Below, piece after piece: positions 1 through 64,000 of a DNA stretch of 64,000 bases. The DNA comes from Candidatus Eiseniibacteriota bacterium (lineage in GTDB: Bacteria > Eisenbacteria > RBG-16-71-46 > JABDJR01), in contig CAVXKA010000003.1 of NCBI GenBank assembly GCA_963762255.1, positions 320,001 to 384,000 on the forward strand, written 5' to 3'. The notes beneath the pieces are model-generated. The model was not told where the DNA came from and did no database searches. It was given only the letters and a program-made list of their open reading frames with translations. The position numbers were made by a program, and so were the translations under genes. Within the stretch, counting starts at the first letter, position 1, and the number at the start of each line of letters is the position of its first letter.

Positions 1-1
1 C

Positions 2-208
2 GATGCGCCGGTCGACCCGCTCGCCGTCTCGGTGGAGACGGCGCACCCGGCGAAGTTCCCGGAGGAGATCCAGGAGCTGCTCGGCATCGACCCGCCGCTG
101 CCGCCAAGCCTTGCCGGGCTCGAGTCCAAGCAGGAGGAGTACGGGCACTTGACGGGAGCGTACGAGCCGTTCCGGGATCTGCTGAAGGAGCGCTTCCTCG
201 TTACCTGA
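2..208 (+). CDS. thrC: threonine synthase, C-terminal fragment (5' truncated by window)
   Basis: Frame from position 2 reads ...VSVETAHPAKFPEEIQELLG...LKERFLVT*; TAHPAKF is the ThrC C-terminal motif; TGA at 206-208. Confidence 0.8.
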   Translation, partial: DAPVDPLAVSVETAHPAKFPEEIQELLGIDPPLPPSLAGLESKQEEYGHLTGAYEPFRDLLKERFLVT

Positions 209-257
209 GGCGGCGCAGTTCCCGCGCGAGTCGTCGGGAGCGGGATCCGTCGAGGCC

Positions 258-1505
258 CTACCGCTCCCCCAGCAGCACCAGCCGCAGCCGGTTGAGCTCC
301 GTCATGGTGCTTCGGCGAATGACGATCTCCCGCGCGCCTGGATACGTGGAGCGATACGCCCGCGTGCCGTCGGGGGCGGCGATCGCGCTGTGGACGAGAC
401 CCACCGGCTTCTCCGTGGTGCCGCCAGTCGGCCCGGCGATTCCCGTGGTGGCCACGACCACGTCCACACCGCTTCGCTCGCGAAGCCCTTCGGCCATGGC
501 CCGCGCCACGTCTTCGCTCACCGCGCCGTGCCTCTCGATCAGCGCTTCCGGCACGCCCAGCAGCTCCACCTTCGCGCGGTTCGAGTACGCCACCACTCCA
601 CGATCCACGTAGCGGCTCGCACCGGGGACCGAGGTCAGCATCGCCGCGATCGCCCCGCCGGTGCACGACTCGGCGGTTGCCACGCGCCATCCGAGTTGCA
701 CGAGCAGTTCCCCCACCACCTGCTGGAGCGTCTCCCCCATCGTGCCGTAGATGTGGCTCTTGAGGTGCTCCCGCAGCACCGCCTCGGCAACGGCCAGGCG
801 CGCGTCGGCCGCCACCGCATCATCCTCGCGCGCGGTGAGCTTGAGGTTCACGCCCGGCAACTGCGGGTAGAACGCGAGATCCACGCCCACAAGCGTGTCG
901 AACACCGGCTGGAACCGCGCGATGAGCTCCGACTCGCCGATCCCGATCGTCTTGAGCACGCGAGTGTGCAGCGCGGTCAGCGGCCGGTTGGCGCGCAGCC
1001 AGGGGAGTATCGACTCCTCCAGGATGGCCTTCATCTCTCGCGGGATGCCCGGCACCGAGAAGAGCACGGATCCCCCCGACTCCATGCGGAAACCGGGCGC
1101 AGTGCCGGCGGGGTTGCGGACCGGCACCGCGCCCTCGGGAAGCGTAGCCTGGGTGAGGTTGGTCTGCGGCATCGTCGCGTGGCCGAAAGTCGCGAAGATC
1201 GCTCGCATCTCCGGCAGTAGTTCTTCGCGAAGCAAGCGTCCGACTCCGAACGCCAGCGCGATCCCGTCGCGGGTCCTGTCGTCGGGTGTGGGCCCGAGGC
1301 CCCCGGTCACGATCACGACTTCCGCGCGCGCCATGGCCTGGCGCACCGCCGTCGCGATCTCCTCGACGTCATCCCCCACCGTGACGTGGCGAGAGACGGC
1401 AATGCCCAGATCCTTGAAGGCCCGGGCGAGATCGCGGGCGTTGGTGTCGAGGATATCGCCGGCGAGGAGCTCCGCGCCGACGGTGAGGATCTCAGCGCGC
1501 AACAC
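258..1505 (-). CDS. cinA: CinA competence/damage-inducible protein (MocF-like domain + PncC NMN deamidase)
   Basis: AEILTVGAELLAGDILDTN, TGGLGPTPDDRT, ATAESCTGG, TTGIAGPTGG motifs; start GTG 1505 or TTG 1502 overlaps the end of ctaF. Confidence 0.93.
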   Translation of the reverse strand: MLRAEILTVGAELLAGDILDTNARDLARAFKDLGIAVSRHVTVGDDVEEIATAVRQAMARAEVVIVTGGLGPTPDDRTRDGIALAFGVGRLLREELLPEMRAIFATFGHATMPQTNLTQATLPEGAVPVRNPAGTAPGFRMESGGSVLFSVPGIPREMKAILEESILPWLRANRPLTALHTRVLKTIGIGESELIARFQPVFDTLVGVDLAFYPQLPGVNLKLTAREDDAVAADARLAVAEAVLREHLKSHIYGTMGETLQQVVGELLVQLGWRVATAESCTGGAIAAMLTSVPGASRYVDRGVVAYSNRAKVELLGVPEALIERHGAVSEDVARAMAEGLRERSGVDVVVATTGIAGPTGGTTEKPVGLVHSAIAAPDGTRAYRSTYPGAREIVIRRSTMTELNRLRLVLLGER

Positions 1506-1962
1506 TGGTGTCCGCAGCCGCTTTGCCCAGGGTGTCACCCACCGCAGCCCCGGTCGAATCCACCAGACCCTCCAGCACGATCCCATGCTCTTTCATGAAC
1601 TCCGGCCTCGCCGGCACAGGCAAGATCTCGCGCGCCTTGATGGGGTCCACCAGACCGCGGTGCATCGTGTCGGCCAGCGTCAGCACGAAGAAGATGCCCA
1701 GAAACGCCAGCGATCCCAGCAGGATCACCCCGTTGAACTTCTCGTCGTACTTGAGGTGCATGAAGAACAGCGCAACCAGGCTCGCTTTCACCGTCGCGAC
1801 GGCCATGGCCACGATCAGGTTCCAGGTTCCGAAGTTGAAGTAGGAGACCCGCACGGTGATGAAGGTGAGAACCAGAAGCGCGCCCCACACCAACAGATAG
1901 GTGCGCAGGGGCAGGACGTGGGGCTTGCGGGGTCCGCTCGCGGCGGCGTGCGCGTGGCTCAT
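1492..1962 (-). CDS. ctaF: cytochrome c oxidase subunit IV
   Basis: YLLVWGALLVLT, KASLVALFFMHLKYD motif; last gene of the oxidase block. Confidence 0.88.
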   Translation of the reverse strand: MSHAHAAASGPRKPHVLPLRTYLLVWGALLVLTFITVRVSYFNFGTWNLIVAMAVATVKASLVALFFMHLKYDEKFNGVILLGSLAFLGIFFVLTLADTMHRGLVDPIKAREILPVPARPEFMKEHGIVLEGLVDSTGAAVGDTLGKAAADTSVAR

Positions 1963-1968
1963 GTTCGT

Positions 1969-2622
1969 CTAGCCCACCAGATAGAAGAGAGGGAAGAGGT
2001 AGATCCAAATGAGGTCCACCAGATGCCAGTAGATCCCGACCAGCTCGACCGGCGTGTGATACTCGGCGGAGAACTGCCGCTGGAGCGAACGACGAAGGAT
2101 CCACGCGATCACCACGATCCCCGCCACCACGTGAAGCCCGTGCAACCCGGTCATCATGAAGTAGAGCCCGAAGAAGATGTTCCCGTTCACCGGCTCGCCG
2201 GCGCCGTGCGGGTTGTACCAGAAACCGGGCAGGAGTCCGTGCTGGAACTTCTCCGCGTACTCGAAGTACTTGATCACCAGGAACGTCGCCGCGAACGCGA
2301 GCGTGAGGCTCAGGAACGTGATGAGCTTGGTCTGCTGACTCGTCTGCGCCGCCCGCACCGCCAGCGCCATCGTGAGGCTGGAGCAGATGAGCACCACGGT
2401 ATTGGTCCCGCCGAGAATCCGGTTCAGGTGGTGGTGCGATTCCAGGAACATCTTGGGGTGCATGTTCTGAAACACCACGAAGGCCACAAAGAGCCCGCCG
2501 AAGAGCAGGATCTCGGTGGCCAGGAAGATCCAGAAGCCGAGCTTGGCGGCGCTGAACTCCTGGTCGGCGTCGGCGTAGTGGTGCCCGACCTCATGCTTCC
2601 ACTCTCGCGACGGCGTCGTCAT
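1969..2622 (-). CDS. ctaE: cytochrome c oxidase subunit III
   Basis: [36 protein letters not shown]; ATGA overlap with subunit I stop. Confidence 0.93.
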
Positions 2623-4253
2623 GCGCGGGCTTCCCCTCCGTAGACCTTCTGGTAGTCGTAGAGCCCGGGATCGAGCGTCGGAAGCACGTCGAAGTTCTCG
2701 ACCGGCGGCGGCGACGGGGTGCGCCACTCCAACCCCAGCGAGCCCCAGGGGTTGGCCGGCGCCGTCTCCCCGTCCCGCAGCGACTTCACCAGATAGGCCG
2801 CCATGATCAGAAAGCCCGCCCCGAGAATCCACGACCCGAAGGTCGAGAACTGGTGCAGCCCCTGAAACTGCTCGAGATAGTCGTAGTAGCGCCGGGGCAT
2901 CCCCTTGCTCCCCAGCACGAACTGGGTGAGGAACGTGACGTTGAAGCCCACGAACACGAACAGCGCGGCAACGCGCGCCATGCGCTCGCTGTACATCCGC
3001 CCCGTCATCTTGGGCCACCAGTAGTGGAGCCCCGCGAGGAACGCCATCACCGTGCCCCCCATCATCACGTAGTGGAAGTGAGCCACGACGAAGTAGGTGT
3101 CGTGGAGGTGCACGTCCACCGACAGCGCTCCGAGAAAGATGCCGGTGAGCCCGCCGATCGAGAAGAGGAACATGAAGGACAGCGCGTAGAGCATCGGCGC
3201 GTCCAACGCAATCGACCCTTTGTACAGGGTGGCGGTCCAGTTGAACATCTTGATCGCGGAAGGGATGGCCACGAAGAAGGTGAGGAAGGAGAAGATCATG
3301 GTCGAAAGCTCGGACTGGCCGGAGACGAACATGTGGTGGCCCCAGACCAGGAAGCCGAGCACGGCGATGGCGATCGAGGAGAACGCGATGAAGCGGTAGC
3401 CGAAGATATGGCGCCGCGAGAAGGTCGAGATGACCTCGCTGATGATGCCCATCCCCGGGAGGATCATGATGTACACGGCGGGATGCGAGTAGAACCAGAA
3501 GAAGTGCTGGAAGAGAACGGGGTCGCCGCCCAGAGCCGGGTCGAAGATACCAATGTGGAGCACGCGCTCCGCAACCAGCAACAGCAGCGTGATCCCCAGC
3601 ACCGGTGTGGCCAGCACCTGGATGAGCGCGGTCCCGTAGAGCGACCAGATGAAGAGCGGCATGTCGAACCAGCCCATCCCCGGCATGCGCAGCTTGTGGA
3701 TGGTGACCACGAAATTGAGCCCGGTGAAGATGGACGAGAACCCGAGGATGAAGATGCCGAGTCCCATCCAGATCACCGACGTCTGGCTCTGGACGCTGTA
3801 CGGCGTGTAGAACGTCCAGCCGGTGTCCACCCCCTTGGTGAGGATGGCGGTGATGGTGAAGATCGCTCCGATCACCCAGAGGTAGAAGCTGGTGAGGTTG
3901 AGGCGCGGGAAGGCGACGTCCTTGGCCCCCAGCATAATCGGCAGGAAGAAGTTTCCGAGCGCGGCGGGGATGGACGGGATGATGAAGAGGAAGATCATCA
4001 CGATCCCGTGCAACGTGAAGACCTGGTTGTAGGTCTCCGCCCCCATGATGGTGCGACCGGTGTGAATGAGTTCCAGCCGGATGAGCATGGCCATGATGCC
4101 GCCGACCAGGAAGGCCAGCGTGATCCCGCAGAGGTAGAGGATCCCGATCCGCTTGTGGTCGAGCGTGTAGAGCCAGCTCCGGATGCCCCTGGCCGCCGCC
4201 AGGTAGCTCACGCCGCCCGGATGCCCGGATGCCGCGGTGCTTTGAGTCGTCAT
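2619..4253 (-). CDS. ctaD: cytochrome c oxidase subunit I, type A2
   Basis: [20 protein letters not shown] (YS motif of A2 oxidases), [18 protein letters not shown]. Confidence 0.97.
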
Positions 4254-4284
4254 GAGACGCTGCCTCGCTCGGGAATGTCCCGCG

Positions 4285-5226
4285 CTACTTGAGAGACTTG
4301 ATGTACTCGATCAGGCCGTCGATGTCCTGCGGCTTGAGGGTTCCCGCATAGGTCGGCATGACCGGCTGGAAGCCCTTCACCACCTGCGATCCGGGATCGA
4401 GGATCGACTGGCGGATGTAGTTCTCGTCCGCGGTCACCGTGCCGCCGTCGGCGAGATCCACCGAGTGACCGAAGATGCCCTGGAACGACGGTCCGGTCTT
4501 CACGCTGCCGTCGATGGAATGGCACGTGACGCACGCCTTCGACTTGTAGAGCTGCTCCCCCCACTGGGCGAGCGACACCCCCGGCCCGGGCCCGCTTCCC
4601 GCCTCCAGCCACTTCTGGAAATCGCTCGCGGGCAGGACGTGCACCTTCCCCAGCATCTCGGAGTGCCCGGTGCCGCAGTATTCGGCGCAGAAGAGATCGT
4701 AGTCGCCGGGGATGGTGGCCTCGAACCAGAGAGTGGTGTAGCGATTGGGAAGGGCATCCTGCTTCACACGAAACGCGGGGATGTAGAAGCTGTGGATGAC
4801 GTCCTCGGAACGCAGCGTCACCTTGACCGGCTGCCCCACCGGCACCGTCATCTCGTTCACCGCCACGTTTCCGTTGGGGTGCGTCACCTCCCACAGCCAC
4901 TTCTTCCCGGTGACGTTGTACTGAAGCGAGTTCCCCGGCGCCACCGACAGGGTCATGTATCCCCGGAAGCCCCAGAAGAACACCAGAATGACCAGCGCGA
5001 GCGGAATGACCGTCCAGGCGATCTCGAGCGGCGTGTTGTGGGTCGTGCTGGGCTCAAGCTTCTGCCCGGCCCGCCGCCGGTAGCGCAGCACGAAGATCGT
5101 GGAGAGGCCCACGATCAAGACGAAGAAGAAGACGCTACCCCAGAAGATGAAGTAATAGAGGGAGTCCACCTGATGGGCGACGGTGGACGCCTGAGGGGGC
5201 AGTTGCAGCGTTCCGTTTCCGGTCAT
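4285..5226 (-). CDS. ctaC: cytochrome c oxidase subunit II with fused cytochrome c (caa3 type)
   Basis: DVIHSF, CuA motif [13 protein letters not shown]-terminal CVTCH heme site and PVMP. Confidence 0.95.
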
Positions 5227-6072
5227 GCCTGGATTCCTGATGCCGTCGCCGGGCGGTGGCGGCGCCGTTCCCTGGTCCAGAGGACCGCGAGTAGGGCGCC
5301 CAACACGATCAACGAAACGAGGCCGCCCGCCTTCATGACGTTCGCGGCGACCAGCGCGTACTTGTGCGTCTTGGGATCGTACTGGTAGCAGTACATCAGG
5401 AACTTGTCGAGCGGCGTACCCAGCCGACCCTGGGACGCTTCGGTCAGCGACAACCGAAGATCCTTGGGCGAGAACTCGATCCCGTAGAGGGTGCGGCTGA
5501 TCGTTCCCTCCGGGGTGAGTACGAACATGCCCGCCGGGTGCGCGTACTGCTTGCGAATCGGATCGTAGCGATAGCCGAAACCGAGCGCGTCGGCGAGCCG
5601 GTGCGTCTCGGTGGAGTCACCGACCAGAAAGTGCCATCCCGCCGCGACCTCGGGCTTTCCCAACTCCGCAACGTGGGTCGCCTTCTTCCCCGCCGCCAGC
5701 GCGGCCGTGTCGTGCGGGTCGAAGCTCACCGTGACCACGGTGTAGTCGCGTCCGGGGATCCAGTCCAGTTGCTTTGCGGCGGCCAGGTAGCCGTTCAGCA
5801 CCTGCGTGCAGAGCATCGGGCAACTGTAGTAGACGAGCTGCATCAGGACCGGCTGCTCGTGGTCCGAAGAACGCACCGAGCCGCACCGGCTGCCCGGTCT
5901 CGTCGACCAGTGCGATGTCCAACGGGATCGAATCCCCGGATCGGTCGATGAGATCGATCCCCTGGAGCTCGGCAGGAACCTGATCGGGCGCGTCCTGCGC
6001 CGTCGCGAGCGCCGGCCCCCGAAGCATGGAAAGGAGGATCGCCCCGAGGACGAACCGGGAAGTGCGCATCAT
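5223..6072 (-). CDS. SCO1/SenC copper chaperone, interrupted by a +1 frameshift near 5864-5865
   Basis: N-terminal part MMRTSRF...DETGQPVRLGAFF continues in another frame as DHEQPVLMQLVYYSCPMLC (CxxxC)...YAHP; span 850 nt = 3n+1; removing one G restores the frame. Confidence 0.85.
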
Positions 6073-6380
6073 CCGCCCTGCCGGGCGCTTCGGGCCGCGC
6101 GGGCTTCCCGGGTCATGATCTCCATGGCCTTGTCGACGGGGATGCGCACGATGCCCTTCTGTTGATCCACCCACCCGTACGAGTTCAGGATCTCCGCTTC
6201 CTGGGCCCGCAGCTCCGCCAGCTTGGGGTTGGAGAGCGAGAGCACCTTGCGGTAGACCTCCTGGTTTCGCGAGACGGCGAAGAACGAGTTGAGCCAGGCC
6301 ATCGCCGACACGAAGAGGATCGCGCCCACGATGCCGCTCGTCAGGATCCAGCCGGTGCGAATGCCGCTGCCCGAAGACAT
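6069..6380 (-). CDS. ACIII-operon small membrane protein (ActG-like position)
   Basis: One TM helix then YGWVDQQKGIVRIPVDKAME; sits between actF and SCO. Confidence 0.7.
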   Translation of the reverse strand: MSSGSGIRTGWILTSGIVGAILFVSAMAWLNSFFAVSRNQEVYRKVLSLSNPKLAELRAQEAEILNSYGWVDQQKGIVRIPVDKAMEIMTREARAARSARQGG

Positions 6381-6396
6381 GCTCAGCGCGCCTCCA

Positions 6397-7599
6397 TCAG
6401 TACGAGTGCTCCAGCGACAACGACTCGGGAAGCCGCGGGTCGCCCGCGGGGATGAGCGCGCCCGCGGCCAGGCGGCGGGCGTAGAAGTACAGGAACACCC
6501 CGCCGATCCCAAGCAGCGAGGCGAGATCGAGCCAGTGCGGCGCGAACCCCTCGTGGCGCAAGTTGGGCAGGATCAACCAGTGCAGATCGAGGTAGTGCAT
6601 GATCAGGATCCACGCCGCCATCACCGCCACGAATGCCGGCCGCCGCTTGGTGAAGCGGGACATGAGCAGCGCGAACGGCACGGCGAAGTGGCCGAACGCG
6701 AGGAAAAGGCTCACGGTCTTCCAGTTCCCCTCGATGCGGTGCAGGTACCAGATCGTCTCCTCGGGGATGTTCCCGTACCAGATGAGGAAGAACTGCGAGA
6801 AGGCGATGTAGGCCCAGAATACCGTGAACGCGAAGAGGAGACGACCGAGATCCTGATAGTGATCCACCCGGAAGGTCCCGCGCAGGTAGCCCGCTCCTAC
6901 CAGGGCGCGACCGGTCAATGTGATGAAGGCATAGGCACCGAGCACGCTCCCCGCCCAGACGTAAACACCGAAGATGGTGGAGTACCAGTGGGGATCCATC
7001 GACATGATCCAGTCGAAGGCCATGAAGGTCACCGTCACCGCGTAGGCGATCATCCCCGGCGCGGCGCGGCGTTGCATGGTCACGGTCAACCCGGGATCGC
7101 GGCTCGTGTCCTGGGCCACCGAGGTGCGGTGGAAGTACCGCGCCAGGAGCGTCCACACGAGGAAGTAGATCGCCGCCCGCGCGAGGAAGAAGGGGACGTT
7201 GAGAAAGCCCCGCTTCCCCTGCAGCAGGTGGTCGTGCGCCACCGCCTCGGCGTGCGTCCAGGGATAGAGACGGTCCAGTCCGGCCAGGAGCGGCAGGAAG
7301 AGAACGGCGAACACGGGCACGGTCCAGGCCGCGGTCTCGGCCAACCGGCGCACCGTCACGCTCCACCCCGCGCGGGTCAGGTGTTGCACCATGACGAAGA
7401 AGAGCGCACCGAGCGCGATGCTCAGGAAGAAGAGGAGTGCGGTGATCCAGGAGAAGAAGAACTGCTCGCGGTCTACCGCAAAACCTATGCCGGACAGGGC
7501 AAGACCCACGAGCGCCATGAGTCCGAAGCCCTGACGCGCGCGCGCCCAGCCTCCCGCCGGTACGTGGAACTGATCGTGAAAGGCGTGTTGATGTGCCAC
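6397..7599 (-). CDS. actF: alternative complex III membrane subunit ActF
   Basis: NrfD-like polytopic protein: AGWSVTVRRLAE, DWIMSMDPHWYST, QDLGRLLFAF, IWYGNIPEET. Confidence 0.9.
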   Translation of the reverse strand: MAHQHAFHDQFHVPAGGWARARQGFGLMALVGLALSGIGFAVDREQFFFSWITALLFFLSIALGALFFVMVQHLTRAGWSVTVRRLAETAAWTVPVFAVLFLPLLAGLDRLYPWTHAEAVAHDHLLQGKRGFLNVPFFLARAAIYFLVWTLLARYFHRTSVAQDTSRDPGLTVTMQRRAAPGMIAYAVTVTFMAFDWIMSMDPHWYSTIFGVYVWAGSVLGAYAFITLTGRALVGAGYLRGTFRVDHYQDLGRLLFAFTVFWAYIAFSQFFLIWYGNIPEETIWYLHRIEGNWKTVSLFLAFGHFAVPFALLMSRFTKRRPAFVAVMAAWILIMHYLDLHWLILPNLRHEGFAPHWLDLASLLGIGGVFLYFYARRLAAGALIPAGDPRLPESLSLEHSY

Positions 7600-7603
7600 G
7601 GCT

Positions 7604-8230
7604 CTATTTCAACTCGTTGCGGGCGTCCGCGGGGACATCCGCCAAGGTGGCGTTCTGGCTGAGTTGGAGGGCCCGCACGTAAGCCACCACGGCCCAGCGG
7701 TCCTCCACCGGAATCTGCTTCCCGTAGGACGGCATGTTGCGGATCCCGTTGGTGATCACGTTGTAGAGATACCCGTCCGCGAATTGCCGCACCCGATCCG
7801 TGTGGAAGGACGGCGGCGGCACGAAACCGTAACCGATCACGATGCCCTTGCCGCTCCCCGACCGGTCGTGGCACGGCGCGCAGTAGATGTTGAACCGGCT
7901 GCGCCCCCGCTCCAGCAGCTCCGCGGTGATCTCGCGTGGGTTCACGCTCACAAAGGTCGTGTCTCCCTGGACTCGACCCAGATAGTAAGCGTCGTCGGCC
8001 TTCACGTCCCCCACCGGCACCGTTCCTTCAGGCGGGGTGCGCATCGAGCGCATGTCGGCGAAGAGCGGGTTCGCCGTCTGCGCCTTGTACTTCTTCTGGA
8101 ATTCCATGTCGGGGATGATGACGACCGGGCGCTGATCGCGCGGCTGCCCGCGCGCACAGCCGCCGGCGGCGATCAGGAGGCCGATCAGGGCGAGTGCGCA
8201 AAGAGCGCGAATCACGTGCGACACGCTCAT
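7604..8230 (-). CDS. actE: alternative complex III monoheme cytochrome c lipoprotein ActE
   Basis: Lipobox IAAGGC, CAPCH, MPSYG; operon position. Confidence 0.9.
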   Translation of the reverse strand: MSVSHVIRALCALALIGLLIAAGGCARGQPRDQRPVVIIPDMEFQKKYKAQTANPLFADMRSMRTPPEGTVPVGDVKADDAYYLGRVQGDTTFVSVNPREITAELLERGRSRFNIYCAPCHDRSGSGKGIVIGYGFVPPPSFHTDRVRQFADGYLYNVITNGIRNMPSYGKQIPVEDRWAVVAYVRALQLSQNATLADVPADARNELK

Positions 8231-8790
8231 GCCTCCAGCACCTCCACGTGGGTCCCGCCGGCAGCCTCCAGCACGCGGCGGGCGGTGTCGGCGTCGAAGG
8301 CCGGGTCGGTCGCCTCGATCGCCAGGAAGAACCTGTCGTCGCTGGCGCGCTTGAACGTCGAGTGCTTGAACACCGGGTGATAGGGCTGCGGCAACCGGTT
8401 CAGGAAGAGCATGCCGAACACCGCTGCGAACGCGGAGAGGAGGATCGTCAGCTCGAATGTCACCGGGACGAAGGCGGGCACGCTGAAGTAGGGCTTTCCC
8501 GCGATCTTGATCGGATAGTCCACCGCGCTCGTCCACCACTGGAGCAGCAAGCCGCCGATGCCGCCGGCGATCGCTCCCGCGAGAACGATCCAGGGCACCT
8601 TGGAGCCGGGCACGCTCAGCGCCCGGTCGAGCCCGTGCACCGGGAACGGCGAATAGGCGTCTACGTTCACGTAGCCCTCGGCGCGCACCTTCTCCGCTGC
8701 GTGAAGCAGATCGCGGGGAGTGGCGAACTCGGCCATCACCCCGAACACTTCCGGCGCTACGGGGGCGGTCTTCACGTCGTGGGCGCTCAT
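8227..8790 (-). CDS. actD: alternative complex III subunit ActD (DUF3341)
   Basis: [32 protein letters not shown]. Confidence 0.9.
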
Positions 8791-10216
8791 CGCGGCGCCT
8801 CGCTGTGCCCGCCGCCGGCGGGATGATGATGAGGGTTCGCCTGTGGCATCACGTTCTTGATCTCGGCCATAGCAATCATGGGCAGAAAGCGCAGGAAGAG
8901 CAGGAAGCAGGTGAAGAAGAGGCCGAAGGTGCCGACGAACGTGCCGATGTCCACCCAGGTCGGCCTGTAATACCCCCACGACGAGGGGAGGAAGTCGCGG
9001 CTCAAGGTGACGATGATCACGAAGCGCTCGAACCACATCCCGACGTTGATAAGGACGGCGGCCACGAACATCACCGGGATGGATCGCCGGAAGCGCCGGA
9101 ACCAGAAGAGCTGGGGCACGAGCACGTTGCAGGAGACCATCGTCCAGTAGGCCCACCAGTAGGGGCCGAATGCGCGGTTGACGAAGGCGAACTGCTCGTA
9201 GGGATTGCCGCTGTACCAGGCGATGAAGAACTCCATCGAGTACGCGTAGCCCACCATCATGCCGGTCAACAACATGATCTTGTTCATGTTGTCCAGGTGC
9301 TCGATGGTGATGATGTCCTTCAAATTGAATATCCTGCGGGCGATGATGGCAAGGTTGAGCACCATCGCGAAGCCGGAGAAGATGGCTCCCGCAACGAAAT
9401 AGGGCGGGAAGATCGTCGTGTGCCATCCGGGCAGGATTGAGACCGCGAAGTCGAAGCTCACGATGGAGTGCACCGAGAGCACGAGCGGGGTCGAGATGCC
9501 GGCCAGGATGAGGTAAGCCTTCTCGTAGTTGGCCCAGTGCCGGTTGGAGCCTCGCCATCCACCCGCCATCACGCCGTAGACGAGCTGGCCGATGCGCCCC
9601 TTCGCGCGATCCCGCAGGGTGGCCAGATCGGGAATGAGGCCCGTGTACCAGAAGAGGAGCGAGACCGTGAAGTAGGTCCCCACCGCGAACACGTCCCACA
9701 GGAGCGGGCTTCGGAACTGGGGCCAGATCGCCTGCCAGTTCGGGATCGGAATCACCCACCAGATGAGCCAGATGCGTCCCACATGGATAGTCGGGTACAT
9801 GAGCGCGCAAATGACGGCGAAGATGGTCATCGCCTCCGCGAAACGGTTGATCGCGGTGCGCCACTTCTGCCGGAAGAGATAGAGGATCGCGCTGATGAGG
9901 GTTCCGGCGTGGCCGATGCCCACCCACCAGACGAAATTCACGATGTCCCATCCCCAGAAGACCGGGCTGTTGATACCCCAGACGCCGAGACCGGTGGCAA
10001 TCAGATAGCCCACCATCGCGAGGAGGAGGAGCAGGAGCGAGGACGAGATCCCGAACGCGATATACCAGGCCCTGGGCGTCTTCCGCTCGATCGGCGCGCA
10101 CACCAGATCCGTGATTCCGGCGAAGTCGTGCCCGCCCTGCACGAGCACCGTGCGGTGCCGCGGATCGTCGGGCATGGCGTGCGCCGCGTCGCCGGCGGGG
10201 AAGGTCGCGCTCGACA

Positions 10217-10217
<1 letters not shown>
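8787..10217 (-). CDS. actC: alternative complex III quinol-binding subunit ActC (NrfD/PsrC family)
   Basis: [50 protein letters not shown]. Confidence 0.93.
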
Positions 10218-13227
<3,010 letters not shown>

Positions 13228-13231
<4 letters not shown>

Positions 13232-13869
13232 CGATGGCACCCCGAGCAATTGGTCGTCGGATGAATGTTGCGGGCCGTCCTCAACTCGAGCCCCAGCGCG
13301 AGCTGATCACCCGGGGGTTGATACCCCATGGTGGTGACCTCGCTCACCGGGCGCAGGTACTTCTCGGGCGCGCGGTGGCAGTCGAGGCACCACGCCATGT
13401 TGAGCGGCTTCGCCTGATAGACCACCTCCATGCGGTCGATGCGACCGTGGCAGGTTTCGCATCCCACTCCCGAGTTCACATGAATGCTGTGGTCGAAGTA
13501 GACGAAGTCGGGCGAGTGATGGATGCGCACCCACGGCACCGCTGCGCCGGTGGCGACGCTCTCGCGGACCGGAACCATGTTGGGGCTGTCGGGCCTGATC
13601 TGGGTGTGACAGTTCATGCAGGTCTGCGAGGCGGGGACCATGGCCACCGGTGACCGCTCCACTCCCACATGGCAGTAGCGACAGTCCATACCCAGATCTC
13701 CCGCGTGCAGCTTGTGGCTGTATGGGACAGGCTGCTTCGGCGCGTAGCCCACCTGGGTGTTGGAGGGTGAAATGAAGTACACGAAGGCGGCGACAACCGC
13801 CACCAGGGCCATCGTCACCCCGGCTCCGATGAGGAGCGGCAATCTGTTGGCCCACTTTGGAAACAACAT
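13228..13869 (-). CDS. actA: alternative complex III pentaheme cytochrome ActA
   Basis: N-terminal TM, PKQPVPYSHKLH, five CxxCH (CRYCH, CMNCH, CETCH, CLDCH, CSGCH). Confidence 0.93.
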
Positions 13870-14075
13870 GTCTTGTTTCCGTCCCCCTCGGGGTCGGCCT
13901 GCGCGGAAGCCCGCTGGGCGGGGTGGGTCAGTGCGTACCCGGGACAGGCCCCCCGCAGATTCGCCGACAATTGCAGTTTGATGAACGGTGACCCATAACG
14001 GCAACCGATGGGTCGACAAGGGATTGGCAATGCAACCGGTCGCCGGGAGCGACCGCAGATGAAAACCGACGGCGG

Positions 14076-14104
14076 ATCATACCGAGGCTAACCGGCCATG
14101 TCAG
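14076..14104 (-). promoter_or_regulatory. putative sigma70 promoter of the ACIII-oxidase operon
   Basis: Minus strand CTGACA-N17-TATGAT, ~200 nt upstream of actA. Confidence 0.5.
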
Positions 14105-14109
14105 CAACT

Positions 14110-14127
14110 TTGTGATGGAAATCACAA
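14110..14127. promoter_or_regulatory. palindromic operator, Rex- or CRP/FNR-family box
   Basis: TTGTGAT-GGAA-ATCACAA, perfect 7-bp inverted repeat matching TTGTGA-N6-TCACAA; AT-rich in a GC-rich background; 5 bp upstream of the predicted -35. Confidence 0.7.
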
Positions 14128-14139
14128 TACCTGCCGAGG

Positions 14140-14511
14140 TCACAGCGTCCGCCCCCGCGTTTTCGCAACCCCGGAACCGGGAGCCCGGTACCGGTCGAGC
14201 ATCAATCCCAGAATCCCCAAGCCGAACGTGAACGACCCGAGCAGGATCATCGCCAGCCCGGGCCATGGGCGATAGGTCTGGAAATAGGGAGGCACGTGGC
14301 GCGCGAGAAGTGCGAGCCCTACCGCGCTCATCACGATCTGAGCCCAGGCCCGTCCGCGCAAGGTCAGCATCGCCGTGGCGAGAAGCACGATCCCGGCCAC
14401 CACCCCGGCAAGAAGCGACATCGCATTCCGACCGGCGACGATCTCTTGAAGGCCGGTGCCCAGAGCGATCAGACCGAGCACGAGTCCGACCCAGGCCGAA
14501 GCTCGAGTCAT
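14140..14511 (-). CDS. small multi-TM membrane protein, TMEM14-like
   Basis: Four Gly-rich hydrophobic segments, MSLLAG motif; GGAG upstream. Confidence 0.55.
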   Translation of the reverse strand: MTRASAWVGLVLGLIALGTGLQEIVAGRNAMSLLAGVVAGIVLLATAMLTLRGRAWAQIVMSAVGLALLARHVPPYFQTYRPWPGLAMILLGSFTFGLGILGLMLDRYRAPGSGVAKTRGRTL

Positions 14512-14563
14512 GCGTGTCGTCTCCTCTCCCGGGTTTCGTGGTGGCCGCTCGGCGCGGCCCGCG

Positions 14564-15052
14564 CTAGATCAACCGAAGCACGATCCGCAGCGCGAGGTTC
14601 GCGTACACCCCGGCCAGGAGATCGTCGACCACGATCCCCTTCCCGCCGGGCAGCCGTTGCGAGCGCCCCGCTGGAAACGGCTTCACGACATCGAAGATGC
14701 GAAACAGGACGAAGCCGATCCCGAGCGCGACCCACCGCGCGGTCCCGTCACCGGCGGCCGTGACACCGAGCATGGTGACGATCATGCCCGCCACCTCGTC
14801 GATCGTGATCGCCTTGGCATCGTGACCGTAGGTCTTCTCGGCGCGGTCGCTCACGACAACCGCATAGCCGGTCACCACGGCGAGCAGCGCGACTTGTATC
14901 CAGAGCGGCCACGCCATGAACGGGTAGAGCAGCGGCACTACCGCCAGCGAGGTCCACGTCGCCGGCGCGAAGGGAGCGGCTTCGCCGATCAGGAAGAACG
15001 TCGCACCCAGTCGCACGCCGAGCGGCGTGGGCGCAGAGGGGGTGCGCTTCAT
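14564..15052 (-). CDS. pgpA: phosphatidylglycerophosphatase A
   Basis: APATWTS, DAKAITIDEVAG, FRIFDVVKPFP, GIVVDDLLAG. Confidence 0.92.
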   Translation of the reverse strand: MKRTPSAPTPLGVRLGATFFLIGEAAPFAPATWTSLAVVPLLYPFMAWPLWIQVALLAVVTGYAVVVSDRAEKTYGHDAKAITIDEVAGMIVTMLGVTAAGDGTARWVALGIGFVLFRIFDVVKPFPAGRSQRLPGGKGIVVDDLLAGVYANLALRIVLRLI

Positions 15053-15660
15053 TCGTCGTCGTCCATGGACTTGCGCCCCTGGAGCGCGCGGGCGAGCGTG
15101 GCCTGGTCGGAGTACTCGAGGTCGCCCCCGACGGGGATGCCGCGGGCGATCCGGGTCACCCGCACCGCGCTCTCCTTGAGAAGATCGGCGAGAAAGTGCG
15201 CGGTGGCCTCGCCGGGCGGGTTGGGATTGGTGGCGAGGATGACCTCACGAACCTCACCGTACTTGACGCGCTCGATGAGTTCGCGCGCCCGGATGTCGTC
15301 CGGTCCCATGTTCTCGAGCGGGTTAAGCGCTCCACGCAGCACGTGGTACTGCCCCCGAAACCCGCCGCTCGCTTCGACCGCGAGCACGTCCATCGGCTGC
15401 TCGACCACGCAGATGACGTCGCGCTGTCGTTTCTGATCGCGGCAGATAAGACAGGGATCGTCCTCGGTGAAGTTCCCGCAGACGGTGCAGGTATGCACCT
15501 GCTCCTTCACCGCGCGGATCGCTTCGGCGAGCGCCAGCGCCTCTTCACGCGGAGCCTTCAGAAGGAAGAACGCGAGACGTTGCGCGCTCTTGCGGCCCAC
15601 GCCGGGCAGCTTGCTGAGCTCGTCGACCAGGGTCTCCACGGAACGGCTTGAGAACTGCAT
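15049..15660 (-). CDS. recR: recombination mediator RecR
   Basis: LPGVGRKSAQRLA, C4 zinc finger, TRIARGIPVGGDLEY. Confidence 0.97.
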   Translation of the reverse strand: MQFSSRSVETLVDELSKLPGVGRKSAQRLAFFLLKAPREEALALAEAIRAVKEQVHTCTVCGNFTEDDPCLICRDQKRQRDVICVVEQPMDVLAVEASGGFRGQYHVLRGALNPLENMGPDDIRARELIERVKYGEVREVILATNPNPPGEATAHFLADLLKESAVRVTRIARGIPVGGDLEYSDQATLARALQGRKSMDDDE

Positions 15661-15678
15661 GGGCGGGTTTGCCGGCGC

Positions 15679-15999
15679 CTAGAACATGCCGGGGAGCCCC
15701 ATCCCCCCGGTTGCTTTGGCCATTTCCTTCTGCATGAGCTCCTCGGCCTGCCGGCGCGCTTCACTGAACGCGGCCATCAGCATGTCCTCGAGCATCTCGA
15801 CGTCCTCCGGATCGACCGCGTCCGGCTTGATCTTGACGGACAGCAACTCCTGCTTGCCGTTCATGCGCACGGTGACCATGCCTCCGCCGGCCGTGCCCTC
15901 CACCTCGCGGCCGGCCAGATCCTCCTGGACGCGCGCCATCTTGGATTGCATCTCCTGGGCCTGCTTCATCAGCTTGCCCAGGTCTCCCATCCCCTTCAT
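15679..15999 (-). CDS. ybaB: YbaB/EbfC nucleoid-associated protein
   Basis: MKQAQEMQ, AGGGMVTV, DPEDVEMLED; between dnaX and recR. Confidence 0.95.
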   Translation of the reverse strand: MKGMGDLGKLMKQAQEMQSKMARVQEDLAGREVEGTAGGGMVTVRMNGKQELLSVKIKPDAVDPEDVEMLEDMLMAAFSEARRQAEELMQKEMAKATGGMGLPGMF

Positions 16000-16054
16000 G
16001 GTGTCGCTCTCCTGATCGTTTGGAAGTCCGTGTTGCGGCGCGCGGGCGAGCGCT

Positions 16055-17881
16055 CTAGGGAAGCACCTCGCCGTCGAACATGTCGAGGGCCTTTTGCAGC
16101 ATCGGCTCGTCGTTGAAGAGCTGCCCCATGCTGCGCGTGTCCTTCGCCGGGGGGGGAGGCGGCGGTTCATCCGCAGGGGCCGCCTCCTTCGTGACGGGGG
16201 CCGCCTCCTTTGCAGCGGGGGGCGCCTCCTTCGTCTCTTTCGCCTCTTTCGTCTCTTTCGCCGCCGCAGCCGGCTTCGGGGCGGACTTCGGCGCTACGGT
16301 CGGGCCCGCTTTCGGCGCTGCCCCCGAGGCCGCTTTCGGCGCGGCAGGTTTCGAGGCGCCCTCGATGCGCACCTCCGGCGTCTTCACGCCGAGGCCCCCA
16401 AGAAGCTCGCGGAAGAGCGTCTGCGTCTCGGGATCGCGCAGGATCTGCGTGAGCAGTCCTGCCCCCGAGCCGGCCCTGACCCGGAGCGCGCCGTCCGCGT
16501 CCGCTCCCGCGAACTCCGTTGCGTGGAGCGTTCCCCACAGCCGCATCGAGCGCGTGCGCAGCGCTTCGAGGAAGGCCCCCCACACGCCGCCCGGCTCCGA
16601 GGGGCGCGGCGGCGCGGGTGCGGGACGTGGCGCGGCGGGCGTTGCCACTGCCGCCTGGGCCGGCGCTTCCCCGCCCAATCGCGCCTCCAGATCCACCAGG
16701 CGCCGCGCGATCTCGGCGAGCGGCACCCGAGCCGCCGACTGCGCCATCTCAGCCAGCGCCAACTCCAACGTCAGCCGCGGATGATCGCTGCGCCGCAGGG
16801 ACACCGCGGTCTCGGCGGCGCGGTCCACCATCTCCACGAGCGTCTCGCGCGGGTACTTCTCGGCCTGGGCGCGATAGCGCGGAATCTCCGACTCCGGGAT
16901 GTCCAGGATGGAGGCAAGCGCCGGGTCGATGCGCAGGAGGAGCAGGTCGCGCCAGTGCGAGGTCAGGCTCTCGGCGACTTCACCCAGGTCGGCGCCTCTG
17001 GCGTATACCTCGTCGAGGAGCCGCAACGCTCCGGCAGCGTCGGCCGCAGCGAGGAGATCGCCGAGCACGAAGCAGAAGTCCGAGCCCACCAGGCCCAGCG
17101 TGCGCTCCACCACCGCGCGGTCCACCGGGCCGTCGGCGGCGGAGATGATCTGATCCATGAGCGAGAGCGCGTCGCGGAGCCCGCCGGCGGCGCGGCGCGC
17201 GACCAGGGCCAGCGCCTCGGGGGTGACCTCCACATGCGGCGTCTCTTCCCCGGTGGCCTTGTTCTGCTCGTCGATGGTCCGGTTCTCGCGCGCGAGGACC
17301 TCGGTCAACCGCGCGGAGATCTCGCGGGCCGGGATACGCGCGAAATCGAAGCGCTGGCACCTCGACAGGATCGTCCCCGGAACTTTGAAAGGCTCCGTGG
17401 TGGCGAAAACGAAGATCACGTGCTTGGGCGGCTCCTCGAGGGTCTTCAGGAGCGCGTTGAACGCCTCCGTGGTGAGCATGTGCACTTCGTCGATGATGTA
17501 GACCTTGTAGCGCATGCCCGACGGCGCGTAGCGCACGTTCTCGCGAAGCTCGCGCACCTCGTTGATGCCGCGGTTCGAGGCGCCGTCGATCTCGAGCACG
17601 TCGAGGCTGCGTCCGCTGGTGATGTCGAGGCAGGGCGTGCACACGTTGCACGGAGTGGCGGTCGGACCCTGCTCGCAGTTGAGCGCCTTGGCGAGGATGC
17701 GGGCGGCGGTGGTCTTGCCGACACCGCGAGGGCCGCAGAAGAGGTAGGCGTGGGCGACGCGATCGACCGCGATCGCGTTGGCCAGCGTCTGGGTGACGTG
17801 CTTCTGGCCGACGACGTCCTCGAAGGATTGCGGACGGTACTTGAGGGCCAGAACCCGGTACGACTCGGATGCCTTTGCCAT
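16055..17881 (-). CDS. dnaX: DNA polymerase III subunit gamma/tau
   Basis: LALKYRP, GPRGVGKTT, IDEVHML, LKTLEEPP, SRCQRF; Pro/Ala/Lys-rich C-terminal linker. Confidence 0.97.
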   Translation of the reverse strand: MAKASESYRVLALKYRPQSFEDVVGQKHVTQTLANAIAVDRVAHAYLFCGPRGVGKTTAARILAKALNCEQGPTATPCNVCTPCLDITSGRSLDVLEIDGASNRGINEVRELRENVRYAPSGMRYKVYIIDEVHMLTTEAFNALLKTLEEPPKHVIFVFATTEPFKVPGTILSRCQRFDFARIPAREISARLTEVLARENRTIDEQNKATGEETPHVEVTPEALALVARRAAGGLRDALSLMDQIISAADGPVDRAVVERTLGLVGSDFCFVLGDLLAAADAAGALRLLDEVYARGADLGEVAESLTSHWRDLLLLRIDPALASILDIPESEIPRYRAQAEKYPRETLVEMVDRAAETAVSLRRSDHPRLTLELALAEMAQSAARVPLAEIARRLVDLEARLGGEAPAQAAVATPAAPRPAPAPPRPSEPGGVWGAFLEALRTRSMRLWGTLHATEFAGADADGALRVRAGSGAGLLTQILRDPETQTLFRELLGGLGVKTPEVRIEGASKPAAPKAASGAAPKAGPTVAPKSAPKPAAAAKETKEAKETKEAPPAAKEAAPVTKEAAPADEPPPPPPAKDTRSMGQLFNDEPMLQKALDMFDGEVLP

Positions 17882-17957
17882 GGTTCTCTTCGCCCCCATC
17901 GCCTCATCCCGCCGCGGTCGGACACACCGACCGCGCCGGGCGGGCCTTCAGAAGAAA

Positions 17958-18229
17958 GGGGTCGTGCACCCGCTGTCGACCATCGCCGTACGCCGGCCGC
18001 AAGCAGCCAGCTCGGGCCAGGGACACCGACGGCACACCGAGCGTCTTGCTTACCGCTGCTACCTTCCGGTCCTCACGGGGTTCACAATGCTCGGTTGCGT
18101 CGGACCCGGCCTTCAACGCCGCCGTCTCTTACGGCCCGCACGCCCGACGAGGGCCTCGAACGGGAATTCAGCCCCGCTATAGCGGATTGCGGATGCAGGG
18201 CACCGCTAACTCCCCGCCTAGCACGACCC
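17958..18229 (-). ncRNA. ffs: signal recognition particle RNA, large bacterial type with Alu domain
   Basis: Helix 8 CCGTGAGGACCGGAAGGTAGCAGCGG; 5' GGGTCGTGC pairs with 3' GCACGACCC; ~270 nt; directly upstream of dnaX. Confidence 0.9.
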
Positions 18230-18277
18230 GCAAACAGACCGGTTCCGATCGGCCACTGCGGCAGGCGCCGACAAGAT

Positions 18278-18353
18278 TGGTGGAGATGAGCGGGATCGAA
18301 CCGCCGACCTCCTCGTTGCGAACGAGGCGCTCTCCCATCTGAGCTACATCCCC
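18278..18353 (-). tRNA. tRNA-Ala(CGC)
   Basis: GGGGATGTAGCTCAG...CCTCG TT CGC AA CGAGG...GGTTCGATCC...CTCCACCA, 76 nt. Confidence 0.95.
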
Positions 18354-18475
18354 AAAACAGCTTCGCGAGCCGGATTCGTCCCCGGGCGGGAGCCCGGGGA
18401 CGATCGCGAGCGACGTATTCTCCCACATCGGTGCGGGTGCGGGCAACAGCCGCAACACACGGCGTGCTGCGGCTA

Positions 18476-18567
<92 letters not shown>

Positions 18568-18643
18568 GCAAAACCATAGGGCGAGTGGGCGAACGAAACT
18601 GGCAAACCCACAGCCGGAGATCCACGACCGCCGCGCTATCTTC

Positions 18644-18694
18644 TGGCGGAGAGGGAGGGATGGTCGCGCTCGGCTTCGCCTCGCACGACATCCC
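18644..18694 (-). repeat. duplicated tRNA-Ser 3' end (18 nt) preceded by a GNA-capped hairpin
   Basis: ATCCCTCCCTCTCCGCCA repeated 108 bp downstream of the tRNA-Ser(GGA) 3' end; hairpin GGGAT GTCGTGC GA GGC GAA GCC GA GCGCGAC C ATCCC. Confidence 0.85.
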
Positions 18695-18750
18695 CTGAAC
18701 CTCGGCGCCTTCACCGGGATCGTCGAACCACAACCCGGTCAGCCAAGCCT

Positions 18751-18842
<92 letters not shown>

Positions 18843-19000
18843 GCGAAAGCCGGAATACGAAACCCCGCAATCGGATGGGCCGCATGTCCTGCGGGGGCCG
18901 GCGACCCAGGTCCAAAGCGGGCGCCGGATTATAGCGGAAACGCTCCCCGTGGGGCGAGGGAGTTTGCGGCCACCGTCCACGAATCCGCCGCTGCCGCCCC

Positions 19001-19480
19001 CTACGAATCGGTGCGCGCGTCGCGACGCAGGCGCTCGAAGAAGGTCTTGAGCAGGAGACCGCATTCCTCCGCCAGCGGTCCGGGGACGATCTCGGTGTGG
19101 TGGTTGAGCGCCTCGTGCCCCGAGACGTCGATCACCGACCCCAGCACGCCCCGCTTGGGATCCCTGGCCCCATACACCAGGCGACTCACGCGGCCCAGGA
19201 AGATCGCCCCGGCGCACATGAGGCAGGGCTCCAGCGTCACGTAGAGCGACGACCCTTCGATCCGCCAGCTCTCGAGCGTGTTGGCGGCGGCGGTGATGGC
19301 CAGCACTTCGGCGTGGGCGGTGGGGTCCTGCAGCGCCTCGGTGCGGTTGTGACCGCGCCCGAGAATGCGTCCACCCGAGACCACCACGGCCCCCACCGGT
19401 ACCTCGCCCTCCTCCGCGGCCAACTGCGCCTCGGCAAGGGCGAGCTGCATCCATCGCAGATCCTCCTCAGGCGTTGGCAC
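19001..19480 (-). CDS. tadA: tRNA adenosine(34) deaminase TadA
   Basis: EVPVGAV, TAHAE, TLEPCLMCAGA; start uncertain (GTG 19480 or 19507). Confidence 0.93.
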   Translation of the reverse strand: MPTPEEDLRWMQLALAEAQLAAEEGEVPVGAVVVSGGRILGRGHNRTEALQDPTAHAEVLAITAAANTLESWRIEGSSLYVTLEPCLMCAGAIFLGRVSRLVYGARDPKRGVLGSVIDVSGHEALNHHTEIVPGPLAEECGLLLKTFFERLRRDARTDS

Positions 19481-19519
19481 GATCGGGGAAGCGCCGGGAT
19501 CTATCACGCGCAGGCTCGA

Positions 19520-20242
19520 TCAGGGGGTCTTGCCGCCCGCGGCGGGCGCGGCCGAGCCGGTCAGGTTCGGCATGGTCGCCACCGCCTCGTTCGCGGCTTC
19601 GATCGCCACTTTCTCGATCAGCGGCGGGTCCGGCACCGAGCTGGTGCTGGTCGTTCGCGCCTCGCCCGACATGGTGGAGCGGACGTTGAAATCGGGATTG
19701 TAGGGCGGCGATTTGGCGAGCTTCGTGTGGTTGGCCGCCCACAGGAGCGTCGCATCGGGAGCGTACATCTCCACGGTCAGCCCCACCGTGGTGTTGGAAG
19801 TGCCCTCCTGGGTCGGTTCGAGCTTGAGACGTTCCCACTTGCTGACGTCCATGCACAGCACCGCGTCGTTGCCGGTCGCGTCGAGCAACTTGCCGAGCGG
19901 GGCCGCGTCGATGAGCCGTCGCTTGCGCCAGCTCTCCGCCACCCGGCTGTAGTCCTCCTGGACTCCCGCCTGCCGCACCTCGGACTCGAACATCTCCACC
20001 GTCGAGATCACGTACTTGGTGTTGGCCCCCATCGCCTGAAGGATGTAGTTGTACATCACGTCGGCGTCCGGGTTGCCTGAGGTATTCGTGAAGGTGAGCA
20101 CGGCCACCTGCTGCACTTGATAGTCTTGAGCGTTCGGGGCGAGGTCCACCTTGACCTTCACTCCTGCGCTCCCGCCCCCGCTGGACGCCTGACATCCCGC
20201 CAACAGCAACGCCGCCGACATCATTCCGATCCATCGTCTCAT
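19520..20242 (-). CDS. lipoprotein of unknown function
   Basis: Signal peptide with lipobox LLLAGC; AGGGAGG upstream. Confidence 0.7.
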   Translation of the reverse strand: MRRWIGMMSAALLLAGCQASSGGGSAGVKVKVDLAPNAQDYQVQQVAVLTFTNTSGNPDADVMYNYILQAMGANTKYVISTVEMFESEVRQAGVQEDYSRVAESWRKRRLIDAAPLGKLLDATGNDAVLCMDVSKWERLKLEPTQEGTSNTTVGLTVEMYAPDATLLWAANHTKLAKSPPYNPDFNVRSTMSGEARTTSTSSVPDPPLIEKVAIEAANEAVATMPNLTGSAAPAAGGKTP

Positions 20243-20336
20243 GAAGCCGCTTCCTCCCTGGGCCTTCAGCGGGGTGAACCAACGAGCAGATCCGGGACCA
20301 CGATACGCCTGGCGTGCAGTTCCGACAACAGCAGGC

Positions 20337-20855
20337 TCAGTCGCGAGGGTACGTCTCCTTGTAGTGGAGATAGTTCTCGACCCCGAAGAGGATGAGGTCT
20401 CTCACCTCGTCATCGGTGACTCGCCGGGCCACTCGGCCGGGCCGACCCATGACGAGGCTGCGCGGAGGCACCCGCGTACCCGGAGTGACCAGAGAGCCCG
20501 CGCCCACGATCGACTCTTCGCCGATGACCGCGCCGTCCATGATCGTCGAGCCCATCCCGATCAGAACGCGGTCCTTCACCGTGCAACCGTGCAGCAGGAT
20601 GTTGTGCCCCCCCACGACGTCGTTGCCGATGATCGTCGGCCACGTGTCGATGGAGACGTGGATCGTCGAATTGTCCTGGATGTTGGTGCGATCACCGATG
20701 CGAATGAAGTTCACGTCGCCGCGCACCACGACATTGAACCAGAGGCTGGCGTGCTCTCCGAGAACCGTGTCGCCGATCACGGTGGCGGTGGGAGCCAGAT
20801 ACGCGGATGCGGGAATGACGGGGGTCTTGCCGTGGTGCGGGAGAATGAGCGGCAT
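20337..20855 (-). CDS. gamma-class carbonic anhydrase family (YrdA-like hexapeptide repeat protein)
   Basis: VVRGDVNFIRIGDRTNIQDNSTIH, GHNILLHGC. Confidence 0.9.
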   Translation of the reverse strand: MPLILPHHGKTPVIPASAYLAPTATVIGDTVLGEHASLWFNVVVRGDVNFIRIGDRTNIQDNSTIHVSIDTWPTIIGNDVVGGHNILLHGCTVKDRVLIGMGSTIMDGAVIGEESIVGAGSLVTPGTRVPPRSLVMGRPGRVARRVTDDEVRDLILFGVENYLHYKETYPRD

Positions 20856-20878
20856 CGGTCGCTCCGTGCGAGAGGAGA

Positions 20879-20955
20879 TGGTGGGCCCAGAGGGACTCGA
20901 ACCCCCAACCTTTTGGTCCGTAGCCAAACGCTCTATCCAATTGAGCTATGGGCCC
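20879..20955 (-). tRNA. tRNA-Arg(ACG)
   Basis: GGGCCCATAGCTCAATTGGATAGAGCG TTTGG CT ACG GA CCAAA...GGTTCGAGTCC...CCCACCA, 77 nt. Confidence 0.95.
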
Positions 20956-21024
20956 ATCCGTAGTTGTATGGCCGACAAGGAATTAGGTCCGCGGACGAAC
21001 CCGTTTTCCCCGCAGCGCCCGTGG

Positions 21025-21053
21025 ATTATAGGGGCGGTCCCCCGCGCTTTCAA
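21025..21053 (-). promoter_or_regulatory. sigma70 promoter of tRNA-Arg(ACG)
   Basis: Minus strand TTGAAA-N17-TATAAT, ~70 nt upstream of the tRNA. Confidence 0.75.
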
Positions 21054-21081
21054 CCAGTCATTGAGCGGAGCTCGAGGAGTC

Positions 21082-22158
21082 TTAGGAAGCCGGGCTTCTC
21101 GGCGGGTGCCGCTCGACGAGGCGCCCTTCGAGATCCGGCGTCATGGAGACATGCCCCGCGTCATCCACCAGCACCGCACCAACACCGAGGCTTTCCGCGA
21201 GCGCCAGACCGCGCTTAGCTCCGAGCACCATGATCGCCGTGGAGAGCGCATCGGCCAAGGTCGCGTCGGGAGAGACGGTGGTCACGCTGCGCAGTCCCTT
21301 CGAGGGCATCCCGGTCCTGGGATCCAGAATGTGGTGATAGCGCACGCCGTCCAGAACGAAGTAGCGCTCATAGTCGCCGCTGGTGGAGGTGGAGGCGTCG
21401 GTGACGTCGAGCGTGGCGAAGTAATCCTCCGGCTCCCCACGCGGGTCGCGAATGCCGACGCGCCAGGGCTTCCCGTCCTTGTGCCCCCCCGCCATCACCT
21501 GGCCGCCGCCGAGAATGAGAAAGTCTCGCACGCCGCGCGCACGCAAGAGCTCTGCGGCGCGATCGAGCGCGTAGCCCTTGGCGATCCCACCGAGGCCAAT
21601 CTTCATGCCCGCCACCGGGAGATAGACCGTGCCCAGGGAGTCGCTCACCACGACCTTGCGGTAGTCGACAAGCGCGATGCGGGCGGCCACGTCTGCGGGA
21701 TCGGGCCCGCGCGGCTCGGCCGCCTTGAAGTCCCACAGTCCCCAGAGCGCCGCCCACGAGATCTCGAACGCACCGTCGCTGAGCGCACCGATCTCGATCC
21801 CGCGCCGGATCACATCGCGAAGATCCGCCGGCACCGCCACCGGGCGCACGCCAGCCTCGCGGTTCACCGCAGAGAGGGGCGATGTGTCCTTCCACTCGCT
21901 CATCCGGGTGTCCACCTGCCGGAAGACGGCGAACACGGAATCAGCGAGCGCGGCGGCGGCGTCCCCTTCCGGCAAGGTCACTCGAAACGTGGTGGCCATG
22001 ACGTCGGCGGAGAAGGTCGTGAACCCGGAGGGCGCTGCTGCCTCCCGCGTGCGCGGCCACTTGGGAGCGATGAGCCGTCCTGGAGAGGTCAAGAAGAGAA
22101 CGAGGGCGGTCACCGCGCTGAACGCGAGAACCAGACCCAACGAGGCGGATCGTTTCAC
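21082..22158 (-). CDS. apbE: FAD:protein FMN transferase ApbE
   Basis: GGIAKGYALD, W.VGIRDP, STSGDYERY, HHILDPRTG, ADALST; end of the rnf operon. Confidence 0.92.
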   Translation of the reverse strand: MKRSASLGLVLAFSAVTALVLFLTSPGRLIAPKWPRTREAAAPSGFTTFSADVMATTFRVTLPEGDAAAALADSVFAVFRQVDTRMSEWKDTSPLSAVNREAGVRPVAVPADLRDVIRRGIEIGALSDGAFEISWAALWGLWDFKAAEPRGPDPADVAARIALVDYRKVVVSDSLGTVYLPVAGMKIGLGGIAKGYALDRAAELLRARGVRDFLILGGGQVMAGGHKDGKPWRVGIRDPRGEPEDYFATLDVTDASTSTSGDYERYFVLDGVRYHHILDPRTGMPSKGLRSVTTVSPDATLADALSTAIMVLGAKRGLALAESLGVGAVLVDDAGHVSMTPDLEGRLVERHPPRSPAS

Positions 22159-22173
22159 GAGCGCCTGGGCTCC

Positions 22174-22345
22174 CTAGTGATGGTGGGAGTGTGCGTGGTG
22201 GGAATCATGGTGGTGGGTGCAGCGCCCGCACTTGCCCTCCACCCCGGGCTGGCCGGGATCGTGCTTGCCTACCCACCGCTGCACAACGACCCAGGCACCG
22301 CACAGAGCACCCCAGACCGAGTATGGGGAGGAGGAAATGAAGCAT
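22174..22345 (-). CDS. cryptic 56-aa membrane protein with CxxC and His-rich tail (+1 frameshift at 22310-22313)
   Basis: Removing one G from a G4 run gives MLHFLLPILGLGALCGAWVVVQRWVGKHDPGQPGVEGKCGRCTHHHDSHHAHSHHH*; GGGAG RBS; fills the rnfA-apbE gap. Confidence 0.7.
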
Positions 22346-22348
22346 GCT

Positions 22349-22927
22349 CTAACTCCCGCTGAAGAGGCCGGCGAAGCCCATGAAGGCCAGGGAGAGGATT
22401 CCCGAGATGAGGAGCACCATCGCCGTCCCTTTGAGCAGGGAGGGGATGTTGGACAACTCGGCCTCCTCGCGGATTCCCGCCATCAACACCAGCGCCAGGG
22501 CGAGCCCCGCGCCGCTGCCGATGGCGAAGACCAAACCCTCGATCAGATTGTACTCCCGGCTGGTCTGGAAGAGCGCCAGCGCCAGGATCGCGCAGTTGGT
22601 GGTGATGAGCGGCAGATAGATGCCGAGCGCGCGGAAGAGTCCGGGCGAGAGCTTCTTGATCACCATCTCCACGAACTGCACGGTGCTCGCGATGACCACG
22701 ATAAAGCTGATGAGGCGCAGGTACGAGGCGTCCCCGAGAATGTACTTGTTGAGCCCCCACACCGCAATCGAAGTGATGATCATCACGAAGATGTTGGCGA
22801 GGCCGAGGCGGAACGCGGTCTGCAGGTTGTTAGACACGCCGAAGAACGCGCACAGCCCCAGGAAGTACACCAGCGTGAAGTTGTTGATGAGGAGCGAACT
22901 CATGAGGATCCAGACGAGTCTGTCCAT
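22349..22927 (-). CDS. rnfA: Rnf complex subunit A
   Basis: INNFTLVYFLGLC, LGIYLPLITTNCAIL, MAGIRE. Confidence 0.93.
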   Translation of the reverse strand: MDRLVWILMSSLLINNFTLVYFLGLCAFFGVSNNLQTAFRLGLANIFVMIITSIAVWGLNKYILGDASYLRLISFIVVIASTVQFVEMVIKKLSPGLFRALGIYLPLITTNCAILALALFQTSREYNLIEGLVFAIGSGAGLALALVLMAGIREEAELSNIPSLLKGTAMVLLISGILSLAFMGFAGLFSGS

Positions 22928-22930
22928 GCT

Positions 22931-23578
22931 CTAGATCGCCTCCTGAGTCAGCTTTGCCGCCAGCTTCTGACGGCGTTCGATGATCGCCGAGATCGCATAG
23001 AGCAGAACACCGAGGCAGAGGAACCCGCCGGGAGGAAGGATCATGATGATCCATGGTTCGTAATTGGGCCCGAACAGGTTGACCCCGAAGATGGAACCAC
23101 TCCCGAGAATCTCCCGGATCGCCCCAAGGATGAGCAGGGCACCGGTGAACCCGATCCCGTTCCCCACCGCGTCGCCGGTGGATGGCAAGACCGGGTTATG
23201 GGCGGCGAAGGCCTCGGCGCGGCCCAGAATGATGCAGTTCACCACGATGAGGGCGATGAAGGCGGCCATCGACTTGTGGGCGGCGGGAGCGATCGCCTGC
23301 AGCGTGAAGTCCACCACCGTCACGAAGGTGGCGATGATGATGATGTAGGTCGAGATGCGCACCTGTCGGGGGATGAACCGGCGCAACGCCGAGATCATGT
23401 AGCTCGAACAGACAAGCACGAAGGTCGTAGCCACCCCCATGATGACCCCGTTGAGGGCGGTGTTGGTTACGGCAAGGGCGGGGCACATGCCGAGGATCTG
23501 GCGAAACGTGGGGTTCTCCGGCCCAATCCCCTTGATCATCTCGCTGTTGAAGGTCAGCTTCTTTCCCTGGGCGGACAT
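22931..23578 (-). CDS. rnfE: Rnf complex subunit E
   Basis: ENPTFRQILGMCPALAVT, LIVVNCIILGRAEAFA, ILPPGGF. Confidence 0.93.
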   Translation of the reverse strand: MSAQGKKLTFNSEMIKGIGPENPTFRQILGMCPALAVTNTALNGVIMGVATTFVLVCSSYMISALRRFIPRQVRISTYIIIIATFVTVVDFTLQAIAPAAHKSMAAFIALIVVNCIILGRAEAFAAHNPVLPSTGDAVGNGIGFTGALLILGAIREILGSGSIFGVNLFGPNYEPWIIMILPPGGFLCLGVLLYAISAIIERRQKLAAKLTQEAI

Positions 23579-23580
23579 GT

Positions 23581-24228
23581 TCAATCCCCTCCTGCCGAGG
23601 CGCTCTCCGCGCCGGCGAGCGGTGGTTCCTGCCCGGGCGCGGGAAGCCGGCCGAGCCATTCCGCGTTGCCGGCGTTGATGATCTTCACGATCGCCTTCGA
23701 GGAGATCGTTGCGCCGGTGATGGCGTCCACCTCGTTCGGGTTCGTCCCGTGCCCCTTGATGGCCACAACGTCCGGCGTCACGGCGAGATCGTGGAACTCC
23801 GCGAGGAACTTCTCGTCCTTGAGAATCTTGTCGCCGAGGCCCGGCGTCTCCCGGCTGTCCAGAACCTGCATTCCCACGATCTTCCTATCGCTGGTCTTGA
23901 AGCCGTAGATGAGCTGAATCGTGTCCTGGAAGCCCGGCCCTTCGCTGGGAATCGCATAGCCCACGAAGACCCCGGTCGAATCGTAGGCGGCGTAGATGAC
24001 CTTCTCTCCCTTGGCCGGTGCCTCGACCGAGATGAGCTTGGAGTCACGGAAGACCAGGGGCTGGAGCTTCGAGGAGCCGGGCAGCACGTTGAAGACCGCC
24101 AGCTCGAGGGCCGCCTGTTTGTTGGCGGTGATCTTGGGAAGGGTAATCAGATAGGAGCCGACGATGGCGAGGCCGGAGATCAGACCGGCGAAGGTGAGGG
24201 TGGCGACGAGTTTCCACATGCCGCTCAT
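23581..24228 (-). CDS. rnfG: Rnf complex subunit G
   Basis: N-terminal TM, ETPGLG, FMN attachment motif DAITGATISS. Confidence 0.92.
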   Translation of the reverse strand: MSGMWKLVATLTFAGLISGLAIVGSYLITLPKITANKQAALELAVFNVLPGSSKLQPLVFRDSKLISVEAPAKGEKVIYAAYDSTGVFVGYAIPSEGPGFQDTIQLIYGFKTSDRKIVGMQVLDSRETPGLGDKILKDEKFLAEFHDLAVTPDVVAIKGHGTNPNEVDAITGATISSKAIVKIINAGNAEWLGRLPAPGQEPPLAGAESASAGGD

Positions 24229-25235
24229 GCCGTGCGCCTCCCGTGCCCGAAGGCCCGCGATTGGTTCGAGCGCTCGATGAGCGGCGACACCGCGTTCATG
24301 ATGAGGATGGCGTACATGACTCCTTCGGGGAGACCGCCCCACAATCGGATCAACACGACGAGGACTCCGATCCCCATGCCGAAGAGCCACGCCCCGCGCG
24401 GCGCGATCGGCGAGGTGACCGGGTCGGTGGCCATGAACACCGCCCCGAACATGAGCCCGCCGGAGAAAAGCATGAAGAGGGCGCTCGGATACCGCTCGGC
24501 GTTCACCAGATGCATGATGCCGCTGAAGATGCCCACGGTGAGGATGATCGAGGCCGGGATGCGCCAGTCGAAGGTGCGCCGCATGACGAGGACCACGCCG
24601 GCAAGAAGGATCACCGCCGCGCTCGTCTCCCCCAGGGATCCTGCCACGTTTCCACGGAAGAGATCCATGGCGGGCGCGAACTGGTGCGCGAACTTCATGA
24701 AATTGAGCGGCGTCGCCGTGGTCACCACGTCGGGAGGCGCCTGAAAGAACGGCACCGCGAAGTTGCTGGCATGAATCGACGCGAGCCCGGTGGGCGGCGA
24801 CCACGTGGTGATGGCGGTCGGGAAGGCCGCCTGCAAAAAGGCCCGCCCCACGAGAGCCGGGTTGAACAGGTTGTGCCCGAGCCCTCCCCAGATCACCTTG
24901 CCGAGCGAGATGGCGATGATCCCGCCCAGGAACGCCATCCAAAGCGGGAAGCCCGGAGGGAGGGTGAGCCCGAGCAGGATGCCCGTCAGGATCGCGCTGC
25001 CATCCTTGAGGGTGCGGGAGCGAGGTTTCGTATTCGAAGCCATCCACTCGGTGGCCATCGTGCCCAGGGCCGCGCTCACGGTCACCAGGAGCGAGCTGAT
25101 CCCGAAGTACCAGATGGACACCAGCCACACCACACAGGCGGCGAGGATGACGTCCAGCATGAGCCGCGGCGTCGTCACCCCTTCGCGCAGGAACGGCGCG
25201 GTCTGGACAAGGAGCCGCGGAGAGCGATCGGTCAC
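24225..25235 (-). CDS. rnfD: Rnf complex subunit D
   Basis: GGLGHNLFNPALVGR, FMN motif DVVTTATPL, GSLGETS, FMATDPVTSP; GTG start. Confidence 0.92.
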   Translation of the reverse strand: MTDRSPRLLVQTAPFLREGVTTPRLMLDVILAACVVWLVSIWYFGISSLLVTVSAALGTMATEWMASNTKPRSRTLKDGSAILTGILLGLTLPPGFPLWMAFLGGIIAISLGKVIWGGLGHNLFNPALVGRAFLQAAFPTAITTWSPPTGLASIHASNFAVPFFQAPPDVVTTATPLNFMKFAHQFAPAMDLFRGNVAGSLGETSAAVILLAGVVLVMRRTFDWRIPASIILTVGIFSGIMHLVNAERYPSALFMLFSGGLMFGAVFMATDPVTSPIAPRGAWLFGMGIGVLVVLIRLWGGLPEGVMYAILIMNAVSPLIERSNQSRAFGHGRRTA

Positions 25236-26569
25236 GTCGTCTTCCCCTTCTTCTTCTCCCGGATCGCCGACTTCGCCACCCGGATGAGCTGCACGATCGG
25301 GATGCCCGAGGGGCAGGCGAAGCTGCACGAACCGCATTCCACGCAATCCATGACGTGGAAGTCCGGCAGGTCGTCGAATCGCCGCGCCCGCGCGAGCCGG
25401 CCGAGGCGGGACGGGTTCAGGAACTGCGGGCACGCATCCACGCAGCGGCCGCAGCGGATGCAGGTGTACTCGTTGGGGATCGCGGCCTCGGCCTCCGTGA
25501 AGGCGAGGAGACCCGAGGTGCCCTTGAGCACCGGCACGTCCAGGCTGGCAAGCGGCGCCCCCATCATCGGGCCGCCCATGATGACCTCGCGGGTGTTCTC
25601 GTCGAGACCCCCGAGATGATCGAACACGGCCCGCACCGGCGTCCCCACCGGGACCAGGAGGTTGGCCGGCCGCTTCACTCCGGGGCCGGCGACGGTGACC
25701 ACGCGCTCGATGAGCGGGATCCCGTTGTCGAAGTAGTCGGCGATGGCCGCCATGGTGCCGACGTTGTTGACGACGATCTCGACGTCGATCGGGAGCTTGC
25801 CCGTCGGAACCTCGACGCCGAACACCGCCCGAATGAGCATCTTCTCCGCGCCCTGCGGGTACTTCACCTTGACCGGCACCACGCGCACCGCCGCGCCCGC
25901 CGGCACCGCACGTTGCAGCGATTCCACCGCGTCCGGCTTGTTCATCTCGATGCCAATCACGGTCTCGTCCACGCCGAGCCGCGCCGCCACGATTTCGATG
26001 CCGCGGAGGATCGCTTCCGGCCGCTCGATCATCACGCGATGGTCGGTGGTGAGATAGGGCTCGCACTCCGCGCCATTCACCAGGAGCCGGCGGATCTTCT
26101 TCCCCTCCGGCACCTTGTACTTGACGTGGGTCGGGAAGGCCGCGCCGCCCATGCCCACGAGTCCGGCGCGCTGGATGTGCGAGATGAACTCGTCGGCGGT
26201 GAGGCCCCGCCAGTCGATGGGAGGATGATGGGGCAGGCGCTGGGTAGCGAAGGGATCGGCCTCGATCTCGATCGCCTCGACCAGCTTGCTGTTGGGATGG
26301 TGCCGAGCCGCGATCGCCACCACCCGCCCGGTCACCGGACTGTGAAGCGTGGTGGAGACGAATCCCCCCGGCTCCGCAATCATCTGCCCGCGCATCACAC
26401 GCTCCCCCGCCCGCACCACGGGGCGGCAGGGCGCGCCGGTGTGCTGGCTCAACGGCAGCACATAGCGCTCCACGAACGGCATCCGCTCGATGGCGAGATC
26501 CTTGGTCTCTTCCTTGTGGCCGTCGGGATGCACCCCGTGGCGGAAGGTCTTGCCGAGAATGCTGGTCAC
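25232..26569 (-). CDS. rnfC: Rnf complex subunit C
   Basis: QHTGAP, GMGGAAFPTH, NGAECEPYLT, KYPQGAEK, GGPMMG, two 4Fe-4S motifs. Confidence 0.95.
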   Translation of the reverse strand: MTSILGKTFRHGVHPDGHKEETKDLAIERMPFVERYVLPLSQHTGAPCRPVVRAGERVMRGQMIAEPGGFVSTTLHSPVTGRVVAIAARHHPNSKLVEAIEIEADPFATQRLPHHPPIDWRGLTADEFISHIQRAGLVGMGGAAFPTHVKYKVPEGKKIRRLLVNGAECEPYLTTDHRVMIERPEAILRGIEIVAARLGVDETVIGIEMNKPDAVESLQRAVPAGAAVRVVPVKVKYPQGAEKMLIRAVFGVEVPTGKLPIDVEIVVNNVGTMAAIADYFDNGIPLIERVVTVAGPGVKRPANLLVPVGTPVRAVFDHLGGLDENTREVIMGGPMMGAPLASLDVPVLKGTSGLLAFTEAEAAIPNEYTCIRCGRCVDACPQFLNPSRLGRLARARRFDDLPDFHVMDCVECGSCSFACPSGIPIVQLIRVAKSAIREKKKGKTT

Positions 26570-26604
26570 GTTGAGTTCCTTATCGCGATCCGGGAGCGAG
26601 TCGC

Positions 26605-29600
26605 CTAGACCTCGTCCCCGCCGTTGCCCGACGGTCGCGAGACGATGGTCATGAGCTTCGTGCGGATCTGACGCGCAAGCTCGGCCTTGAGTTGATACTG
26701 CTGATTCGCGAGCCGTGCCTCATAGTCCCGCCGAAGCGCGTCGACCTGCGCGGCGTGCTCGATCTCCTTGGTGGCGAGTGCCTCGATATCCGCCTCCGCG
26801 GGCTCGACGCGCGGCGCTCCCATCCCGGCCAGAGCCTGGAGCGTGCGCCATGCGGCGAGCCGCTCACCGGCGGCGCCCACGAGCGCGGGATCGACCTGGA
26901 AGGTTCCGTCCGGACCGATGACGACCGGCGTCTTGTCTTCGCGATCCTCGGCGGAGAGAGCGAGATACTCGGCGAGCGGAGTCGGCTCCGAAGCGTTGCC
27001 CGCAACCGGCGAGAGATGGCCGGAGAGACGCCGCTCGCCGCGCGCCCACGATGCCGGCGTGACCGCGTTGCCGTCCGCATCCGTGCTCCAGATCGCCGCC
27101 GGATCGGGGTTGCCGTCCACGCTCACACGCAGCGCGGAGCCGCCAACCGGATCGTGCGCCGCGGTGAAAAGCGGACAGGTGCGCGAAAGGACCGCCCCCT
27201 GCGCGCGCTCGAGCGTGCGATCGGGGGCAAAGCCATGGCGCTCGGGACTCGGCGCGTACACGCGCACGACGGCGGGACCGTCATGGAGTACGGCCGCCGT
27301 GACCCCCGCGGCGAGATGGCGCGAGTGGGCGATGGAACTTTGCACCACCAGGGCACGACTCCCCGCCAACGCCAGGAGCCCGAATTCGGGCGCGGCCGGG
27401 GCCGGCTTGGTCCCCCGGGCGCCGCCGCCTTGCGAGATGCCAATCTCGCGACGGAAGGATGCCTCGGCGAGGAGCACCGCCTTCACCGGCAGATCGTCGT
27501 TCAGAAGCTCGGCGAATCCGGCGATGGCATCACCGGCGAGAGCGGTCTCGTCGGCCACGAAGAAGAGCGGCGGACAGGCGCGGCGTTCCTCGGCGGTCAG
27601 ATCGCGCCATGTGAGACGGGCCAGCGATGCGCCGGCCACCGCGGCCTCGGAGGGGCGTTCGACCTCGAGCCGCGCGCGGCGAACCGTTCGCATGCCGTCC
27701 AGCGCCTGACGGAGCTGCCCTTCGAGCACGCCGCGGGCCAGCGCGAGGCCGTCGGCCTCGCCGCGCAGGGTCACCGGGACGCCGAAGGGATTGTTCGGAA
27801 ACGCGCCCACCCACCCCGCGTCCGCGGAGGGAGCGAGCACCAGGCCGAACTTCGCCACGCCGGCTCCGGTCGCGCCCACCGTGAGCCGCTGGTGGAGATC
27901 GGCCAGGTCGCGGGCCACGTCAACGAGCCGCCGCATGCGCAGGACGTCCACGCGACCGGTCTCGAAGGCGGTCTCTACACGCGCGGTCAGCGCGGCGAGA
28001 TCGGTGTCGGGGCGCCCCATCGCGTCGAGTCCGTCGGCGAGGGCGTCGAGGTCGGTGGTGGGCAGCGCGGAGGCGAGCCCCTCGCGAATCGCCTCGCTCA
28101 GCTTCACGCGCAGCTCTTCGATTTCAGCGACGTACTGGTTGACGGCCGGAGCAATGGCATCGAGAGCGATCCCCAGGATCTGACGCAGCGCGATCTTCTC
28201 GCCGGAGCCGGCCTCGGCGCCGTCGCCGCCGATCATGGCCAGGTTCGCCTCGCGCCGCAGCATCGCGGCAGCCAGGGGCCCGACCTCGGCGTGCTCGCGG
28301 GCGCGCGCGCACGCGGCCTCGGAGGGCTCCGGCAACTCGTGGAGCAGCCGCCATCCCTCGCGTGAAGCGGCGGCACGAGCGGGCTCCTCGGCCGCGCGGG
28401 TCAACGCTTCGGGCTCGCAGACCGTCACGCAGAGACCGCATCCCTTGCAGGCATCGGGGTTGATCGCGAGCGAGAAGAGCTCTCCGCTCCCCTTCGCCGT
28501 TGCTTCTGGCTCCTCGAAAAACACTTGGGTCCGCGTGACGGGCAGCGCACCGACGGCGTCGCGCACCGCGCGGAACGCATCCTCCACGCCTTTGCGCCGG
28601 TCCTCGGTGAGCGTCATCTTGCTCGTGACGTGGGCAAAGGCCGCGTCGAGCAGAGCTCCGGCGCCGATACCGGGGGTGGCGGAGGCGGCGAGCTCTTCGC
28701 CCACGCGGGCGGCGAACTTGCCGAGCGTCATGCGAAGCCCTTCCGCGGAGCGACCGCTCCGCGCGGCCAGAGCCATTCCGCGCTCGACGAAGACCGAGGG
28801 GGACCACACCCCGGCGGCCAACGCACTGTCCGGACATCCGCTCCAGCACGCACCGCATCCGGTGCAGCGCGCGGCGTCGAAGGCGGGCAGCATCCGGCGC
28901 CCGCGCGACACGTCGTGGAACGACGACGAGAGCGCGGGGAGGGTGCCGGTCGCGAAGTACGGGTCGGGGTGGAAACCGCCCCCCGCACCCTCGCTCTCGG
29001 GCACTCCCACTTGATCCCAGAATCGGGGAAGACTGTCCACGGTTTCGTCGACGTGGCCTGCGCGGCGAACCGAAGCCGGGGGCTCCGCCTCGACCACGAC
29101 TTCCTCCCCCGCGGTCGGCGCCGGCAACCCGGTCGTCTCGACCCGCGCGGCGAAATCGAATCCCGCCTGCAGCTCGCGGATGCGCGCATCCGTCTCCGCT
29201 TCCGGCGCGTCTTCAAAGAGCTTCCGGCGGGCCGCGAGAAGCTTGCGCGGGTTGATCACGACCACGCCGAGCGTATTGAGCGCACCGAACACCGCGCCCA
29301 GCATCCGCTCGTCCCGCAGGGTCGACGCATCGAGCGGCTCCGGTGTCCCGGGGGCTTCATAGCCCTTGGCGGTGAAGAGATGCAGTTTGCGCCGGAGGAT
29401 GTCGCCGCGCACCCGCGCGGGAAGCGTCTTCCACACCGAGCCGATCGACGCGTCGTGCTCGAAGAGGATCGCGCCGTCGTCGCGCACCCGATCGGCAAAA
29501 TCCGCCGGCACCGCGATCCCGGCAGGAGCCGCCCACACGGCGAGGTGGGCGCGGAGGTCGTCGCCCGGATCCTTGAGCGGGATCGGCGCGTGAATCAGAC

Positions 29601-31122
29601 GCTCTTCCACGATCGTGTCGAAGCGCTCGGCAGGAAACGCGGAACGCACGCGGAGGTGCCCGCCGAAGAGTTGATGGAGAAGGAGCGCGGCCTCGCGCGC
29701 CTGCCCCTCGCCACCTTGTCCTGCGAGAGAGGAGACCTGGATCACGACTCCCCCCTTGGGGAGGAGATCGGGCGGCGCGTCCTTCGAACGCAGGCCGAGC
29801 CTCGCCGCCTGAGGGTAGCCGCGTTTGAGCGCGTCGTGGAGCACCTGCCGCTTCGGGTAGGGGCTCGCTGCAGAGGTCAGGTCGAGCCCCAAGAAAACAG
29901 GTGAAGTGGGAGCCTTATCCAATTGAAGACAAAGCGCTTCCAGATCCTGCAAGCGCACAGGGAAACCGCCCAATCCGGCGAGGACCGAGACGAGCCGCGG
30001 CCGATCCTTCTCGGAAAGGACGCCCGCACCGGGATGAGCCTCTTTGCCGTAACGGCCGTTCTCGATCGCCCGTTCCACCGTCGAACGCAGCTCGCGCACC
30101 AGCGGCGCCTCCGCACCTAACGGCAGCGAGACGCGCTCCAGAACCGCGACCGTCTTGCCGCCGAGGAGCGCGGCGAGTGCCTCGGCCGGGAAGGGGCGCA
30201 AGGTCCGAAGCCCGATCACCCCCACCTTGACCTTGTGACGATGGCGCAGATGATCGGCGGCCAGCTCCGCCGCCTCGATCACCGAACCCATGGCCACCAG
30301 CACCAGCGTCGCGTCTTCCACATGGTGGCTGCTCACCGCGGCGTGGCGGCGACCGGTCTCCTTGTAGAAACGCTCGAAGGCCTGCTCCAGGATCGCGGGA
30401 ACATGTGGATCGAAGTAGGCTGCCCGCCCTGCCTCGCCCAAGGCGAACGTGTCGGCGCGCTGCACCGCTCCGTTCAACACCGGTCGTTCGAGGTCGTGCC
30501 GGCGCGGCAGGCGCAGGCGGTGCTGGCCGAAGAGAAGCTCTTGCGACGGAGTGGGCGCGTGCCGCACCGCGTTCGCGCGGCCGAGGATCGCCTCGATGAG
30601 ATCGGGCGCGGGCATGCGCAGATCCTGCAGCGCCAGCGCGGTCTCGGCGGCGTCCATCGCCACCACGGCAGGGAGAAGCGCTTCCTCGGCGACCTGGCGG
30701 GCGATCAACGAGAAGTCCACCGCCTCCTGCGCGTTGGCCGCGACCAGGACGAGAGCGCCGGCGTCGGCCGCGGCGAAGAGCCCTGCGTGCCCGCTCCCCA
30801 CCCGCTCACCCGCGCCGGGAAGCGCGGTCGCGGTGACGTGCAGGACCATGGGCACCCTGCGTCCGGCAGCCTGAGCCAGCGCCGCGGTCCCGCGGGCCAG
30901 ATCGGCACCGTCGAGGAACGCGGTAGCGCGCACGCCGGAGAGGGCGAGGCCCATGGCCTCGCTCAGACTATCGGTGGCGTCGCTGATGAATCGCTCGGCC
31001 ACTTCCACGGCGTCCAGGCCGGTCTCCGCGCTCGGTTCACCCGCGCGCGCGCCGGGAGCGGTAGGGGGAACGCCGACCAAGCGGCGATACAGGCGGCGAG
31101 CGGACCCTGACAGGTCAGGCAT
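26605..31122 (-). CDS. degenerate PFOR paralogue (pseudo-enzyme retaining a 2[4Fe-4S] ferredoxin domain)
   Basis: Collinear with the 1669-aa PFOR but lacks YPITP; GGDGAEAGSGEK replaces GGDGSCMGCGEK; no TPP-binding GDG; keeps CTGCGACWSGCP and CKGCGLCVTVCEP. Confidence 0.85.
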   Translation of the reverse strand: MPDLSGSARRLYRRLVGVPPTAPGARAGEPSAETGLDAVEVAERFISDATDSLSEAMGLALSGVRATAFLDGADLARGTAALAQAAGRRVPMVLHVTATALPGAGERVGSGHAGLFAAADAGALVLVAANAQEAVDFSLIARQVAEEALLPAVVAMDAAETALALQDLRMPAPDLIEAILGRANAVRHAPTPSQELLFGQHRLRLPRRHDLERPVLNGAVQRADTFALGEAGRAAYFDPHVPAILEQAFERFYKETGRRHAAVSSHHVEDATLVLVAMGSVIEAAELAADHLRHRHKVKVGVIGLRTLRPFPAEALAALLGGKTVAVLERVSLPLGAEAPLVRELRSTVERAIENGRYGKEAHPGAGVLSEKDRPRLVSVLAGLGGFPVRLQDLEALCLQLDKAPTSPVFLGLDLTSAASPYPKRQVLHDALKRGYPQAARLGLRSKDAPPDLLPKGGVVIQVSSLAGQGGEGQAREAALLLHQLFGGHLRVRSAFPAERFDTIVEERLIHAPIPLKDPGDDLRAHLAVWAAPAGIAVPADFADRVRDDGAILFEHDASIGSVWKTLPARVRGDILRRKLHLFTAKGYEAPGTPEPLDASTLRDERMLGAVFGALNTLGVVVINPRKLLAARRKLFEDAPEAETDARIRELQAGFDFAARVETTGLPAPTAGEEVVVEAEPPASVRRAGHVDETVDSLPRFWDQVGVPESEGAGGGFHPDPYFATGTLPALSSSFHDVSRGRRMLPAFDAARCTGCGACWSGCPDSALAAGVWSPSVFVERGMALAARSGRSAEGLRMTLGKFAARVGEELAASATPGIGAGALLDAAFAHVTSKMTLTEDRRKGVEDAFRAVRDAVGALPVTRTQVFFEEPEATAKGSGELFSLAINPDACKGCGLCVTVCEPEALTRAAEEPARAAASREGWRLLHELPEPSEAACARAREHAEVGPLAAAMLRREANLAMIGGDGAEAGSGEKIALRQILGIALDAIAPAVNQYVAEIEELRVKLSEAIREGLASALPTTDLDALADGLDAMGRPDTDLAALTARVETAFETGRVDVLRMRRLVDVARDLADLHQRLTVGATGAGVAKFGLVLAPSADAGWVGAFPNNPFGVPVTLRGEADGLALARGVLEGQLRQALDGMRTVRRARLEVERPSEAAVAGASLARLTWRDLTAEERRACPPLFFVADETALAGDAIAGFAELLNDDLPVKAVLLAEASFRREIGISQGGGARGTKPAPAAPEFGLLALAGSRALVVQSSIAHSRHLAAGVTAAVLHDGPAVVRVYAPSPERHGFAPDRTLERAQGAVLSRTCPLFTAAHDPVGGSALRVSVDGNPDPAAIWSTDADGNAVTPASWARGERRLSGHLSPVAGNASEPTPLAEYLALSAEDREDKTPVVIGPDGTFQVDPALVGAAGERLAAWRTLQALAGMGAPRVEPAEADIEALATKEIEHAAQVDALRRDYEARLANQQYQLKAELARQIRTKLMTIVSRPSGNGGDEV

Positions 31123-31966
31123 TGTGTCTCCCGGTCACTCCGACTTCTTCAACGGTCGAAAATTGGTCCCCGACGACCCACTGGATGGCTCCGGTGGGGC
31201 ATCGCAAGGTGGCCTTGACGCTGGCCGGCCCGCCCGCCGAATAGTCCACGACAGGCAGGTTGTTCGCCATTCGCACAAGACCGGGGGCTGCATCCTGAGC
31301 GCACCGCCCGCAGGCGTCGCAAACCACCTTGCAGACGCGGCGCGCTTCCTCGGCGGCGAGGGGCGCGGAGCACTGCACGATGAGGTGGTGACTCAGGGGA
31401 AGGATCTCGAAGAGATCGCGCGGGCAATCGTCCACGCAGTCGCCGCAGGCGGTGCACTTCGCGGTGTCCACCACCGGCAGCATCTCCGCGTTCATGTGGA
31501 TGGCGTCGAACGTGCATGAACGCTCGCAATCGCCATAGCCGAGACAGCCCCACGAGCACTCGAGCCCGCCGCCGCCCACGATGTGCGCGCCGCCGCAGTT
31601 CTCATAGCCCTCGTAGCTGGCCACCCGCAGCGCATGCCCGAGGCCCCCGGCGCAGTGGAGGCGGGCCACCCGCTTCTCGGCGGCGCCCGCATCCACTCCC
31701 AGGTAGTCCGCGATGAGCTCGATACGCTCGGCGTTCGATACCGTGCACTTGCTCGGCTTCGCTGCCCCGCTCACGATCTTCTCGGCCAGACCATGGCACC
31801 CCGGCTCCCCGCAGGCACCGCAGTTCGATCCGGGGAGCATCATCTCCACCTTCTCGATGCGCGGGTCCTCTTCCACCTGCAGGTACCGGTATGCAATGGC
31901 AAGCACGACCCCGAAGAAGAGGCCGAGCCCCCCCATGATCAGGCCGGCGGACAGGATGCTGTTCAA
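31115..31966 (-). CDS. rnfB: Rnf complex subunit B
   Basis: N-terminal TM, LPGSNCGACGEPGC, CSWGCLGYGDC..C, CTACGDCVDDCP. Confidence 0.92.
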   Translation of the reverse strand: MNSILSAGLIMGGLGLFFGVVLAIAYRYLQVEEDPRIEKVEMMLPGSNCGACGEPGCHGLAEKIVSGAAKPSKCTVSNAERIELIADYLGVDAGAAEKRVARLHCAGGLGHALRVASYEGYENCGGAHIVGGGGLECSWGCLGYGDCERSCTFDAIHMNAEMLPVVDTAKCTACGDCVDDCPRDLFEILPLSHHLIVQCSAPLAAEEARRVCKVVCDACGRCAQDAAPGLVRMANNLPVVDYSAGGPASVKATLRCPTGAIQWVVGDQFSTVEEVGVTGRHNA

Positions 31967-31999
31967 GGCGTGACTCCCTTTGCTGCTGCGTTCCGCGGC

Positions 32000-34900
32000 C
32001 TAGTTGAACGGCTCCGCCCGCTTCATCCACTTGGCGAGATCCGGCTCCTTCGAGTTGAGAGGAGCGCCGGGGTGGATGATGCGCGCCGAGCACCGCTCCG
32101 CCGCCATCACGAGCTGCTTGAAGGTGCCCGCTTTCGCGTCCTTGATGTACGCCTGCTTGTCCGCGTTGTAGGCGAACATCTTCGGATTCAGATTCGTGCA
32201 CTCGTTGCAGGTCGTGCAGAGCGCCGAGTCGATGTAGGGCTCCATCGCGCCCGCAACCTCCGCGGCGGCGACCGGCGCGGAGGCCGGGGCCGCGACGGAA
32301 GCGGCAGCGGACACCGGAGCCGCCGGAGCGGCCTGGGCCGCAACCGCACGGGCCGGCGCCGCCATGGTCGCAGCAGCCGGGATCCCGAGATCGCCTCCGT
32401 CCCCCTTCATCAGCCCTTCGGCAATGCGGCGCGCGATGAGCGCCGGGAAACGCTCCTTCAGGTCGGCGATCTGCGCCTCGTACTGCGCCTTGAGATCCGC
32501 GAGCTTCCGCTCGTACTCCTCCTCGAGCGGGCCCGCCACCTTGTAGCGCGCGGTCTCGGAGACCTTCACCCCGGCCAGCTCGAGCAGCTCGCCCCAGAAC
32601 GCCAGACGATCCTCGGCCAGGCTCACGATTTCCTCGGAAACCACGAGCCGGCTGAGCTTGCGCTTGCCGTCGACGACCATGATGTACGGGATCTTGCCCT
32701 GACGATCGGCGGGCGCCATCGCCACCAGCTCGTGGAACGGAACCATCGCGTCGCTCCACTTCGCGCGCGCAATCGGCTTGAAGTGCCGGCCGAAGCGCGG
32801 CTCGGTGGCGGCCCAGTCGGCCACGGTGAGCGGCAGCGACATCGTCTTCTCGCTCCCGTCCTCCTCGACGTAGGTCAGCTCGTAGGTCGGCCAGGTCTCT
32901 TCGAGGTCCGGGTTCCCGTCGAGGTTCAACCGCTCGGCCAGCGTCTCGCCGGCGTCGGGATCGTAGACCAGGTAGGGATACGCGCGGCTCTCGAGCGCCA
33001 GCTTGGCCGCGTGCGCGGAGCCGGAGTCGGGGAGCCCGTGCTCCGCCTGGCACGGCGTGTAGATGTTGAACAACGCCGGCCGCCGCGAGTTGAGCCCTCG
33101 CAACACCCCGCCGATCAAGTGCGCGGGAAGCGCCTGCGAGGTCTGCAGCACGTAGCTATTGCGGTGGGCCATGGCGATGAGCGCCATTTCCTTCCGCTGC
33201 TCCTCCTTGCCGTGACTCGCGGCCCCGTAGGCGGCCATGTCCGAGATCTGACCGTGGAACCCGCTGGTGCAGGCCTGTCCGCCGGTGTTGGAGTACACCT
33301 GGGTATCGAGCACGACCACACGGATCGGCTTGCCCGAGGCGAGGAGCCGGGACACGTTCTGGAACCCGATGTCGAGCATGGCGCCGTCGCCGCCCACCGC
33401 GAGCATGGGCGGGCAGAGCCGGAACTCGTCGTCGGAGAACTGCCGCCAGTCGAACGCCTCGAAGAACTTCCCGTGCTTGGCGGCGTCAAACGAGTCGGCG
33501 ATCTCGATCTCCGCCTTGCGCACCGACGCGAACGCATCGGACATCTTCCGCATGAGCCCCTCGAAGATGCCGATGGCGATCGAGGGCGCATCCTGGAAGA
33601 GGTGGTTGGTCCAGGGATAGGGATACGGGTTGTAGGGATAGGTGCTGCCCCACACCGAGGAGCACCCGGTCGAGTTGGCGATGCCGAGGGAGGCGCGCCC
33701 GCGGCCGCTGGGCCCGGTCGTGTACCGCCAGCGCAGGTCGCGGATGTCGCGGATCAGCGCGTGCAGGCGCCCCAGGCGCTCGCGCTCGGGTCCCTGCACG
33801 TGCATGTCCACGTGCACGGTGCCCGTCGCCGCCACCTCGTTGAGATCGGTGGTGGCGACCAGGATCTCGCTCACCTTCTTCTCGAGCTGCTTCTCGAGAG
33901 CCTCGAGCTTGGCCACGAAGCCGGCCACGCGCGGCTGCATGTGCGCCTCGATGGCCGACACCACGAGGTGCATGCCGGTCTTCTCGCCGCAGCCCATGCA
34001 GGAGCCGTCGCCACCCACCATGGAGTGGAAGTTCTTCTTCGTGAGAAGGAGCGTGTTGAGCACCCCGATCCCCTCGTCGATGTCGCTGATCTGGATGAAA
34101 CGCGCCGGCGTGTCGGGAAGCTTCTCCCAGACCGCCCAGTTCCGCTTGAGCTTGGCCACGGTGGCGTCATCCTGCTTGATCGTGACCAGGGCGTTGTCGG
34201 GACAGACCTCCACGCAGAGGTTGCACCCCTTGCAGGCGTAGGGATTGATGGTGACGGAGAGGAGACCTCCCGAGCCTTCCTTGCGCTTCTCGGGGCCGGT
34301 GAAGAACGGCACCGTCTTGGCCAGCGGGAACTCGCGGATGCGCCGCGCCAAGGCGTCGAACTCCTCGTCCAACGACTTGCGCTCGGCATCGGCGAGCTGG
34401 GCCTCCTTCACGACCTTCTCGTAGGCGCGGGTCAGCGTCGCGGCGAAGGTGGTGAACGTCGGCTCGTCCTTGAGGAGGCGGCGCGACTCGCGGGCCAGCC
34501 CGGGGAAGAGGGTTTTCATGGCCGCGCTCGGCACCGAGTCGGTCCCGGCGTACGCCGCGGCGCGGATCACGTCCTCGATCTCGCTCACGAGTCCGGGAAT
34601 GGCCGCGTCCGGGCACTGGGTCCAGCACTGCCCGCAGCCGGTGCACTTGTCGGCGACGAACTCGGGCACCTCGAAGCGGATGCCGGTCATGTCGCGGAAG
34701 ATGCCGCTGGCGGCCGGGATCGCCGAGATCGCGGAGAACGGATCCGCGATGGGGTCATCGCCGGTGCCGTAGAGCGCGCAGACCTGACCCATGAAGCGAT
34801 ACGGGTCTGCGATCCCCTCGGCGGTGTCGGTGTCGCGCAGATACCATGGAGCCTCGAGGTCGGCCCTCGCCTTGTCCTCGCCGGCGTTCTCGCCGAGGCT

Positions 34901-37009
34901 CTTCCACTCGAGTTCCTTCACCTCTTCGAAACCGCGGCGGATGACCCGGAAGTTGTCCTCGACCACCTGCACGCCACGATGCCCGAACTTCTTCTCGAGC
35001 TGCTTGCGGATGGTGTCGAAGAGCTTCGTCTCGTCCAGCTTCTCCCGCTGCATGATCGGCGAGGACTTGAAGAACGCGCCCTGGAAGGCCGCGCCCTGCA
35101 TGCGGAACTGGAGGTCGGCCTCATCGGTCTCGGCCTTGGCGATGGCGAACGCGTCGAGGAAGAAGACCCGGATGTTCTTCTCGCGGATCGTGCGCTGCGC
35201 CCAGCGCGGGAGCGAAGACCAGAGTGCTCCCGGAGCTTGATCGTGCTGGATGATGAAGCAGCCACCCTCGCTCAGCCCGCTCAACGGGTTCGAATGCCGG
35301 AACACATTGGGGTCGGGCGAGAGCACCACGTCCACCAGCTTGAGTTCGCAGTTCGTGCGGATCGGAGCGTGCGCGAACACCCCGTAGAACGTGGTGGGCT
35401 GCCCCTTCTTCTCCGAACCGTACTTGGGGTTGGACTTCACGTTCATGCCCAGGAGTTCGAACAGGGTCATGGTGAGGTTCTTGCCCATGGTGATGGCACC
35501 CCACCCGCCGATGGAGTGGATGCGCACCGCGAGCGAGTCCTTGGGAAGCAGGCTGACGTTCTCCTTGGACTCGAGCGCGAGCTCGGCCACCTGCGGATAC
35601 GCCTGGACGATCTTCTCCTGCCAGTCCTTGAGCTTTCCGGTCACGGTTCCCTTGCGGACGAACTCGATGCCGAGGTAGAACTGCCGCTTCTTGGCCCCCT
35701 GCGGGAGCATGTTGTCCACAGCGGCGATGAGATCGCCGGCCTGCAGGTCGCGGCTTCCCATGCCGAAGCAGCCGGAGTAGAACTCGGGCATGTCCTCGGG
35801 GCGGATGGCCGGGATCCCGGCGTGCGGGACGGCCTGGCCGGCGGCGCGGCCGTTCTCCACCGCCTTGGACATGGCGGCCCGGATCTCGCGCATGAGCGGC
35901 GCGTCCACGGCGAGCGGCTGATCCACGCGCTCCAACACCACCGCCCCCTTCTTCCCCTTGAGAATCGACACCAAGAGGTCGCTCGGGAAGGGACGGAACA
36001 TCACGACGTTGACCACGCCGACCTTGACGCCCTTCGAGCGCAGGTAGTCGACCAGCGCCTCGGCGTTGGCCACCAAGGAGCCCTGCCCCACGATCACGTA
36101 CTCGGCATCGTCGGTGAGATAGCCCATCACGCGCGCGTAGCGGCGGCCGGTGAGGGCGCCGTACTCGGCGAAGGCCTGGTCGGCGAGGGCGGCCACGTGG
36201 TCGAAGAAGAAAGGCCGCTGGGAAGCCACACCCTGCGCGTAGCTGTCCTGGTTCTGAACGACGCCGATCATCGCCGGGTTGTCGAAGTCGAACATCTCGG
36301 GGATGCGGCGGCGCTTCTCTCCGAACACCAACTTCTGGGCCGGCGTCGGCGAGGTGATGATGTCGGACGGATCGCCGAGGTATTCCTTGATGAGCGCGCG
36401 CTCGGGCAGCATGAGCGACTCGATGGCGTGGCTGGTGAGGAAACCGTCCTGCGCGCAGATGCCGGGCGTCAACGCCAGCTCCGCGGTGCGGTGGGCGATC
36501 AGGTTGAAGTCGGCCCCGGTCTGGGCGTCCTTCGCGAAGATCTGGAAGAATCCGGTGTCGTCGACGGCGTGGTAGTCGTCATGGCCGGCATGCACGTTGA
36601 GCGCGTGCTTCGTCATCGCCCGGCATGCCATGTTGAGCACGTAGGTCAACCGCTTCCCCACCGCTGCGTAGAGCGACTCGTGCATGTACGCGATGCCCTG
36701 CCCGGAGGAGAAGTTCGCAGAGCGCAGGCCTGCCATCGACATGCCCGCGGTGACGCCGGCGGCGGCGTGCTCGCCCTCCGGCTCGAAGAAGAGAAGCCGG
36801 CGTCCATTCACGTTGAGCTTCCCTTGCGCCGCCGCGACCGCCCATCCCTCGCCCATCTGCGTGGACGGGGTGATGGGGTACGCGCCCGCAGCCTCGCTGG
36901 CCGCGGTCTCCATCTCGACCAGCGCCTGGGTGCCGTCCATGGCCTCCGGGGTGCCGGGATACTTCGGGGTCGAAACCTTCTGCTCGAGTTCCTGCGTGGC
37001 CTTCATCAC
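32000..37009 (-). CDS. pyruvate:ferredoxin oxidoreductase, single-chain, with C-terminal extra ferredoxin
   Basis: YPITPSTQMGE, SCMGCGEK, NSTGCSSVWG, GGDGAMLDIG, YSNTGGQ, TPCQAEHG; C-terminal CTTCNEC...C after an Ala/Pro linker. Confidence 0.92.
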   Translation of the reverse strand: MMKATQELEQKVSTPKYPGTPEAMDGTQALVEMETAASEAAGAYPITPSTQMGEGWAVAAAQGKLNVNGRRLLFFEPEGEHAAAGVTAGMSMAGLRSANFSSGQGIAYMHESLYAAVGKRLTYVLNMACRAMTKHALNVHAGHDDYHAVDDTGFFQIFAKDAQTGADFNLIAHRTAELALTPGICAQDGFLTSHAIESLMLPERALIKEYLGDPSDIITSPTPAQKLVFGEKRRRIPEMFDFDNPAMIGVVQNQDSYAQGVASQRPFFFDHVAALADQAFAEYGALTGRRYARVMGYLTDDAEYVIVGQGSLVANAEALVDYLRSKGVKVGVVNVVMFRPFPSDLLVSILKGKKGAVVLERVDQPLAVDAPLMREIRAAMSKAVENGRAAGQAVPHAGIPAIRPEDMPEFYSGCFGMGSRDLQAGDLIAAVDNMLPQGAKKRQFYLGIEFVRKGTVTGKLKDWQEKIVQAYPQVAELALESKENVSLLPKDSLAVRIHSIGGWGAITMGKNLTMTLFELLGMNVKSNPKYGSEKKGQPTTFYGVFAHAPIRTNCELKLVDVVLSPDPNVFRHSNPLSGLSEGGCFIIQHDQAPGALWSSLPRWAQRTIREKNIRVFFLDAFAIAKAETDEADLQFRMQGAAFQGAFFKSSPIMQREKLDETKLFDTIRKQLEKKFGHRGVQVVEDNFRVIRRGFEEVKELEWKSLGENAGEDKARADLEAPWYLRDTDTAEGIADPYRFMGQVCALYGTGDDPIADPFSAISAIPAASGIFRDMTGIRFEVPEFVADKCTGCGQCWTQCPDAAIPGLVSEIEDVIRAAAYAGTDSVPSAAMKTLFPGLARESRRLLKDEPTFTTFAATLTRAYEKVVKEAQLADAERKSLDEEFDALARRIREFPLAKTVPFFTGPEKRKEGSGGLLSVTINPYACKGCNLCVEVCPDNALVTIKQDDATVAKLKRNWAVWEKLPDTPARFIQISDIDEGIGVLNTLLLTKKNFHSMVGGDGSCMGCGEKTGMHLVVSAIEAHMQPRVAGFVAKLEALEKQLEKKVSEILVATTDLNEVAATGTVHVDMHVQGPERERLGRLHALIRDIRDLRWRYTTGPSGRGRASLGIANSTGCSSVWGSTYPYNPYPYPWTNHLFQDAPSIAIGIFEGLMRKMSDAFASVRKAEIEIADSFDAAKHGKFFEAFDWRQFSDDEFRLCPPMLAVGGDGAMLDIGFQNVSRLLASGKPIRVVVLDTQVYSNTGGQACTSGFHGQISDMAAYGAASHGKEEQRKEMALIAMAHRNSYVLQTSQALPAHLIGGVLRGLNSRRPALFNIYTPCQAEHGLPDSGSAHAAKLALESRAYPYLVYDPDAGETLAERLNLDGNPDLEETWPTYELTYVEEDGSEKTMSLPLTVADWAATEPRFGRHFKPIARAKWSDAMVPFHELVAMAPADRQGKIPYIMVVDGKRKLSRLVVSEEIVSLAEDRLAFWGELLELAGVKVSETARYKVAGPLEEEYERKLADLKAQYEAQIADLKERFPALIARRIAEGLMKGDGGDLGIPAAATMAAPARAVAAQAAPAAPVSAAASVAAPASAPVAAAEVAGAMEPYIDSALCTTCNECTNLNPKMFAYNADKQAYIKDAKAGTFKQLVMAAERCSARIIHPGAPLNSKEPDLAKWMKRAEPFN

Positions 37010-37067
37010 ACTTCGCTCCTTGACGGTGCCCGGCCGACGTTGACGGCGGCCGGAGCGGCAACTGACA

Positions 37068-39359
37068 CTACGAATCCGATTCGAGCGCGGAGGGATCGAT
37101 CAAACCCAGGAGGTCCCTGGTCATCTCCTCCACCTGCACTCCCGTCGGGGGGACGCCCCCCGCGGGGACTTCCTGCTCCAACTGCGCGGACTCCACGAGC
37201 CCGAGCAGCTTGGCCGCCACTTCATCCACACTCATCCCGCGCAACCCATCCAACCCGGCGGCCGGGGCGGCAAAGGCGGCGACGTCGATCTCCAAAAGCG
37301 CGGCGGTCATCCGATTGACCGCTTCTTCCCCCGCGCGCCGGCGAACCTGGTCCAGCTCGCGCGCGTGCTCCGTCGACAGCTTCTCGCGATCGTCGAGGGC
37401 CTTGACCTCGTACTCCTCGCGAGCCCGATCGGCGGCTTCCTGAACGTAGGCATTGCGCACACCGGCGAGTTCCTGAAGGGTGCGCCAGTATCCGAGACGG
37501 TCCCGAGTGGCGAGCGCGAGACGCCGGCTCACCGCCAGCCGCGCGAGCCGCCCATCCGGGCCGACGGCCCAGATCATCGGAATCTTCTGCGCCGCCGTCT
37601 CCACGGGGAGGCGCAGATACTCGTGAAGCGGCACCAGGTCCTCGGCGGCGACCCCGCCGGGGACGACCCGGAAGTGGTCTCTATAGGCCGGTTCGAGCAG
37701 CGCGAAGTCGGCGAAGGTGAACCGCAGGAGCATCGTCTCCTCGCCCCCCTCCTCCTTCTTCACCGCCAGCTCGTGCACCGGCCAGTCGTCATCGTTGGCC
37801 GGGTTCTCGTGGAACGTCATCCGACGCGACCACGTCTCCCCCGCCTCGGGGTCGTAGTGGAACACCGGATGCGCGCGACCTTCCAGGGCCGCGGTTAGAA
37901 AGAGCCAGGGGTCCGCCGACGCCGCGGCGCCCCGGGTGCCGTCCGCCACCGCCACCACGTGAAGCGCGGTGTGGGCGGCGTGCAACCCCTTGGCGAAGCC
38001 CTCGAGCATGTGCAGCGGCCGGGCGACTGTGGTCTGCTGCACGACCGCCTCGCGGTGGCTGATGCCGAGATAACCCGGTTCGAAACGGTGCCCGGACAGC
38101 GCGTCCTCCTCCTCGGCGCCGGGGTTCTCGGCGGGATGCCCCAGCAGAAGAACCTGCACCGGACGCCCGGAGAGCAGGAGACGCGACAAGGAGAGCAGTC
38201 CGTCCCCGGCCACCAGCGCCGCGGGCACCACCGCCACGATCGTCGGAATCAGATGAAGCTCGTCGCGCGAGAAGAGTTCCCAGCCAAGCTGGGCGAGCCA
38301 CGGGTCGTGCCGGGCGGGATCGTATCGCTCCGCCAGCTCGAGCCGCGCCATGTGTACCGCTCGCAAGACCTCGGCGACGTCGGTGGCCGCTTCGTCGAAG
38401 CGCTCGGCGGCGGCACGGCAGGGGTCCGCGCTCGGCACCACGTTCCAGCCCGAAAGTGCGAGCCGAAGTTCGGGGGGCGCGATCAGCGTGGGAGCAACAT
38501 GCGCCGAGGACTCGATGTAGCCGTCGAGCTGCTCCAGGGTCAGTTCGAGGCGATCGCGCCTCGCGGCGGGAAGCCCGGCGCCGCCGCGGCGCGTGCTGAG
38601 CATCCCCGAGAGGGCGTCTCCCTTGATGAACTGGCTGCCCACCCCGCCCATGGCGCCGGTGACCGCCTTCTCTTGCGTCCCCTCCGGTCCCTTTGACCGG
38701 TCCACTTCGAGCACGCCGCGGACCTTCTCGGCGAGCATGCTCACCTCGTCGGCGAAGGCGTGCCGGGCCGGGGTGAGGCGCGCGTCGGCGGCGTGGTGCA
38801 GCAGATGAAAGGGCGAGGCGGCGCTGAACGGGAGCAGAAGTCCCTGCGCGGGAACCGAGGCGATCAACGTCTCGATATCCTTCGCCAGTTGTTCGTTCTC
38901 CGCGTTGCCGAGTTTGAGCTCGGCAACCAAAGCCGTGCCGGCTTGCCGCATCGTCTCCGCCGCATCCGCCGGCTCGCTGCTCGCGGCGAGAGCCGCACGT
39001 ACCTGCTTCTCGAGTCGGGGCAGATTGTCGCGCAGCACGCGGGCGGCCTCGTCCTGGGGTACGGCGCGCTTCAGCAGATCAGCCAGGGGAAGGGCCAGGC
39101 GCTCCGGCTCCTCCGTACTCCACGGGGAGAGAAAGAGCGGATAGTCGACCCGCACCTCCTCGGAAGCCAGCAGCGCATGGAGAACCGCCGGCGACATCCC
39201 CGCCGTCGAACTCGGTTCCTTCCCGGCCAATCCGGCCAGGTGAAAGCGCCTCAACTCCGCCAGGAGATCCTGGTTCGTTGACCCGCCCCCTCGAGGAAGC
39301 ACCGGCTTCGAACCACCGGACATCGTCCCCTGCGTCGTGTTCGCCGTCTTGGTAGCCAT
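37068..39359 (-). CDS. degenerate PFOR beta/C-terminal-domain paralogue
   Basis: C-terminal half matches the PFOR tail (LSRLLLSGRPV, ALEGRAHPVFHYDPEAGET, YWRTLQELAG) but has no TPP or Cys motifs. Confidence 0.7.
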   Translation of the reverse strand: MATKTANTTQGTMSGGSKPVLPRGGGSTNQDLLAELRRFHLAGLAGKEPSSTAGMSPAVLHALLASEEVRVDYPLFLSPWSTEEPERLALPLADLLKRAVPQDEAARVLRDNLPRLEKQVRAALAASSEPADAAETMRQAGTALVAELKLGNAENEQLAKDIETLIASVPAQGLLLPFSAASPFHLLHHAADARLTPARHAFADEVSMLAEKVRGVLEVDRSKGPEGTQEKAVTGAMGGVGSQFIKGDALSGMLSTRRGGAGLPAARRDRLELTLEQLDGYIESSAHVAPTLIAPPELRLALSGWNVVPSADPCRAAAERFDEAATDVAEVLRAVHMARLELAERYDPARHDPWLAQLGWELFSRDELHLIPTIVAVVPAALVAGDGLLSLSRLLLSGRPVQVLLLGHPAENPGAEEEDALSGHRFEPGYLGISHREAVVQQTTVARPLHMLEGFAKGLHAAHTALHVVAVADGTRGAAASADPWLFLTAALEGRAHPVFHYDPEAGETWSRRMTFHENPANDDDWPVHELAVKKEEGGEETMLLRFTFADFALLEPAYRDHFRVVPGGVAAEDLVPLHEYLRLPVETAAQKIPMIWAVGPDGRLARLAVSRRLALATRDRLGYWRTLQELAGVRNAYVQEAADRAREEYEVKALDDREKLSTEHARELDQVRRRAGEEAVNRMTAALLEIDVAAFAAPAAGLDGLRGMSVDEVAAKLLGLVESAQLEQEVPAGGVPPTGVQVEEMTRDLLGLIDPSALESDS

Positions 39360-39376
39360 CGAAATCCCCCCGCCGA

Positions 39377-40330
39377 TCAAACGGCGAAGCGGTCCAGTTC
39401 CTTGCTGATCGCGACGAGTTTCTCGTCCGGGCTCATGTCCATGCCCTGGGCGGTGTACTCGTCGTAGCGCGGCGCGTCCGGGTTCCAATAGAAGAGCCCG
39501 ATCGCCATCCGCTCGCCGGGAGTCGCCAGCTCACGCGCGGCGTTGATGTTCGAAGGATCGTGAGAGAGTTGGTTCTTGTACATCCGGGCGACCGCGTTGT
39601 CCACCTGAATACCCTTTTCATGCGTCAGCAGGAGCATGAGATCCGGGTTGCGCTGAAGCTCCTGCCACACACCGGTGGTGTATTGCGGGCAACGTTGCAG
39701 GATATGGACGAAGCTCAGCCCCTTGTGCTCGTGCGCCGCCTTGAGCGTCGCGTAGAGATGAGGCGGATTCCAGTCCACCGTGCGGGCCACGAACGAGGCG
39801 TTGGTGAGCCCCAGCGTCGACTGGATGATGTTGATGGGGGGGAGCCATGCCCCCCTCGGGTGGGTGTTGGTCTTGAGCCCGATCGGGGTGGTGGGCGACG
39901 TCTGCATCTTGGTGAGCCCGTAGATGCTGTTGTCGAACACCATCACCGTCATGTCCATGTTGTAGCGGATGGCATGGACCCAGTGCCCGGCACCTATCGA
40001 GCAGCAGTCGCCGTCCCCCGTGGCCACCCACACATGCAGGTCCGGCCGGCGCGCCTTCACGCCGCAGGCCACCGGCAGCGCGCGCCCGTGGAGGCTGTGG
40101 AACCCGTACGCGTGCATGTAGTGCGGGAACCGGCTCGAGCAGCCGATGCCCGAGATGGACGCGATCTTCTCCGGGGGGATCTGCTTGTCGCGGCAGATCT
40201 TCTGAACCGCGCTCAGGACGGAGTGATCCCCGCAGGAGGGGCACCACCGCGCCGTCCCTCCCTCGTAGCTCTCGAGGGTGAAGTACCGATCGGGAACCTC
40301 GAGAGACCAGTCGAGTTTCACATCGAACAT
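39377..40330 (-). CDS. 2-oxoacid:ferredoxin oxidoreductase beta subunit (KorB-like)
   Basis: WCPSCGD, SGIGCSSR, HGRALP, GDGDCCSIG, YGLTKMQTSPT. Confidence 0.92.
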   Translation of the reverse strand: MFDVKLDWSLEVPDRYFTLESYEGGTARWCPSCGDHSVLSAVQKICRDKQIPPEKIASISGIGCSSRFPHYMHAYGFHSLHGRALPVACGVKARRPDLHVWVATGDGDCCSIGAGHWVHAIRYNMDMTVMVFDNSIYGLTKMQTSPTTPIGLKTNTHPRGAWLPPINIIQSTLGLTNASFVARTVDWNPPHLYATLKAAHEHKGLSFVHILQRCPQYTTGVWQELQRNPDLMLLLTHEKGIQVDNAVARMYKNQLSHDPSNINAARELATPGERMAIGLFYWNPDAPRYDEYTAQGMDMSPDEKLVAISKELDRFAV

Positions 40331-42240
40331 GCCGCAGCTCCTTTGGTGGCGTCGAGCCGGTGCTTGAGTTCCTTGTAGATGCGTCCGGGAGGCAGCGGCG
40401 CACCGGGAATGATGGACCAGCAATCCACGTCCACGAGCGTGGCCTGACGCAGGATCTGAGCGAGCTGAGCCCGCCGCCGGTTCTCCGGCGTAACGAACGG
40501 GTCATCCGCACGGTCGCTGTAGTTGATCTCCACGGTCATCACCCGCTTGAAGCCGGCGAACATCTCGGTCAGGCCCGGTTCCAGCGGCGAGAGGAAGTGA
40601 AGGTGGGTCGAGGAGACCTTGTGGCCCTCGGCGCGCAGCCGGCTCACCGCCTCTTCGATGCTCCCCTTCGTCGACCCCCAGCCCACCACCAGCAGATCGC
40701 CGGTGGGATCGCCGTGCAGCGGCGGCGGCACCAGCGTGCTCTGCAACGCCGCCAGTTTTCGGCTGCGCATGTCGCAGCCTTTCTGGTTCGACGTCGGGTC
40801 GTAGGCGACCTTGCTCCAGCGCGTGTGCGCGAGGCCGGTGAGCGTGTACTCCCCGCCGCGCTGACCCGGGATGGGCCGGCGGGAAAGCCCCGTCTTCTCG
40901 TCCCAGTCGTAGGGCGCGACCCCTTCCTCCCAGTTGGATTGGTCGATGGGAAGGGCCAGCCATTCCATGCGCGGCTCCGGCCGCGGGAAGGGTTGGACTC
41001 CGGTGGCGAGGTTGGCGTCGGTCAGGACCAGCACCGGCGTGCGGAAGTCCTCGGCGAGCTTGCGCGCGAGGATCACGAAGTGGAAGCACTCGGCGATGGT
41101 GGCAGGCGCGATCACGACCTTGGGTGCATCGCCGGCCGCCGCAAAGAGTGCCGCCAGCAGATCTCCCTGCTCCACCTTGGTCGGCAGCCCCGTGCTGGGC
41201 CCGCCGCGCTGCACGTCCACGATCACCAGCGGCACCTCGCACATGGCGGCAAGCCCGATGAACTCGGTCTTGAGCGCGAGGCCGGGACCCGAAGTGATCG
41301 TGCAGGCGGTCTTGCCCGCGTAGCTCGATCCGATGGCGAAGCCGATCGCGGCGATCTCGTCCTCCGCCTGATGCAGGCAGCCGCCCACCTTGTGGTAGAC
41401 GCTGGCGACGTAATGGGAGGCCGAGGTCGCGGGGGTGATCGGGTACATGGCCAGGACTTCCATGCCGGCGGCCATCACGCCCATTCCCACCGCCTGGTTC
41501 CCGTTCATGACCACGAGCGGCTCGTCGTGGGGCCACGGCGGAACCTCGTAGGCCAGCCCAATGTTACGCGCCGCAAACTCGTAGCCCGCGCGAAGGAGGT
41601 TCTTGTTGAGATCGACAACCTCCTTGCTCTTGCGGTGGAAGATGTACTCGACCTCTTCGTAGGCCCGGGCCAGATCGCGGTCATAGATCTGGCAGAGCAT
41701 CCCGAGCACGAACATGTTCTTGCCCAGCTTCGGGTTCGAGGTGACCTCCATGCAGGCCTGCTCGATGGCGATCTCGTGGACGGTGAAGCCCCGATCCCGG
41801 AACTCCTTGACCGCGGTCGCGTACTGGGCGCGGATCTCGTCCAGGGGGTCTTCCGCCCACTTGTTTTCCAGCAAGATCACCGTGCTCTTCCCGAACGCGC
41901 CCTCGGCGATGCGCCCGTAGAGCACCTGCTCGTTGAACGCCACCACGAGGTCGGCCTCGTCACCCATGTTGGTGACGTAGCTCGAGCCCAGGCGCACGCG
42001 GATGCCGCTCGCGCCCGCGGGCGAGCGCGCCGGCGGCTTGATCTCCGCCGGAATGATTTCCACCGTCCACACGCCGTTGCCCATCTTTGCGCAGACCGTG
42101 CCGAAGACCTGGCCCGCCTTCTGGGCGCCTTCTCCCGAGTCGCTCACGATCTCGACGATGTGCTCGTCGATCCGCTTGCGCGACGTGCCGGTCGGCGTCT
42201 GGCCTTTCGCCGTGGCTGTCTTCGCTTCATCCGGAGTCAT
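40318..42240 (-). CDS. 2-oxoacid:ferredoxin oxidoreductase alpha subunit with fused gamma domain (KorA-like)
   Basis: DSGEGAQ, YPITPATS, QAEDEIAA, TSGPG, QRGGPSTGLPTK. Confidence 0.92.
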   Translation of the reverse strand: MTPDEAKTATAKGQTPTGTSRKRIDEHIVEIVSDSGEGAQKAGQVFGTVCAKMGNGVWTVEIIPAEIKPPARSPAGASGIRVRLGSSYVTNMGDEADLVVAFNEQVLYGRIAEGAFGKSTVILLENKWAEDPLDEIRAQYATAVKEFRDRGFTVHEIAIEQACMEVTSNPKLGKNMFVLGMLCQIYDRDLARAYEEVEYIFHRKSKEVVDLNKNLLRAGYEFAARNIGLAYEVPPWPHDEPLVVMNGNQAVGMGVMAAGMEVLAMYPITPATSASHYVASVYHKVGGCLHQAEDEIAAIGFAIGSSYAGKTACTITSGPGLALKTEFIGLAAMCEVPLVIVDVQRGGPSTGLPTKVEQGDLLAALFAAAGDAPKVVIAPATIAECFHFVILARKLAEDFRTPVLVLTDANLATGVQPFPRPEPRMEWLALPIDQSNWEEGVAPYDWDEKTGLSRRPIPGQRGGEYTLTGLAHTRWSKVAYDPTSNQKGCDMRSRKLAALQSTLVPPPLHGDPTGDLLVVGWGSTKGSIEEAVSRLRAEGHKVSSTHLHFLSPLEPGLTEMFAGFKRVMTVEINYSDRADDPFVTPENRRRAQLAQILRQATLVDVDCWSIIPGAPLPPGRIYKELKHRLDATKGAAACSM

Positions 42241-42339
42241 GAATTTCCCCTGTCGTTTGAGTCCATTCGATCGAATCGGCCCGGCGAAGAGGCGGGGACC
42301 GGTGCCGCGCCACAGACCCGCGCGGGATGGGTAGTACCG

Positions 42340-42780
42340 TTAGCTGCTTTCCCCCAGGTCGGTGTACATGGCATCGCCCAGGAGCGCAGTCTCCCGCGAT
42401 TCGTGCAGGCGCAATGCCTCGGAAAAAGTCGTCACATCGCGCAGGACAGCGGCCAGCGGTCCGTCCACGCACTGGCGGGCCCTCTCGGTCACGCCATCGA
42501 TGGCGGTCAGAAGTCTCTGATGATCGTCGAAAAGGCGCTGCATATAGGTCAGGAGATGGGGCGCGGAGTCCCCCACCACCTGATGGAGTCCAGCCGGACC
42601 TTCCTCGTGGGCGAAGTGGAGTTCGAGTCGGGCGCGCAACTCGTTCAGCATGGGGATCAGAATCTTGAGATCGCTCGTGCACTCGAGGCGGTCAAGGGTC
42701 TCCTTGAGCGCCTTGTGCTCCTGCTGGATCGACTGTCCACCCCCCGATCCCGATTCAAGACCGGTTTTGTGCGCTTTCAT
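42340..42780 (-). CDS. hemerythrin (HHE) domain protein
   Basis: EHKAL, HFAHEE, DDHQRL, HESRE ligand pattern; GAGGGAG RBS. Confidence 0.75.
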   Translation of the reverse strand: MKAHKTGLESGSGGGQSIQQEHKALKETLDRLECTSDLKILIPMLNELRARLELHFAHEEGPAGLHQVVGDSAPHLLTYMQRLFDDHQRLLTAIDGVTERARQCVDGPLAAVLRDVTTFSEALRLHESRETALLGDAMYTDLGESS

Positions 42781-43138
42781 AACTCCCTCATCACCTTGGC
42801 GTTTGGCCGCCACAAGGCGGGGCCCGCCCCACGACTTGGGGACGAGTCTATCCGAATTCCGACAGATACTTGCACAGTTCGCCATACCCTCACCAATTCG
42901 TTTTCGCGAAGCGGCTGTTCTAGATAGCGTAAGGATGTAAAGCCGACCAAATTTGTAGGCAATGATCCAGTCGCCCCCTCTGGGTCGGATCCCCCACGTT
43001 CGATTTCGAGGTCGGCCTGCGCGCCGCACCACGGCTGGACCGGTCCAATCCTGGTAGAATTGTGGTCACCAACGAGATGGGATCGCAGGCAGCCCGCGCG
43101 GCTCGCCTGCCCGGCGGACATCACAGGGAGTGCACAGC

Positions 43139-46100
43139 ATGCTTGCCAACGGGCTCGCTTCCTCGGCCTCCATCCCCTCTCGGGTCTGGATCCTCGGCGC
43201 CCTGATCGGCGCCTTGGCCGCCGCCGCCGTCCCCGCCGAGAGCGCCATCACCGTCGGCCCCGGTCCCGCCCTCGGAACCGACCGCGCGGGCGTGACATGG
43301 TATCAGGATTTCCAGGACTGGACCCACTCCGACCTGCGGGCGCTGGACGACGCCGGGCTCGGAGACGCCGTCTACGCCTTCTCGGACGGCTACGACGACT
43401 CGCGGGACATGATCGCGTTCTACTACCGTGCGGAGGGCGACTATCTCTACTTCCGCGCCGACCTCTACGACCTCGTCCTGGGAGCCGAGCAGAGCAACCT
43501 CAACCTCTACGTCGCCATCGATTGGCGCACCGGGGGCCAGGCCTGGCTCCCCGACTTTCTCGATGTCCAGACCGACACGCCGTGGGAGGCGTGTCTCGCG
43601 ATCTACCAGAGCGGGACGACGCTGGGCTCGAGCTACAACCTCTGGGACGAGAACTTCAACGTCCTTTCCGGCGGGTATACCGGCGCCTACTTCAACTCGC
43701 AGATCGACGCGGTCGAGTTCGGCCTCCAGCGCGCCAAGCTCACCGCTCTGGGGTGGGATGGAGTGAGCGTCCTTCGCTTCCAGGTCTTCACGACGAAGGA
43801 CAACACCGAGACCTCATGCAGTGGCGGCGGGCGCTCCAGCGACATCACCGACAGCATCGTGGACGACGACCGGGGATGCTCGGACGGCGTGCTCAACGGG
43901 AGCATCTCGTCCACCGACGTCGCCGGGCTCGTCACCTACGCCTCCATCGCCCACGGTAACCAGTCGGTGAACCGGGCCGGGGACATCGGGGCTCACATCT
44001 ACGATCCGCAGTCCAGTACCGGCATCTCCGGAGGCACCGGGTTCCTGCGCACGCTCGATACCCACGAGATCTTCAAGGTCCCGCTCAACATCCATCCCAG
44101 CGGAACCCTGACCATTGCCTGCAACTGGGCGACCCGGCCGACGGGGCCGGCGGATCCACAGGACGGCCCCGCGTTCCTCGCCCGAATCCGGGAATTCGTC
44201 GACAACGATCAATCACAGAGCCCGGGTTCGCTCCTCGGCGGGGTGCTTGCCGAGCACATCCTGCCCTACTTCGAGGGGGAGGTGAACGCGGCCTCGATCG
44301 CGGTGACCGACAGCCTCAACCGCGCGGTCTACGGCCGGACGGCGGCCGAGGTGCAGGTGATGCACACGCCGGAGCGCGTGATCCGCTCGCAGTCGACCGG
44401 CTACTCGCCGCTCGACGGGCACACGTTCGAGGACATCGTCGCGAGCCCCTATGTCGCGACCTATCTCGACGAGATCACCCACCTCCATGGGTGGTTCTAT
44501 CCCGGCGAGTCCTGCCAGCCCGACCAGGGCTACCGGCACAAGCTGCACAAGATCAACGGCGTCTACTGCTTCATGATCAACGACCGCGAGGACCAGGGGA
44601 AGTTCGGGAACCACGACGGCGGCATGGTCATGGACACGCGCTACAGCCTGCTCCAGAAGTCGCTCTACGGAAACTCGAGCGAGATCGTCGTCGTGTTCGA
44701 CGACTGGGAGGCGCTGGCCGGGAAGTCGTTCGATCCCAACGCGGGAACCCCGATCCCCAACAACAACCCGAACCAGTACCACAACACGATCCGCTGGGCG
44801 GCCAACCATCCCTGGATCCGCATCTCGAACCTGAAGGACATCCTGGCCACGGCCCTTGCCAGCCCCTCGGCGTTCGTGATCGATCACGGCTTCCGGTACG
44901 ACCTCGGCATCCAGACCTACGAATGGCTCAAGCACGCCTCCGAGAACTCGTACAACTACTGGTACTACAACCAGAATGCCGGGTTCACCGGCAACGAGCA
45001 GGATTTCTACAACCTGGTGCCGGTGATCACCGGCCCGCAGGGGGACTATCACTCGCGCGGCGCCACACCCGCCAACGATGGGCCGCCGCTTCCGGGTGGC
45101 ATGAAGCACGGCGATCTCAACTCGCCGGGAACGCTCATGTACGAGGCGTGGCATGCGGTGGACGACGCGCCGGCGGGCCGACTCAGGGATCTCGGCGTGT
45201 GGTCCTACCTCGCCATGATCTACGAAACCGCGTGGCACGAGGAAGACCAGGTCGACTACTCCGACACCGACTGCTATGGCAACTGGATCCATCCCGACAA
45301 CTCGTGGGACGGGGTGAACACGTGGGCGTTGCGGCTTCAGAACCACGTCCGCGGGGCGGGCTTCTATTCCGCGGCAGCCCAATGGGCGGAGGATGCCAAG
45401 AACGGGTTGGTCGGGCCGGCAACCGGCGCCACCACGGCCGATCTCGACTTCGACGGCGAGAACGAGTACGTGATCCGCAACAGCCGAGTGTGGCTGGCGT
45501 TCGAGAAGTACGGCGCCCGTTGCGTACTGGCCGCGGCTTACGATCCGGTGACGCACGATGCGCAGGTGCTGGTGGGCGCCCCTCTGACCAATCCCTCGGC
45601 CCCGGGAGAGGAAGAGTATGTGGGGACCGCCGCGTTCCGTTGCTCCGCGTTCAAGGAGATGAACGGGGGCAGCTATGCCGACGCGGTGTACTCGGCCACT
45701 ACGGTCGCAGGAGGGTGGCGGTTCACGAGTCCCGACGGCGCGGTGGTCAAGACGATTACGGTGCCCGACGGGGGCTACGACGTGATCGCGGCCTACGCCG
45801 AGACGGTTTCAGGAAGCCTCTACGTCCGCCTCGGGCTGAACCCCAATCCGGGCGATCTCTTCCTGAACGGAGATGCGCACCTGACCGGAATCTACGACGG
45901 GACGTACAACACGTACACGCTGGCCAATTCCGCCGGAGGCGCGGTGCATCTGCGGCTCGGCGCCGCGAGCTTCAACGCATCCCCCGCCGACGCCGGCGCC
46001 AACCGCCGCAACCTCGCGCTGACCGAGCAGGTCGAGGTTTACGGCGACGGAGCGTTCACGCTCATCATGACTTTGATCCCGGGCCGCACCGAGACGACCG

Positions 46101-46402
46101 GCGTGACCGAGGCGGTGCGGCTCCCGGGCTTCACCGTCTTCGGGCCGTCGCCGTCACCGTCGCCGGCGTCGTCGATCCTGAGCTTCCGGCTCGACGAGAC
46201 CGCGGACGTCCGCATCGCGGTCGCCGACGTCTCCGGACGCGTGGTCCTGGTGCAGGAGTTGGGGCGGCGCGAGCCGGGCGAGACCTCGGTGCGCCTCACC
46301 CCACGAGGCACCGACGGCCGCGAGCTGCCCGCCGGCATCTACTTCGTGCGTGTCGACGCGGGGATGCTCTCGGCCACGCGCAAGTGGGTGATCGTGCAGT
46401 AG
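43139..46402 (+). CDS. secreted GH57-like glycoside hydrolase with C-terminal FlgD-Ig/T9SS-like domain
   Basis: Signal peptide; HGNQ, HTPERV and FDDWE resemble GH57 conserved regions; C-terminal DVSGRVV...GRELPAGIYFVRV...TRKWVIVQ. Confidence 0.65.
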   Translation: MLANGLASSASIPSRVWILGALIGALAAAAVPAESAITVGPGPALGTDRAGVTWYQDFQDWTHSDLRALDDAGLGDAVYAFSDGYDDSRDMIAFYYRAEGDYLYFRADLYDLVLGAEQSNLNLYVAIDWRTGGQAWLPDFLDVQTDTPWEACLAIYQSGTTLGSSYNLWDENFNVLSGGYTGAYFNSQIDAVEFGLQRAKLTALGWDGVSVLRFQVFTTKDNTETSCSGGGRSSDITDSIVDDDRGCSDGVLNGSISSTDVAGLVTYASIAHGNQSVNRAGDIGAHIYDPQSSTGISGGTGFLRTLDTHEIFKVPLNIHPSGTLTIACNWATRPTGPADPQDGPAFLARIREFVDNDQSQSPGSLLGGVLAEHILPYFEGEVNAASIAVTDSLNRAVYGRTAAEVQVMHTPERVIRSQSTGYSPLDGHTFEDIVASPYVATYLDEITHLHGWFYPGESCQPDQGYRHKLHKINGVYCFMINDREDQGKFGNHDGGMVMDTRYSLLQKSLYGNSSEIVVVFDDWEALAGKSFDPNAGTPIPNNNPNQYHNTIRWAANHPWIRISNLKDILATALASPSAFVIDHGFRYDLGIQTYEWLKHASENSYNYWYYNQNAGFTGNEQDFYNLVPVITGPQGDYHSRGATPANDGPPLPGGMKHGDLNSPGTLMYEAWHAVDDAPAGRLRDLGVWSYLAMIYETAWHEEDQVDYSDTDCYGNWIHPDNSWDGVNTWALRLQNHVRGAGFYSAAAQWAEDAKNGLVGPATGATTADLDFDGENEYVIRNSRVWLAFEKYGARCVLAAAYDPVTHDAQVLVGAPLTNPSAPGEEEYVGTAAFRCSAFKEMNGGSYADAVYSATTVAGGWRFTSPDGAVVKTITVPDGGYDVIAAYAETVSGSLYVRLGLNPNPGDLFLNGDAHLTGIYDGTYNTYTLANSAGGAVHLRLGAASFNASPADAGANRRNLALTEQVEVYGDGAFTLIMTLIPGRTETTGVTEAVRLPGFTVFGPSPSPSPASSILSFRLDETADVRIAVADVSGRVVLVQELGRREPGETSVRLTPRGTDGRELPAGIYFVRVDAGMLSATRKWVIVQ

Positions 46403-46433
46403 GGATCCCGCTGTGGCGCTTGCGCGCCGCAGA

Positions 46434-48251
46434 TCAGGGGCGCGGGGCGAGGTAGAGATCGCCGACCACGGAGGGCTTCTCGCCCACCGGGCCCATGAAA
46501 CTGCGCACGACGAACATCGCCCGCAAGTGCTCGCTCTCGGCGGTGAGCCGCATCATGGGAGCGGGTAACGAAGGACCGCCCGACGTGTCGCGACGATACG
46601 CGCGCGCCGCCTCGATCATGCCGTCCACCGGAAGGGTGAGCACCGAGTCGCCGTCGGCGAGGACCACGAACGCGCGCCGATCTCCGTCGTAGTCGAACAG
46701 GAATCGCCGGCCATCGGCTGCGAACTCCGCAGGGAGCGACCGCTCCACGCGGCAGGCGTATGCGTAGCCAGTGATAGGAACCGCGGTCGAATCCGCCTCC
46801 GCGATGAGATTCACCGACGGGCCCGAAGCGCCCTCGGGCAGAACCTCCCACCGGCCCACGTACTCGAGGCCCAGCCGCCCCATGGCCACCGACGCGGCCC
46901 GCACCTGCGGGGGGCCGTCCTCCAGCCGCCCCTTCGTCTCGTCCCCCACCGCCGGCGCCGGCAAGTCGCCGAACCACGGCCGCAATGTCCCCGCCCCGTG
47001 CACGTCCACCAGGTACTCGAGAACCCCGCTCAACTCGCGCCGTGTCTCGAACGAGACCGAATCGGCGGCCGTGGCCGGACGGATCGCGGTTCCCGTCCAG
47101 AGCCCGTTCGCGGTGAGCAGGTGATCGAGCCGCGCCTCCTGGCTTCGGCGCGATACCGCGTACGCACCCCAAGGTCCGAGAGATGTGACGAGCGCAAGCA
47201 CCGCGAGCGTCGCCGGCACGACCTTGATGTTGCCGGGACGGCGCACGGTGAAGTAGACGGCGATTGCGGCGAGCCAGAGGGCGAGCACGATCAGGAAGTA
47301 GCGGTTCTCGGTGATGCCGTACTGATCGACCCGCTTCCAGATCGCCAGAAGGAGCATGGCGATCGACGGCAGGAGCGCGATGTAGAAACCGCGCGCGTAG
47401 GTTCGCACCCAGCGGTTCTCGGGCCGGTCCTGGATGGGGTGCACGAGCAGGAGCGAGAGCATGCCCACCACGGCCACGCACGACACGAGGTACCCGATCC
47501 AACCGCTCGGCCACACCCCGGTGGCGATGATGCGCATCATGTAAGCGGTGAGGATCACGATGTAGACCGCGACGATCGGAGTGAGGATGTACTGGCTGAA
47601 GAGCTTGAGCCCGGGCGGGTAGTCCTCGCGGCGGTCCAGGGCGGGAAGATCGGCGGGCACTCCTCCCAGGAAGAACCACGTGTTGAAGACGAACGCGATG
47701 ATGACGAAGAGCCTCGGATAGATGGTTTCCTCGAAGTCGACGCCCAGCAACTTGTCGAGGGCCAGCAGAGCGATCGCGAGCCCGGCGAAGAGCACCCCGG
47801 AGTAGAGGGCCGATGTGAGCGCGCGCATGAAGAGCGCCCGGTTGAATTGCCAGAAGCCGTTGCGCTCGCCGGGGACCATGAAGGGAAGGTAGGCGACAAG
47901 CAGGTGGAAACCGACCGCGAGCTGCACGGTGCGACGGAATCGGATCCCCTCGGACCAGTGAGGCCAGAGCAGAAAGAAGGCGATCAGCACCACCAGCGCG
48001 ATCAGGTGAGGCAGGATGACGAGGCGTCCCCGGAGGCGCCGGCGCTCGCAGGAGAGCGTGACGACGATGAGGAGAGAAATACCGAGGGCGGCGGTGACCA
48101 GGGTGCGGATGAGATCGTCGTGGGGCGGGTGGTCGTCCATCGCCGCGACACCGGCGACGGCCGCGACGGCAGCCGAGACCAGCGCCGCCGGAAATCTCCA
48201 CAGCGTGGCCCGGGCACCGACGAGGATCAACTGCAGGGACGGGAAGCGCAT
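46434..48251 (-). CDS. DUF4153-family membrane protein
   Basis: Multiple TMs, FWQFN, IWKRVDQYGITENRY, GPWGAYAVSRRSQ. Confidence 0.8.
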   Translation of the reverse strand: MRFPSLQLILVGARATLWRFPAALVSAAVAAVAGVAAMDDHPPHDDLIRTLVTAALGISLLIVVTLSCERRRLRGRLVILPHLIALVVLIAFFLLWPHWSEGIRFRRTVQLAVGFHLLVAYLPFMVPGERNGFWQFNRALFMRALTSALYSGVLFAGLAIALLALDKLLGVDFEETIYPRLFVIIAFVFNTWFFLGGVPADLPALDRREDYPPGLKLFSQYILTPIVAVYIVILTAYMMRIIATGVWPSGWIGYLVSCVAVVGMLSLLLVHPIQDRPENRWVRTYARGFYIALLPSIAMLLLAIWKRVDQYGITENRYFLIVLALWLAAIAVYFTVRRPGNIKVVPATLAVLALVTSLGPWGAYAVSRRSQEARLDHLLTANGLWTGTAIRPATAADSVSFETRRELSGVLEYLVDVHGAGTLRPWFGDLPAPAVGDETKGRLEDGPPQVRAASVAMGRLGLEYVGRWEVLPEGASGPSVNLIAEADSTAVPITGYAYACRVERSLPAEFAADGRRFLFDYDGDRRAFVVLADGDSVLTLPVDGMIEAARAYRRDTSGGPSLPAPMMRLTAESEHLRAMFVVRSFMGPVGEKPSVVGDLYLAPRP

Positions 48252-48272
48252 CGCACCCCCATCGCGTTCAAG

Positions 48273-48363
<91 letters not shown>

Positions 48364-48461
48364 GCAAGAACGCGCCGTTGGCTGAACCAAAAATGGGCAC
48401 GGAAAACTACCATACCCTTGTCCGGATTGGCAACCGAGGGGCAGGGCACTGCCGGGATCGA

Positions 48462-48809
48462 TCAGGCGGGGATCGGTTCGTGCATCTCGCCGTTGGGGTA
48501 GTACGTGCGGTCGAAGACGATCACATGCTTCGTCTCGTCCTCGACCATCATGCGCACCCAGTGCTTGGCGTCGGGCGCGATCACGTAGAGCCGCTCGCTC
48601 AGCCGCTCCGCGGCATCGTAATTATCGATAGGGACCCAGGCCCCCCAGAGGGCGTCCGTGCTGTGAACATGGGCGGTGTAATCGGATTCTTCCATCAGAG
48701 ACCGCAGCCCCGCGAACACGGTCTGGCAGTCCTCGGACTGAATGCAGATCGTGTAGTTGCCGCGGAGCGCGCAGGCCCGGTAGTCGCAAGGCTTCTGGCT
48801 CTTTCCCAT
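48462..48809 (-). CDS. hypothetical protein (115 aa)
   Basis: GGAGGGG RBS then MGKSQKPC...; lower-GC upstream region; no recognisable motif. Confidence 0.55.
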   Translation of the reverse strand: MGKSQKPCDYRACALRGNYTICIQSEDCQTVFAGLRSLMEESDYTAHVHSTDALWGAWVPIDNYDAAERLSERLYVIAPDAKHWVRMMVEDETKHVIVFDRTYYPNGEMHEPIPA

Positions 48810-48918
48810 GTCGCATCCCCCTCCCACAATTCCACCTTCCAGCAAATATTCTGCCGTTTCTTCGGGGGGGATCTCTAGAACCTAATGTCGATACGAGTTA
48901 TCTACAATCGACAATGAC

Positions 48919-49075
48919 CTGGGATGCTCCCGCTCGGCGCTCCGCGCCTCGCAGGAGATCCCGCAACCGCAATGCAAGACCTTGGCGGAGGGACTGGGAT
49001 GCTCCCGCTCGGCGCTCCGCGCCTCGCAGGAGATCCCGCAACCGCAATGCAAGAACTTGGCGGAGGGACTGGGAT
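48919..49075 (-). repeat. 75-bp tandem repeat of tRNA-Ser(TGA) 3' end plus GNA-capped hairpin
   Basis: CTGGGAT at 48919, 48994 and 49069 (period 75); two near-identical units; distal unit truncated after ATCCCAG. Confidence 0.92.
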
Positions 49076-49145
49076 TCGAACCCAGGGAGCCTTTCGGCTC
49101 ATCGGTTTTCAAGACCGACGCCTTCGACCGCTCGGCCATCCCTCC
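49058..49145 (-). tRNA. tRNA-Ser(TGA)
   Basis: TCGGT CT TGA AA ACCGA anticodon arm, long variable arm, ends GCCA. Confidence 0.95.
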
Positions 49146-49342
49146 CGCAGGGGCCTTCGCCCACGAGGAACCGAAGCTTACCCCAGGGCGACCTCTCACG
49201 TCCCCGGGTCCGCGCCGCACTCGATCTGGTCGACGGTCGGGAACGCCTCTCCCCCCGCAACTTCCCGCGACGCGCTGCCCCCCCCCGCTAAACCGAAGTC
49301 CGGCGCGGAACTCCCCCTGCAGGTGTGATAGCCTCATCCGTC

Positions 49343-50089
49343 ATGAGCCCGCTGTATGACTGGGATGAGGGCGAGTTTCTCTCGCCCGAGGAGGAGAGGA
49401 TGATCGACGAACTCGAGGCCATGCTGCGCCCGCCCGTACTTCCGATGGCGCCCTACCCCGCCAAAGCCATCACGCTGGCCAGCGGCGAGATCATGGTCGT
49501 GCGCCAGGCTTCGGTGGACGAGGTCGACGCCATGCTGAGGTACATTCAGCCGCTTTCGTGGCTGAAACGTGACTTCTACGACATCGTGTCGGCAAGGCTC
49601 TTCGCAGAACTGCTCGGCTGGAAGACCTATCGTGTCCGCAACGAATACTGCCTGGTCGGCGTCATCGACGGCGTCTTGGCCGGCATCGTCAACGGCCGCA
49701 TGTTCGACGAACAGCACGGCATCAGCTACCACACGCTCGCGCTCAAGCGCGGGCTGCGCGTGGGCGCGCATCTCTTTGCGGCGAAGATGGAGCACCACAT
49801 CGAGTACCTCGGCCAGGATGAGGTGTGGATCGTCGCCGAGAGCCCGATCGGCCACCGGCGCTGGATGATCGAGTACCCGCTCGACACCAAGTTCGAGATC
49901 CAGCACGAGCTGGGCGGCGCACCGTCCTGGATGCTCTCCCGCGAGACCTACTTCAAGGCCAAGTCGCGATTGGTGAGCGGCACTCGCCCGGTGTCCGACG
50001 AACTCCTCGCCAAGTCCTATCCGCTCAAGGAGCCCGACCTGCGCACGATGCTCGTGCAGATCGACGACACGCTGGAGGCGCGGCTATGA
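49343..50089 (+). CDS. GNAT-fold N-acyltransferase-like protein
   Basis: Pattern VVRQAS...CLVGVIDGVLAGIV...LKRGLRVGAHL resembles GNAT motif A; ATGA overlap with the thiolase; start uncertain. Confidence 0.55.
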   Translation: MSPLYDWDEGEFLSPEEERMIDELEAMLRPPVLPMAPYPAKAITLASGEIMVVRQASVDEVDAMLRYIQPLSWLKRDFYDIVSARLFAELLGWKTYRVRNEYCLVGVIDGVLAGIVNGRMFDEQHGISYHTLALKRGLRVGAHLFAAKMEHHIEYLGQDEVWIVAESPIGHRRWMIEYPLDTKFEIQHELGGAPSWMLSRETYFKAKSRLVSGTRPVSDELLAKSYPLKEPDLRTMLVQIDDTLEARL

Positions 50090-51270
50090 GAGACGTCGCC
50101 ATCGTCGGAGTCGGATCGACGCAGTTCGGGCGGGCGCAGTGGAGCCTGCTCAAGATGATGGCCGAGGCGTCGAACGACGCGGTCAAGGACGCCGGCCTAG
50201 GCAAGAAGAAGATCGACGCGGTCTATGTGGCCAACATGGGCTCGGCGCGGAACAACCGGCAGGCCGGTCTCGCCAGCGCGCTGGTGGACCGCCTGAACCT
50301 CTACCCCGCCGCCGCCGACACCGTCGAGAACGGTCCGGCCTCCGGGGCATCTGCGGTCAAGAACGGGTTCTACGCGATCGCCTCCGGCATGTGCGATCTG
50401 GTGTTGGTCTGCGGCGGCGAGCGCATGCGCGAGGTGAACAATTTCGAGGCGACCGAGTTCGTCTCGTTCCTGTCCCACCGCTACGCCGAGTACGTCTACG
50501 GCATCACGCTGCCGTCGCTGGCCGGCATGTTCGCGCGGCTCTACATGCATCGTTACGGGGTCACCGCGGAGCATCTCGCGATGGTGGCGATCAAGAACCA
50601 CGCGAACGGGGTCCTCAACCCCAAGGCGCACCTGCGCGCCCCGATCACCATGGAGGGGATCCTCACCGGCCCCGACGCCATGATGAACAACCCGTGGGTG
50701 GCGGATCCGCTTCGCTTCTACGACTGCTGCCCGGTGAGCGACGGAGCCTCGGCGCTGTTGCTCGCACCTGCCGCGATGGCCAAGGAATTCGGCAAAGCCC
50801 CGGTCAAGATCGCCGGCATGGGCCAGGCCACCGACACCCAGACCGTCCACGAGCGGCCCGATCCGACCGAACTCACCGCGGTGCGGCTCGCCGCGGAGAA
50901 GGCGTTCAAGATGGCGGGGCTCGCGCCCAAGGACATCGGCGTGGCCGAGCTGCACGACGCCTTCACGATCCTCGAGATCGCGGAGAGCGAAGAGGCCGGA
51001 TTCTTCAAGAAGGGCCAGGGCCACAAGGCGCTGGAGCGCGGCGAGACCAAGATCGGCGGGAAGCTGCCGATCAACCCGTCCGGCGGGCTCAAGGCGCGTG
51101 GACATCCCGTCGGCAACACCGGCGTGTCGCAGATCGTGGAGCTGGTGCTGCAACTGCGCGGCGAGGCCGGCGACTATCAGGTTCCGAACAAGCCGAAGAA
51201 CGGTTTCGCGGTCAACTTCGGCGGGTTCGGCAATAACGTGCTCGCCACCGTGCTGCAAGGGGGGATGTGA
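50086..51270 (+). CDS. SCP2/archaeal-type thiolase-family protein lacking catalytic cysteines
   Basis: MRDVAIVGVG, KNHANGVLNP, CCPVSDGA, ELHDAF, INPSGGLKARGHPVG; nucleophile site reads VENGPASG. Confidence 0.88.
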   Translation: MRDVAIVGVGSTQFGRAQWSLLKMMAEASNDAVKDAGLGKKKIDAVYVANMGSARNNRQAGLASALVDRLNLYPAAADTVENGPASGASAVKNGFYAIASGMCDLVLVCGGERMREVNNFEATEFVSFLSHRYAEYVYGITLPSLAGMFARLYMHRYGVTAEHLAMVAIKNHANGVLNPKAHLRAPITMEGILTGPDAMMNNPWVADPLRFYDCCPVSDGASALLLAPAAMAKEFGKAPVKIAGMGQATDTQTVHERPDPTELTAVRLAAEKAFKMAGLAPKDIGVAELHDAFTILEIAESEEAGFFKKGQGHKALERGETKIGGKLPINPSGGLKARGHPVGNTGVSQIVELVLQLRGEAGDYQVPNKPKNGFAVNFGGFGNNVLATVLQGGM

Positions 51271-51271
51271 G

Positions 51272-51610
51272 ATGGCCCGCACCGTGGATGCCGCCAAGTG
51301 CAAGGGTTGCGGCAAGGTCTCCTATCCGATGCACTTCTACTGCCCCGCCTGCGGGGCCACGAAGTTCGAGCCGGTACCGGTGGAGGGAGAGGGGAAGCTC
51401 CTGACCTGGACGCGGGTGTATACCCTGCCCCTCGACTACTCCGATCTCTACATCACGCTCGGGATCGTGGAGCTGGACATGGGCGTGCGCGCCACCGGCC
51501 GCCTGGATATCGCCGAGCCCGAGATCGGTGCGCGGGTACGCGCGCGGGTCGGCAAGGTGCGCGAGATCAACGGCAACGATGTGACGGGTCTGATCTTCAG
51601 CACGGTGTGA
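51272..51610 (+). CDS. DUF35/ChsH2-like Zn-ribbon OB-fold thiolase partner
   Basis: KCKGCG...YCPACG, GEGKLLTWT, GIVELDMG; directly after the thiolase. Confidence 0.88.
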   Translation: MARTVDAAKCKGCGKVSYPMHFYCPACGATKFEPVPVEGEGKLLTWTRVYTLPLDYSDLYITLGIVELDMGVRATGRLDIAEPEIGARVRARVGKVREINGNDVTGLIFSTV

Positions 51611-51638
51611 CCGTCGGGCGCCGCGCGGGAGGGATACG

Positions 51639-52496
51639 ATGAGCAGCTTCCGCTATGAGCGGCCCGGGAGTGTCGCGCAAGCCACGGCGCTTCTGGCCGA
51701 AGCGCCCGGTCGGGCGCGCGTGCTGGCCGGGGGGACCGATCTCATGGTCGCCCTTCGCTCCGGCGCCGCGCGTCCCGAGCTGGTGGTGGACGTGAAGCGG
51801 ATCCCCGAGCTCTCGGAGATCCGCTGGACTCCTGAAGGCGCGCTTGTCTTGGGCGCGTGCGTGCTGGTGCAGGACGTCGCCATGGATCCGCGGATCCGTG
51901 AGACGTTTCCCGCGCTCTCCGAAGGCGCGCTCGCCATCGGATCGCTCCAGATCCGCTCGCGAGCGACGATCGGCGGCAATCTGGCCAATGCGTCGCCGTG
52001 CATGGACACCGCTCCCCCGCTGCTCATCCTGAACGCGCGGATCCGCGCGGCGGGCCCGCAGGGCGAACGCGAGATCCCGCTCGCCGAGTTCTTCCGCGGC
52101 GTGAAGCAGACGGCGCTCGCCGCCGACGAGATGCTCACGGCGGTGCTGGTGCCCAAGCCGCCTGCCGGGTTCCGCGCGGCATTCGACAAGATCAAGCGCG
52201 TCTACGGCCACGACCTGGCGCTGGTGAACGCGGCGGCGGGCTTCGACCCGGGCGCGGGCACGTTGCGCGCCGCCATCGGAAGCTGCGGCATCACCCCCGT
52301 GCTCACTCCCCTCCTCACCGGCATCGACCCGGCCGGCGACGCCCGGGAGGCAGGAACGCGCCTGGGGGCGCTGGCGCTCGAACACATCTGCCCCATCGAC
52401 GACGTGCGCTCCTCCGCCGAGTACCGGCGCGACATGACCGTCGCCCTCTGCCGGCGGATGGTGGCGCGGCTCCTCGGCGGGTCGAGGAAACGATGA
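51639..52496 (+). CDS. xanthine dehydrogenase family FAD-binding subunit (CoxM-like)
   Basis: LAGGTDL, QIRSRATIGGNLANASP, PIDDVRSSAEYR. Confidence 0.92.
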   Translation: MSSFRYERPGSVAQATALLAEAPGRARVLAGGTDLMVALRSGAARPELVVDVKRIPELSEIRWTPEGALVLGACVLVQDVAMDPRIRETFPALSEGALAIGSLQIRSRATIGGNLANASPCMDTAPPLLILNARIRAAGPQGEREIPLAEFFRGVKQTALAADEMLTAVLVPKPPAGFRAAFDKIKRVYGHDLALVNAAAGFDPGAGTLRAAIGSCGITPVLTPLLTGIDPAGDAREAGTRLGALALEHICPIDDVRSSAEYRRDMTVALCRRMVARLLGGSRKR

Positions 52497-55369
52497 TGAA
52501 GACCCACGCAATCACGCTCACCGTCAACGGTGCGACGTCCACGCTGGAAGTGCCGGCGGAGCGAACGCTGCTCGAGCTGCTCAAGGGCGGCTTCCACCTG
52601 CAAAGCGTCAAGGGGGGCTGCGGCATCGGCGAGTGCGGCGTATGCACCGTCGTCATGAACGGCCGCCCGGTGAACGCGTGCCTCGTGCTCGCGGTGGAGG
52701 CGGACGGCGCGGTCATCGAGACCGCGGAAGGCATGACCGAGGACCTCGGCGTGCTCTCCGACCTCCAGCAGGCCTTCATCGACTTCGGCGCCGTTCAATG
52801 CGGCTTCTGCACGCCGGGGATGCTCAACTCCGCGCGCGCGCTGCTCGCGGCAAACCCGCATCCGTCGCGTGAGGAGATCGTCGAGGCGCTCTCCGGCAAC
52901 CTGTGTCGATGCACCGGCTACGAGCCGATCATCCAGGCGGTGGAGGCTGTGGCGTCGGGAACGTACCGCGCCGCCGAGCCGCTGTCGGGCCCGTTCGTCG
53001 GCGGCGGGGCCCCGCGCTTGGACGCGGCGGCCAAGGTCACCGGCTCCGCGGTTTTCGTGCACGACATGACGCTTTCGGGGATGCTTCACGCACGCATTCT
53101 CACCTCTCCGCATCCCGCCGCGCGCATCAAGCGCATCGACACCTCCAAGGCCCGCGCGATGCCGGGGGTCCGCGCCGTGCTGACCGGCGCCGATCTCCCT
53201 TACAAGCTCGGCCTCTACATGGAGGACAAGGACATCCTCGCCCGCGGGGTGGTGCGCCATCAGGGCGAAGCGGTGGCCGCGGTCGCCGCCGAGACGGTCG
53301 CGCAGGCGCGCGCCGCGTGTCGCGCGATCGAGGTGGAGTACGAGCCGATCGAAGCGGTGCTCGACGTCGAGGAAGCGCTCCGCGAAGACGCGCCGCAGGT
53401 GCACCCCGATCTCGCGAACTACTCCTGGATGAAGGGGGTCTTCTTCCCGCAACCCGGCAAGAACATCGCCCACCAGCAGAAGATTCGCAAAGGGGACATC
53501 GCGAAGGGCTTCGCCGAGGCTGACCGCGTGTTCGAGTTCAGCTTCCGCAACCCGCCGGTGCAGCACGTGCCGCTCGAGACGCATACCGCTATCGCCACAG
53601 CGCGCGCGGACGGCGAGGTCGAGATCATCACCTCGGCGCAGTCCCCCTTCACCGTGCGGCACCTCTTCTGCCACACCTTCGCCATGCCGCTCCAGAAGGT
53701 GCGGGTGAAGGTGCCCTATGTCGGTGGCGGCTTCGGCGGCAAGGCCGGCATCCATCTGGAGCCGTTGGTGTACTGCTTGTCCAAGGCCGCGGGCGGCCGA
53801 CCGGTGAAGATCACGGCCACGCGCGAGGAGGAGTTCAACACGCTTCCCTCGCGGCAGGGGCTGCGCAGCCGCATCAAGACCGGGGTGAGCAAGGACGGAC
53901 GCATCGTCGCGCTCGAGATCGCGTATCACTGGGACGCCGGCGCCTATGCGGACTACGGCGTGAATATCGGGCGCGCTGCCGCCTACTCGGGCGCGGGGCC
54001 GTACGTGGTGCCCAACTGCAAGCTCGATTCGTACGTGGTCTATACGAACAAGATTCATGGCACGGCCTACCGAGGCTTCGGCCATCTCGAAGTGCTCTGG
54101 GGCATCGAGCGCAACATGGACCTCGTGGCGCGGGCGCTGGGGATGGACTCCTTCGAGTTCCGCATGAAGAACCTGCTCCGTCCCGGCGAGACCACCATCA
54201 CCGGCGAACTCGTGACCGAGAGCCACGGCAGGCCAGATGAGTGCCTGCGTCTGGTGGCCGAGGCAATCGGCTGGGATCCCAAGGCCCGCGCCTCCGCGCC
54301 GGTTGCGCCGGGTTCGGGCGTGGTGCGCGCGAAGGGGCTGGCCATGGTCCACAAGGCGCCGGCCATGCCTACTTTCACCTCGTGCTCGGCCACCATCCTC
54401 ATGAACGGCGACGGCTCGGCCAACGTGCTGGTGAGCGGCGTGGATTACGGTCAGGGCACCTATACCACGCTGGCGCAGATCGCCGCTGACGAGCTCAAGT
54501 TGCCGCTCAACAAGATCCGGGTCCCGTGGGACAGCGACACCGATTTCACACCCTACGATTGGCAGACCGTGGCGAGCCGCTTCGCGGTGATGGGCGGAAA
54601 CGCGGTCATCGAAGCCGCGCGCGACTGCCTGCGCCAGATCAAGGAGGTCGCCGCGCAGGCGCTCCAGGCACCGGTCGATCAGATCGAATGCGGGGACGGC
54701 AAGGTCTGGACGCGGGGAGCGCCTGATCACGCCCTCGACTACAGCAAGATCGTACTCGGTTACACCTATCCGAACGGCAACAGCATCGGCGGGCCGGTGA
54801 TCGGACGCGGGCGCTACATCGCGACCGGGCTCACCAACCTGGACCCGGAGACCGGGCAGGGGCTCCCCGCTCTCAACTGGACCTACGGCGCGCATGCGGT
54901 GGATCTCGAGGTGGACACCGATACCGGACACGTCCGCGTGCACACCTTCGCTTCCGCGTTCGACGTCGGGAAGGTGCTCAACCTCCAGCAGTGCAAGACG
55001 CAGGTCATCGGGGGTGTGATTCAGGGGCTGGGATCGGCGGTCATCGAGAAGTTCGTGTTCGACAAGGGGCGGCTCGTCAACAACTCCTTCGTGGACTACA
55101 AGATTCCCACCGCGAAGGACATCCCGACGGAGATGAAGCAGTTCTTCGTGGAGACGCCGCATCCGCAGGGGCCGTACGGGGCGCGCGGCGTCGCCGAGCA
55201 CCCGATGATCTCGGTGCCGAGCGCGGTCGGCAACGCGGTCGCCAACGCCACCGGGGTCGAGTTCTTCGAGCTGCCGTTGGATCCGGAGCGGATCTACCTG
55301 ACGCTCAAACGCGCCACGGAGGGGAAGCCGCAGCCTGCGACGGACGCGGCCCGGGTGGCCAGGAAGTAG
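52493..55369 (+). CDS. molybdenum hydroxylase, fused 2x[2Fe-2S] and molybdopterin subunits
   Basis: GCGIGECGVC, QCGFCTPG, NLCRCTGY, GGGFGGK, AYRGFG, YGQG, TVASR, GVAEHP. Confidence 0.92.
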   Translation: MMKTHAITLTVNGATSTLEVPAERTLLELLKGGFHLQSVKGGCGIGECGVCTVVMNGRPVNACLVLAVEADGAVIETAEGMTEDLGVLSDLQQAFIDFGAVQCGFCTPGMLNSARALLAANPHPSREEIVEALSGNLCRCTGYEPIIQAVEAVASGTYRAAEPLSGPFVGGGAPRLDAAAKVTGSAVFVHDMTLSGMLHARILTSPHPAARIKRIDTSKARAMPGVRAVLTGADLPYKLGLYMEDKDILARGVVRHQGEAVAAVAAETVAQARAACRAIEVEYEPIEAVLDVEEALREDAPQVHPDLANYSWMKGVFFPQPGKNIAHQQKIRKGDIAKGFAEADRVFEFSFRNPPVQHVPLETHTAIATARADGEVEIITSAQSPFTVRHLFCHTFAMPLQKVRVKVPYVGGGFGGKAGIHLEPLVYCLSKAAGGRPVKITATREEEFNTLPSRQGLRSRIKTGVSKDGRIVALEIAYHWDAGAYADYGVNIGRAAAYSGAGPYVVPNCKLDSYVVYTNKIHGTAYRGFGHLEVLWGIERNMDLVARALGMDSFEFRMKNLLRPGETTITGELVTESHGRPDECLRLVAEAIGWDPKARASAPVAPGSGVVRAKGLAMVHKAPAMPTFTSCSATILMNGDGSANVLVSGVDYGQGTYTTLAQIAADELKLPLNKIRVPWDSDTDFTPYDWQTVASRFAVMGGNAVIEAARDCLRQIKEVAAQALQAPVDQIECGDGKVWTRGAPDHALDYSKIVLGYTYPNGNSIGGPVIGRGRYIATGLTNLDPETGQGLPALNWTYGAHAVDLEVDTDTGHVRVHTFASAFDVGKVLNLQQCKTQVIGGVIQGLGSAVIEKFVFDKGRLVNNSFVDYKIPTAKDIPTEMKQFFVETPHPQGPYGARGVAEHPMISVPSAVGNAVANATGVEFFELPLDPERIYLTLKRATEGKPQPATDAARVARK

Positions 55370-55378
55370 GAGGCGCGC

Positions 55379-56957
55379 GTGTCCGGCTTCGTGCTGGTTC
55401 GCAAGGATTCGTACCACGACTCGGTGCTCCTCATGCGCCTCTCCCAGGCGCTGAAGGGCTTGGCCGGCGTCGAGGACGCGACGGTCGCGATGGGCACCCC
55501 GCAGAACCGCGCGCTCCTCGAAGCGCAGGGGTACGGCGGGGACGCGCTCGCCGCGGCCGGTCCCAACGATCTCGTGATCGCGGTGACGGGGAGGCGCGGA
55601 CACCCCGCGCGCGGTGGAGGAAGAGTTCGAGAAGCTCCTCCACGCGGAGCGACCGGCAGGCGTGGAGGACGTTCGCCCCACGTCGCTCGCCGCGGCGGTG
55701 AAGGCGCATCCCGAGTCCAACCTCGTTCTCATCTCGGTGCCCGGTGAGCACGCCGCGCGGGAAGCGCGCCGAGCGCTCCATCTGGGCCGGCACGTCATGC
55801 TCTTTTCCGACAACGTCACCGTGGCGGACGAAGTCGCGCTGAAGAAGGAAGCGGTCGAGCGCGGGCTCCTCATGATGGGGCCCGACTGCGGCACGGCGAT
55901 CGTCAACGGCCTGCCGCTCGGCTTCGCCAACGCGGTGCGCCGCGGCGCGATCGGCATCGTGGGCGCGGCCGGCACCGGCATCCAGGAAGTGTCGTGCTGC
56001 ATCCATCGCATGGGTGGAGGCGTCTCGCAGGCCATCGGTACCGGCGGGCGCGATCTCTCCGAAGCGGTGGACGGCGCGATGATGCGTCTCGGCATCGAGG
56101 CGCTCGCCGCCGATCCCGCCACGCGCGTGATCGTGGTCGTCTCGAAACCCCCGGCGGCGTCGGTCGCGAATTCCGTCATCGCCGCGCTCGCGGCCACGGC
56201 GAAACCCTGTGTGGCGCACTTCATCGGCGACGAGCCGCGTGTCGACGACACGGCTCACGGCGTCTTCTTCGCCGAATCGCTCTCCGGCGCCGCCGAGAGC
56301 GCGTGCCGCCTGGCCGGGCTGGACATCGCCACGACGACCTCCGCGCCAGACGCGGCACAGGTCGCCGCGCTTGCCGCGCGCCTCTCACCGGGCGCCGCCT
56401 TGCGCGCACTCTTCTGCGGCGGCACCACCGGCCAGGAGGCGCTCGTGCTGCTCTCACGGGCGGGCATGGAGGTGCGCTCGAATCTTCACAAGCACGGCGC
56501 GCTGCGCGTCGACGGCACCGAATCCGTGCGCGGGCATGTACTGCTCGACCTGGGCGACGACGTGTTCACGCGAGGCCGGCCGCATCCCATGATCGAGCCC
56601 GAGCTACGAAACGAGCGCCTCGCGGTGGAGATGGGCGACCCCGACGTAGGCCTCCTTCTCTTCGACTGCGTGTTGGGCTACGGCGCGCATCCCGATCCCG
56701 CCGGGGTCCTTGCCGAGGGCGTGAACCGCGCCCGCGATACAGCGCGCACCCGCGGGCGCGATCTCGTTGCGGTGGCCTCAGTGACGGGGACGCCGGACGA
56801 TCCGCAGGATTCCCGCGCGCAGACGCTCGCGCTGGAGGCGGCGGGCATCGTGGTCGCGGCCGACAACCGCGCGGCCGCGGCGCTGGTCGCCGCAGCGCTC
56901 ACCGCGGCGTCCACAGCACCGGGCTCCACAAAGGCGACCCCGAAAGGGCGGGCGTGA
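55379..56957 (+). CDS. fdrA: FdrA/AllF-like acyl-CoA synthetase-family protein, +1 frameshift at 55588-55591
   Basis: YHDSVLLM, MGTPQN, ISVPG, LFSDNV, MGPDCGT, GTGGRDL, DLGDDVFTRGRPHPMI; span 1579 nt = 3n+1. Confidence 0.85.
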
Positions 56958-58399
56958 TGGATACGCGCAAGCTCGAGTCGCTCTTCGGTGAAGAACTCAA
57001 CGTCATCAACGTCGGGCTCCCCTCCTTCGCGGCCGAGCTGCGGCGCGCCGGCGGGAACGCGGTGGACGTCGACTGGCGCCCGTCCGCGGGAGGCGATCCG
57101 CGGGTGCAGGACGCGCTCGACGTTTGTCTCACCCCCGACGGGGCCGTGCGCGACGACATCGCGGTGGCCACGCGGCGTTCCGTAGATCGCCTCCTCGAAG
57201 CGAAGCCCACGATCACCGGCATCGGGCGCGCGCTCGACGTGATCCCCGGCATGCGCAAGGAGTTGATCCTGCACGCCGGACCTCCGGTGACATGGGATCG
57301 CATGAGTGGGCCCACCCGAGGCGCGGTCATGGGAGGGCTCGTCTACGAGGGCCTGGCCAAGACCCCTGAAGAGGCGGAGCGACTCGCCGCGTCCGGCGCG
57401 GTGACCTTCGAGCCATGCCACCACCATGCAACGGTGGGACCGATGGCGGGGATCGTCACCGCATCGATGCCGGTGTGGATTCTCGAGAACACCGCGTTCG
57501 GCAACTGCTCCTACGCGACACTGAACGAAGGTCTCGGCAAGGTGCTCCGCTACGGCGCCTACAGCGACGAAGTGATCGACCGCCTGCGCTGGATGGAGCG
57601 CGTGCTGGCCCCGGCGCTCGCGGAGACACTCGCGAGTCACGGGCCGCTCGACCTGCGCAGCCTCATCGCCCAGGCCTTGCAGATGGGCGACGAGGTACAC
57701 AACCGCAACCGTGCGGCAACATCCCTGCTCATCCGCGCGCTCGCGCCGCATCTGGTGCGCACGCGGTTCGCGGCCGACGACATCGCCCAGGTCCTGCGGT
57801 TCCTGGACGGCAACGACCACTTTTTCCTCAACCTCTCGATGGCGGCTGCCAAGTCCGCGTTGGACCCGGCGGCGGGGATCGCGGGCTCGAGCATGATCAC
57901 CGTCATGGCGCGCAACGGCACCGACTTCGGAATCCAGGTGTCCGCGCTTCCTGGACGCTGGTTCACCGCGCCGGCGCCGATGGTGGAGGGTCTCTATCTC
58001 CCCGGCTTCACCGCCGCCGACGCCGCACCCGACATCGGCGACTCCGTCATCACCGAGACCGCCGGCCTCGGTGGGATGGCCATGGCCGCCGCTCCCGCCA
58101 TCGTGCAGTTCGTGGGTGGAAGCGCCTCGCAGGCGCTCGCCTTCACCCGCCGCATGTACGGGATCACGCTCGCCGAGCACCCGACGTACAAGATCCCTGC
58201 GCTCGATTTTCGCGGCACCGCCACCGGCATCGATCTTCTCAAGGTGGTCGAGACCGGTGTGGTGCCGGTCGTGAACACCGGCATCGCTCACAAGCGGCCC
58301 GGCGTCGGCATGGTCGGCGCGGGCCTCGTCAAGCCGCCTTTCTCATGTTTCGCGCAGGCACTTCTCGCCTTCGCGGAATCGCTCGAGCCTTCCGCGTAG
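56957..58399 (+). CDS. YlbE/AllG-like DUF1116 protein
   Basis: LHAGPP, PCHHHATVGPMAG, NEGLGKVLRYGA, MGDEVHNRN, NDHFFLN, DIGDSVITET. Confidence 0.88.
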   Translation: MDTRKLESLFGEELNVINVGLPSFAAELRRAGGNAVDVDWRPSAGGDPRVQDALDVCLTPDGAVRDDIAVATRRSVDRLLEAKPTITGIGRALDVIPGMRKELILHAGPPVTWDRMSGPTRGAVMGGLVYEGLAKTPEEAERLAASGAVTFEPCHHHATVGPMAGIVTASMPVWILENTAFGNCSYATLNEGLGKVLRYGAYSDEVIDRLRWMERVLAPALAETLASHGPLDLRSLIAQALQMGDEVHNRNRAATSLLIRALAPHLVRTRFAADDIAQVLRFLDGNDHFFLNLSMAAAKSALDPAAGIAGSSMITVMARNGTDFGIQVSALPGRWFTAPAPMVEGLYLPGFTAADAAPDIGDSVITETAGLGGMAMAAAPAIVQFVGGSASQALAFTRRMYGITLAEHPTYKIPALDFRGTATGIDLLKVVETGVVPVVNTGIAHKRPGVGMVGAGLVKPPFSCFAQALLAFAESLEPSA

Positions 58400-58432
58400 A
58401 GACCTGCGCGGAAAAGGCACAACGGAGGACCC

Positions 58433-59425
58433 ATGAAGCTCATCGACCTGACCGTTCCCCTCGGCATCGGCACCCCCGCGTGGCCCACCTACGAACCGCT
58501 GCAGATGAAGTACTTCAAGCGGCTCGCACCCAACGGCGCCAACGGGCAGATCATCACCCACTCCAACCACGTGGGCACCCATCTCGACGGCGAGATCCAC
58601 TTCTACACACCCGGCAAGGACATCGCCGCCCTGAAGCTCGACTACCTCGTCGGCGAAGGCGTGGTCGTGGATCTCTCCGATTGCTGCGGCGATTACGACG
58701 TCTACACGTCAAAGATGGTGGAGGATCGCGCCGAGGTGCACGACGGCGACATCCTCATCGTTCACACCGGCTACCATCACTTCGGTTGGGACCAGCCCAC
58801 CGCGGACGAGATCAGTTACATGGTCAAGCACCCCGGCCCCGACCGCGAGTTCGCCGATTGGGCAAAGCGTCGCAAGATCCGCTGGATCGGCGTGGACTGC
58901 GGAAGCGCGGACCATCCGATGAACACGATCATCCGCGATTGGATGCCCCGCCAGGCGCGTCAGGCCGATGCCCACTTCCGCAAGAAGTACGGCAAGCCCT
59001 TGGCCGAGTACTACGACGACTCCAAGTACCAACTCATGCACCTCGAGATGTTCAACCACGGGATCATTCACGCCGAATGCCTGGGCGGAGACATCGACCT
59101 GCTACTGAACCAGCGGGCCACGATCGGCTGCTTCCCGTGGCGGTTGGTGGACGGCGAGTCGTGCATCTCTCGGATCGTCGCGTTCGTCGACGACAAGCGC
59201 TACGACGAGCTGATGAAGGTGAAGGCGCAGTACACGCTCACCAAGTGGGGCGACATCGCGGGATCGCTGGCGCCGCAGCTCCACGGCAAGAAGCGCCCGG
59301 GACCGGCGGCGGCGAAGAAGGCCGCACCCAAGCGCATCATTGCCTCCAAGAGCAGTGCCGCCCCCAAGGCCAAGGCCGTCCCCAGGCGCGAGGCCGCGCC
59401 CAAGGCCAAGAAGTCCGGACGCTGA
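58433..59425 (+). CDS. cyclase-family metal hydrolase (kynurenine formamidase/isatin hydrolase-like) with Lys/Ala-rich tail
   Basis: IDLTVP, HVGTHLDG (HxGTHxD), GVDCGSAD, HAECLGG; GGAGG RBS. Confidence 0.85.
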   Translation: MKLIDLTVPLGIGTPAWPTYEPLQMKYFKRLAPNGANGQIITHSNHVGTHLDGEIHFYTPGKDIAALKLDYLVGEGVVVDLSDCCGDYDVYTSKMVEDRAEVHDGDILIVHTGYHHFGWDQPTADEISYMVKHPGPDREFADWAKRRKIRWIGVDCGSADHPMNTIIRDWMPRQARQADAHFRKKYGKPLAEYYDDSKYQLMHLEMFNHGIIHAECLGGDIDLLLNQRATIGCFPWRLVDGESCISRIVAFVDDKRYDELMKVKAQYTLTKWGDIAGSLAPQLHGKKRPGPAAAKKAAPKRIIASKSSAAPKAKAVPRREAAPKAKKSGR

Positions 59426-59433
59426 GACACGCG

Positions 59434-60228
59434 GTGCGCGTCGGCCCGCTCGCGGCCGGCGCGCTCACCCTCGGCGCGCGGGGACGCGTGGTGTCCGTGC
59501 ACCGGCAGGCCGTGAACCTCCGCCTTGAGGACGGGCCGCTGGTAGCCCTCCTCCCCGAGGGGACGGCGCTTCACCCCTGGGCGCTCGCCGCTCCGCTCGA
59601 CTGTTCGCGCCTCGCACCGGGCGATCCGTTCGATGTCTCGAACGACGCTCTCGAAGTCGGTTCGCTTCGCGTCACGCTGGAAGGAGCGGAGACCGTAGAG
59701 CTTCGACTTCGCGCGCGGCCGATGGTCTGGCCCGCGGGCGCGATGATGACGATCACCGCGTTGCTCGTGCGGCGCCCGCACGACAGCCCCTTCGATGCGG
59801 TGCTCTCCGAGACACTGGCTCGTTTCAGCGCCGGTGGCGATACGCGCGATCTCCTCGATCTCGTCGGCCTCGGCGAGGGCCTCACCCCATCCGGAGACGA
59901 CATCTTGGTGGGAGTCCTGGCCGGACTGGACGCGCTCGCGGAGATTCCCGGCGGCGCGAGCGTGGAACGCAGCGCGCTCTGCGCCACGCTCACGCCCGAA
60001 CACCTCGCACGCACGAACGCGCTCTCCGCGCAGATGCTCGCGGCGGCCTCGGCGGGCCTCTACGCGGAACCTGTCCTTTGGATGGCCCAAGCACTCTCAG
60101 CGGAGCCAGGGGCGATCGATCAAGCGGCGAAGGCGCTCCTCGCCGTGGGCCACCGCTCCGGCGAAGATACGCTGCGCGGCATGGCCATGGCGCTCGGAAG
60201 GGCGCGAAGCCGCGCCGCCTACCTATAG
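59434..60228 (+). CDS. YlbF/AllH-like DUF2877 protein
   Basis: LVGLGEGLTPSGDDILVG, RTNALS, VGHRSGEDTLRG; start approximate. Confidence 0.85.
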   Translation: MRVGPLAAGALTLGARGRVVSVHRQAVNLRLEDGPLVALLPEGTALHPWALAAPLDCSRLAPGDPFDVSNDALEVGSLRVTLEGAETVELRLRARPMVWPAGAMMTITALLVRRPHDSPFDAVLSETLARFSAGGDTRDLLDLVGLGEGLTPSGDDILVGVLAGLDALAEIPGGASVERSALCATLTPEHLARTNALSAQMLAAASAGLYAEPVLWMAQALSAEPGAIDQAAKALLAVGHRSGEDTLRGMAMALGRARSRAAYL

Positions 60229-60235
60229 AAAGTCC

Positions 60236-60787
60236 TCAGCCACGGCCACCGTTGCTCTTCGGGAGCTTAGCGGTGCCCTCGGACGCTACGCGGCTCGCCC
60301 CGGCGAGCGCCTCGGCGCCCTCCTGCGATTCATCCGCGCGCGCCACCTTCTTCTGGGCCGCGCCGAGGAGCTGCGCCACTCCGTGGAGGATAGCCTCGGG
60401 GCGGGCCGGACAACCCGGGATGTACATGTCCACCGGGATGACCTTGTCCACGCCGCCGACCACGTTGTAGGTATCGAACCACGGTCCGCCCCCCACCGCG
60501 CACGCACCGATGGCGATCACGATCTTGGGATCGGGGACGGCAGCGTAGAGCCGCTTCAAGGGCTCGCGCATCGGCCGGGTCACAGGCCCGCACACGAGAA
60601 GGACGTCGGCATGTCGAGGCGATCCGACCAACCGCATGCCCAGACGCTCCACGTCGAAGTACGGGGTGAGCGCGTCGAGCACTTCGATGTCGCAGCCGTT
60701 ACACCCACCGACGTTCGTGTGAAACACCCAGAGCGATCCGGTGAATGCCTTCGGGAAGGCACGTTGCAGAAGTCCGTCCATCGGCAT
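60236..60787 (-). CDS. group 4 hydrogenase/Ehr small subunit (NuoB/HyfI-like)
   Basis: GGCNGCDIE, SPRHAD, GACAVGGG, PGCP; AGGAGG RBS. Confidence 0.88.
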   Translation of the reverse strand: MPMDGLLQRAFPKAFTGSLWVFHTNVGGCNGCDIEVLDALTPYFDVERLGMRLVGSPRHADVLLVCGPVTRPMREPLKRLYAAVPDPKIVIAIGACAVGGGPWFDTYNVVGGVDKVIPVDMYIPGCPARPEAILHGVAQLLGAAQKKVARADESQEGAEALAGASRVASEGTAKLPKSNGGRG

Positions 60788-60807
60788 TCAGTTCGCCTCC
60801 TTCCCCG

Positions 60808-62286
60808 TCACATCCGCGCCACGAGATCGAGCAGCGGGTCCAGGATCTGCGGGCGCAGGCCCAGCGCCAGGATCGCGGCGACCAGCATCGCCATCGCCCA
60901 CCGCATCGACGCCGGCACCTCGTGGATCTCCTCCAGCACCAGCTCGGAGGAATGCGGCCGCCCGCGGAACACCCGCTGCACCATCGCGGTCATATACGCC
61001 ATGGTGAGGAGCCCCACCGCGGTCGCGATCCCCATCGCCCACCAAGAGCGCGCGTCGGCGGCGGCAAGAACGACATGCGTCTTGGCCATGAACCCGCTGA
61101 ACGGCGGCATCCCGGCCAGCGACAGAGCGCCCACCAGCGCGCACGCCGCGGTCACCGGCATCCGCCGCTGCAAGCCGCCGAGAGCGGTGAGGCTGCGGAT
61201 TCCGTGCGCCGCGTAGATCACCGCCCCGGTGGATAGGAAGAGCAACCCCTTGGTCAGCGCATGGCTCACCAAGAAGAACACTGCGGCGTAGTAGCCGAGC
61301 GGCGGACCGACGCCGAGCGCCACCGCGATGTAGCCCACCTGCGACACGCTCGAGTACGCGTGCAGGCGCTTCAGGTCGTCCTGCACGATGGCCAGCGCAC
61401 CGCCCACCACCATCGTGAACACACCCAACCAGAGCAGCGTCTCGTTGAGAGCCGGGTACTTCGATCCGTAGACGCTCCACACCCGCAGGATCCCCACGAA
61501 GGGCACCTTGATGATGACGCTGGAGAGAAACGCGCTCATCACCGCGGGGGCCTCGGCGTGCGCATCCGCCACCCAGGGGTGGAACGGGGCAAGACCCGCC
61601 TTCGTGCCGAAGCCGATCAGGAGCAGAACCGTGGCGATGAGCACGATGTGCGACGGGATCTGGTCGGAGACACGCTGGAGGTTGCTGATGAGGAGCGCGG
61701 AATCGTTGCCCAGATGCGGCGCCGCCGCCGCGTAGAGCAGCACGCAGCCCAGGAACGCGGAGGTGATTCCCACCGTGAGCAGGAGCAGGTACTTGTAGCC
61801 CGCCTCCAGCGCGCGTTTGTCCCAATAGAAGGAGACGAGGAGCGCCGAAGCGACCGTGGTGGCCTCGAGCGCGACCCACAGGAGCACGATGTTGTTGGTC
61901 ATCACGACCCACAACAGCGTGAACTCGAGCACGAGGAAGAGCGCGGTGAACATGGGCAGGCGCCGTTCAAGGCGCATCCGGCGCTCGGCCTCCCGCAGGT
62001 GCACGCCGGGAAGATAGGCCAGCGAGTACACCGAGCACACCAAGGCGAGGAAGGTGATCAAGAGCGCCATGATCGCGGCCAGGCCGTCCACGAGGATCTC
62101 GCCGTGCAGTGCCTCGATGGGTCCCACCGAAGCCACCTGCCCCGCCTGGATCGCGGCCAGCCCCAGCGCCAGCGCGCTCGCCGCCACCCAGACCGGCTTG
62201 CGCGCGCGCCCCCTGCCTACGAACGCCAGGGCCGCCGCGGCCAGCGGAACCGCCAGGAGTGCGATCGGGATCCAGGCCGTCACCAT
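60808..62286 (-). CDS. antiporter-like proton-translocating subunit (HyfF/MrpD-like)
   Basis: WVALEATT, ALEAGYKY, GFGTKAGLAPFHPW, KRLHAYSSVSQ, HALTKGLLF, PPFSGF. Confidence 0.88.
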   Translation of the reverse strand: MVTAWIPIALLAVPLAAAALAFVGRGRARKPVWVAASALALGLAAIQAGQVASVGPIEALHGEILVDGLAAIMALLITFLALVCSVYSLAYLPGVHLREAERRMRLERRLPMFTALFLVLEFTLLWVVMTNNIVLLWVALEATTVASALLVSFYWDKRALEAGYKYLLLLTVGITSAFLGCVLLYAAAAPHLGNDSALLISNLQRVSDQIPSHIVLIATVLLLIGFGTKAGLAPFHPWVADAHAEAPAVMSAFLSSVIIKVPFVGILRVWSVYGSKYPALNETLLWLGVFTMVVGGALAIVQDDLKRLHAYSSVSQVGYIAVALGVGPPLGYYAAVFFLVSHALTKGLLFLSTGAVIYAAHGIRSLTALGGLQRRMPVTAACALVGALSLAGMPPFSGFMAKTHVVLAAADARSWWAMGIATAVGLLTMAYMTAMVQRVFRGRPHSSELVLEEIHEVPASMRWAMAMLVAAILALGLRPQILDPLLDLVARM

Positions 62287-62936
62287 TTCAGAGCCCTCAG
62301 GCGTGCGGTATCGCGCGTGCCCAACTGCGTCTGTATTCCGTCGATCAGGTGCAGGAGCAGGTACACAGCCACCACCACGTCGGTGATCACCCCGATCAGA
62401 ACCGTCTCGCGCATCGCGGTGGCCAGCGACACGAGCGAAAGATGCGCGCCGTTCTCCATCAGGCAAACGCCGATCACGACCTTGATCGCATCGCGTCGGG
62501 TGAGCACGGCGTAGAGACCCATGAAGAGGAGCGTGAGCGCGACCGCCACGTTGGTGCGGTAAGGCTCCTGCTCCGCAAGCGGCGTCGGTGCCAGGAACGA
62601 GACGTGATGATGGATGAGCTGATAGCTGACCAGCGCCAGCGTTGCGATGATCAGCGCCGACGGGATCATGCCGACGAAGGGGTCTACCTCGCGATCGCTC
62701 CCCTTCTGAATTGCCCGCCGGAGCATCCACGAGATGAGCCCCAACTTGGTGACGGCCGCGGTGGCTGCCCAGACCCAGAGGCCGGGATGTACGACGGCGA
62801 AGCAGGCGATGATCGCCACCATGAGGCCCGCCTGCCCCATGTAGGCAAGCTGCGCCCGCCGCAGGCTTCTCGACTCGATGGCCAGGAACGAGGTAATGAT
62901 GAGGGCCAGCGAGAGCGTGCGAATGAGATCGACCAT
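62280..62936 (-). CDS. HyfE-like membrane subunit
   Basis: Polytopic; C-terminal NuoK-like segment IGVCLMENG. Confidence 0.75.
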   Translation of the reverse strand: MVDLIRTLSLALIITSFLAIESRSLRRAQLAYMGQAGLMVAIIACFAVVHPGLWVWAATAAVTKLGLISWMLRRAIQKGSDREVDPFVGMIPSALIIATLALVSYQLIHHHVSFLAPTPLAEQEPYRTNVAVALTLLFMGLYAVLTRRDAIKVVIGVCLMENGAHLSLVSLATAMRETVLIGVITDVVVAVYLLLHLIDGIQTQLGTRDTARLRALKW

Positions 62937-63418
62937 CACCCCTCCCGCCCGGGGGCGCCGTTGCCGGGGGCCAGAAGCTCCGGTTCGTCGACGCGCGGCC
63001 CCACGCAACTCAAGTGATCCAGGGGATGCGCGGGGACGTAGCACCTCCCGCACCGGTCGCAGACCGCCATGAACAGCCGTTGCTCGATGAAGAGATCGCG
63101 CCGGTCGGACGTGCCCAGCTCCCAGTCCGCAACAAGTCGCACCGCGCCGTACGCGCAGGCGTCTTCGCAGCGGCCGCAGTGCAGACAACGGTCGAGGTAG
63201 CGGCGGATCACCCGGGTGACGGCGTCGATGTCGGTGATCCGGATGCAGCGCGAGGCGCAGACATCGGCGCAGCCGCCGCACCCGACGCACTTCTCGGTGT
63301 CGACCGTCACACGCCCGCGAAACTCCGGCGCAGGCGCGAGCGGGGCCAGGGGATAGCCCACCGTCGCCCGCGGGTTGCGCAGGCCGAAGGCCAGTTGCTT
63401 GAGCTTCGATCCGATCAC
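62936..63418 (-). CDS. NuoI/HycF-like 2[4Fe-4S] ferredoxin subunit
   Basis: TVGYP, FRGR, CVGCGGCADVC, CLHCGRCEDAC, extra CDRC; GGGAGG RBS and GTG start. Confidence 0.85.
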   Translation of the reverse strand: MIGSKLKQLAFGLRNPRATVGYPLAPLAPAPEFRGRVTVDTEKCVGCGGCADVCASRCIRITDIDAVTRVIRRYLDRCLHCGRCEDACAYGAVRLVADWELGTSDRRDLFIEQRLFMAVCDRCGRCYVPAHPLDHLSCVGPRVDEPELLAPGNGAPGREG

Positions 63419-63428
63419 GACCGCCTCC

Positions 63429-64000
63429 CTACGACCCGATGAGCGCGAACACCACTGCGAAGAGCATGAGGAGTCCGACTTGCAGGAGGAAAACCCGAAC
63501 ATGGTCGACGCGCAGCCGCGCCACGAGGGCACTTAGGACCGACGACGCGGCGAAGAGCACGAAGACCTTGAGCGCGGTGACCGGCACCCCGAGGAGCGGA
63601 GTGAGCGAGGTCGGCACGAACAGCTCGGCGATCAGCCACGCCACCACCACCCAGCGCACGAACAGCGCCCAGCGAAACAGGGCGAGCCGCCTCCCCCCGA
63701 ATTCGATGAGCGATCCACCCATGAGTTCCTGCTCCGCCTCGGTGATGTCGAACGGGATCCGCCCCATGTACGCGAGCAAGGCGAGCAACACCCCCACCCC
63801 GGCCAGCACCACCGACACGCTCAGGCCGTGCGATGCCTGCCAGACCACGATCTCGTCGAGACGGAAGGTGCCCGCGCGCAGGGCGAGCACGAAGAGCGCG
63901 CAAGCCACCACCGGCTCCACGAAGAGGAGGAGGAGCATTTCGCGGCTCAGGCCGAGGAAACTGAACGGGCTTCCGGTGGCGCTCCCCCCCAGAACCAGCG
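63429..64000 (-). CDS. NuoH/HyfC-like membrane subunit (5' truncated by window)
   Basis: GSPFSFLGLSRE, GRIPFDITEAEQEL, ARLR. Confidence 0.82.
   Translation of the reverse strand, partial: LVLGGSATGSPFSFLGLSREMLLLLFVEPVVACALFVLALRAGTFRLDEIVVWQASHGLSVSVVLAGVGVLLALLAYMGRIPFDITEAEQELMGGSLIEFGGRRLALFRWALFVRWVVVAWLIAELFVPTSLTPLLGVPVTALKVFVLFAASSVLSALVARLRVDHVRVFLLQVGLLMLFAVVFALIGS

Follow-up and report, generated by a model that had tools for sequence, protein, structure and literature searches.

A candidate OFOR–Rnf module with PFOR-derived pseudoenzymes and a tethered ferredoxin in a Candidatus Eiseniibacteriota genome

The window (the whole stretch of DNA analysed, 64,000 nucleotides) carries a single block of co-oriented genes on the minus strand, in the order hemerythrin–korA–korB–PFOR remnant–intact PFOR–rnfB–pseudo-PFOR–rnfCDGEA–small Cys-rich ORF–apbE, with intergenic gaps of −13 to 99 nt from hemerythrin to rnfC. 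The block thus includes a complete Rnf with ApbE. All genes named in the preliminary description of this DNA were found again, on the same strand and with the sizes given there, as was its observation that rnfB is parted from rnfC by a degenerate PFOR whose start it overlaps; the overlap of the rnfB stop with that start is 8 nt. The features are shown in Table 1.

Table 1. Positions in the window, strand and supporting evidence of the features of the block and of the next downstream gene.
Feature	Position	Strand	Evidence
Hemerythrin-like protein, 146 aa, heads the block	42340..42780	−	PF01814, E 3.3e-7, 31.3 bits (cut-off 25.3)
korA, fused gamma+alpha subunit of a two-subunit 2-oxoacid:ferredoxin oxidoreductase	40318..42240	−	POR, POR_N and PFOR_II domains
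korB, TPP-binding beta subunit	39377..40330	−	TPP_enzyme_C and PFO_beta_C domains
PFOR remnant, short form, 763 aa	37068..39359	−	Homology to the PFOR C-terminal half
Intact long-type PFOR, 1669 aa	32000..37009	−	Pfam domains and motif alignment
PFOR Ala/Pro-rich linker, ~residues 1536–1589	32243..32404	−	Sequence, model
PFOR C-terminal single-cluster ferredoxin domain, ~residues 1590–1669, CxxCxxC...C	32003..32242	−	PF13370
rnfB, 283 aa, long multi-cluster type	31115..31966	−	PF04060 and Fer4 domains
Pseudo-PFOR, 1505 aa	26605..31122	−	Alignment to intact PFOR, motif loss
rnfC	25232..26569	−	TIGR01945, 529 bits (cut-off 246)
rnfD, start approximate	24225..25229	−	TIGR01946, 316 bits (cut-off 207)
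rnfG, start approximate	23581..24228	−	FMN_bind; TIGR01947, 92.7 bits (below cut-off 102)
rnfE, true start maybe Met ~23578	22931..23659	−	TIGR01948, 224 bits (cut-off 213)
rnfA	22349..22927	−	PF02508; TIGR01943, 223.1 bits (cut-off 229.3)
Small Cys-rich ORF, contains HDPGQPGVEGKCGRC	22174..22345	−	Motif common to relatives
apbE, FMN transferase flavinylating Rnf subunits	21082..22158	−	PF02424, 278 bits
Gamma carbonic anhydrase, next downstream, unit membership uncertain	20337..20927	−	NF050158, 188 bits (below cut-off 250)

KorA scored 500 bits against TIGR03710 (cut-off 483), and its closest solved structure is 6n2n_A, from the Magnetococcus OGOR (E 2e-78). KorB, the start of which was shifted to the Met at ORF residue 32, scored 233 bits against TIGR02177, below the cut-off of 262, and its gene overlaps the korA stop by 13 nt. 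The Pfam scan revealed no Fer4 domain in either subunit. RnfB reached 79.9 bits against TIGR01944 (cut-off 68.7), and RnfG carries a flavinylation-type motif, DAITGATIS. The small Cys-rich ORF matched no Pfam or NCBIfam family, and in the window no canonical start was found upstream of its predicted membrane helix.

The intact PFOR scored 410 bits against TIGR02176, below the cut-off of 911, and retains every TPP and three-cluster motif in the motif alignment; all three catalytic motifs are present in 102 of 105 full-length intact long PFORs. It ends in a Fer4_13 domain (PF13370, residues 1593–1646) preceded by an Ala/Pro/Glu-rich stretch, the linker composition in the family being A 34%, P 16% and E 12%. 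When the C-terminal 600 aa were modelled, the linker of about 50 residues (model residues 467–518) remained below pLDDT 50 without secondary structure, and is predicted to be disordered, whereas the ferredoxin domain was modelled as folded (pLDDT 78–90). The preliminary description had reported no free ferredoxin gene and had proposed an oxidoreductase hard-wired to RnfB. There is indeed no separate gene, but the tethered domain had been overlooked, and hard-wiring without a ferredoxin is not supported in that form. At least 120 ferredoxin-tethered intact relatives were collected at ≥55% identity, from Gemmatimonadota, Acidobacteriota and Myxococcota among the matches listed, so the tether may not be peculiar to Rnf. 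The ferredoxin motif occurs in 118/120 intact long PFORs, 56/120 remnants and 0/73 pseudo-PFORs. In most relatives of the cluster the ferredoxin sits on the remnant; in the window it sits on the intact PFOR instead, and in the three short-remnant clusters inspected (window, L032 and L062) a ferredoxin-bearing PFOR adjoins.

The pseudo-PFOR and the intact PFOR align over 1495 columns with 29% identity (E 8e-179). Of the PFOR domains the former has I, II, V and VII, with two CxxCxxCxxxC motifs in V, and degenerate versions of III and VI. TPP or proximal-cluster motifs were found in none of the 73 family members. Both domain-V cluster motifs are kept in 65/73, and no domain-V cysteine motif is left in 6/73 and in locus L046, so that the pseudo-PFOR is no obligatory electron wire. 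The remnant, without any Pfam or NCBIfam match, corresponds to the C-terminal half of a PFOR, with degenerate domains V–VI–VII and a long helix; the window copy has no Fe-S motifs, TPP motifs or ferredoxin domain. BLASTP aligns it with PFOR residues 1149–1537 at 29% identity (E 1e-39), hhalign matches it to the C-terminal half of the pseudo-PFORs as a family (probability 100, E 1.4e-49, 652 columns), and its AF2 model (pLDDT 81) has Moorella PFOR 6cin as top fold match (E 3e-6). The 128 proteins of its family are all annotated as 'hypothetical' or 'ferredoxin'. Alignments and motif counts thus bear out the degenerate paralogues announced in the preliminary description as genuine PFOR homologues that have lost the catalytic cofactor motifs, and the motif loss shows that these two PFOR-derived proteins should be unable to bind TPP or a proximal cluster.

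In a pseudo-PFOR alignment scan, the protein was found to be encoded in at least 356 species genomes, the carriers among the matches listed being mostly sulfur-oxidising Gammaproteobacteria, together with Eisenbacteria, Acidobacteriota and Planctomycetota. For neighbourhood analysis 65 loci were kept, from Gammaproteobacteria, Ca. Eisenbacteria, Acidobacteriota, Thermoanaerobaculia and Phycisphaerales. Over the testable loci, rnfB lies within 3.5 kb upstream of pseudo-PFOR in 52/56 and rnfC downstream in 43/55, while the remnant, korB and korA are found upstream in 38/47, 33/42 and 31/40, respectively. Neither a co-oriented remnant nor korAB was found upstream in 9/47 (Thiotrichaceae, Thiosymbion, Thiorhodococcus and others), and no rnfC follows in 7/55; parts can therefore be encoded apart. 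Pseudo-PFOR stays beside rnfB even with rnfCDGEA and korAB elsewhere. The conserved core is korAB, the remnant, rnfB, pseudo-PFOR and rnfCDGEA, with KorAB as the conserved catalytic partner. The intact PFOR is an accessory outside this core: apart from the window, just 3 of the 65 loci (L032, L062 and L061) have it inside the cluster. As the block layout is conserved across phyla, it is not due to chance, and the earlier guess that similar clusters exist is confirmed by the synteny search suggested with it, the core layout recurring in many bacteria.

Among the flanking genes, the small Cys-rich ORF motif also follows rnfA in L006, L043, L061 and L018, and apbE does so only in the window, L006 and L043. 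The gamma carbonic anhydrase is not conserved beside the cluster elsewhere, its single other match (L045) being on the opposite strand. In four further loci, beyond the 43 counted above (L017, L049, L052 and L054), rnfC comes after an inserted sucC–orf–sucD, which links the unit with the 2-oxoglutarate/succinyl-CoA step. In the Riftia symbiont, the available part of PMC11636981 gives consecutive locus tags for KorA(3), KorB(3) and a 'PFOR-like ferredoxin', and shows their expression declining jointly (logFC −2.62, −2.57 and −1.91); these proteins were equated with the cluster genes solely by their annotation and the order of their genes.

Both degenerate copies are full-length open frames with orthologues 35–48% identical in several phyla. 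Values of dN/dS were 0.076–0.287 for pseudo-PFOR (11 pairs; 0.18 for the window against L001) and 0.070–0.182 for the remnant (5 pairs), and both evolve about 1.5–3 times faster than the Rnf subunits. The preliminary description had called for dN/dS on these copies and would have given up its proposal had they been lineage-specific and neutral; they are neither, being widespread over several phyla and under purifying selection (0.07–0.29).

The block is most naturally read as a functional OFOR–Rnf unit. We give an even chance to its being a dedicated OFOR–Rnf module in which the PFOR-derived pseudoenzymes are adaptors and the tethered ferredoxin is the carrier between KorAB/PFOR and RnfB, and we infer that the module proteins associate physically. 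Pseudo-PFOR, whose domain V usually retains two putative [4Fe-4S] sites, and remnant would form an adaptor or scaffold keeping KorAB beside RnfB and, in the window variant, the PFOR likewise. The tethered ferredoxin would swing from the OFOR clusters to RnfB and back, and its tether would keep low-potential electrons out of the free pool. The net reaction would be 2-oxoglutarate (or pyruvate) + CoA + NAD+ ↔ acyl-CoA + CO2 + NADH, coupled to the ion gradient. In this organism, which appears to be aerobic, we lean slightly towards oxidative, energy-conserving operation, gradient-driven reductive carboxylation falling just short of an even chance; in the sulfur-oxidising carriers the latter looks at least as likely.

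A looser arrangement is plausible, although we consider it rather unlikely: a functional operon without a stable supercomplex, in which the ferredoxin-bearing protein is reduced by KorAB or PFOR and diffuses to RnfB, pseudo-PFOR is a soluble two-cluster carrier or a regulator, and clustering serves co-expression only. Gene order does vary, parts are encoded apart in some genomes, intact PFORs with a tethered ferredoxin are widespread by themselves, and ordinary Rnf uses soluble ferredoxin according to the available parts of PMC12174285 and PMC13768988. Yet such an operon offers no reason for purifying selection on cofactor-poor proteins of 1500 and 800 aa in hundreds of species, or for the adjacency of pseudo-PFOR and rnfB in 52/56 loci, and the cluster-less pseudo-PFORs (6/73) cannot carry electrons. 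The version given in the preliminary description, an asymmetric hetero-oligomer of the PFOR with its two degenerate paralogues hard-wired to RnfB, which would amount to a half-active PFOR dimer with the PFOR as catalytic heart, is improbable. The three genes are adjacent in the window, their products have domain VII and the long C-terminal helix in common, and PFORs are obligate dimers (PMC13768988, available part), but one intact PFOR with two pseudo-partners proved to be a minority variant (window and 3/65 loci), so the pseudo-enzymes are not generally PFOR-dependent. Moreover, in the tree the clade with the short remnants (and three long forms) branches from within the long-form remnants that bear a ferredoxin, an arrangement pointing to a later recruitment of the PFOR.

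It is very improbable that pseudo-PFOR and remnant have acquired a role unrelated to Rnf electron transfer, such as sensing of 2-oxoacids or CoA esters, assembly or protection of oxygen-labile OFOR or RnfB clusters, or TPP-free chemistry. Domains I and II are the best conserved parts of pseudo-PFOR, judged by invariant columns, some pseudo-PFORs are cluster-less, and a hemerythrin lies beside the cluster in six places, namely the window, L006 and L043 (orthologues upstream of korA) and L049, L052 and L054 (a different one after rnfA), a recurrence that hints at an oxygen-related problem. Against such a role, the domain-V clusters are kept in 65/73, the CoA-binding domain III has no PF01558 match, and no catalytic or ligand-binding motif was identified in pseudo-PFOR or remnant, neither of which retains the TPP, proximal-cluster or YPITPS motif. 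That the degenerate copies are functionless, decaying pseudogene-like relics has hardly any chance of being right: all catalytic motifs are lost and the window pseudo-PFOR additionally lacks about 40 aa of domain I through a deletion, but the open frames, the conserved synteny, the orthologues over several phyla and the dN/dS values refute this reading.

The window RnfB matched the solved RnfB chains 9eri_B (E 4e-53) and 7zc6_B (E 4e-47), which we take to be from Acetobacterium woodii and Clostridium tetanomorphum, respectively. As in solved Rnf complexes, all six subunits are encoded, together with ApbE, and RnfB is of the long multi-cluster type; by analogy, the Rnf of the block should pass electrons reversibly between ferredoxin and NAD+ and couple this transfer to an ion gradient. 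In known Rnf operons the genes are contiguous and a free ferredoxin is used, whereas here the 1505-aa pseudo-PFOR stands between rnfB and rnfC, korAB and the remnant (in the window also the PFOR) precede rnfB, and the ferredoxin is a tethered domain. The RnfB of the 8ahx family, presumably Azotobacter vinelandii Rnf1, is of the short type and matches only residues 6–98 of the window RnfB. In the available text of PMC12174285 that Rnf1 works in reverse, supplying reduced ferredoxin to one dedicated client, with an extra cytoplasmic subunit, and it is a precedent in these respects. Its client is nitrogenase, reached via soluble carriers, and it has no OFOR-derived subunits. The same portion of this Rnf/Nqr review mentions pyruvate for Clostridium fermentation, and no oxoglutarate link, additional gene or supercomplex.

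The intact PFOR resembles the homodimeric enzymes of Moorella (6cin) and Desulfovibrio africanus (1b0p) in domain order I-II-III-(IV)-V-VI, TPP motif and twelve cluster cysteines. It is about 500 residues longer, with an insertion of ~125 aa within ferredoxin domain V, inserts before VI, a C-terminal helix, the Ala/Pro linker and the ferredoxin. A 2026 PFOR review (PMC13768988) mentions no ferredoxin-fused or pseudo PFOR in its available part. Unlike in those homodimeric enzymes, two of the block's paralogues are catalytically lost.

The Magnetococcus marinus OGOR (6n2n), which works with free ferredoxin, is the closest solved relative of KorA (residues 27–578) and has the same alpha(gamma-fused)/beta make-up without a ferredoxin domain; in contrast to it, the block's korAB is embedded among Rnf and PFOR-derived genes. 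In 2-oxoacid dehydrogenase complexes, swinging-arm carrier domains are borne on flexible Ala/Pro-rich linkers, and the modelled ferredoxin is likewise a small carrier domain, which its Ala/Pro-rich linker might allow to reach several active sites. Unlike the lipoyl arm, the carrier here is a [4Fe-4S] ferredoxin, and its movement is our proposal. An OFOR–Rnf layout with inactive PFOR copies appears to be undescribed, no published description having been found; the available part of PMC6315080 places dimeric korAB 'elsewhere in the genome' and describes no OFOR–Rnf cluster of the window type. The rTCA clusters of tubeworm symbionts and Thioflavicoccus mobilis reported there, with korABCD interleaved with flxABCD-hdrABC, plus pntAB and rnf, differ in their four-subunit KorABCD, their Hdr-Flx bifurcation partner and the lack of pseudo-PFORs (PMC6315080, same part). 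They resemble the block in that the genes of an OFOR alternate with those of a complex that supplies electrons, an arrangement suggestive of direct delivery of electrons.

The window had a G+C content of 62–70%, which gives rise to many spurious open reading frames, and genes were selected by high third-position G+C together with family scans. All cluster genes formed one co-oriented block on the minus strand, comprising three paralogues of pyruvate:ferredoxin oxidoreductase (PFOR), designated the intact long PFOR, the pseudo-PFOR and the remnant, together with genes for the two-subunit 2-oxoacid enzyme KorAB and for Rnf, the ferredoxin:NAD+ ion pump. The gene order and sizes of the preliminary description were reproduced by the ORF calls and family scans. 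Intergenic gaps from the hemerythrin gene to rnfC ranged from −13 to 99 nt, and rnfB overlapped the start of the pseudo-PFOR gene by 8 nt. The NCBIfam hemerythrin models scored far under their cut-offs for the hemerythrin-like protein. Between positions 23500 and 43400, one promoter-like site (1.0 expected) and eight terminator-like sites (8.7 expected) were detected; these counts are close to expectation and uninformative on transcription units.

Coordinates of the cluster genes and neighbouring features in the window and in homologous loci from other genomes (L numbers).
Feature	Sequence	Positions	Strand	Remarks
hemerythrin	window	42340-42780	minus	PF01814, 31.3 bits (gathering score 25.3)
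korA	window	40318-42240	minus	TIGR03710, 500 bits vs 483
korB	window	39377-40330	minus	TIGR02177, 233 bits, under cut-off 262
remnant, 763 aa	window	37068-39359	minus	no family match
intact long PFOR, 1669 aa	window	32000-37009	minus	
rnfB	window	31115-31966	minus	TIGR01944, 79.9 bits vs 68.7
pseudo-PFOR, 1505 aa	window	26605-31122	minus	
rnfC, D, G, E, A	window	22349-26569	minus	
small Cys-rich ORF	window	22174-22345	minus	after rnfA
apbE	window	21082-22158	minus	
gamma carbonic anhydrase	window		minus	downstream of apbE
respiratory genes	window	1492-13306	minus	
secreted protein, 1090 aa	window	43130-46402	plus	divergent from the cluster
molybdoenzyme	window	51594-56957	plus	
small ORF homologue	L006	18921-19100		
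small ORF homologue	L043	18589-18786		
small ORF homologue	L061	about 17630		
small ORF homologue	L018	about 19067		
sucC, 128-aa ORF, sucD	L017	14420-16872		between pseudo-PFOR and rnfC
NuoF-like gene	L017	1897-3144		just upstream of korA
IS200-like and IS1595-like transposases	L033	2375-2803, 19485-20423		
HicAB pair	L015	19414-20087		after rnfA
PD-(D/E)XK transposase	L024	14681-15541		between pseudo-PFOR and rnfC
CarboxypepD_reg-repeat protein, 1390 aa, and two small Fer4_13-like pieces	L061	4642-8814		between intact PFOR and rnfB

The small ORF, which follows rnfA also in other loci, encodes a membrane helix and a Cys-rich segment (...DPxxPGVExxCGxCG) and matched no family in Pfam or NCBIfam. 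In the window its first canonical start gives 36 aa lacking the helix, and the frame is open further upstream; as a guess, the product might be a maturation factor. The secreted protein carries a C-terminal FlgD-Ig/Por_Secre_tail sorting domain, in keeping with the FCB-group/Eisenbacteria-like affiliation to which the nearest loci point. The molybdoenzyme belongs to the xanthine-dehydrogenase/CO-dehydrogenase family (FAD subunit and fused [2Fe-2S]-hammerhead-MoCo protein), and is preceded by a thiolase and followed by an FdrA-like acyl-CoA synthetase (NF004760, 434 bits vs 433).

All six Rnf subunit genes were present, each with its Pfam domain, in an operon interrupted by the pseudo-PFOR gene between rnfB and rnfC. 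Scores against the TIGR families were 529 for RnfC (cut-off 246), 316 for RnfD (207) and 224 for RnfE (213), and just under the cut-offs for RnfA (223.1 vs 229.3) and RnfG (92.7 vs 102). RnfB belonged to the long type with multiple clusters that occurs in ferredoxin-dependent Rnf, with solved RnfB chains matching at E values of 4e-53 and 4e-47; short-type RnfB matches its N-terminal part only. Covalent-FMN sites in RnfG and RnfD usually have an SGAT-type motif. RnfG carries DAITGATIS, and the gene of the flavin transferase ApbE is present; RnfD carries DVVTTATPL in place of such a motif.

Motifs were assigned by aligning the paralogues with those canonical PFORs that appeared among the search matches. 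The intact long PFOR and its orthologue P0077 retained the TPP motif GGDG...YSNTGGQ, YPITPS of domain I, eight domain-V cysteines and four proximal-cluster cysteines, corresponding to three [4Fe-4S] clusters; C789...C799, C926...C936, C1004, C1007, C1116 and C1320 of the window's protein aligned with the canonical PFOR cysteines. Of the 105 full-length intact long PFORs among the search matches, 102 kept all three catalytic motifs. With 410 bits against TIGR02176, under the equivalog cut-off of 911, the protein represents, on sequence criteria, a divergent long subfamily, named in the sources just "2-oxoacid:acceptor oxidoreductase family protein". This subfamily (protein rows P0210-P0328) is large and uncharacterised; its proteins of about 1680 aa have a domain-V insertion and carry their ferredoxin behind an Ala/Pro linker. 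The matches listed included 120 members with at least 55% identity, from Gemmatimonadota, Acidobacteriota, Thermoanaerobaculia and Myxococcota.

The alignment of the pseudo-PFOR with the intact PFOR spanned 1495 columns, with an identity of 29% (E 8e-179). TPP and proximal-cluster motifs were found in none of the 73 pseudo-PFORs among the search matches, and in the window's protein E970, S973, A1100 and S1292 replace the four proximal-cluster cysteines. The two domain-V CxxCxxCxxxC motifs were both present in 65 of these 73 proteins, the window's included (C753-C763 and C892-C902); two had a single motif and six had none. Judged by these motifs, the pseudo-PFOR is a PFOR homologue and not an enzyme of the PFOR family. 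The window's copy lacks about 40 domain-I residues (near residues 50-55) kept by most members of the family; the pseudo-PFOR of locus L001, 77% identical, aligns to it gap-free, so that this deletion is common to both. The remnant aligned with residues 1149-1537 of the intact PFOR (29% identity, E 1e-39), had no cofactor motif and no match in Pfam or NCBIfam, and in the alignment to PFOR lacked the GDG/NTGGQ segment. In a family-to-family comparison with hhalign, nearly the full length of the remnant matched the C-terminal half of the pseudo-PFORs, a stretch that starts shortly ahead of domain V and reaches the C-terminus (probability 100, E 1.4e-49, 652 columns), with both Fe-S motifs falling in alignment gaps. 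Its AlphaFold model (pLDDT 81, pTM 0.76) had the Moorella PFOR (6cin, E 3e-6) and OFOR (2-oxoacid:ferredoxin oxidoreductase) beta subunits as best fold matches. As far as alignments and the predicted fold indicate, the remnant keeps just the fold and the homology to PFOR. The names "remnant" and "degenerate PFOR" used previously are accurate in the light of the motif losses, the hhalign match and the fold match.

The cluster had been described as containing no free ferredoxin gene, which overlooked a Fer4_13 domain that terminates the intact PFOR (residues 1593-1646), preceded by a long helix and then a stretch rich in Ala and Pro. Long remnants of about 850 aa carry a Fer4_13-type domain after a similar linker, and short remnants of about 755 aa, the window's copy included, lack it. 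Within the last 100 residues, a CxxCxxC...C motif was present in nearly all intact long PFORs (118 of 120), in 56 of the 120 remnants and in none of the 73 pseudo-PFORs; the 42 residues ahead of it consisted of 32–34% A, 16–20% P and 12–15% E. In the three short-remnant clusters inspected (the window and the acidobacteriotal L032 and L062) a ferredoxin-bearing PFOR directly followed the remnant. In the match tables, the longest contig has the same length for several other short remnants and an intact long PFOR each, which suggests the same arrangement there. The model of the last 600 residues of the intact PFOR, poor overall (mean pLDDT 64, pTM 0.41) and used only for the contrast between linker disorder and folded ferredoxin, comprised a 50-residue helix, a 52-residue unstructured segment (pLDDT <50) and a folded domain (pLDDT 78–90). 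The domain patterns of remnants and PFORs thus point to one flexibly tethered ferredoxin domain per cluster inspected in full. KorA (alpha with fused gamma) and KorB (TPP-binding beta) have no delta subunit and no ferredoxin domain of their own in Pfam; the nearest solved relative of KorA is the two-subunit Magnetococcus OGOR 6n2n (6n2n_A, E 2e-78).

Synteny was assessed by tblastn of the window proteins against the 65 loci, and counts refer to loci with enough flanking DNA. Relative to the pseudo-PFOR gene, rnfB was located within 3.5 kb upstream in 52 of 56 testable loci, the remnant upstream in 38 of 47, korB in 33 of 42 and korA in 31 of 40, and rnfC was downstream in 43 of 55, after an insertion in four more and inverted in one. 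These counts define a conserved core of korAB, remnant, rnfB, pseudo-PFOR and rnfCDGEA. Across the window and the 65 loci, an intact long PFOR between remnant and rnfB was found only in the window, in L032 and L062, and partly in L061; Eisenbacteria L006 and L043 have the hemerythrin, apbE and small ORF as in the window, without the intact PFOR. Gene order thus marks the window as a variant of the core with an added, putatively catalytic PFOR. In Thiotrichaceae, Thiomargarita, Achromatium, Thiosymbion and Thiorhodococcus, rnfB-pseudo-PFOR or the pseudo-PFOR alone stands apart from korAB, remnant or rnfCDGEA. In the culturable Thiorhodococcus mannitoliphagus DSM 18266 (L037), the rnfB-pseudo-PFOR-rnf portion is present. 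In four of the 65 loci, all gammaproteobacterial (L017, L049, L052 and L054), pseudo-PFOR and rnfC are separated by sucC and sucD with a conserved 128-aa ORF between the two that matches no Pfam family; this insertion ties the unit to the 2-oxoglutarate/succinyl-CoA/succinate segment and gives indirect support to the predicted specificity of KorAB for 2-oxoglutarate. A hemerythrin recurs beside the cluster, upstream of korA (window, L006, L043) or after rnfA (L049, L052, L054), which hints at oxygen sensing or Fe-S enzyme protection.

Five loci, all gammaproteobacterial (L017, L034, L035, L047 and L049), carry just upstream of korA a gene for a NuoF-like protein of 415 aa (Complex1_51K, SLBB, NADH_4Fe-4S), possibly another NADH-linked partner. 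In some loci, such as L033 (Thiodiazotropha), L015 and L024 (Thiosymbion), the cluster is flanked or broken up by mobile or selfish elements, and identity across phyla is high (RnfA 65–79%, KorA 65–71%); together these features suggest that the cluster moves horizontally. The insertion in L061 belongs to an unclassified MAG.

The pseudo-PFOR family comprised about 75 cluster representatives of about 1500–1550 aa with 37–48% identity, from sources including Thiorhodococcus, Ca. Thiodiazotropha, Planctomycetota and Acidobacteria; Ca. Eisenbacteria (48% identity) were the closest named relatives among the matches listed. A scan of one genome per species recovered at least 356 pseudo-PFOR relatives, from which the 65 loci were kept, including Chromatiaceae, Sedimenticola, Thiodiazotropha, Thiosymbion, Thiomargarita, Thioploca, Achromatium and Woeseiaceae as well as Ca. 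Eisenbacteria, Acidobacteriota, Thermoanaerobaculia and Phycisphaerales. The remnant family gave 128 matches, labelled "hypothetical protein" or "ferredoxin", and its clusters in the protein atlas were all "hypothetical protein".

Pairwise Nei-Gojobori dN/dS values between close loci were 0.076–0.287 for the pseudo-PFOR (11 pairs), 0.070–0.182 for the remnant (5 pairs), 0.046–0.121 for korA and korB, and mostly 0.02–0.19 for the Rnf subunits, with one rnfE value of 0.43; between the window and L001 they were 0.18 (pseudo-PFOR), 0.05 (rnfB) and 0.09 (rnfC). The remnant pair L015-L042 (dN/dS 1.37, dN 2.66) was dropped as an artefact of the L042 remnant being split into two frames. These ratios indicate that pseudo-PFOR and remnant are under purifying selection, somewhat relaxed relative to Rnf. 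Lineage-specific copies evolving neutrally, the outcome against which the preliminary description had set its proposal, do not agree with relatives in several phyla and dN/dS of 0.070–0.287. For some cluster genes the tblastn match is broken into two neighbouring pieces that differ in frame (rnfE and rnfA in L021; pseudo-PFOR in L022, L032 and L042; rnfC and rnfD in L050; remnant in L042), probably from MAG assembly errors rather than decay.

A maximum-likelihood tree, computed quickly from 59 rows and 336 columns of the domain VI-VII region shared by the proteins and with SH-aLRT as its sole support measure (row P0069 left out for its short extracted segment), placed all long-type proteins in one clade against the canonical PFORs (100). 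Beside the intact long PFORs, the pseudo-PFORs (99) and the remnants (100) formed sister groups (97); the branches leading to both are long (0.91 and 0.92), and this sister relation could be due to long-branch attraction. Every short remnant fell inside one 14-row clade (96), and the basal remnants were long forms. The derivation of the long remnant from a window-like arrangement by deletion of the PFOR body is not favoured, as the basal remnant lineages are long forms. The tree is consistent with both pseudo-families having arisen early from a long PFOR with a tethered ferredoxin, and with an intact PFOR having been recruited later in the lineage of the window.

The comparative evidence supports well a dedicated OFOR-Rnf unit with PFOR-derived pseudoenzymes. 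The earlier proposal, a complex of PFOR and its paralogues on Rnf, is supported in part; the centre of the unit would be KorAB with the tethered ferredoxin, and not a PFOR trimer. Domain VII and the long C-terminal helix are kept in all three paralogues. Pseudo-PFOR and remnant may form a catalytically dead PFOR-like frame that would set KorAB, and in the window also PFOR, beside RnfB, and the tethered ferredoxin would shuttle electrons among KorAB, PFOR and RnfB, with the pair of pseudo-PFOR clusters assisting in most lineages. Pseudo-PFORs without any cluster motif (the six of 73 and that of locus L046) argue that scaffold, and not wire, is the universal role. A complex prediction from alignments for RnfB 38-283 and pseudo-PFOR 692-1436, with guessed domains and without controls, scored 0.00 against a mark of 0.32, a value that speaks neither for binding nor against it. 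It is conceivable, if doubtful, that the core constitutes one membrane machine, an ion-translocating 2-oxoglutarate:NAD+ oxidoreductase built on a former PFOR dimer, now a catalytically dead docking frame, with a swinging ferredoxin carrying every electron. If so, it would add an ion-pumping step to the TCA cycle when run forward, and be a carboxylase powered by the membrane potential in reverse, allowing (micro)aerobic autotrophs and symbionts to fix CO2 by OFORs with no need for reduced ferredoxin, which is oxygen-sensitive, to circulate as a free pool.

In the organism of the window, electron flow in the oxidative direction is only slightly more likely than in the reductive one. Further genes of the window specify cytochrome oxidase, complex I subunits and a module resembling alternative complex III, and family scans of its 64 kb detected no citrate-cleaving enzyme; this fits an aerobic heterotroph oxidising 2-oxoacids with an extra ion-pumping step. 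Among the respiratory genes are those for an SCO1-like protein, for subunits I and IV of cytochrome oxidase and for the alternative-complex-III-like pair, an NrfD-type membrane protein and a Fe-S/molybdopterin-like subunit of 1029 aa, indicating that the host of these oxygen-sensitive OFORs respires oxygen. On the other hand, most carriers are sulfur-oxidising autotrophs, which points to gradient-driven synthesis of 2-oxoglutarate, as does expression in the Riftia symbiont, whose genes were equated with the cluster by name and order only. In the symbiont, KorA(3), KorB(3) and a "PFOR-like ferredoxin" have consecutive locus tags and logFC of −2.62, −2.57 and −1.91 under sulfide limitation; nirB and glnL drop alongside, and rTCA genes rise (PMC11636981).

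The supply and disposal of very low-potential electrons for OFORs in organisms living with oxygen is an open problem, relevant both to aerobic carbon fixation of the rTCA type and to how sulfur-oxidising symbionts run their central metabolism; for the Riftia symbiont, "RNF" and "OGOR/PFOR isoforms" are counted with the complexes whose function or direction is unknown (PMC11636981). The conserved KorAB-Rnf operon offers a concrete, testable answer, and a possible function for two "hypothetical protein" families of about 1500 and about 850 aa. It would add a new case of pseudoenzymes taken up as components into a respiratory complex, and it draws attention to an uncharacterised PFOR subfamily, large and equipped with its own ferredoxin arm, in Gemmatimonadota, Acidobacteriota and relatives.

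A full-text literature search, with subscription journals mostly outside its scope, returned no description of the cluster, the pseudo-PFOR or a ferredoxin-tethered PFOR, and the accessible portions of a PFOR review (PMC13768988) and an Rnf/Nqr review (PMC12174285) made no mention of such forms. As far as the available excerpts go, Rnf, Kor and PFOR are just listed as present in PMC6593406 and PMC4914600, and Rnf and Hdr-Flx lie within rTCA clusters, with korAB placed elsewhere, in PMC6315080. The OFOR-Rnf unit is a new variant among the known Rnf and OFOR systems.

Follow-up and report, generated by a model that had tools for sequence, protein, structure and literature searches.

Repeat units behind tRNA-Ser genes of a Candidatus Eisenbacteria family carry a conserved sense-strand hairpin and resemble the RtT repeats of Escherichia coli

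The DNA analysed here, referred to as the window, is a stretch of 64,000 nucleotides (G000:C3:320001-384000) from a 4.14-Mb genome with a G+C content of 67% that is assembled in three contigs. Two of its tRNA-Ser genes, located about 30 kb apart, are followed on the same strand by repeat units; the initial annotation had described these tRNA-Ser-linked repeats, and they are real, with 2.1 copies of a 75-bp unit present after tRNA-Ser(TGA) and one 108-bp unit present after tRNA-Ser(GGA). The relevant features are as follows:

49058-49145, minus strand: tRNA-Ser(TGA), head of the array (ARAGORN; Rfam tRNA model, 61.4 bits)
48983-49057, minus strand: unit 1 of the TGA locus, 75 nt (sequence; Tandem Repeats Finder; covariance model R1, 70.4 bits)
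49038-49057, minus strand: spacer of unit 1, 20 nt (sequence)
48996-49037, minus strand: hairpin of unit 1, 42 nt (sequence)
48983-48995, minus strand: single-stranded tail of unit 1, identical to the tRNA 3' end (sequence)
48919-48982, minus strand: unit 2 of the TGA locus, truncated (sequence; R1, 44.9 bits, model positions 2-44 only)
48921-48962, minus strand: hairpin of unit 2 (sequence)
48273-48363, minus strand: tRNA-Ser(GCT), without a unit in the window, 2-5 units in relatives (ARAGORN)
18752-18842, minus strand: tRNA-Ser(GGA) (ARAGORN; Rfam tRNA model, 55 bits)
18644-18751, minus strand: single unit of the GGA locus, 108 nt, between tRNA-Ser(GGA) and tRNA-Ser(CGA) (sequence; R1, 65.2 bits)
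18716-18729, minus strand: T-arm-like remnant GGTTCGACGATCCC in the spacer of the GGA unit (sequence)
18657-18694, minus strand: hairpin of the GGA unit, 38 nt (sequence)
18644-18656, minus strand: tail of the GGA unit (sequence)
18478-18567, minus strand: tRNA-Ser(CGA), without a unit in the window, 1-6 units in relatives (ARAGORN)

The units are built on a three-part plan: a spacer comes first, next a GA-rich hairpin whose closing stem is GGGAT/ATCCC, and finally the last 17-18 nt of the tRNA including its CCA end. Tandem Repeats Finder reports the array behind tRNA-Ser(TGA) (48919-49075) with a period of 75, 2.1 copies and 98% matches. In unit 1, the 20-nt spacer leads into the 42-nt hairpin, GGGAT CTCCTGC GA GGCGC GGA GCGCC GA GCGGGAG C ATCCC, which is followed by AGTCCCTCCGCCA; from ATCCC to its end, this unit is a copy of the last 18 nt of tRNA-Ser(TGA). 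It folds with -38.9 kcal/mol (z = -2.9 versus shuffles). Both 75-bp units had originally been credited with the tRNA 3' end, and for unit 1 this is the case. Unit 2 repeats the spacer and the hairpin, but its match to unit 1 ends past ATCCCAG, 7 nt into the tRNA end, and the whole tRNA 3' end is hence not found behind it. The hairpin of the GGA unit (GGGAT GTCGTGC GA GGC GAA GCC GA GCGCGAC C ATCCC) follows the same plan and continues with TCCCTCTCCGCCA up to position 18644; its tail is the own 3' end of tRNA-Ser(GGA). The two compensatory swaps that were noted between the loci, together with the T.G wobble, the bulged C, the tandem GA/GA mismatch and the GNA cap, all match the sequence.

Within the 4.14-Mb genome, the GA-stem-GNA-stem-GA motif occurs in this context at three places only, and these are the units of the window. 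Among the 52 tRNA calls in this genome, Ser genes are the only ones whose last 15 nt without the CCA (bases 4-18 from the 3' end) are repeated elsewhere. Neither ARAGORN nor the Rfam tRNA model calls the units as tRNAs; both recover the true genes only. The GGA unit is embedded in a conserved same-strand housekeeping run (15049-20955, minus strand) in the order tRNA-Arg, tadA, tRNA-Ser(GGA), unit, tRNA-Ser(CGA), tRNA-Ala, large SRP RNA, dnaX and recR.

We built a covariance model (R1) from 11 modules, the kind of search that had been suggested when the repeats were first described. Further copies are present in five related genomes and in one other metagenome-assembled genome (MAG). Matches to R1 are present in seven of the eight genomes of this Candidatus Eisenbacteria family; real units are present in six, because the match in G001 falls in a coding sequence. 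The two family members that lack units are represented by highly fragmented assemblies with a completeness of 75% and 88%. Apart from the G001 match, the 3-14 R1 matches per genome lie at tRNA-Ser loci; for the genomes with the highest numbers, G006 and G007 (13 and 14 matches at E <= 0.01), one match in each is the true tRNA-Ser(TGA) gene. The six carriers possess 2 (the genome of the window), 2, 9, 10, 11 and 12 complete tail-to-tail units. These are found at the TGA, GCT, GGA and CGA genes, hence at all four tRNA-Ser isoacceptors, with 0-6 units per locus, unit lengths of 75-114 nt and 57-95 bp between the repeats. Three tail types occur in the family, and each of them equals the end of the local tRNA. 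The genome of the window has the fewest units (two complete ones and a truncated one), and two of its four tRNA-Ser genes lack them altogether; the units are thus dispensable at a given locus.

Clear matches to R1 were confined to this family in the genomes sampled (151 of the 206 in the class; 151 from the phylum). A search pattern that does not depend on the hairpin yielded matches in 58 of the 206 class genomes; outside the family, these were chance matches or genuine tRNA-Ser genes lying close together, as judged on their first 80 letters, with one exception. In this genome (G011), a member of another Eisenbacteria family, a 125-nt unit is present behind tRNA-Ser(GGA) (L332 301-426, minus strand), and its closing stem, GGGGATT/AATCCC, surrounds an insert of unrelated sequence. 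A MAG labelled Deltaproteobacteria (CP070692.1) carries tadA, tRNA-Ser(GGA) and then a unit. When a loose pattern was used, 75 of the 85 matches (80 loci examined of at least 120) were true proteobacterial tRNA-Ser genes. Several weak R1 matches outside the family were discarded as candidate units: those at L031, L056 and L057 are coding sequence, and the one at L055 is an unrelated GC-rich tandem repeat. The latter (L055 1380-1590, genome G078) consists of a GC-rich hairpin (GGGGAGAGTCGCGCGACGAG...) repeated in tandem every ~55 bp, and it has no link to a tRNA.

The initial annotation had proposed that the hairpin is a structure under selection, and the further copies, their compensatory changes, the preferential conservation of the hairpin and its strand preference support this. 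We assembled 51 modules from seven related genomes, 30 of them distinct and those within an array not independent of each other, and asked how well the proposed pairs are preserved. In an alignment that was fitted to the model, and with a structure that was itself derived from the same sequences, 83.3% of the paired cells could pair versus 74.0 ± 0.9% in shuffles, and 11 of the 17 pairs had changed on both sides versus 5.4 ± 1.3 in shuffles. None of 500 shuffles reached either the observed paired share or the observed number of two-sided changes, and controls in which the pairing partner was slid along the sequence gave 31-49% paired cells. The pairs 2-5/44-47 of the outer stem are invariant in the model alignment. 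When the first units at orthologous loci were compared across genomes, the identity was 0.71 for the hairpin, 0.45 for the spacer and 0.41 for random sequences; in 36 of 37 comparisons, the hairpin was the more similar part. Folding favors the sense over the antisense strand in 27 of the 30 distinct variants under RNA parameters and in 28 of the 30 under DNA parameters. On the sense strand, cells that do not hold standard pairs are mainly G.A (39) and G.U (15), followed by C.A (12) and U.C (6). Eighteen of the 30 variants possess the tandem GA/GA; in the others, standard pairs take its place. It is the sense-strand hairpin that is under selection.

These data bear on the possibility that the units are scars of neutral duplication. 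A tRNA 3' fragment might once have arisen behind its gene, and unequal crossing-over and gene conversion might then have amplified and homogenised it, with the hairpin as a palindromic by-product. Much in the behavior of the arrays has this appearance: the number of units varies from none to six per locus among close genomes, terminal units are cut at differing points, units that reside in separate loci of one genome can be nearly identical, as at GCT and CGA in G006, and the genome of the window has few units in the first place. Changes in copy number, truncated ends and near-identical units across loci are indeed what unequal recombination together with gene conversion leads one to expect, and the turnover of the arrays agrees with a process in which the 17-18-nt tails recombine unequally and the four tRNA-Ser loci exchange units. 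However, neutral scars leave unexplained why the spacer has drifted to nearly random identity while the hairpin is kept, why compensatory changes affect most of its pairs, why the mismatches on the sense strand are biased to G.A and G.U, and why the same design is found in other phyla with unrelated inserts. We therefore consider a purely neutral origin of the units unlikely.

Two further structural candidates were rejected. Minimum free energy folds often pair the tail with the G-rich spacer in the manner of a pseudo-acceptor stem, but the energies of these duplexes are no better than those of random 25-mers (median rank 0.48, n = 35). The units are not whole tRNA pseudogenes either, as the spacers do not resemble the 5' parts of tRNA-Ser (z < 2.5 in 36 of 37); the spacer of the GGA unit with its T-arm-like remnant GGTTCGACGATCCC is the sole one with an above-chance likeness to tRNA-Ser (z 3.6).

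Two functional readings had been offered at the outset: a DNA element mobilised in trans by a HUH/REP or integron-type system, and a CCA-ended RNA cut from the tRNA transcript. The second fits the data better, given the architecture of the E. coli RtT repeats discussed below, whereas the first found no support. In its general form, the DNA-based reading envisages a non-autonomous mini-element directed at the T-loop of tRNA-Ser genes, which a recombinase recognising the folded single strand would move in trans, or else leftovers of genomic islands stacked behind the gene. Integrase sites in tRNA genes are marked by a direct repeat that spans the T-loop to the CCA end, and the repeats described here have the same extent and stand in tandem behind the gene like those left by islands and phages. 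All four tRNA-Ser genes are occupied, always with the tail of the local tRNA (three tail types); the hairpin at the TGA locus of G004 resembles those of other G004 loci, whose tail differs; and the preference for the sense hairpin under DNA parameters, too, would be compatible with folded single-stranded DNA. An island-like arrangement is found in G003 (L200 10340-11100, minus strand): behind the three TGA units lie an ORF of 440 nt, a hairpin, a tRNA-Ser(TGA) fragment that begins in the anticodon loop and comprises the 3' two-thirds of the gene, and a further unit. This arrangement looks like an att-type island duplication.

Several findings speak against a mobile or att-type element. The co-occurring HUH gene that such a system would call for was not detected, as the Y1 transposase family PF01797 had no match in any of five genomes, while the control search was positive in 6 of 14 known genomes. 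Cas1 was found in three of the five genomes and was absent from G006 and G007, the two genomes richest in R1 matches. The distances between the repeats are merely 57-95 bp, and, unlike in integron attC arrays, there are no gene cassettes between the units. Neither the neighbours of the arrays, which are ordinary genes (tadA, SRP RNA, dnaX, recR, ApbE, thiolase, DUF4153), nor the intervals of 1.6-11 kb between the GGA and CGA loci of relatives, which encode ordinary proteins, contain an integrase or a transposase, and no copies are present away from tRNA-Ser genes. The units thus differ from island or phage repeats in their spacing, in their flanks and in possessing a conserved hairpin with compensatory changes. 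With REP and REPIN elements they share a short imperfect palindrome with a strand-specific fold; unlike those that depend on a RAYT, they are not dispersed, number few per genome and lack the Y1 transposase. Taken together, we regard a mobile or att-type origin as quite improbable. A side observation concerns the Cas1 matches themselves: the one in the genome of the window (G000:C1:146736-147593) lies in an open frame of 720 aa and may be a fusion, as this is roughly double what is usual for Cas1; the corresponding frames comprise 566 aa in G004 and 570 aa in G003.

The hairpin might alternatively act in cis, as a terminator, a processing site or a block to exonucleases for tRNA-Ser transcripts, with the repeated tRNA end being incidental. 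The location of the units, always directly 3' of the tRNA and on the same strand, would suit such a role, as would the stability of the GC-rich hairpin, which should be able to stop 3' exonucleases; furthermore, a canonical terminator follows every CCA in the proteobacterial units described below. However, the hairpin of the Eisenbacteria units runs into ATCCC..GCCA without a T-run, and a scan for intrinsic terminators was blank at the units. Same-strand stable-RNA genes continue downstream of the GGA unit, which rules this unit out as a complete stop of transcription. Nor does a signal in cis account for the retention of the tail and for the presence of up to six copies. The probability that we attach to a cis-acting signal is accordingly small.

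The architecture of the units has a precedent. Knowledge of the RtT repeats of E. coli goes back to the late 1970s. In the E. coli K-12 sequence that we retrieved, tyrT is followed by one unit, tyrV, and 3.1 units of 178 bp, each of which ends with the last 19 nt of the tRNA (AATCC...CCA). The Rfam model for RtT (RF00391), which is limited to that family and was used as a positive control, matched four of these units with 133-137 bits; in its consensus, the 5' segment GgGaaGGAU pairs with the tRNA-derived AUCCuuCcC, and the last nine nt (ccaCCACCA) are unpaired. The units of the Eisenbacteria family share several of these traits: they stand in tandem, on the same strand and directly behind a tRNA gene; each complete unit ends with the exact 3' end of the tRNA from the T-loop to the CCA (17-18 nt here, 19 nt in E. 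coli); a stretch on the 5' side base-pairs with the T-stem strand contributed by the tRNA and thereby encloses a structured insert rich in GA or GC; the 3' CCA tail is unpaired; and one unit sits between two tRNA genes. The two groups differ in that the tRNA is Ser instead of Tyr, both of which possess long variable arms in bacteria, and that the hosts are Eisenbacteria instead of Enterobacteria. The units described here are also shorter (75-114 nt versus 178), their insert is one hairpin of ~32 nt instead of a multi-helix domain of ~100 nt, they contain no tpr-like ORF, and they occur at four loci per genome. In the E. coli record, rttR is listed as a small RNA belonging to the tyrT operon; two papers describe it as encoded by one repeat unit of this operon and as possibly bearing on the stringent response.

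At the level of sequence, the two groups cannot be connected by Rfam models. RF00391 produced no match in the window at its gathering score (45 bits), none in both loci of the window at E <= 10, and none in the loci of seven relatives at E <= 1; with the same thresholds applied to these three sets of sequences, no other Rfam family matched the units. Common descent with RtT is thus not established, and the similarity may have arisen by convergence. The initial annotation had named similarity to an already described Rfam family as a refuting outcome; a match at the sequence level did not appear, although the kind of element is already known. The design is hence known in kind from RtT, and the Ser-linked units are absent from Rfam.

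We favor the reading that the units form a co-transcribed, RtT-type repeat RNA in the trailer of tRNA-Ser transcripts, a proposal derived from comparative analysis to which we give roughly even confidence. Read-through from the tRNA-Ser promoters would transcribe the units, and the position of the GGA unit inside a same-strand run of stable-RNA genes was counted in favor of co-transcription. In the transcript, the 3' strand of the T-stem from the tRNA fragment would pair with the upstream GGGA(U/C) and thereby close the GA-rich hairpin, and the last 13 nt, consisting of the 3' strand of the acceptor stem and GCCA, would remain single-stranded. The tRNA 3'-end machinery might then cut at every repeated tRNA end and release stable hairpin RNAs of ~75-110 nt that display a copy of the tRNA-Ser 3' end. 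Such an RNA would probably imitate tRNA 3' ends toward a factor that recognises them, or divert that factor as a decoy. The comparison with RtT is one of architecture and names no mechanism.

Related arrangements are present in proteobacterial metagenome contigs. We scanned metagenomes for sequences in which something other than a T-loop precedes a Ser-type tail; this yielded at least 120 loci, many of which are chance matches in coding DNA. In at least 17 loci, a tRNA-Ser is located 130-230 nt upstream of the Ser-type tail, and the tail equals the tRNA's own end in 11 of the 13 loci examined among the matches listed; in the remaining two, it differs by one base (L252) or at the junction and in the last base (L283). 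In these units, the CCA is followed by a terminator, and a GGATGAGAAC-like motif and a T-arm half are also present; by eye, the latter (GTTCGA) was recognised in 11 of 14 units. Their 3' part consists of GC-rich hairpins with GAA or GCA loops, followed by (A)ATCCC and the tail. Judged by these features, the proteobacterial units have the appearance of a tRNA 3' fragment whose T-loop has received a structured insert, and in this they match the E. coli repeats. Weak matches to the RtT model were obtained for the units of L270 and L265 (23-24 bits, E 0.45-0.67). From their sequences, these metagenomic tRNA-Ser units appear to be a sister group of RtT that current models do not cover. RtT-like units of 130-230 nt were noted in L205, L228, L265, L250, L270, L311, L240, L248, L252, L209, L223 and L281; those in L270 (two units) and L311 (three units) stand in tandem.

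One of these loci provides a connection to a described RNA family. The Rfam model sX4 (RF02223) consists of a tRNA-Ser and its trailer, and locus L265 scores above the sX4 cut-off (100.8 bits), which points to a Xanthomonas-like source of this contig. Behind the tRNA in question, L265 carries an RtT-like unit. The sX4 model leaves this unit out, and its matches in the window (18-27 bits) stem from the tRNA itself. For the Xanthomonas sX4 RNA, a northern band of 280-300 nt was reported versus an expected size of 156 nt (PMC3300014). The first ~15 nt of many spacers, right after the CCA (e.g., L195 2833-2850), share a loose motif, AGGYWRGCAACT, which may be due to chance; the sX4 consensus after the tRNA, GGcGAcuaG, is similar to AGGYWRGCAACT.

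Units of the same design, with unrelated inserts, are thus seen in the Eisenbacteria family of the window, in another family of Eisenbacteria and in proteobacterial contigs from metagenomes. This recurrence suggests that what selection keeps is the combination of a T-arm-like stem, an insert and a tRNA 3' tail. As a bolder extension, RtT-like units might form a widespread class of RNAs in distant phyla that mimic the tRNA 3' end, as a natural RNase P external guide to RNAs containing GGAGAGG/GGAGGGA, as the precursor of an 18-nt RNA of the tRF-3 type, or as a decoy for sensors of uncharged ends; in our estimate, this is a long shot. Each unit may in this case be regarded as a T-arm with an expanded loop, joined to the 3' strand of the acceptor stem and the CCA, with the tail acting in trans. 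RNase P external guide sequences are engineered molecules in which a hairpin is combined with a single-stranded antisense stretch ending in NCCA-3', and the units resemble them in having a hairpin followed by a single-stranded NCCA-3' stretch, a resemblance and nothing beyond it. Counts of potential tail targets in the genome of the window (GGAGGGACT, 39; GGAGAGGGA, 49) were uninformative. We also considered the tail as a mimic of the anti-Shine-Dalgarno sequence; this is unlikely, as the 16S rRNA ends in GGATCACCTCCTTTCT and CCTCC is found only in the TGA-type tail, most units carrying CCCTCTCC.

Whatever their activity, the units provide comparative material with which the role of RtT can be addressed, and rttR of E. 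coli together with the sX4 locus of Xanthomonas offers tractable stand-ins for this purpose. For genome annotation, they imply that copies of a tRNA 3' end trailing the gene need not be the att sites of an island.

With respect to transcription, the data consist of hints. A metatranscriptome contig from a relative (~85% identity) covers positions 48966-49046, a finding from one library that may include DNA. A second metatranscriptome contig of a relative covers the downstream Cys-rich ORF at a depth of 18 and continues into a hairpin-like end. Along with the northern band reported for sX4, these contigs are weak indications that the units are transcribed. A sigma-70 scan found no promoter-like site at the units, although the model may not suit this phylum, and among sequencing runs none contained the genome of the window (best word share, 0.24); uncovered parts and depth ratios across the repeats were left out of consideration. 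The Cys-rich ORF encodes 127 aa (48462-48845, minus strand), lies between the TGA array and tRNA-Ser(GCT) and has no Pfam match; a similar ORF trails the array in G005.

Follow-up and report, generated by a model that had tools for sequence, protein, structure and literature searches.

Gene content of the locus

The window, by which we mean the whole 64,000-nucleotide stretch of DNA that was analysed (Candidatus Eiseniibacteriota bacterium, contig CAVXKA010000003.1, positions 320,001 to 384,000), contains a series of forward-strand genes that begins with a GNAT-like gene, a thiolase-like gene and a DUF35 gene. The genes are listed below with the evidence for each call.

49325..50089, + strand: GNAT-fold protein, 254 aa counted from the first GTG; opens the operon (AF2 model, Foldseek)
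50086..51270, + strand: thiolase-fold protein without catalytic cysteines, 394 aa (translation, Pfam, motifs)
51272..51610, + strand: DUF35 protein, 112 aa, zinc ribbon plus OB fold (Pfam)
51639..52496, + strand: FAD-binding subunit of a xanthine dehydrogenase (XDH)-family molybdenum enzyme (Pfam FAD_binding_5 3.7e-49, CO_deh_flav_C)
52493..55369, + strand: fused [2Fe-2S] and molybdopterin-binding subunit of the XDH-family enzyme, 958 aa (Pfam)
55379..56957, + strand: allF/fdrA-type gene, in two frames (Pfam CoA_binding, Ligase_CoA)
56954..58399, + strand: AllG-type subunit (Pfam AllG 3.7e-100, 334 bits)
58433..59425, + strand: cyclase/arylformamidase-family metal hydrolase (Pfam Cyclase 8.6e-32)
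59434..60228, + strand: AllH-type subunit, start codon uncertain (PF11392 AllH)

The ATG of the thiolase-like gene overlaps the stop codon of the upstream ORF (ATGA), and the DUF35 ORF starts one base past the thiolase-like stop. A scan of positions 48800-52000 for promoters and terminators gave nothing above the shuffled expectation. A preliminary description of this DNA had dealt with the thiolase-like and DUF35 genes as a pair; beyond it, the upstream ORF encodes a GNAT-fold partner, and the pair belongs to the head of a larger conserved operon.

A thiolase fold without catalytic cysteines

The 394-aa protein has the archaeal/SCP2-type thiolase fold, as judged by Pfam (Thiolase_N 1.2e-30; Thiolase_C_1 4.9e-46) and by structural similarity (Z 55.8 to 6esq). 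It passes the NCBIfam subfamily model PRK06064 ("thiolase domain-containing protein") with 426.4 against a cut-off of 420, and falls below the equivalog AcCoTHIOL_METTL (acetyl-CoA acetyltransferase), with 360.5 against 600. The preliminary description had read VENGPASG in place of the nucleophile cysteine, and HDAF instead of HDCF beside an intact GHP, and both readings are borne out. VENGPASG occupies residues 80-87, and ungapped HMMER alignments put Pro84 exactly under the cysteine of "eaaCasg" in both 7yvy and 6esq; HDAF occupies residues 290-293, with Ala292 aligned, again ungapped, to the cysteine of the 6esq HDCF; GHP lies at 339-341. A further motif, CCPVSDG, lies at 214-220, and N377-F378-G379 takes the place of the CxG of classical thiolases.

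Measured against the thiolase fingerprint of CxS, NEAF, GHP and CxG (partial text of PMC3406046), the protein has no nucleophilic cysteine, Pro84 standing in its place, and no acid/base cysteine of either the HDCF or the CxG kind. With both lost, it cannot carry out thiolysis by way of an acyl-cysteine intermediate. The enolate oxyanion hole, which in thiolases is built from a His or Asn and the GHP histidine (partial text of PMC3406046), is retained in both of its residues, H290 and H340.

The cysteine loss is not an effect of chance or sequencing error, because it is fixed: among the query and its best 120 hits (69-98% identical), all 121 read [VIL]ENGPASG and all 121 read HDAF, and Treponema relatives at 53-56% identity keep both motifs. 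The conservation of ENGPASG in homologues, raised in the preliminary description, is thus a trait of the family. A set of 20 sequences, 44-87% identical, shows no variation at E81, N82, P84, A85, S86, G87, H290, D291, A292 and F293, nor at G339, H340, P341, N377, G379 and G380. By these alignments the former active site appears to be under strong constraint rather than in decay; alternatively, a structural or ligand-binding role could account for the conserved loops.

HDAF alone is not diagnostic, since 20 of 82 representatives that have Cys84 also read Ala292, 7yvy among the solved examples. Cys292 is present in 59 of the 82 Cys84 representatives, against about 2% (roughly one) of the 53 without Cys84, and the losses of the two cysteines are coupled. 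In a tree of 140 rows, 32 form a clade with SH-like support of 99, and in every one of these residue 84 is Pro or Ser and residue 292 is Ala or Met. By this tree the thiolase-like protein belongs to a cysteine-less branch of the archaeal/SCP2-type thiolase fold that is old and monophyletic, in agreement with the earlier suggestion of a distinct subfamily. Cys215, which belongs to the CCPVSDG motif, is shared by all 18 clade members compared and could have some role. Among the best 120 hits, lengths run from 370 to 417 aa and none is fused. Cysteine-less relatives of 498-539 aa also exist, and the extra ~140 residues of two of the long relatives (P0138 and P0201) gave no Pfam match when scanned. 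The source names and titles of the relatives include Eisenbacteria, Acidobacteriota, Actinomycetota, Riflebacteria, Sumerlaeota, Bipolaricaulota and Treponema.

The GNAT-like and DUF35 partners and a predicted complex

The GNAT-like protein gave no match to Pfam or NCBIfam, their GNAT models included, and its assignment comes from structure. An AF2 model (pLDDT 83.7) searched with Foldseek gave 263 hits at E <= 0.001; the PDB hits listed are GNAT acyltransferases, the best at E 8e-7, with moderate TM scores of 0.45-0.63, and the nearest Atlas clusters are named "putative N-acetyltransferase". Each of the 2731 homologues is called "hypothetical protein" or is unnamed, and most start at about residue 7 or 22 of the window's protein. 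The acyl-CoA pyrophosphate-binding motif A of GNAT enzymes is Q/R-x-x-G-x-G/A, and an invariant segment, R142-G143-x-R145-x-G147, resembles it, although the fit is not exact. The gene adjoins the thiolase-like gene in 13 of the 13 loci that have upstream DNA. A fusion (Rosetta-stone) search with the GNAT-like query against longer proteins gave three hits, two of them having GNAT-like and thiolase-like segments; these two were rejected as fusions because runs rich in Arg break up the segments, as is typical when GC-rich DNA is translated out of frame.

The pairing with DUF35 given in the preliminary description is confirmed by Pfam, the product of 51272-51610 matching OB_ChsH2_C (4.8e-9) and zf-ChsH2 (1.1e-4). 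Its zinc ribbon, C10-x2-C13...C24-x2-C27, precedes the OB fold, and none of the four cysteines varies among 7 aligned orthologues.

An interface between the GNAT-like and thiolase-like proteins was predicted with ipSAE 0.75 (0.75, 0.73 and 0.77 in individual runs), the best control giving 0.00. Of 80 solved complexes 58 reach the mark of 0.75, as do 2 of 110 mismatched pairs; this calibration is rough for the present case, for which three chains and alignments of our own were used. The runs share no fewer than 79% of contacts, and the pLDDT of the partner is at least 86. On the thiolase-like side the predicted interface is formed by residues 183-203, which include a 7-residue insertion at 190-196, and the invariant GNAT segment 143-152 would face loop residue 200. 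All 18 members of the GNAT-associated clade have the insertion, and the two nearest outgroups do not; among the remaining 136 representatives it occurs in one, P0123, which groups with the clade in the tree. We consider it most likely that the GNAT-like, thiolase-like and DUF35 products assemble into one complex in vivo.

The operon and its distribution

The trio heads a conserved operon of about 11 kb that occurs across several phyla. The trio was found with XDH-family genes in 14 of 14 loci, although in one (L004) the sole XDH-like match is weak (29%), upstream and on the opposite strand, and AllF or AllG is present in 12 of the 14, the flanks of the other two ending early. Within the window's own phylum the operon was found in 23 of 201 genomes searched. 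No public sequencing run contained at least half of the sampled words, the best share being 0.25.

The 958-aa molybdenum subunit contains Fer2, Fer2_2, Ald_Xan_dh_C, MoCoBD_1 and MoCoBD_2 and is 74-82% identical in the closest loci. The best PDB match of its molybdenum-binding part is the alpha subunit of 4-hydroxybenzoyl-CoA reductase (5.6e-97); a substrate call from this likeness was dropped, as every NCBIfam equivalog fell below its cut-off for both the FAD and the molybdenum subunit. Genes of the AllF (FdrA), AllG and AllH families, to which the oxamate carbamoyltransferase AllFGH belongs, occur together in the operon. The allF gene changes frame near 55588-55592, where contigs from four of four runs lack one letter, at 55588 or 55592, and four relatives have a single ORF; its downstream part scores 432.4 bits with NCBIfam FdrA, against a cut-off of 433. 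PF11392 AllH matches at window positions 59860-60195 with 81.6 bits against a cut-off of 25. The cyclase-family hydrolase has weak PDB matches to kynurenine formamidases (8e-7). The Treponema clusters include a carbamate kinase; their flanks, where no nucleobase transporter was found, carry sugar ABC transporter genes, a gene resembling MobA and, on the opposite strand, a gene for an AMP-binding enzyme. Taken together, the operon looks like an uncharacterised, probably anaerobic, route for degradation of a ureide or N-heterocycle to carbamoyl phosphate and an acyl residue.

Searches of the main text of papers found neither a trio of GNAT, cysteine-less thiolase and DUF35 nor the window's operon. 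The text of the paper on a reductive uric-acid pathway (PMC12507026) has no thiolase, DUF35, FdrA, cyclase, GNAT or oxamate, and the AllFGH paper does not mention thiolase, cyclase or xanthine dehydrogenase neighbours.

Relatives in Asgard archaea

An Asgard orthologue with VETGPS[SA]G and HDAF lies, in 8 of 8 loci, directly after genes for a carboxyltransferase (HMGL-like plus PYC_OADA) and a biotin carrier, and two of four further Asgard loci of the ENGPASG type lie beside methylmalonyl-CoA mutase. A giant ORF next to the Thorarchaeota gene gave only a weak CsrA match. The hint of (de)carboxylation in these neighbourhoods comes from relatives at about 43-47% identity, because the bacterial operon contains no biotin enzyme or mutase.

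Proposed function and alternatives

The thiolase-like protein probably performs chemistry known for no thiolase, since both catalytic cysteines are lost and the gene sits, with DUF35 and GNAT-like partners, in a conserved operon, probably for the breakdown of a nitrogen-rich compound. As no acyl-enzyme is possible and the two enolate-stabilising histidines are kept, we propose enolate chemistry, and tentatively see in the protein the enolate-forming, non-thiolytic member of a GNAT/thiolase-like/DUF35 complex, with malonyl-type decarboxylation as its most plausible activity. The layout would resemble that of the thiolase/HMG-CoA-synthase/DUF35 complexes, with a GNAT-fold acyl-CoA enzyme in place of the synthase. 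The thiolase-like subunit would bind an acyl-CoA that its GNAT-like partner either makes or uses, and act on it by cysteine-independent enolate chemistry, the most plausible reaction being decarboxylation of a malonyl-type thioester.

An extension of this proposal, which we regard as speculative and unlikely, would make the Pro-type cysteine-less proteins decarboxylases of (methyl)malonyl thioesters, or carboxyl-transfer subunits, of a new class. The Asgard protein would take the place of the 12S (crotonase-fold) subunit in a biotin transcarboxylase or decarboxylase. In bacteria, the complex of GNAT-like, thiolase-like and DUF35 proteins would pass on a malonyl unit in two steps: the GNAT-like subunit would convert an N-malonyl amide or ureide, such as barbiturate-derived malonamate or ureidomalonate, into malonyl-CoA, and the thiolase-like subunit would decarboxylate this to acetyl-CoA, pulling the unfavourable first step. 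The pathway would be an anaerobic, oxidative, pyrimidine-type fermentation running from the molybdenum hydroxylase through a ring-opening hydrolase to AllFGH-type phosphorolysis yielding carbamoyl phosphate, and ATP would come from both carbamoyl phosphate and acetyl-CoA.

A less favoured but serious reading is that the thiolase-like protein is a pseudoenzyme, which together with DUF35 would scaffold the GNAT-like subunit or supply part of a CoA site while the GNAT-like protein does all the chemistry, in parallel with the inactive HMGS-like PhlA and MucA of Friedel-Crafts acylase complexes. Loss of both cysteines fits this reading, as does the predicted contact of the invariant GNAT segment with thiolase loop residue 200; DUF35/thiolase assemblies are described as enzyme-holding hubs (partial texts of bioRxiv 10.1101/2024.07.05.601840 and PMC12960953), and one thiolase-fold subunit of MucABC and PhlABC is without the catalytic tetrad (partial text of PMC12960953). 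Against a scaffold speak the former catalytic loops, invariant across 44-87% identity, and position 84, which is fixed as proline and not occupied by drifting residues. Related Pro-type proteins also occur in other operons without any GNAT partner, which argues for an activity of their own.

The preliminary description had inferred, with Ltp2 as precedent, aldol or other C-C cleavage on an acyl-CoA; an Ltp2/Sal-like retro-aldolase cleaving a beta-hydroxyacyl-CoA is a reading that we consider very unlikely. The fold and the kind of DUF35 partner are shared with the aldolases Ltp2 (6ok1: Z 44.8, rmsd 2.1, 358 aligned) and Sal (9myr: Z 44.5, rmsd 2.8, 373 aligned), both are without the nucleophilic cysteine (partial text of PMC12329534), and a histidine could in principle serve as base. 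The aldolases are defined, however, by a catalytic tyrosine in Y-D-H-F or Y-D-C-Y, with Tyr344 in addition in Ltp2 (partial text of PMC12329534), and the Ltp2/Sal signature is absent here because the tyrosine of YD[HC][FY] is His290. The position of Sal's essential Cys304 is Ala292, and that of Tyr344 corresponds, by spacing only (50 residues after the motif, as from Tyr294 to Tyr344), to His340 of GHP. The operon has no MaoC hydratase; the aldolases rank below some 20 thiolase and acylase entries in structural similarity; and the NCBIfam lipid-transfer-protein models score 185-214 bits, far below cut-offs of 424-469. Of the non-thiolytic reaction claimed earlier, the absence of an acyl-cysteine route is supported, and the specific analogy with Ltp2 is not.

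That the protein is an acyl-transferring thiolase or acyltransferase using another nucleophile such as Cys215 or Ser86 is highly improbable: the two are invariant (in the 18 clade members and the 20 sequences noted above), but Cys214 and Cys215 are commoner where Cys84 is kept (83% and 52%) than where it is lost (60% and 25%) and are thus ancestral rather than compensatory, the true thiolase 6esq reads HCSPVSDG at this place, and Pro84 also removes the backbone N-H that, in the Zoogloea thiolase, is half of the second, acyl-transfer oxyanion hole.

Thiolase/DUF35 assemblies are emerging as modular hubs, with known examples in mevalonate synthesis and archaeal fatty-acid synthesis and among the steroid aldolases and Friedel-Crafts acylases. 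The trio would bring in a GNAT-fold enzyme as a fourth kind of partner, together with a thiolase-fold subunit in which the enolate machinery is kept and every acyl-transfer cysteine is lost. The operon ties a molybdenum hydroxylase to carbamoyl-phosphate-forming AllFGH genes, the GNAT-like family of so far "hypothetical" proteins would gain a context, and both enzyme and pathway are directly testable with recombinant proteins.

Comparison with known systems

The closest proteins in sequence and structure are the archaeal acetoacetyl-CoA thiolase (6esq/6et9; 1.3e-74 to 6esq, with rmsd 2.0, 384 aligned and 39% identical at the Z given above) and Pyrococcus PFC_04095 (7yvy; 5.2e-83). HDxF, GHP, a DUF35 partner and a three-protein assembly, predicted in our case, are common to the archaeal thiolase complex and the trio. 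Unlike 6esq and 7yvy, the window's protein has Pro84 as nucleophile residue, the insertion 190-196 and a catabolic operon context, and unlike 6esq it has Ala in place of the HDCF cysteine. The third subunit of the HMGS/ACAT/DUF35 complexes is HMG-CoA-synthase-like, whereas the adjacent third gene here encodes a GNAT fold.

The Friedel-Crafts C-acyltransferases PhlABC and MucABC (5m3k, 9vbo) are, like the trio, a repurposed tripartite thiolase-fold/DUF35 complex, and PhlC (Z 51.9) and MucB (Z 51.2) are close in structure. They retain the catalytic cysteine (Cys88 and Cys87) and have lost HDxF (partial text of PMC12960953), a pattern opposite to that of the window's protein, which has lost the cysteine and kept HDxF, and their third subunit is an inactive HMGS-like protein (same source) rather than a GNAT. 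A likeness to the benzoylsuccinyl-CoA thiolase BbsAB, whose BbsB the preliminary description had named for alignment, was not upheld, the NCBIfam models scoring 179.7 bits against a cut-off of 750 for BbsB and 33.2 against 250 for BbsA.

Ltp2-ChsH2 and Sal-Shy share the SCP2-thiolase-like fold, the missing nucleophile and a bound DUF35, and they catalyse non-thiolytic C-C cleavage in steroid catabolism, whereas the window's context is neither steroid nor beta-oxidation. In both systems the DUF35 domain is part of the MaoC hydratase that acts one step earlier; the one in the window is a stand-alone protein of 112 aa. Mycobacterium smegmatis TLP1 has Gly for the nucleophilic cysteine and no thiolase activity (partial text of PMC3406046); it is also without NEAF, GHP and CxG, is monomeric and has a C-terminal beta-barrel, whereas the window's protein keeps HD-F and GHP.

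The thiolase-like protein ST0096 of Sulfolobus tokodaii (4yzo) is likewise without both cysteines, reading VDNTSGSG and HDMT, and matches the window's protein at E 1.5e-72 (Z 49.9, rmsd 1.8, 346 aligned, 40% identical); P0164, which has the same motif strings, falls inside the 32-row cysteine-less clade. ST0096 has Ser at the nucleophile position, Met at 292 and no insertion, where the window's protein has Pro and Ala. ST0096 is not known to have a GNAT partner, and a structural comparison (partial text of PMC6392133) is the one functional mention of it that was found.

The mechanistic parallels lie with KSQ/chain-length-factor ketosynthases and with TbSLP, an SCP2-thiolase-like protein of Trypanosoma, which, like the window's protein, are without the nucleophilic cysteine and have an intact enolate oxyanion hole. 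KSQ domains have Gln for Cys, keep both histidines and decarboxylate malonyl and methylmalonyl units (partial text of PMC7327777), while TbSLP slowly decarboxylates malonyl-CoA (partial text of PMC12329534), and the structural neighbours include its structure with malonyl-CoA, 5ab7 (Z 45.8, rmsd 2.8, 375 aligned). KSQ differs in its Gln, its ACP-bound substrates and its distant relation, TbSLP in YDCF and a very low kcat, and neither has DUF35 or GNAT partners. The likeness to KSQ and TbSLP is one of mechanism and not of family membership.

A thiolase-fold protein without catalytic cysteines

The genes at the centre of this analysis lie in a window with a GC content of 62-70%:

49325-50089, + strand: GNAT-like gene (upstream ORF)
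50086-51270, + strand: thiolase-like gene, 394 aa in translation, with Thiolase_N and Thiolase_C_1 (Pfam)
51272-51610, + strand: DUF35 gene, 112 aa, with the ChsH2 zinc-ribbon and OB domains that make up DUF35 (Pfam)

The thiolase-like ATG and the upstream stop codon overlap in the sequence ATGA, and the DUF35 gene starts one base past the thiolase-like stop. The best solved relatives of the thiolase-like protein are the Pyrococcus thiolase 7yvy (5.2e-83), the Methanothermococcus thiolase of the thiolase/HMG-CoA-synthase complex, 6esq (1.3e-74), and the Sulfolobus tokodaii thiolase-like protein 4yzo (1.5e-72). In ungapped alignments to these structures Pro84 of VENGPASG sits under the nucleophilic Cys and Ala292 of HDAF under the Cys of HDCF, and GHP is retained at 339-341, so that both the nucleophilic and the acid/base Cys are gone. 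The preliminary description had reported exactly these replacements beside an intact GHP, together with a DUF35 partner; the alignments bear out the former, and the latter is a stand-alone gene directly downstream.

An AF2 model of the protein (pLDDT 82.8; low-confidence stretches 131-139, 201-216 and 337-339) was compared with solved structures.

Structural neighbours of the thiolase-like model.
6esq, Z 55.8 (nearest; rmsd 2.0, 384 aligned)
7yvy, Z 52.6
Leishmania SCP2 thiolase, Z 52.4
PhlC-type acylases, Z 51.9-52.4
BbsB, Z 51.6
MucB, Z 51.2
4yzo, Z 49.9
TbSLP, Z 45.8
Ltp2, Z 44.8
Sal, Z 44.5

The Cys-less state is conserved and marks a clade

The ENGPASG motif, whose conservation the preliminary description had raised as a question, is retained as [VIL]ENGPASG, along with HDAF, in all of the best 120 of 7699 homologues (69-98% identical), and ENGPASG/HDAF is also kept in Treponema relatives at 53-56% identity. 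Within a library clustered at 50% identity, the top representative shares 63% identity with the query (519 bits) and the second one 46% (328 bits), a drop that indicates a tight group. Position 84 is Cys in 82 of 135 aligned representatives; the other 53 carry Ser (22), Pro (9), Gly (8), Asp (7) or other residues. Cys292 is present in 59 of the 82 proteins with Cys84 as against about 2% (roughly 1) of the 53 without it, and the two losses are coupled. HDAF is not unusual by itself, since Ala292 also occurs in 20 of the 82 proteins that keep Cys84. The two cysteines of CCPVSDG are not compensatory, because they are commoner among proteins that keep Cys84 (83% and 52%) than among those that have lost it (60% and 25%), and because 6esq reads HCSPVSDG at this position. 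Cys215 is invariant within the close clade (18/18), and the enolate-hole histidines H290 and H340, with their neighbouring loops, are invariant across 44-87% identity.

We inferred a FastTree phylogeny from 140 rows: 135 representatives (query included, each at least 340 aa long with a residue present at position 84) together with five family members that were added. The columns of the trait itself stayed in the alignment. The query falls in a clade of 32 rows, all without Cys at 84 (18 Ser, 14 Pro), with an SH-like support of 99, which agrees with the earlier suggestion of a distinct subfamily. The GNAT-associated group lies inside this clade (6 rows, support 97), as does a representative sharing the motif strings of 4yzo. 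Judged from this supported clade and its 4yzo-type member, the Cys-less state is old and diversified and not a recent decay. Among Ser-type Cys-less relatives, P0138, P0159 and P0199-P0201 are 498-539 aa long; in P0138 and P0201, the two scanned, no Pfam family was found in the roughly 140 C-terminal residues.

A GNAT-like partner

Neither Pfam nor NCBIfam gives a match for the upstream ORF, 49325-50089, and every one of its 2731 homologues is unnamed or 'hypothetical'. The Foldseek matches listed for its AF2 model (pLDDT 83.7) are GNAT acyltransferases throughout (best E 8e-7, TM on target 0.5-0.63), and its nearest Atlas clusters are named 'putative N-acetyltransferase'. This gene is immediately 5' of the thiolase-like gene in all 13 related loci having upstream DNA (6 and 7 in the two sets of loci described below).

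Complex prediction pairing the GNAT-like chain with the thiolase-like/DUF35 chains scored 0.75 (runs 0.75, 0.73 and 0.77), and the best of three controls gave 0.00. In the calibration, scores this high came from 58 of 80 solved complexes and from 2 of 110 mismatched pairs; these counts apply only approximately here, given our own alignments and the three chains. The runs share at least 79% of contacts, with a partner pLDDT of at least 86. These predictions support, but do not show, binding of the GNAT-like protein to the thiolase-like/DUF35 chains. On the thiolase-like side the predicted interface comprises residues 16-23, 118-120, 183-203 and 211-212. All 18 members examined of the GNAT-associated clade, Treponema included, carry a 7-residue insertion (190-196), which the two nearest outgroups lack; the only other carrier among the remaining 136 representatives is P0123, itself placed with this clade in the tree. 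Insertion and GNAT-like partner therefore co-occur. Apparent fusions of the GNAT-like and thiolase-like genes, in an Acidobacteriota contig (L009) and in P0393/P0394, were rejected as artefacts of assemblies with many frame changes.

Operon organization and distribution

Six further genes follow the trio on the same strand with tight spacing, and the operon is bounded upstream by a pair of tRNA-Ser genes and downstream by complex I genes on the other strand:

48273-48363 and 49058-49145, minus strand: tRNA-Ser pair, anticodons GCT and TGA
Downstream gene 1, + strand: XDH-family FAD subunit
Downstream gene 2, + strand: fused 2Fe-2S/molybdopterin subunit
Downstream gene 3, 55379-56957, + strand: allF/fdrA-type
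Downstream gene 4, + strand: AllG-type
Downstream gene 5, + strand: cyclase-family hydrolase
Downstream gene 6, + strand: AllH-type

ORF translations from the stretch around the tRNA-Ser pair contain a repeated peptide segment, which may reflect a direct DNA repeat. Elsewhere in the window, the 1090-aa product of 43130-46402 (+ strand) is of secreted type and has a FlgD-Ig / Por_Secre_tail sorting domain at its C terminus, which suggests that this organism uses a type IX-like secretion signal.

The operon gene set is found again, as far as flanks allow, in all 14 related loci: seven from Acidobacteriota, Eisenbacteria, Actinomycetota, an uncultured bacterium and Treponema, and seven more from the window's own phylum. 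The Treponema-like version has an altered gene order and a GntR regulator. Carbamate kinase is an additional gene in the two Treponema loci, and in the window's genome it is encoded elsewhere. E. coli AllFGH is described as an oxamate carbamoyltransferase that converts oxalurate to carbamoyl phosphate (PMC11326118). Of the 201 genomes searched in the phylum, 23 carry the GNAT-like marker; for high-quality genomes the figure is 16 of 121. The marker is patchy across genera.

The allF/fdrA-type gene is split over two frames, with the first ~70 residues in the frame of 55379, the remainder in that of 55614-56957, and the change near 55588-55592. Four relatives (L001, L042, L045, L046) have a single ORF, and contigs of all four public runs have one letter fewer than the window, at 55588 (X1, X2) or 55592 (X17, X18), which suggests either that the assembly carries a surplus base or that the frameshift is specific to this strain. 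A metatranscriptomic contig of 7243 nt (run X17) covers 49325-55530 at about 92% identity (470 letters and 4 gaps different); in a relative it thus takes in the GNAT-like, thiolase-like and DUF35 genes together with the two XDH-family genes, up to the Mo subunit. This hints only weakly at co-transcription; a contig from an RNA library is no proof of transcription or of a single transcript.

Pro-type relatives in Asgard genomes

More distant Pro-type relatives were examined in the Asgard phylum to which locus L007 belongs, where 19 of 81 genomes gave a match at E <= 1e-100. A VETGPS[SA]G/HDAF orthologue lies directly 3' of a carboxyltransferase (HMGL-like plus PYC_OADA) and a biotin carrier gene at 8 of 8 loci, where no DUF35 was detected:

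L007:3869-7158, also L008 and L048-L053: Asgard operon, carboxyltransferase, biotin carrier, Cys-less thiolase-like gene

This operon may encode a biotin enzyme whose acyl-CoA subunit has a thiolase fold. At four other loci [TIV]E[SN]GP[SA]SG proteins are encoded without the carboxyltransferase and biotin-carrier genes, and in two of these a methylmalonyl-CoA mutase adjoins an ENGPASG-type gene (L054:5922-10172 and L056:3753-8211, the latter in the order classical thiolase, thiolase-like gene, DUF35, mutase). Both kinds of neighbourhood point to carboxylated acyl-CoAs.

Possible reaction and comparison with known systems

The nucleophile residue contributes its backbone N-H to the second oxyanion hole, which Pro is unable to do. 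We infer that the thiolase-like protein would still bind a CoA thioester and form an enolate on it with no acyl transfer. A His/Asn and His pair is described as stabilising the thioester enolate across the thiolase superfamily (PMC3406046). KSQ domains, which lack the nucleophilic Cys, are described as decarboxylating malonyl units (PMC7327777), and slow malonyl-CoA decarboxylation is given for the SCP2-thiolase-like TbSLP (PMC12329534), whose structure with malonyl-CoA, 5ab7, also appears among the structural matches to our model. The most plausible reaction would be decarboxylation of a malonyl-type thioester by the thiolase-like subunit, coupled to the GNAT-like subunit inside one complex. 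A serious rival is that the thiolase-like protein would act as a scaffold. We regard the predicted complex as a thiolase/DUF35 assembly that has been repurposed and joined by a new kind of partner; literature searches with limited coverage of subscription journals found no description of the trio or the operon.

The preliminary description had likened the pair to the retro-aldolase Ltp2, an analogy that the active-site residues do not support. The Sal paper (JBC 2025, PMC12329534) presents a catalytic Tyr as defining the aldolases, and gives Y294-D-H-F and Tyr344 for Ltp2 and Y302-D-C-Y, with Cys304 essential, for Sal. Pfam detected no hydratase gene, MaoC or other, within the operon. Scores for the NCBIfam lipid-transfer-protein and BbsB models are far under their cut-offs, and the sole model that passes is the generic subfamily 'thiolase domain-containing protein' (426.4 against a cut-off of 420). 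Together with the differences in residues and in DUF35 arrangement, these results make an Ltp2-type aldolase unlikely. In contrast to Ltp2 and Sal, the window's protein has H290-D-A292-F and His340, with His290 in place of the catalytic Tyr and neither that Tyr nor Sal's Cys, and its DUF35 is free-standing instead of being a domain of a MaoC hydratase.

Follow-up and report, generated by a model that had tools for sequence, protein, structure and literature searches.

A conserved, apparently undescribed gene cluster from Eisenbacteria that may degrade a pyrimidine-like N-heterocycle independently of oxygen

Aerobic actinomycetes degrade pyrimidines oxidatively by means of uracil/thymine dehydrogenase, barbiturase and ureidomalonase. 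Archaeal acetoacetyl-CoA thiolase forms a complex with HMG-CoA synthase and a DUF35 protein (6esq), and other thiolase-DUF35 pairs are BbsAB (7pxp), Ltp2-ChsH2 (6ok1) and PhlABC (5m3k). The AllFGH proteins of E. coli act as an oxalurate/oxamate carbamoyltransferase; they are the sole tested members of their families, and the available part of the report on them assigns them no CoA role (PMC11326118). For GNAT folds, the decarboxylation of malonyl-CoA has known precedents in MCD and CurA, according to the available part of PMC3701320.

The window, a stretch of 64,000 nucleotides, contains nine closely packed genes, all on the + strand, which fill positions 49343-60228:

A, 49343-50089, + strand: 248-residue protein with a GNAT fold, its family not modelled in Pfam or NCBIfam; predicted to pair with B and C
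B, 50086-51270, + strand: thiolase-fold protein (archaeal/SCP2-type) without the nucleophilic Cys and the HDCF Cys; Pfam Thiolase_N and Thiolase_C_1
C, 51272-51610, + strand: DUF35 protein (ChsH2-like zinc ribbon and OB fold); Pfam OB_ChsH2_C 4.8e-9, zf-ChsH2 1e-4
D, 51639-52496, + strand: FAD-binding subunit of an XDH-family molybdenum hydroxylase; Pfam FAD_binding_5 3.7e-49, CO_deh_flav_C
E, 52493-55369, + strand: fused [2Fe-2S] and molybdopterin-binding subunit, partner of D; Pfam Fer2, Fer2_2, Ald_Xan_dh_C (hammerhead), MoCoBD_1, MoCoBD_2
F, 55379-56957, + strand: FdrA/AllF homologue, succinyl-CoA-synthetase-alpha-like; Pfam CoA_binding and Ligase_CoA on 55614-56957; frameshifted
G, 56957-58399, + strand: AllG (DUF1116) homologue; Pfam AllG 3.7e-100
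H, 58433-59425, + strand: cyclase-family (PF04199) metal-dependent hydrolase, between G and I; Pfam Cyclase 8.6e-32
I, about 59413-60228, + strand: AllH (DUF2877) homologue; Pfam AllH 4.2e-22

Overlaps of 4 nt join A to B and D to E, F overlaps G by 1 nt, and the start of I lies within H; the remaining gaps measure 1 nt (B/C), 28 nt (C/D), 9 nt (E/F) and 33 nt (G/H). Gene calls and Pfam domains bear out the co-oriented, tightly packed nine-gene cluster described in an earlier sequence-only reading, together with the gene identities given there, that of A at the level of fold. Sequence models offer no counterpart to its GNAT label for A (0 Pfam and 0 NCBIfam matches). The AF2 model of A (pLDDT 87.6, pTM 0.84), compared with the PDB by Foldseek, has top matches that are all GNAT acyltransferases (E from 8e-7), and VIA superposes A on 8gxk_B and 1yre_B with Z 13.1 and an rmsd of 2.9 for 160-163 residues.

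The nine-gene arrangement is not due to chance, since it recurs in many genomes. A search of species-level genomes yielded 109 relatives of A; in the 80 loci fetched, A is adjoined by B in 79 and by C in 77, and C follows B in 77. The loci come from at least 8 phyla and the gene combination is conserved, contrary to the absence from other genomes that the sequence-only reading had named as grounds against itself. H lies near A in 47 of the 80 loci; the same count applies to D or E, whereas F or G is present in 37. When only the 32 loci that span 15 kb or more are considered, the counts are 27 for H, 26 for the Mo genes and 23 for F or G. Gene order is shuffled across Eisenbacteria, Sumerlaeota, Thermotogota, Chloroflexota, Actinomycetota, Spirochaetota and an archaeon. 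Within the window's phylum (151 genomes), A occurs in 17 genomes and AllG in 16; AllG is found in 16 of the 17 genomes with A vs 0 of the 134 without it. Where A-B-C stands alone, four of five such genomes encode an H orthologue (65-85% identical) beside AllG elsewhere. A literature search by term retrieved no published description of this gene cluster, in agreement with the earlier reading, which named no described pathway with this gene set. The cluster is apparently a conserved and so far undescribed catabolic gene set.

Anaerolineae display a variant of this organization. The core of FdrA, AllG, cyclase and Mo enzyme is commoner there, a CN-hydrolase often takes the place of the GNAT trio, and a uracil-type permease recurs. 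Of 151 genomes of the Longilinea class, 51 carry AllG, 50 the H type and 5 A; each of the five with A holds AllG and the H type as well. A CN-hydrolase sits beside H or G in 8 of 12 regions taken from genomes without A. Locus L101 has the order F-G-H-N-permease-D-S-E-AllH, with N, the CN-hydrolase, at the position that A-B-C holds in L052-type loci. The two are not strict alternatives, as five loci hold both. The A-B-C trio is a separable downstream module.

Within this module, A is 58-88% identical across the 80 loci. The PDB chains nearest to B are 7yvy_A (5e-83) and 6esq_A (1e-74), and its ENGPASG aligns with EAACASG of both. Since Pro thereby replaces the nucleophilic Cys of archaeal thiolases, as the term Cys-less thiolase had implied, and HDAF replaces HDCF, thiolase chemistry is excluded for B. 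We take the protein to be nearer in kind to the Cys-less aldolase Ltp2 than to a thiolase. Of 79 loci, 77 retain NGPASG and 78 retain HDAF; the His of GHPVG is retained too. C, whose four Cys are invariant in 31 sequences, is the usual scaffold partner of thiolases like B. The three proteins are predicted to form a complex: A to B+C reaches an ipSAE of 0.79 vs 0.11 for the best control, a score that expresses model confidence and derives from alignments built for this analysis. Of 80 solved complexes, 58 attain this mark, compared with 2 of 110 mismatched pairs; runs share at least 92% of contacts, with a partner pLDDT of at least 86. The predicted interface includes a 7-residue insertion of B that is missing from archaeal thiolases.

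The molybdenum enzyme scores below all NCBIfam equivalog cut-offs for D (XdhB, 157 vs 310), and the best match of E, XdhA, stays at 521 vs a cut-off of 780. The best PDB match to the Mo part of E is the alpha subunit of 4-hydroxybenzoyl-CoA reductase (1rm6_A, 5.6e-97), an enzyme that takes a CoA-thioester substrate and works reductively; D/E may therefore reduce instead of hydroxylate, or take a thioester. Near the C-terminus of E, the Glu in GVAEHP aligns with the active-site Glu region of XDH-family enzymes, and presumably has an active-site role. H matches kynurenine formamidase only distantly (8e-7), with the H-x-G-T-H-x-D...H stretch aligned, and scores 49 bits on the NCBIfam arylformamidase model (cut-off 223). 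Its mean column identity is 80% over 27 orthologues, while a basic K/A/P-rich tail is confined to close relatives.

Comparison with E. coli places F at 43% identity to AllF and 46% to YahF, G at 46% to AllG and 47% to YahG, and I at 31% to AllH. The genome of the window (93.6% complete) gives no match to urease alpha. It does encode a carbamate kinase, so that the earlier statement that there is none holds for the window and the cluster and fails for the genome as a whole. Tests of five further carriers of the cluster, representing five lineages, found the kinase in every one (over the cut-off in 5 of 6 when the window's genome is counted), compared with 2 of 14 control genomes. The kinase gene adjoins two OTCase-family genes, and its role may be limited to the breakdown of arginine or agmatine. 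Since AllFGH is a carbamoyltransferase and the carriers have carbamate kinase, phosphorolytic decarbamoylation is the better reading of F/G/I. On the same grounds, with no CoA role for AllFGH in the available part of PMC11326118 and the kinase in 6 of 6 carriers tested, the FdrA trio's proposed role in CoA activation is where the sequence-only reading is weakest.

Neighboring genes offer hints at the substrate. In 11 of the 80 loci the gene after C encodes an NCS2 permease, a type that also appears in two of the 12 regions lacking A. Its scores are higher for the uracil permease model (214-236 bits) and for RutG than for the xanthine permease model (140-148 bits), and lie below the NCBIfam cut-offs (236 vs 477). 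No PF00860 permease was found in the window's own genome. Genes for mmdA-like carboxyltransferases occur in L045, L051, L095 and L096, for methylmalonyl-CoA mutase and epimerase in L040, and for acetate kinase and ADP-forming acyl-CoA synthetase in L043, a locus of the cultured carrier Longilinea arvoryzae KOME-1; these (methyl)malonyl-CoA and acetate genes, in 1-4 loci each, could be chance neighbors. It had been stated that the substrate cannot be read, and indeed no sequence names one, but the recurring permease and the (methyl)malonyl-CoA genes point to a pyrimidine-like compound. A non-purine N-heterocycle, the class proposed earlier, is plausible.

The most likely role of the cluster is the O2-independent degradation of a pyrimidine-like N-heterocycle with recovery of energy; uracil, thymine or a close pyrimidine analogue is our best single guess at the substrate. 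We infer the following chemistry and order of steps, and consider the chance about even that the operon is one variant of a widespread, uncharacterized, O2-independent pathway for ureide-type N-heterocycles that proceeds in this manner. D/E would use water to place an oxo group beside a ring nitrogen (e.g., uracil to barbiturate), and H would open the cyclic amide to an N-acylurea (e.g., ureidomalonate). F/G/I would phosphorolyse the latter to carbamoyl phosphate and a primary amide (e.g., malonamate), and carbamoyl phosphate would yield ATP via the carbamate kinase encoded elsewhere in the genome. The A-B-C complex would handle the leftover acyl or amide unit by CoA chemistry, for example from the amide to malonyl-CoA and on to acetyl-CoA and CO2; related clusters often have the CN-hydrolase amidase at this point. 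The identities of F/G/I to AllFGH, at 31-47% and equally close to the uncharacterized YahEFG, count against this explanation, as do the frameshift of fdrA in this window, the reductive enzyme as best solved Mo-domain match, the OTCase-family neighbors of the kinase gene, the low permease scores and the loci that hold both the CN-hydrolase and A-B-C.

The scheme of the sequence-only reading, in which a non-ureide N-heterocycle (indole/isatin, nicotinate, quinoline etc.) is hydroxylated and opened, the FdrA trio acts on the acid so formed as an acyl-CoA synthetase, and thiolase, DUF35 and GNAT carry out C-C cleavage or acyl transfer, appears unlikely. It draws on the succinyl-CoA synthetase alpha domains of F (CoA_binding and Ligase_CoA), the NCBIfam family name 'acyl-CoA synthetase FdrA', the CoA-thioester substrate of the best solved Mo-domain match, the CoA-binding folds of A and B, and a cyclase family that includes aryl-amide hydrolases, with kynurenine formamidase as the nearest solved relative of H. 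Against it stand B, which lacks the Cys required for thiolytic C-C cleavage, the weak arylformamidase score of H, the nucleobase (NCS2) type of the recurring permease, the carbamate kinase of all six carrier genomes tested, and the carbamoyltransferase activity of the sole FdrA/YlbE/YlbF set tested, as given in the available part of PMC11326118. A purine/allantoin route, with a xanthine/urate-type dehydrogenase as the Mo enzyme and F/G/I as true oxalurate transcarbamylases on purine-derived oxalurate or a close analogue, is quite improbable. In its favor, the top NCBIfam matches are XdhB for D and XdhA for E, and the Pfam AllG and AllH families are defined on oxamate carbamoyltransferase; the variant locus L100 has a dehydrogenase of the Ldh_2 family, presumably that of ureidoglycolate dehydrogenase AllD, directly before I-F-G-H-permease. 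However, the XdhA score lies far under its cut-off, the permease favors the uracil and RutG models over xanthine, and neither the flanks of the window nor the loci scanned yielded genes for allantoinase, allantoate amidohydrolase or ureidoglycine. With no allantoin genes, G as near YahG as AllG and the Mo subunit below every equivalog cut-off, the locus is not the E. coli allantoin locus, in line with the earlier reading. Since E. coli excretes oxamate, this route also leaves A-B-C or the amidase without a role.

We regard it as distinctly unlikely that A-B-C are not catabolic enzymes of the pathway. In that case A might acetylate an amine product, so modifying or detoxifying it, or else regulate the enzymes, and B would be a catalytically dead scaffold. 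The top structural matches of A are all N-acyltransferases, both catalytic Cys are gone from B, and F-G-H-Mo clusters occur without A-B-C in most Anaerolineae. Yet a mean identity of 70% for B, with HDAF, GHPVG and NFGGFG as invariant active-site motifs across phyla, would be unusual for a mere scaffold; sister clusters have an amidase at the A-B-C position, and A is tied to AllG in both the Longilinea-class sample (5/5) and the window's phylum (16/17). A decaying or non-functional locus in this genome, fdrA being a pseudogene, has very little probability. A 1-base indel near 55585-55592 breaks the gene into two frames, so that a 1-base frame change is needed; each piece matches the NCBIfam FdrA model. 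The other genes are all intact, nine relatives read straight through the site, and the extra base, which sits in a G-rich run, is missing from 5 of 5 related contigs covering it (4 runs, 85-99% likeness). Considering these contigs and a genome assembled in 3 contigs, an assembly error is at least as likely as a real frameshift.

Set beside the described systems, the cluster shares with the oxamic transcarbamylase AllFGH (FdrA/YlbE/YlbF) and its paralogues YahFGE the same three families in succession (Ligase_CoA/CoA_binding, AllG, AllH), and the window's genome is urease-negative with a carbamate kinase, as the available part of PMC11326118 describes for carriers. It differs in having neither allantoin genes nor an adjoining carbamate kinase, in the insertion of H between G and I, and in the coupling of F/G/I to the Mo-hydroxylase and A-B-C; G bears at its N-terminus what in the E. 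coli FdrA model are the last 50 residues, and the substrate of F/G/I would be a longer N-acylurea than oxalurate. D/E possess the full domain set (FAD, 2x[2Fe-2S], hammerhead, two Moco domains) of XDH-family hydroxylases such as xanthine dehydrogenase, quinoline 2-oxidoreductase, nicotinate dehydrogenase, 4-hydroxybenzoyl-CoA reductase and D. gigas aldehyde oxidoreductase, apart from all of which they are set by their sub-cut-off scores; the D. gigas enzyme has FeS and Mo parts fused as in E, to which a separate FAD subunit is added here. H shares its Pfam domain and a His/Asp-rich metal motif with kynurenine formamidase and isatin hydrolase, but is about 80 residues longer, distantly related, extremely conserved by itself and always adjoins AllG. 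B resembles the thiolase of the 6esq complex in its DUF35 gene following and a third enzyme predicted to bind it, although in this case the third partner is a GNAT-fold protein, not an HMG-CoA synthase or KAS-III-like protein. A search for AtzD/barbiturase-family proteins gave no match in the genome and was equally blank in 14 of 14 control genomes, so it is unvalidated. With the oxidative pyrimidine pathway of aerobic actinomycetes, the proposed route would share barbiturate and ureidomalonate as intermediates and a hydroxylating dehydrogenase as first step. In contrast to that pathway, ring opening would fall to a cyclase-family enzyme, decarbamoylation would be phosphorolytic, giving carbamoyl phosphate, instead of hydrolytic, giving urea, and the C3 unit would proceed as amide or CoA ester.

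The nine genes of the operon fill window positions 49343-60228 on the + strand, with spacing that ranges from a 13-nt overlap to 33 nt. GC content is 0.63-0.72 across 40-64 kb of the window, so raw ORF lists are full of shadow frames; gene calls were settled by codon-position GC together with Pfam. The coordinates and the count of nine genes put forward by the sequence-only reading are right.

Genes of the operon (window coordinates; letters are used as gene names in the text)
49343-50089, + strand: A, GNAT-fold protein
50086-51270, + strand: B, Cys-less thiolase-like protein (Thiolase_N 1.2e-30, Thiolase_C_1 4.9e-46)
51272-51610, + strand: C, DUF35 protein (OB_ChsH2_C, zf-ChsH2)
51639-52496, + strand: D, FAD subunit of an XDH-family molybdenum enzyme
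52493-55369, + strand: E, fused 2x[2Fe-2S]/hammerhead/Moco subunit
55379-56957, + strand: F, FdrA/AllF homologue with the CoA-binding and CoA-ligase domains of FdrA
56957-58399, + strand: G, AllG homologue (334 bits, Pfam)
58433-59425, + strand: H, cyclase-family hydrolase (Cyclase, 110.7 bits vs 23.1, Pfam)
about 59413-60228, + strand: I, AllH homologue (79 bits, Pfam)

Two tRNA-Ser genes lie upstream of the operon on the opposite strand. A 75-nt tandem duplication occupies 48919-49068, with copies at 48919-48993 and 48994-49068 that are 99% identical. Because tRNA-Ser(tga) (49058-49145, - strand) runs with its 3' end into the second copy, its last 11 nt are present once more in the first. 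Integration or slippage may have left the duplication behind, and nothing but this stretch and the tRNA lies between the operon and the next gene upstream. Further upstream, a 1090-aa protein (43130-46402, + strand) carries a FlgD-Ig/T9SS-type C-terminal sorting domain and no further Pfam match, and the region 32000-42339 (- strand) encodes a 1699-aa protein that resembles a fused pyruvate/2-oxoacid:ferredoxin oxidoreductase and carries additional ferredoxin domains and, apart from it, an OFOR of two genes. Downstream, a convergent set of NuoB-, NuoL/M-, 2x4Fe-4S- and NuoH-like genes (60236-63999, - strand) begins 7 nt past the final stop codon of the operon and resembles a group-4 hydrogenase or complex I module. 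Since the genome also encodes a cbb3 oxidase elsewhere, the source organism is probably not a strict anaerobe.

The AllFGH families are all present and neighbouring (Ligase_CoA/CoA_binding, AllG and AllH), in the order F-G-(H)-I. Identities to the E. coli proteins are 43% to AllF and 46% to YahF for F, 46% to AllG and 47% to YahG for G, and 31% to AllH and 30% to YahE for I. In E. coli, AllFGH forms carbamoyl phosphate and oxamate from phosphate and the N-acylurea oxalurate (PMC11326118). The E. coli locus includes allantoin genes and an adjacent carbamate kinase, whereas the window flanks hold neither; the carbamate kinase of the window's genome sits on another contig, beside two OTCase-family genes. 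Residues 8-54 of G (window 56978-57118), at its N-terminus, correspond to positions 505-551 of the E. coli-type FdrA model, which has 555 positions. F and G are therefore divided at a different point from their E. coli counterparts, a hint that the two may act as one unit.

The fdrA gene of the window (F) has its N-terminal 70 residues in a different frame from the remainder, and nine relatives read straight through this junction. All five contigs that cover the site lack one base in the G-rich run at 55585-55592, which restores the frame; they come from four public sequencing runs (two from X1, one each from X2, X3 and the RNA library X10; 85-99% likeness), and none of the runs compared is the source sample (best word share 0.38). 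The extra base could have arisen as an assembly error or as a mutation private to this genome.

Genes D and E contain the FAD-, two [2Fe-2S]- and Moco-binding domains, all above Pfam cut-offs except Fer2_3. Their placement relative to characterised enzymes was judged by NCBIfam equivalog scores. These stay below every equivalog cut-off: below those for xanthine dehydrogenase (XdhABC/PucCDE: XdhA 521 vs 780, PRK09970 491 vs 916, PucD 425 vs 784, XdhB 157 vs 310) and also below those for 4-hydroxybenzoyl-CoA reductase (alpha 488.5 vs 994.6, beta 141 vs 405, gamma 148 vs 258). The best solved match for the Mo part of E is 4-hydroxybenzoyl-CoA reductase (5.6e-97). A 7.2-kb contig from X10, a bioreactor metatranscriptome library, covers window 55000-55530 with 22 differences in 531 nt (90-95% likeness), and so runs from the last part of the Mo subunit gene into the beginning of fdrA. 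This contig hints at expression in a relative, or at DNA carry-over.

The product of H has the PF04199 domain with its metal-binding His/Asp motif. In the alignment, the motif of kynurenine formamidase falls on HSNHVGTHLDGEIHF, whose His and Asp do not vary among 27 sequences; mean column identity across the 27 orthologues is 80%. Likeness to kynurenine formamidase is distant (8e-7), and the score on the arylformamidase (KynB) equivalog falls short of its cut-off (49.2 bits vs 223). The structure model reaches a pLDDT of 69.5, with the region of the metal motif below 50. Dihydrophloroglucinol cyclohydrolase may likewise be a cyclase-family enzyme, a point that we do not count as evidence. The C-terminus of H is a basic, Lys/Ala/Pro-rich, histone H1-like tail of ~40 residues (window about 59300-59425) that overlaps the start of I. 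Tails of this kind occur only in close Eisenbacteria relatives, the longest in locus L003, and are absent in other phyla.

A search baited with A confirmed 109 relatives in contigs from one genome per species, of which 80 loci were retrieved; their ORFs were called by simple scripts and genes counted at >=50% query coverage. The closest loci (83-86%) come from Eisenbacteria, and others from Sumerlaeota, Bipolaricaulota, Thermotogota, Chloroflexota (including Longilinea arvoryzae KOME-1), Actinomycetota, Spirochaetota, Armatimonadota and one archaeon. The sequence-only reading had asked whether the cluster is conserved in other genomes, and it is: A is followed by B in 79 of the 80 loci and by C in 77. 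The fetched flanks contain H in 47 loci, either D or E likewise in 47, either F or G in 37, and I in at least 11, the last count being a lower bound because I is the most divergent gene. Among the 32 loci of at least 15 kb, the numbers are 27 for H, 26 for the Mo genes and 23 for F or G, and only L022 and L038 are devoid of all of these. Gene order varies from lineage to lineage. Recurrence in so many genomes speaks against a chance arrangement.

Genomes in which A-B-C stands alone have an H orthologue (65-85%) beside AllG elsewhere in the genome in four of five cases; the fifth, a 2.0-Mb bin, gave no match. Across a sample of 151 genomes from the window's phylum, A occurs in 17 (10 of 72 genera) and AllG in 16, all of them among the 17 genomes with A and none among the 134 without it. 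The distribution is asymmetric in 151 genomes from the Longilinea class, where A occurs in 5, AllG in 51 and an H-type cyclase in 50; all five A genomes have both. As the genomes in these samples are related and not independent, we give no statistic for the co-occurrence. The patchy spread (10/72 genera) and the 58-88% identity across phyla would be compatible with horizontal transfer; GC is alike inside and outside the cluster (0.65-0.72), with no compositional mark of a horizontally acquired island.

Twelve regions from genomes that lack A were also mapped, and a CN-hydrolase (N) lies beside H or G in eight of them.

Gene layouts in regions from genomes without A
L095, L096, L099: F-G-H-N
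L101: F-G-H-N-permease-D-S-E-AllH
L098: E-S-D-N-H..G
L100: AllH-F-G-H-permease
L102-L106: second, paralogous type, in which two cyclases are fused and the Mo enzyme is more distant

In L101, N takes the place that A-B-C holds in L052-type loci, and five A-seeded loci hold both N and A-B-C. These layouts indicate that FdrA-AllG-cyclase(-AllH)-Mo-hydroxylase is the core, with A-B-C as one of at least two downstream modules. A DAO-family FAD oxidoreductase lies between AllG and the cyclase in L098 (9885-11009) and L101 (8712-9839). Regions L102-L106, from the Anaerolineae genomes G209, G245, G202, G196 and G259, combine FdrA-AllG with a fused double cyclase of ~560 aa and with FAD/FeS/Mo subunits only ~30% identical to those of the window. 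This type often shares a genome with an H orthologue, and a CN-hydrolase adjoins that orthologue or AllG in three of the five regions. The paralogous clusters suggest that ureide pathways form a family whose related members differ in substrate.

Within the A-B-C module, B scores 426 on NCBIfam PRK06064 'thiolase domain-containing protein' (cut-off 420) and is closest to archaeal thiolases (7yvy_A 5e-83, 6esq_A 1e-74). The nucleophilic-Cys motif EAACASG of 7yvy and 6esq reads ENGPASG in B, with Pro in place of Cys, and the HDCF of 6esq, whose Cys we take to be the second catalytic Cys of SCP2-type thiolases, reads HDAF. Since NGPASG is found in 77 of 79 loci (the other two being frame-broken alignments) and HDAF in 78 of 79, the loss of Cys is, judging from the aligned sequences, ancestral. 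The GHPVG His and NFGGFG are kept across loci, and mean identity across phyla is 70%. B appears to retain thioester-polarising residues without the nucleophile; its H290 and H340 are invariant. A trypanosomal SCP2-thiolase-like protein may decarboxylate malonyl-CoA, a precedent not counted as evidence here. C has a four-Cys zinc ribbon and an OB fold (OB_ChsH2_C 36.5 bits vs 27.1; zf-ChsH2 22.4, slightly below its cut-off of 23.2), and its C10, C13, C24 and C27 are invariant in 31 sequences.

A matches no Pfam family at E<=0.01 and no NCBIfam family at E<=0.001, and its Atlas clusters are listed with 'none common' for Pfam. Its AF2 model (pLDDT 87.6, built with 31 homologues) adopts the GNAT alpha/beta fold. 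A Foldseek search of the PDB returned 252 matches at E<=0.001, with E from 8e-7 and all top rows listed being GNAT acyltransferases; for VIA, Z is 13.1 and rmsd 2.9 over 160-163 aligned residues (model residues 33-211). The earlier label 'GNAT-like' therefore holds at the level of the fold and fails at that of sequence models. The acyl-CoA pyrophosphate-binding motif of GNATs is Q/R-x-x-G-x-G/A, and A has an invariant R136-G137-L138 ... G141 stretch after strand 4, which presumably sits at the place of this motif. S128, H130 and T131, as well as H152 and H188, are invariant too, and the first three lie on the strand matching the one that bears the catalytic dyad in decarboxylating GNAT folds. 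Such folds decarboxylate malonyl-CoA in MCD and CurA with a His-Ser/Thr dyad (PMC3701320). Among the matches listed in the fold searches, malonyl-CoA decarboxylase and CurA come no closer to A than ordinary N-acetyltransferases do, and a possible decarboxylase role for A is unsupported.

A three-chain prediction gave an ipSAE of 0.79 for A against B+C, compared with 0.11 for the best control. In the calibration of the tool, 58 of 80 solved complexes attained that mark, as did 2 of 110 mismatched pairs; with our own alignments, these counts are approximate. The runs share at least 92% of contacts, and partner pLDDT is at least 86. The interface on B comprises residues 185-203, including a 7-residue insertion missing from archaeal thiolases, and that on A includes the segment after strand 4, where, we assume, GNATs bind the CoA pyrophosphate. 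We know of no solved GNAT-thiolase complex, and memory is therefore unlikely as the source of the score. A, B and C are predicted by these models to form a complex.

Several features of the loci bear on the substrate, each of them a weak clue on its own. An NCS2 permease gene follows C in 11 of the 80 loci and also occurs in L100 and L101. For three copies of the permease, the uracil permease model gives 214-236 bits, RutG 188-197 and xanthine permease 140-148, all below cut-offs. The window's genome has no PF00860 permease, and the EamA transporter found upstream of A in six Eisenbacteria loci is absent in the window. Carboxyltransferases resembling mmdA flank the cluster in L045, L051, L095 and L096 (the L045 copy with 733 bits on NCBIfam mmdA, the other three by Pfam carboxyltransferase domain or clustering), and L040 has methylmalonyl-CoA mutase and epimerase before N-A-B-C. 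The Longilinea cluster has genes for acetate kinase and an ADP-forming acyl-CoA synthetase at its flanks, a TRZ/ATZ-type aminohydrolase lies nearby in three loci, and L045 has a BMP-type ABC transporter. Carbamate kinase was found in the window's genome and in all five other carrier genomes examined, from five lineages (above cut-off in five of these six), compared with 2 of 14 control genomes. A urease alpha subunit was not found in the window's genome (93.6% complete). PF09663 (barbiturase, AtzD/TrzD) gave no match there, in a search that is unvalidated since it matched 0 of 14 control genomes as well.

A Mo-hydroxylase that places an oxo group beside a ring N, followed by a cyclic-amide hydrolase, would be a chemically direct way from a 2-oxo-pyrimidine to an N-acylurea. 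Building on this chemistry and on the phosphorolysis of oxalurate by AllFGH, we propose a scheme of four steps. D/E would hydroxylate the ring (uracil to barbiturate), H would open it (barbiturate to ureidomalonate), and F/G/I would phosphorolyse the product to carbamoyl phosphate and malonamate (methylmalonamate in the case of thymine). Last, the amide would meet one of two fates: hydrolysis in clusters with the CN-hydrolase, or conversion by A/B/C with the use of CoA. Ureidomalonate is the one-carbon-longer homologue of oxalurate, the AllFGH substrate. The general sequence of hydroxylation, ring opening, phosphorolysis and amide processing goes beyond the cited facts, and we consider the case for and against it about evenly balanced; uracil or thymine as the actual substrate is a tentative and rather unlikely assignment.

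The sequence-only reading had instead given the FdrA trio a role in CoA activation, which would make it a CoA ligase working in the breakdown of a non-ureide N-heterocycle. The CoA-ligase and CoA-binding domains of FdrA and the likeness of the Mo enzyme to 4-hydroxybenzoyl-CoA reductase lend this some support. A purine/oxalurate route is disfavoured by the scores of the Mo enzyme and the permease, by the identities to AllFGH and by the genomic context; an Ldh_2-family dehydrogenase beside the core in L100 speaks for it. The A-B-C module might be accessory instead of catabolic, and the locus might be decaying in the window's genome.

The gene combination was not found in print in term searches of PubMed Central open-access articles and bioRxiv. 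The reductive uric-acid pathway has a different gene set (10.1101/2025.05.19.654654). Every family involved is known; what we rate as new is the assembly of AllFGH-type ureide phosphorolysis with a Mo-hydroxylase, a cyclase-family hydrolase and the GNAT/thiolase-like/DUF35 genes. If the phosphorolytic scheme is true, it would give a pathway context to several orphan families together, namely the large non-enterobacterial FdrA/AllG/AllH clade, the conserved cyclase-family hydrolase, the unmodelled GNAT family and the highly conserved Cys-less thiolase-fold protein. It would provide ATP and carbon from nucleobase-like compounds without oxygenases in uncultured anaerobes or microaerophiles of soil, sediment, groundwater and bioreactors, among them Eisenbacteria, Anaerolineae, Sumerlaeota, Thermotogota and Bipolaricaulota. 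In that case the AllFGH-type 'N-acylurea phosphorylase' would be of general use and no mere peculiarity of E. coli. As one carrier, Longilinea arvoryzae KOME-1, is cultured, the proposal is directly testable.

A more specific reading, speculative and in our judgment improbable, would make the operon an O2-independent, energy-conserving oxidative pyrimidine pathway, in which A docked on a DUF35-scaffolded B turns the amide into a CoA thioester. This step would be uphill, with decarboxylation to acetyl-CoA (or propionyl-CoA) as its driving force, and the complex in charge of this end of the pathway would be an enzyme assembly of a new type. In the archaeal thiolase/HMG-CoA synthase/DUF35 complex, coupling is achieved by channelling, and the coupling logic of A-B-C would, in such a pathway, be the same.
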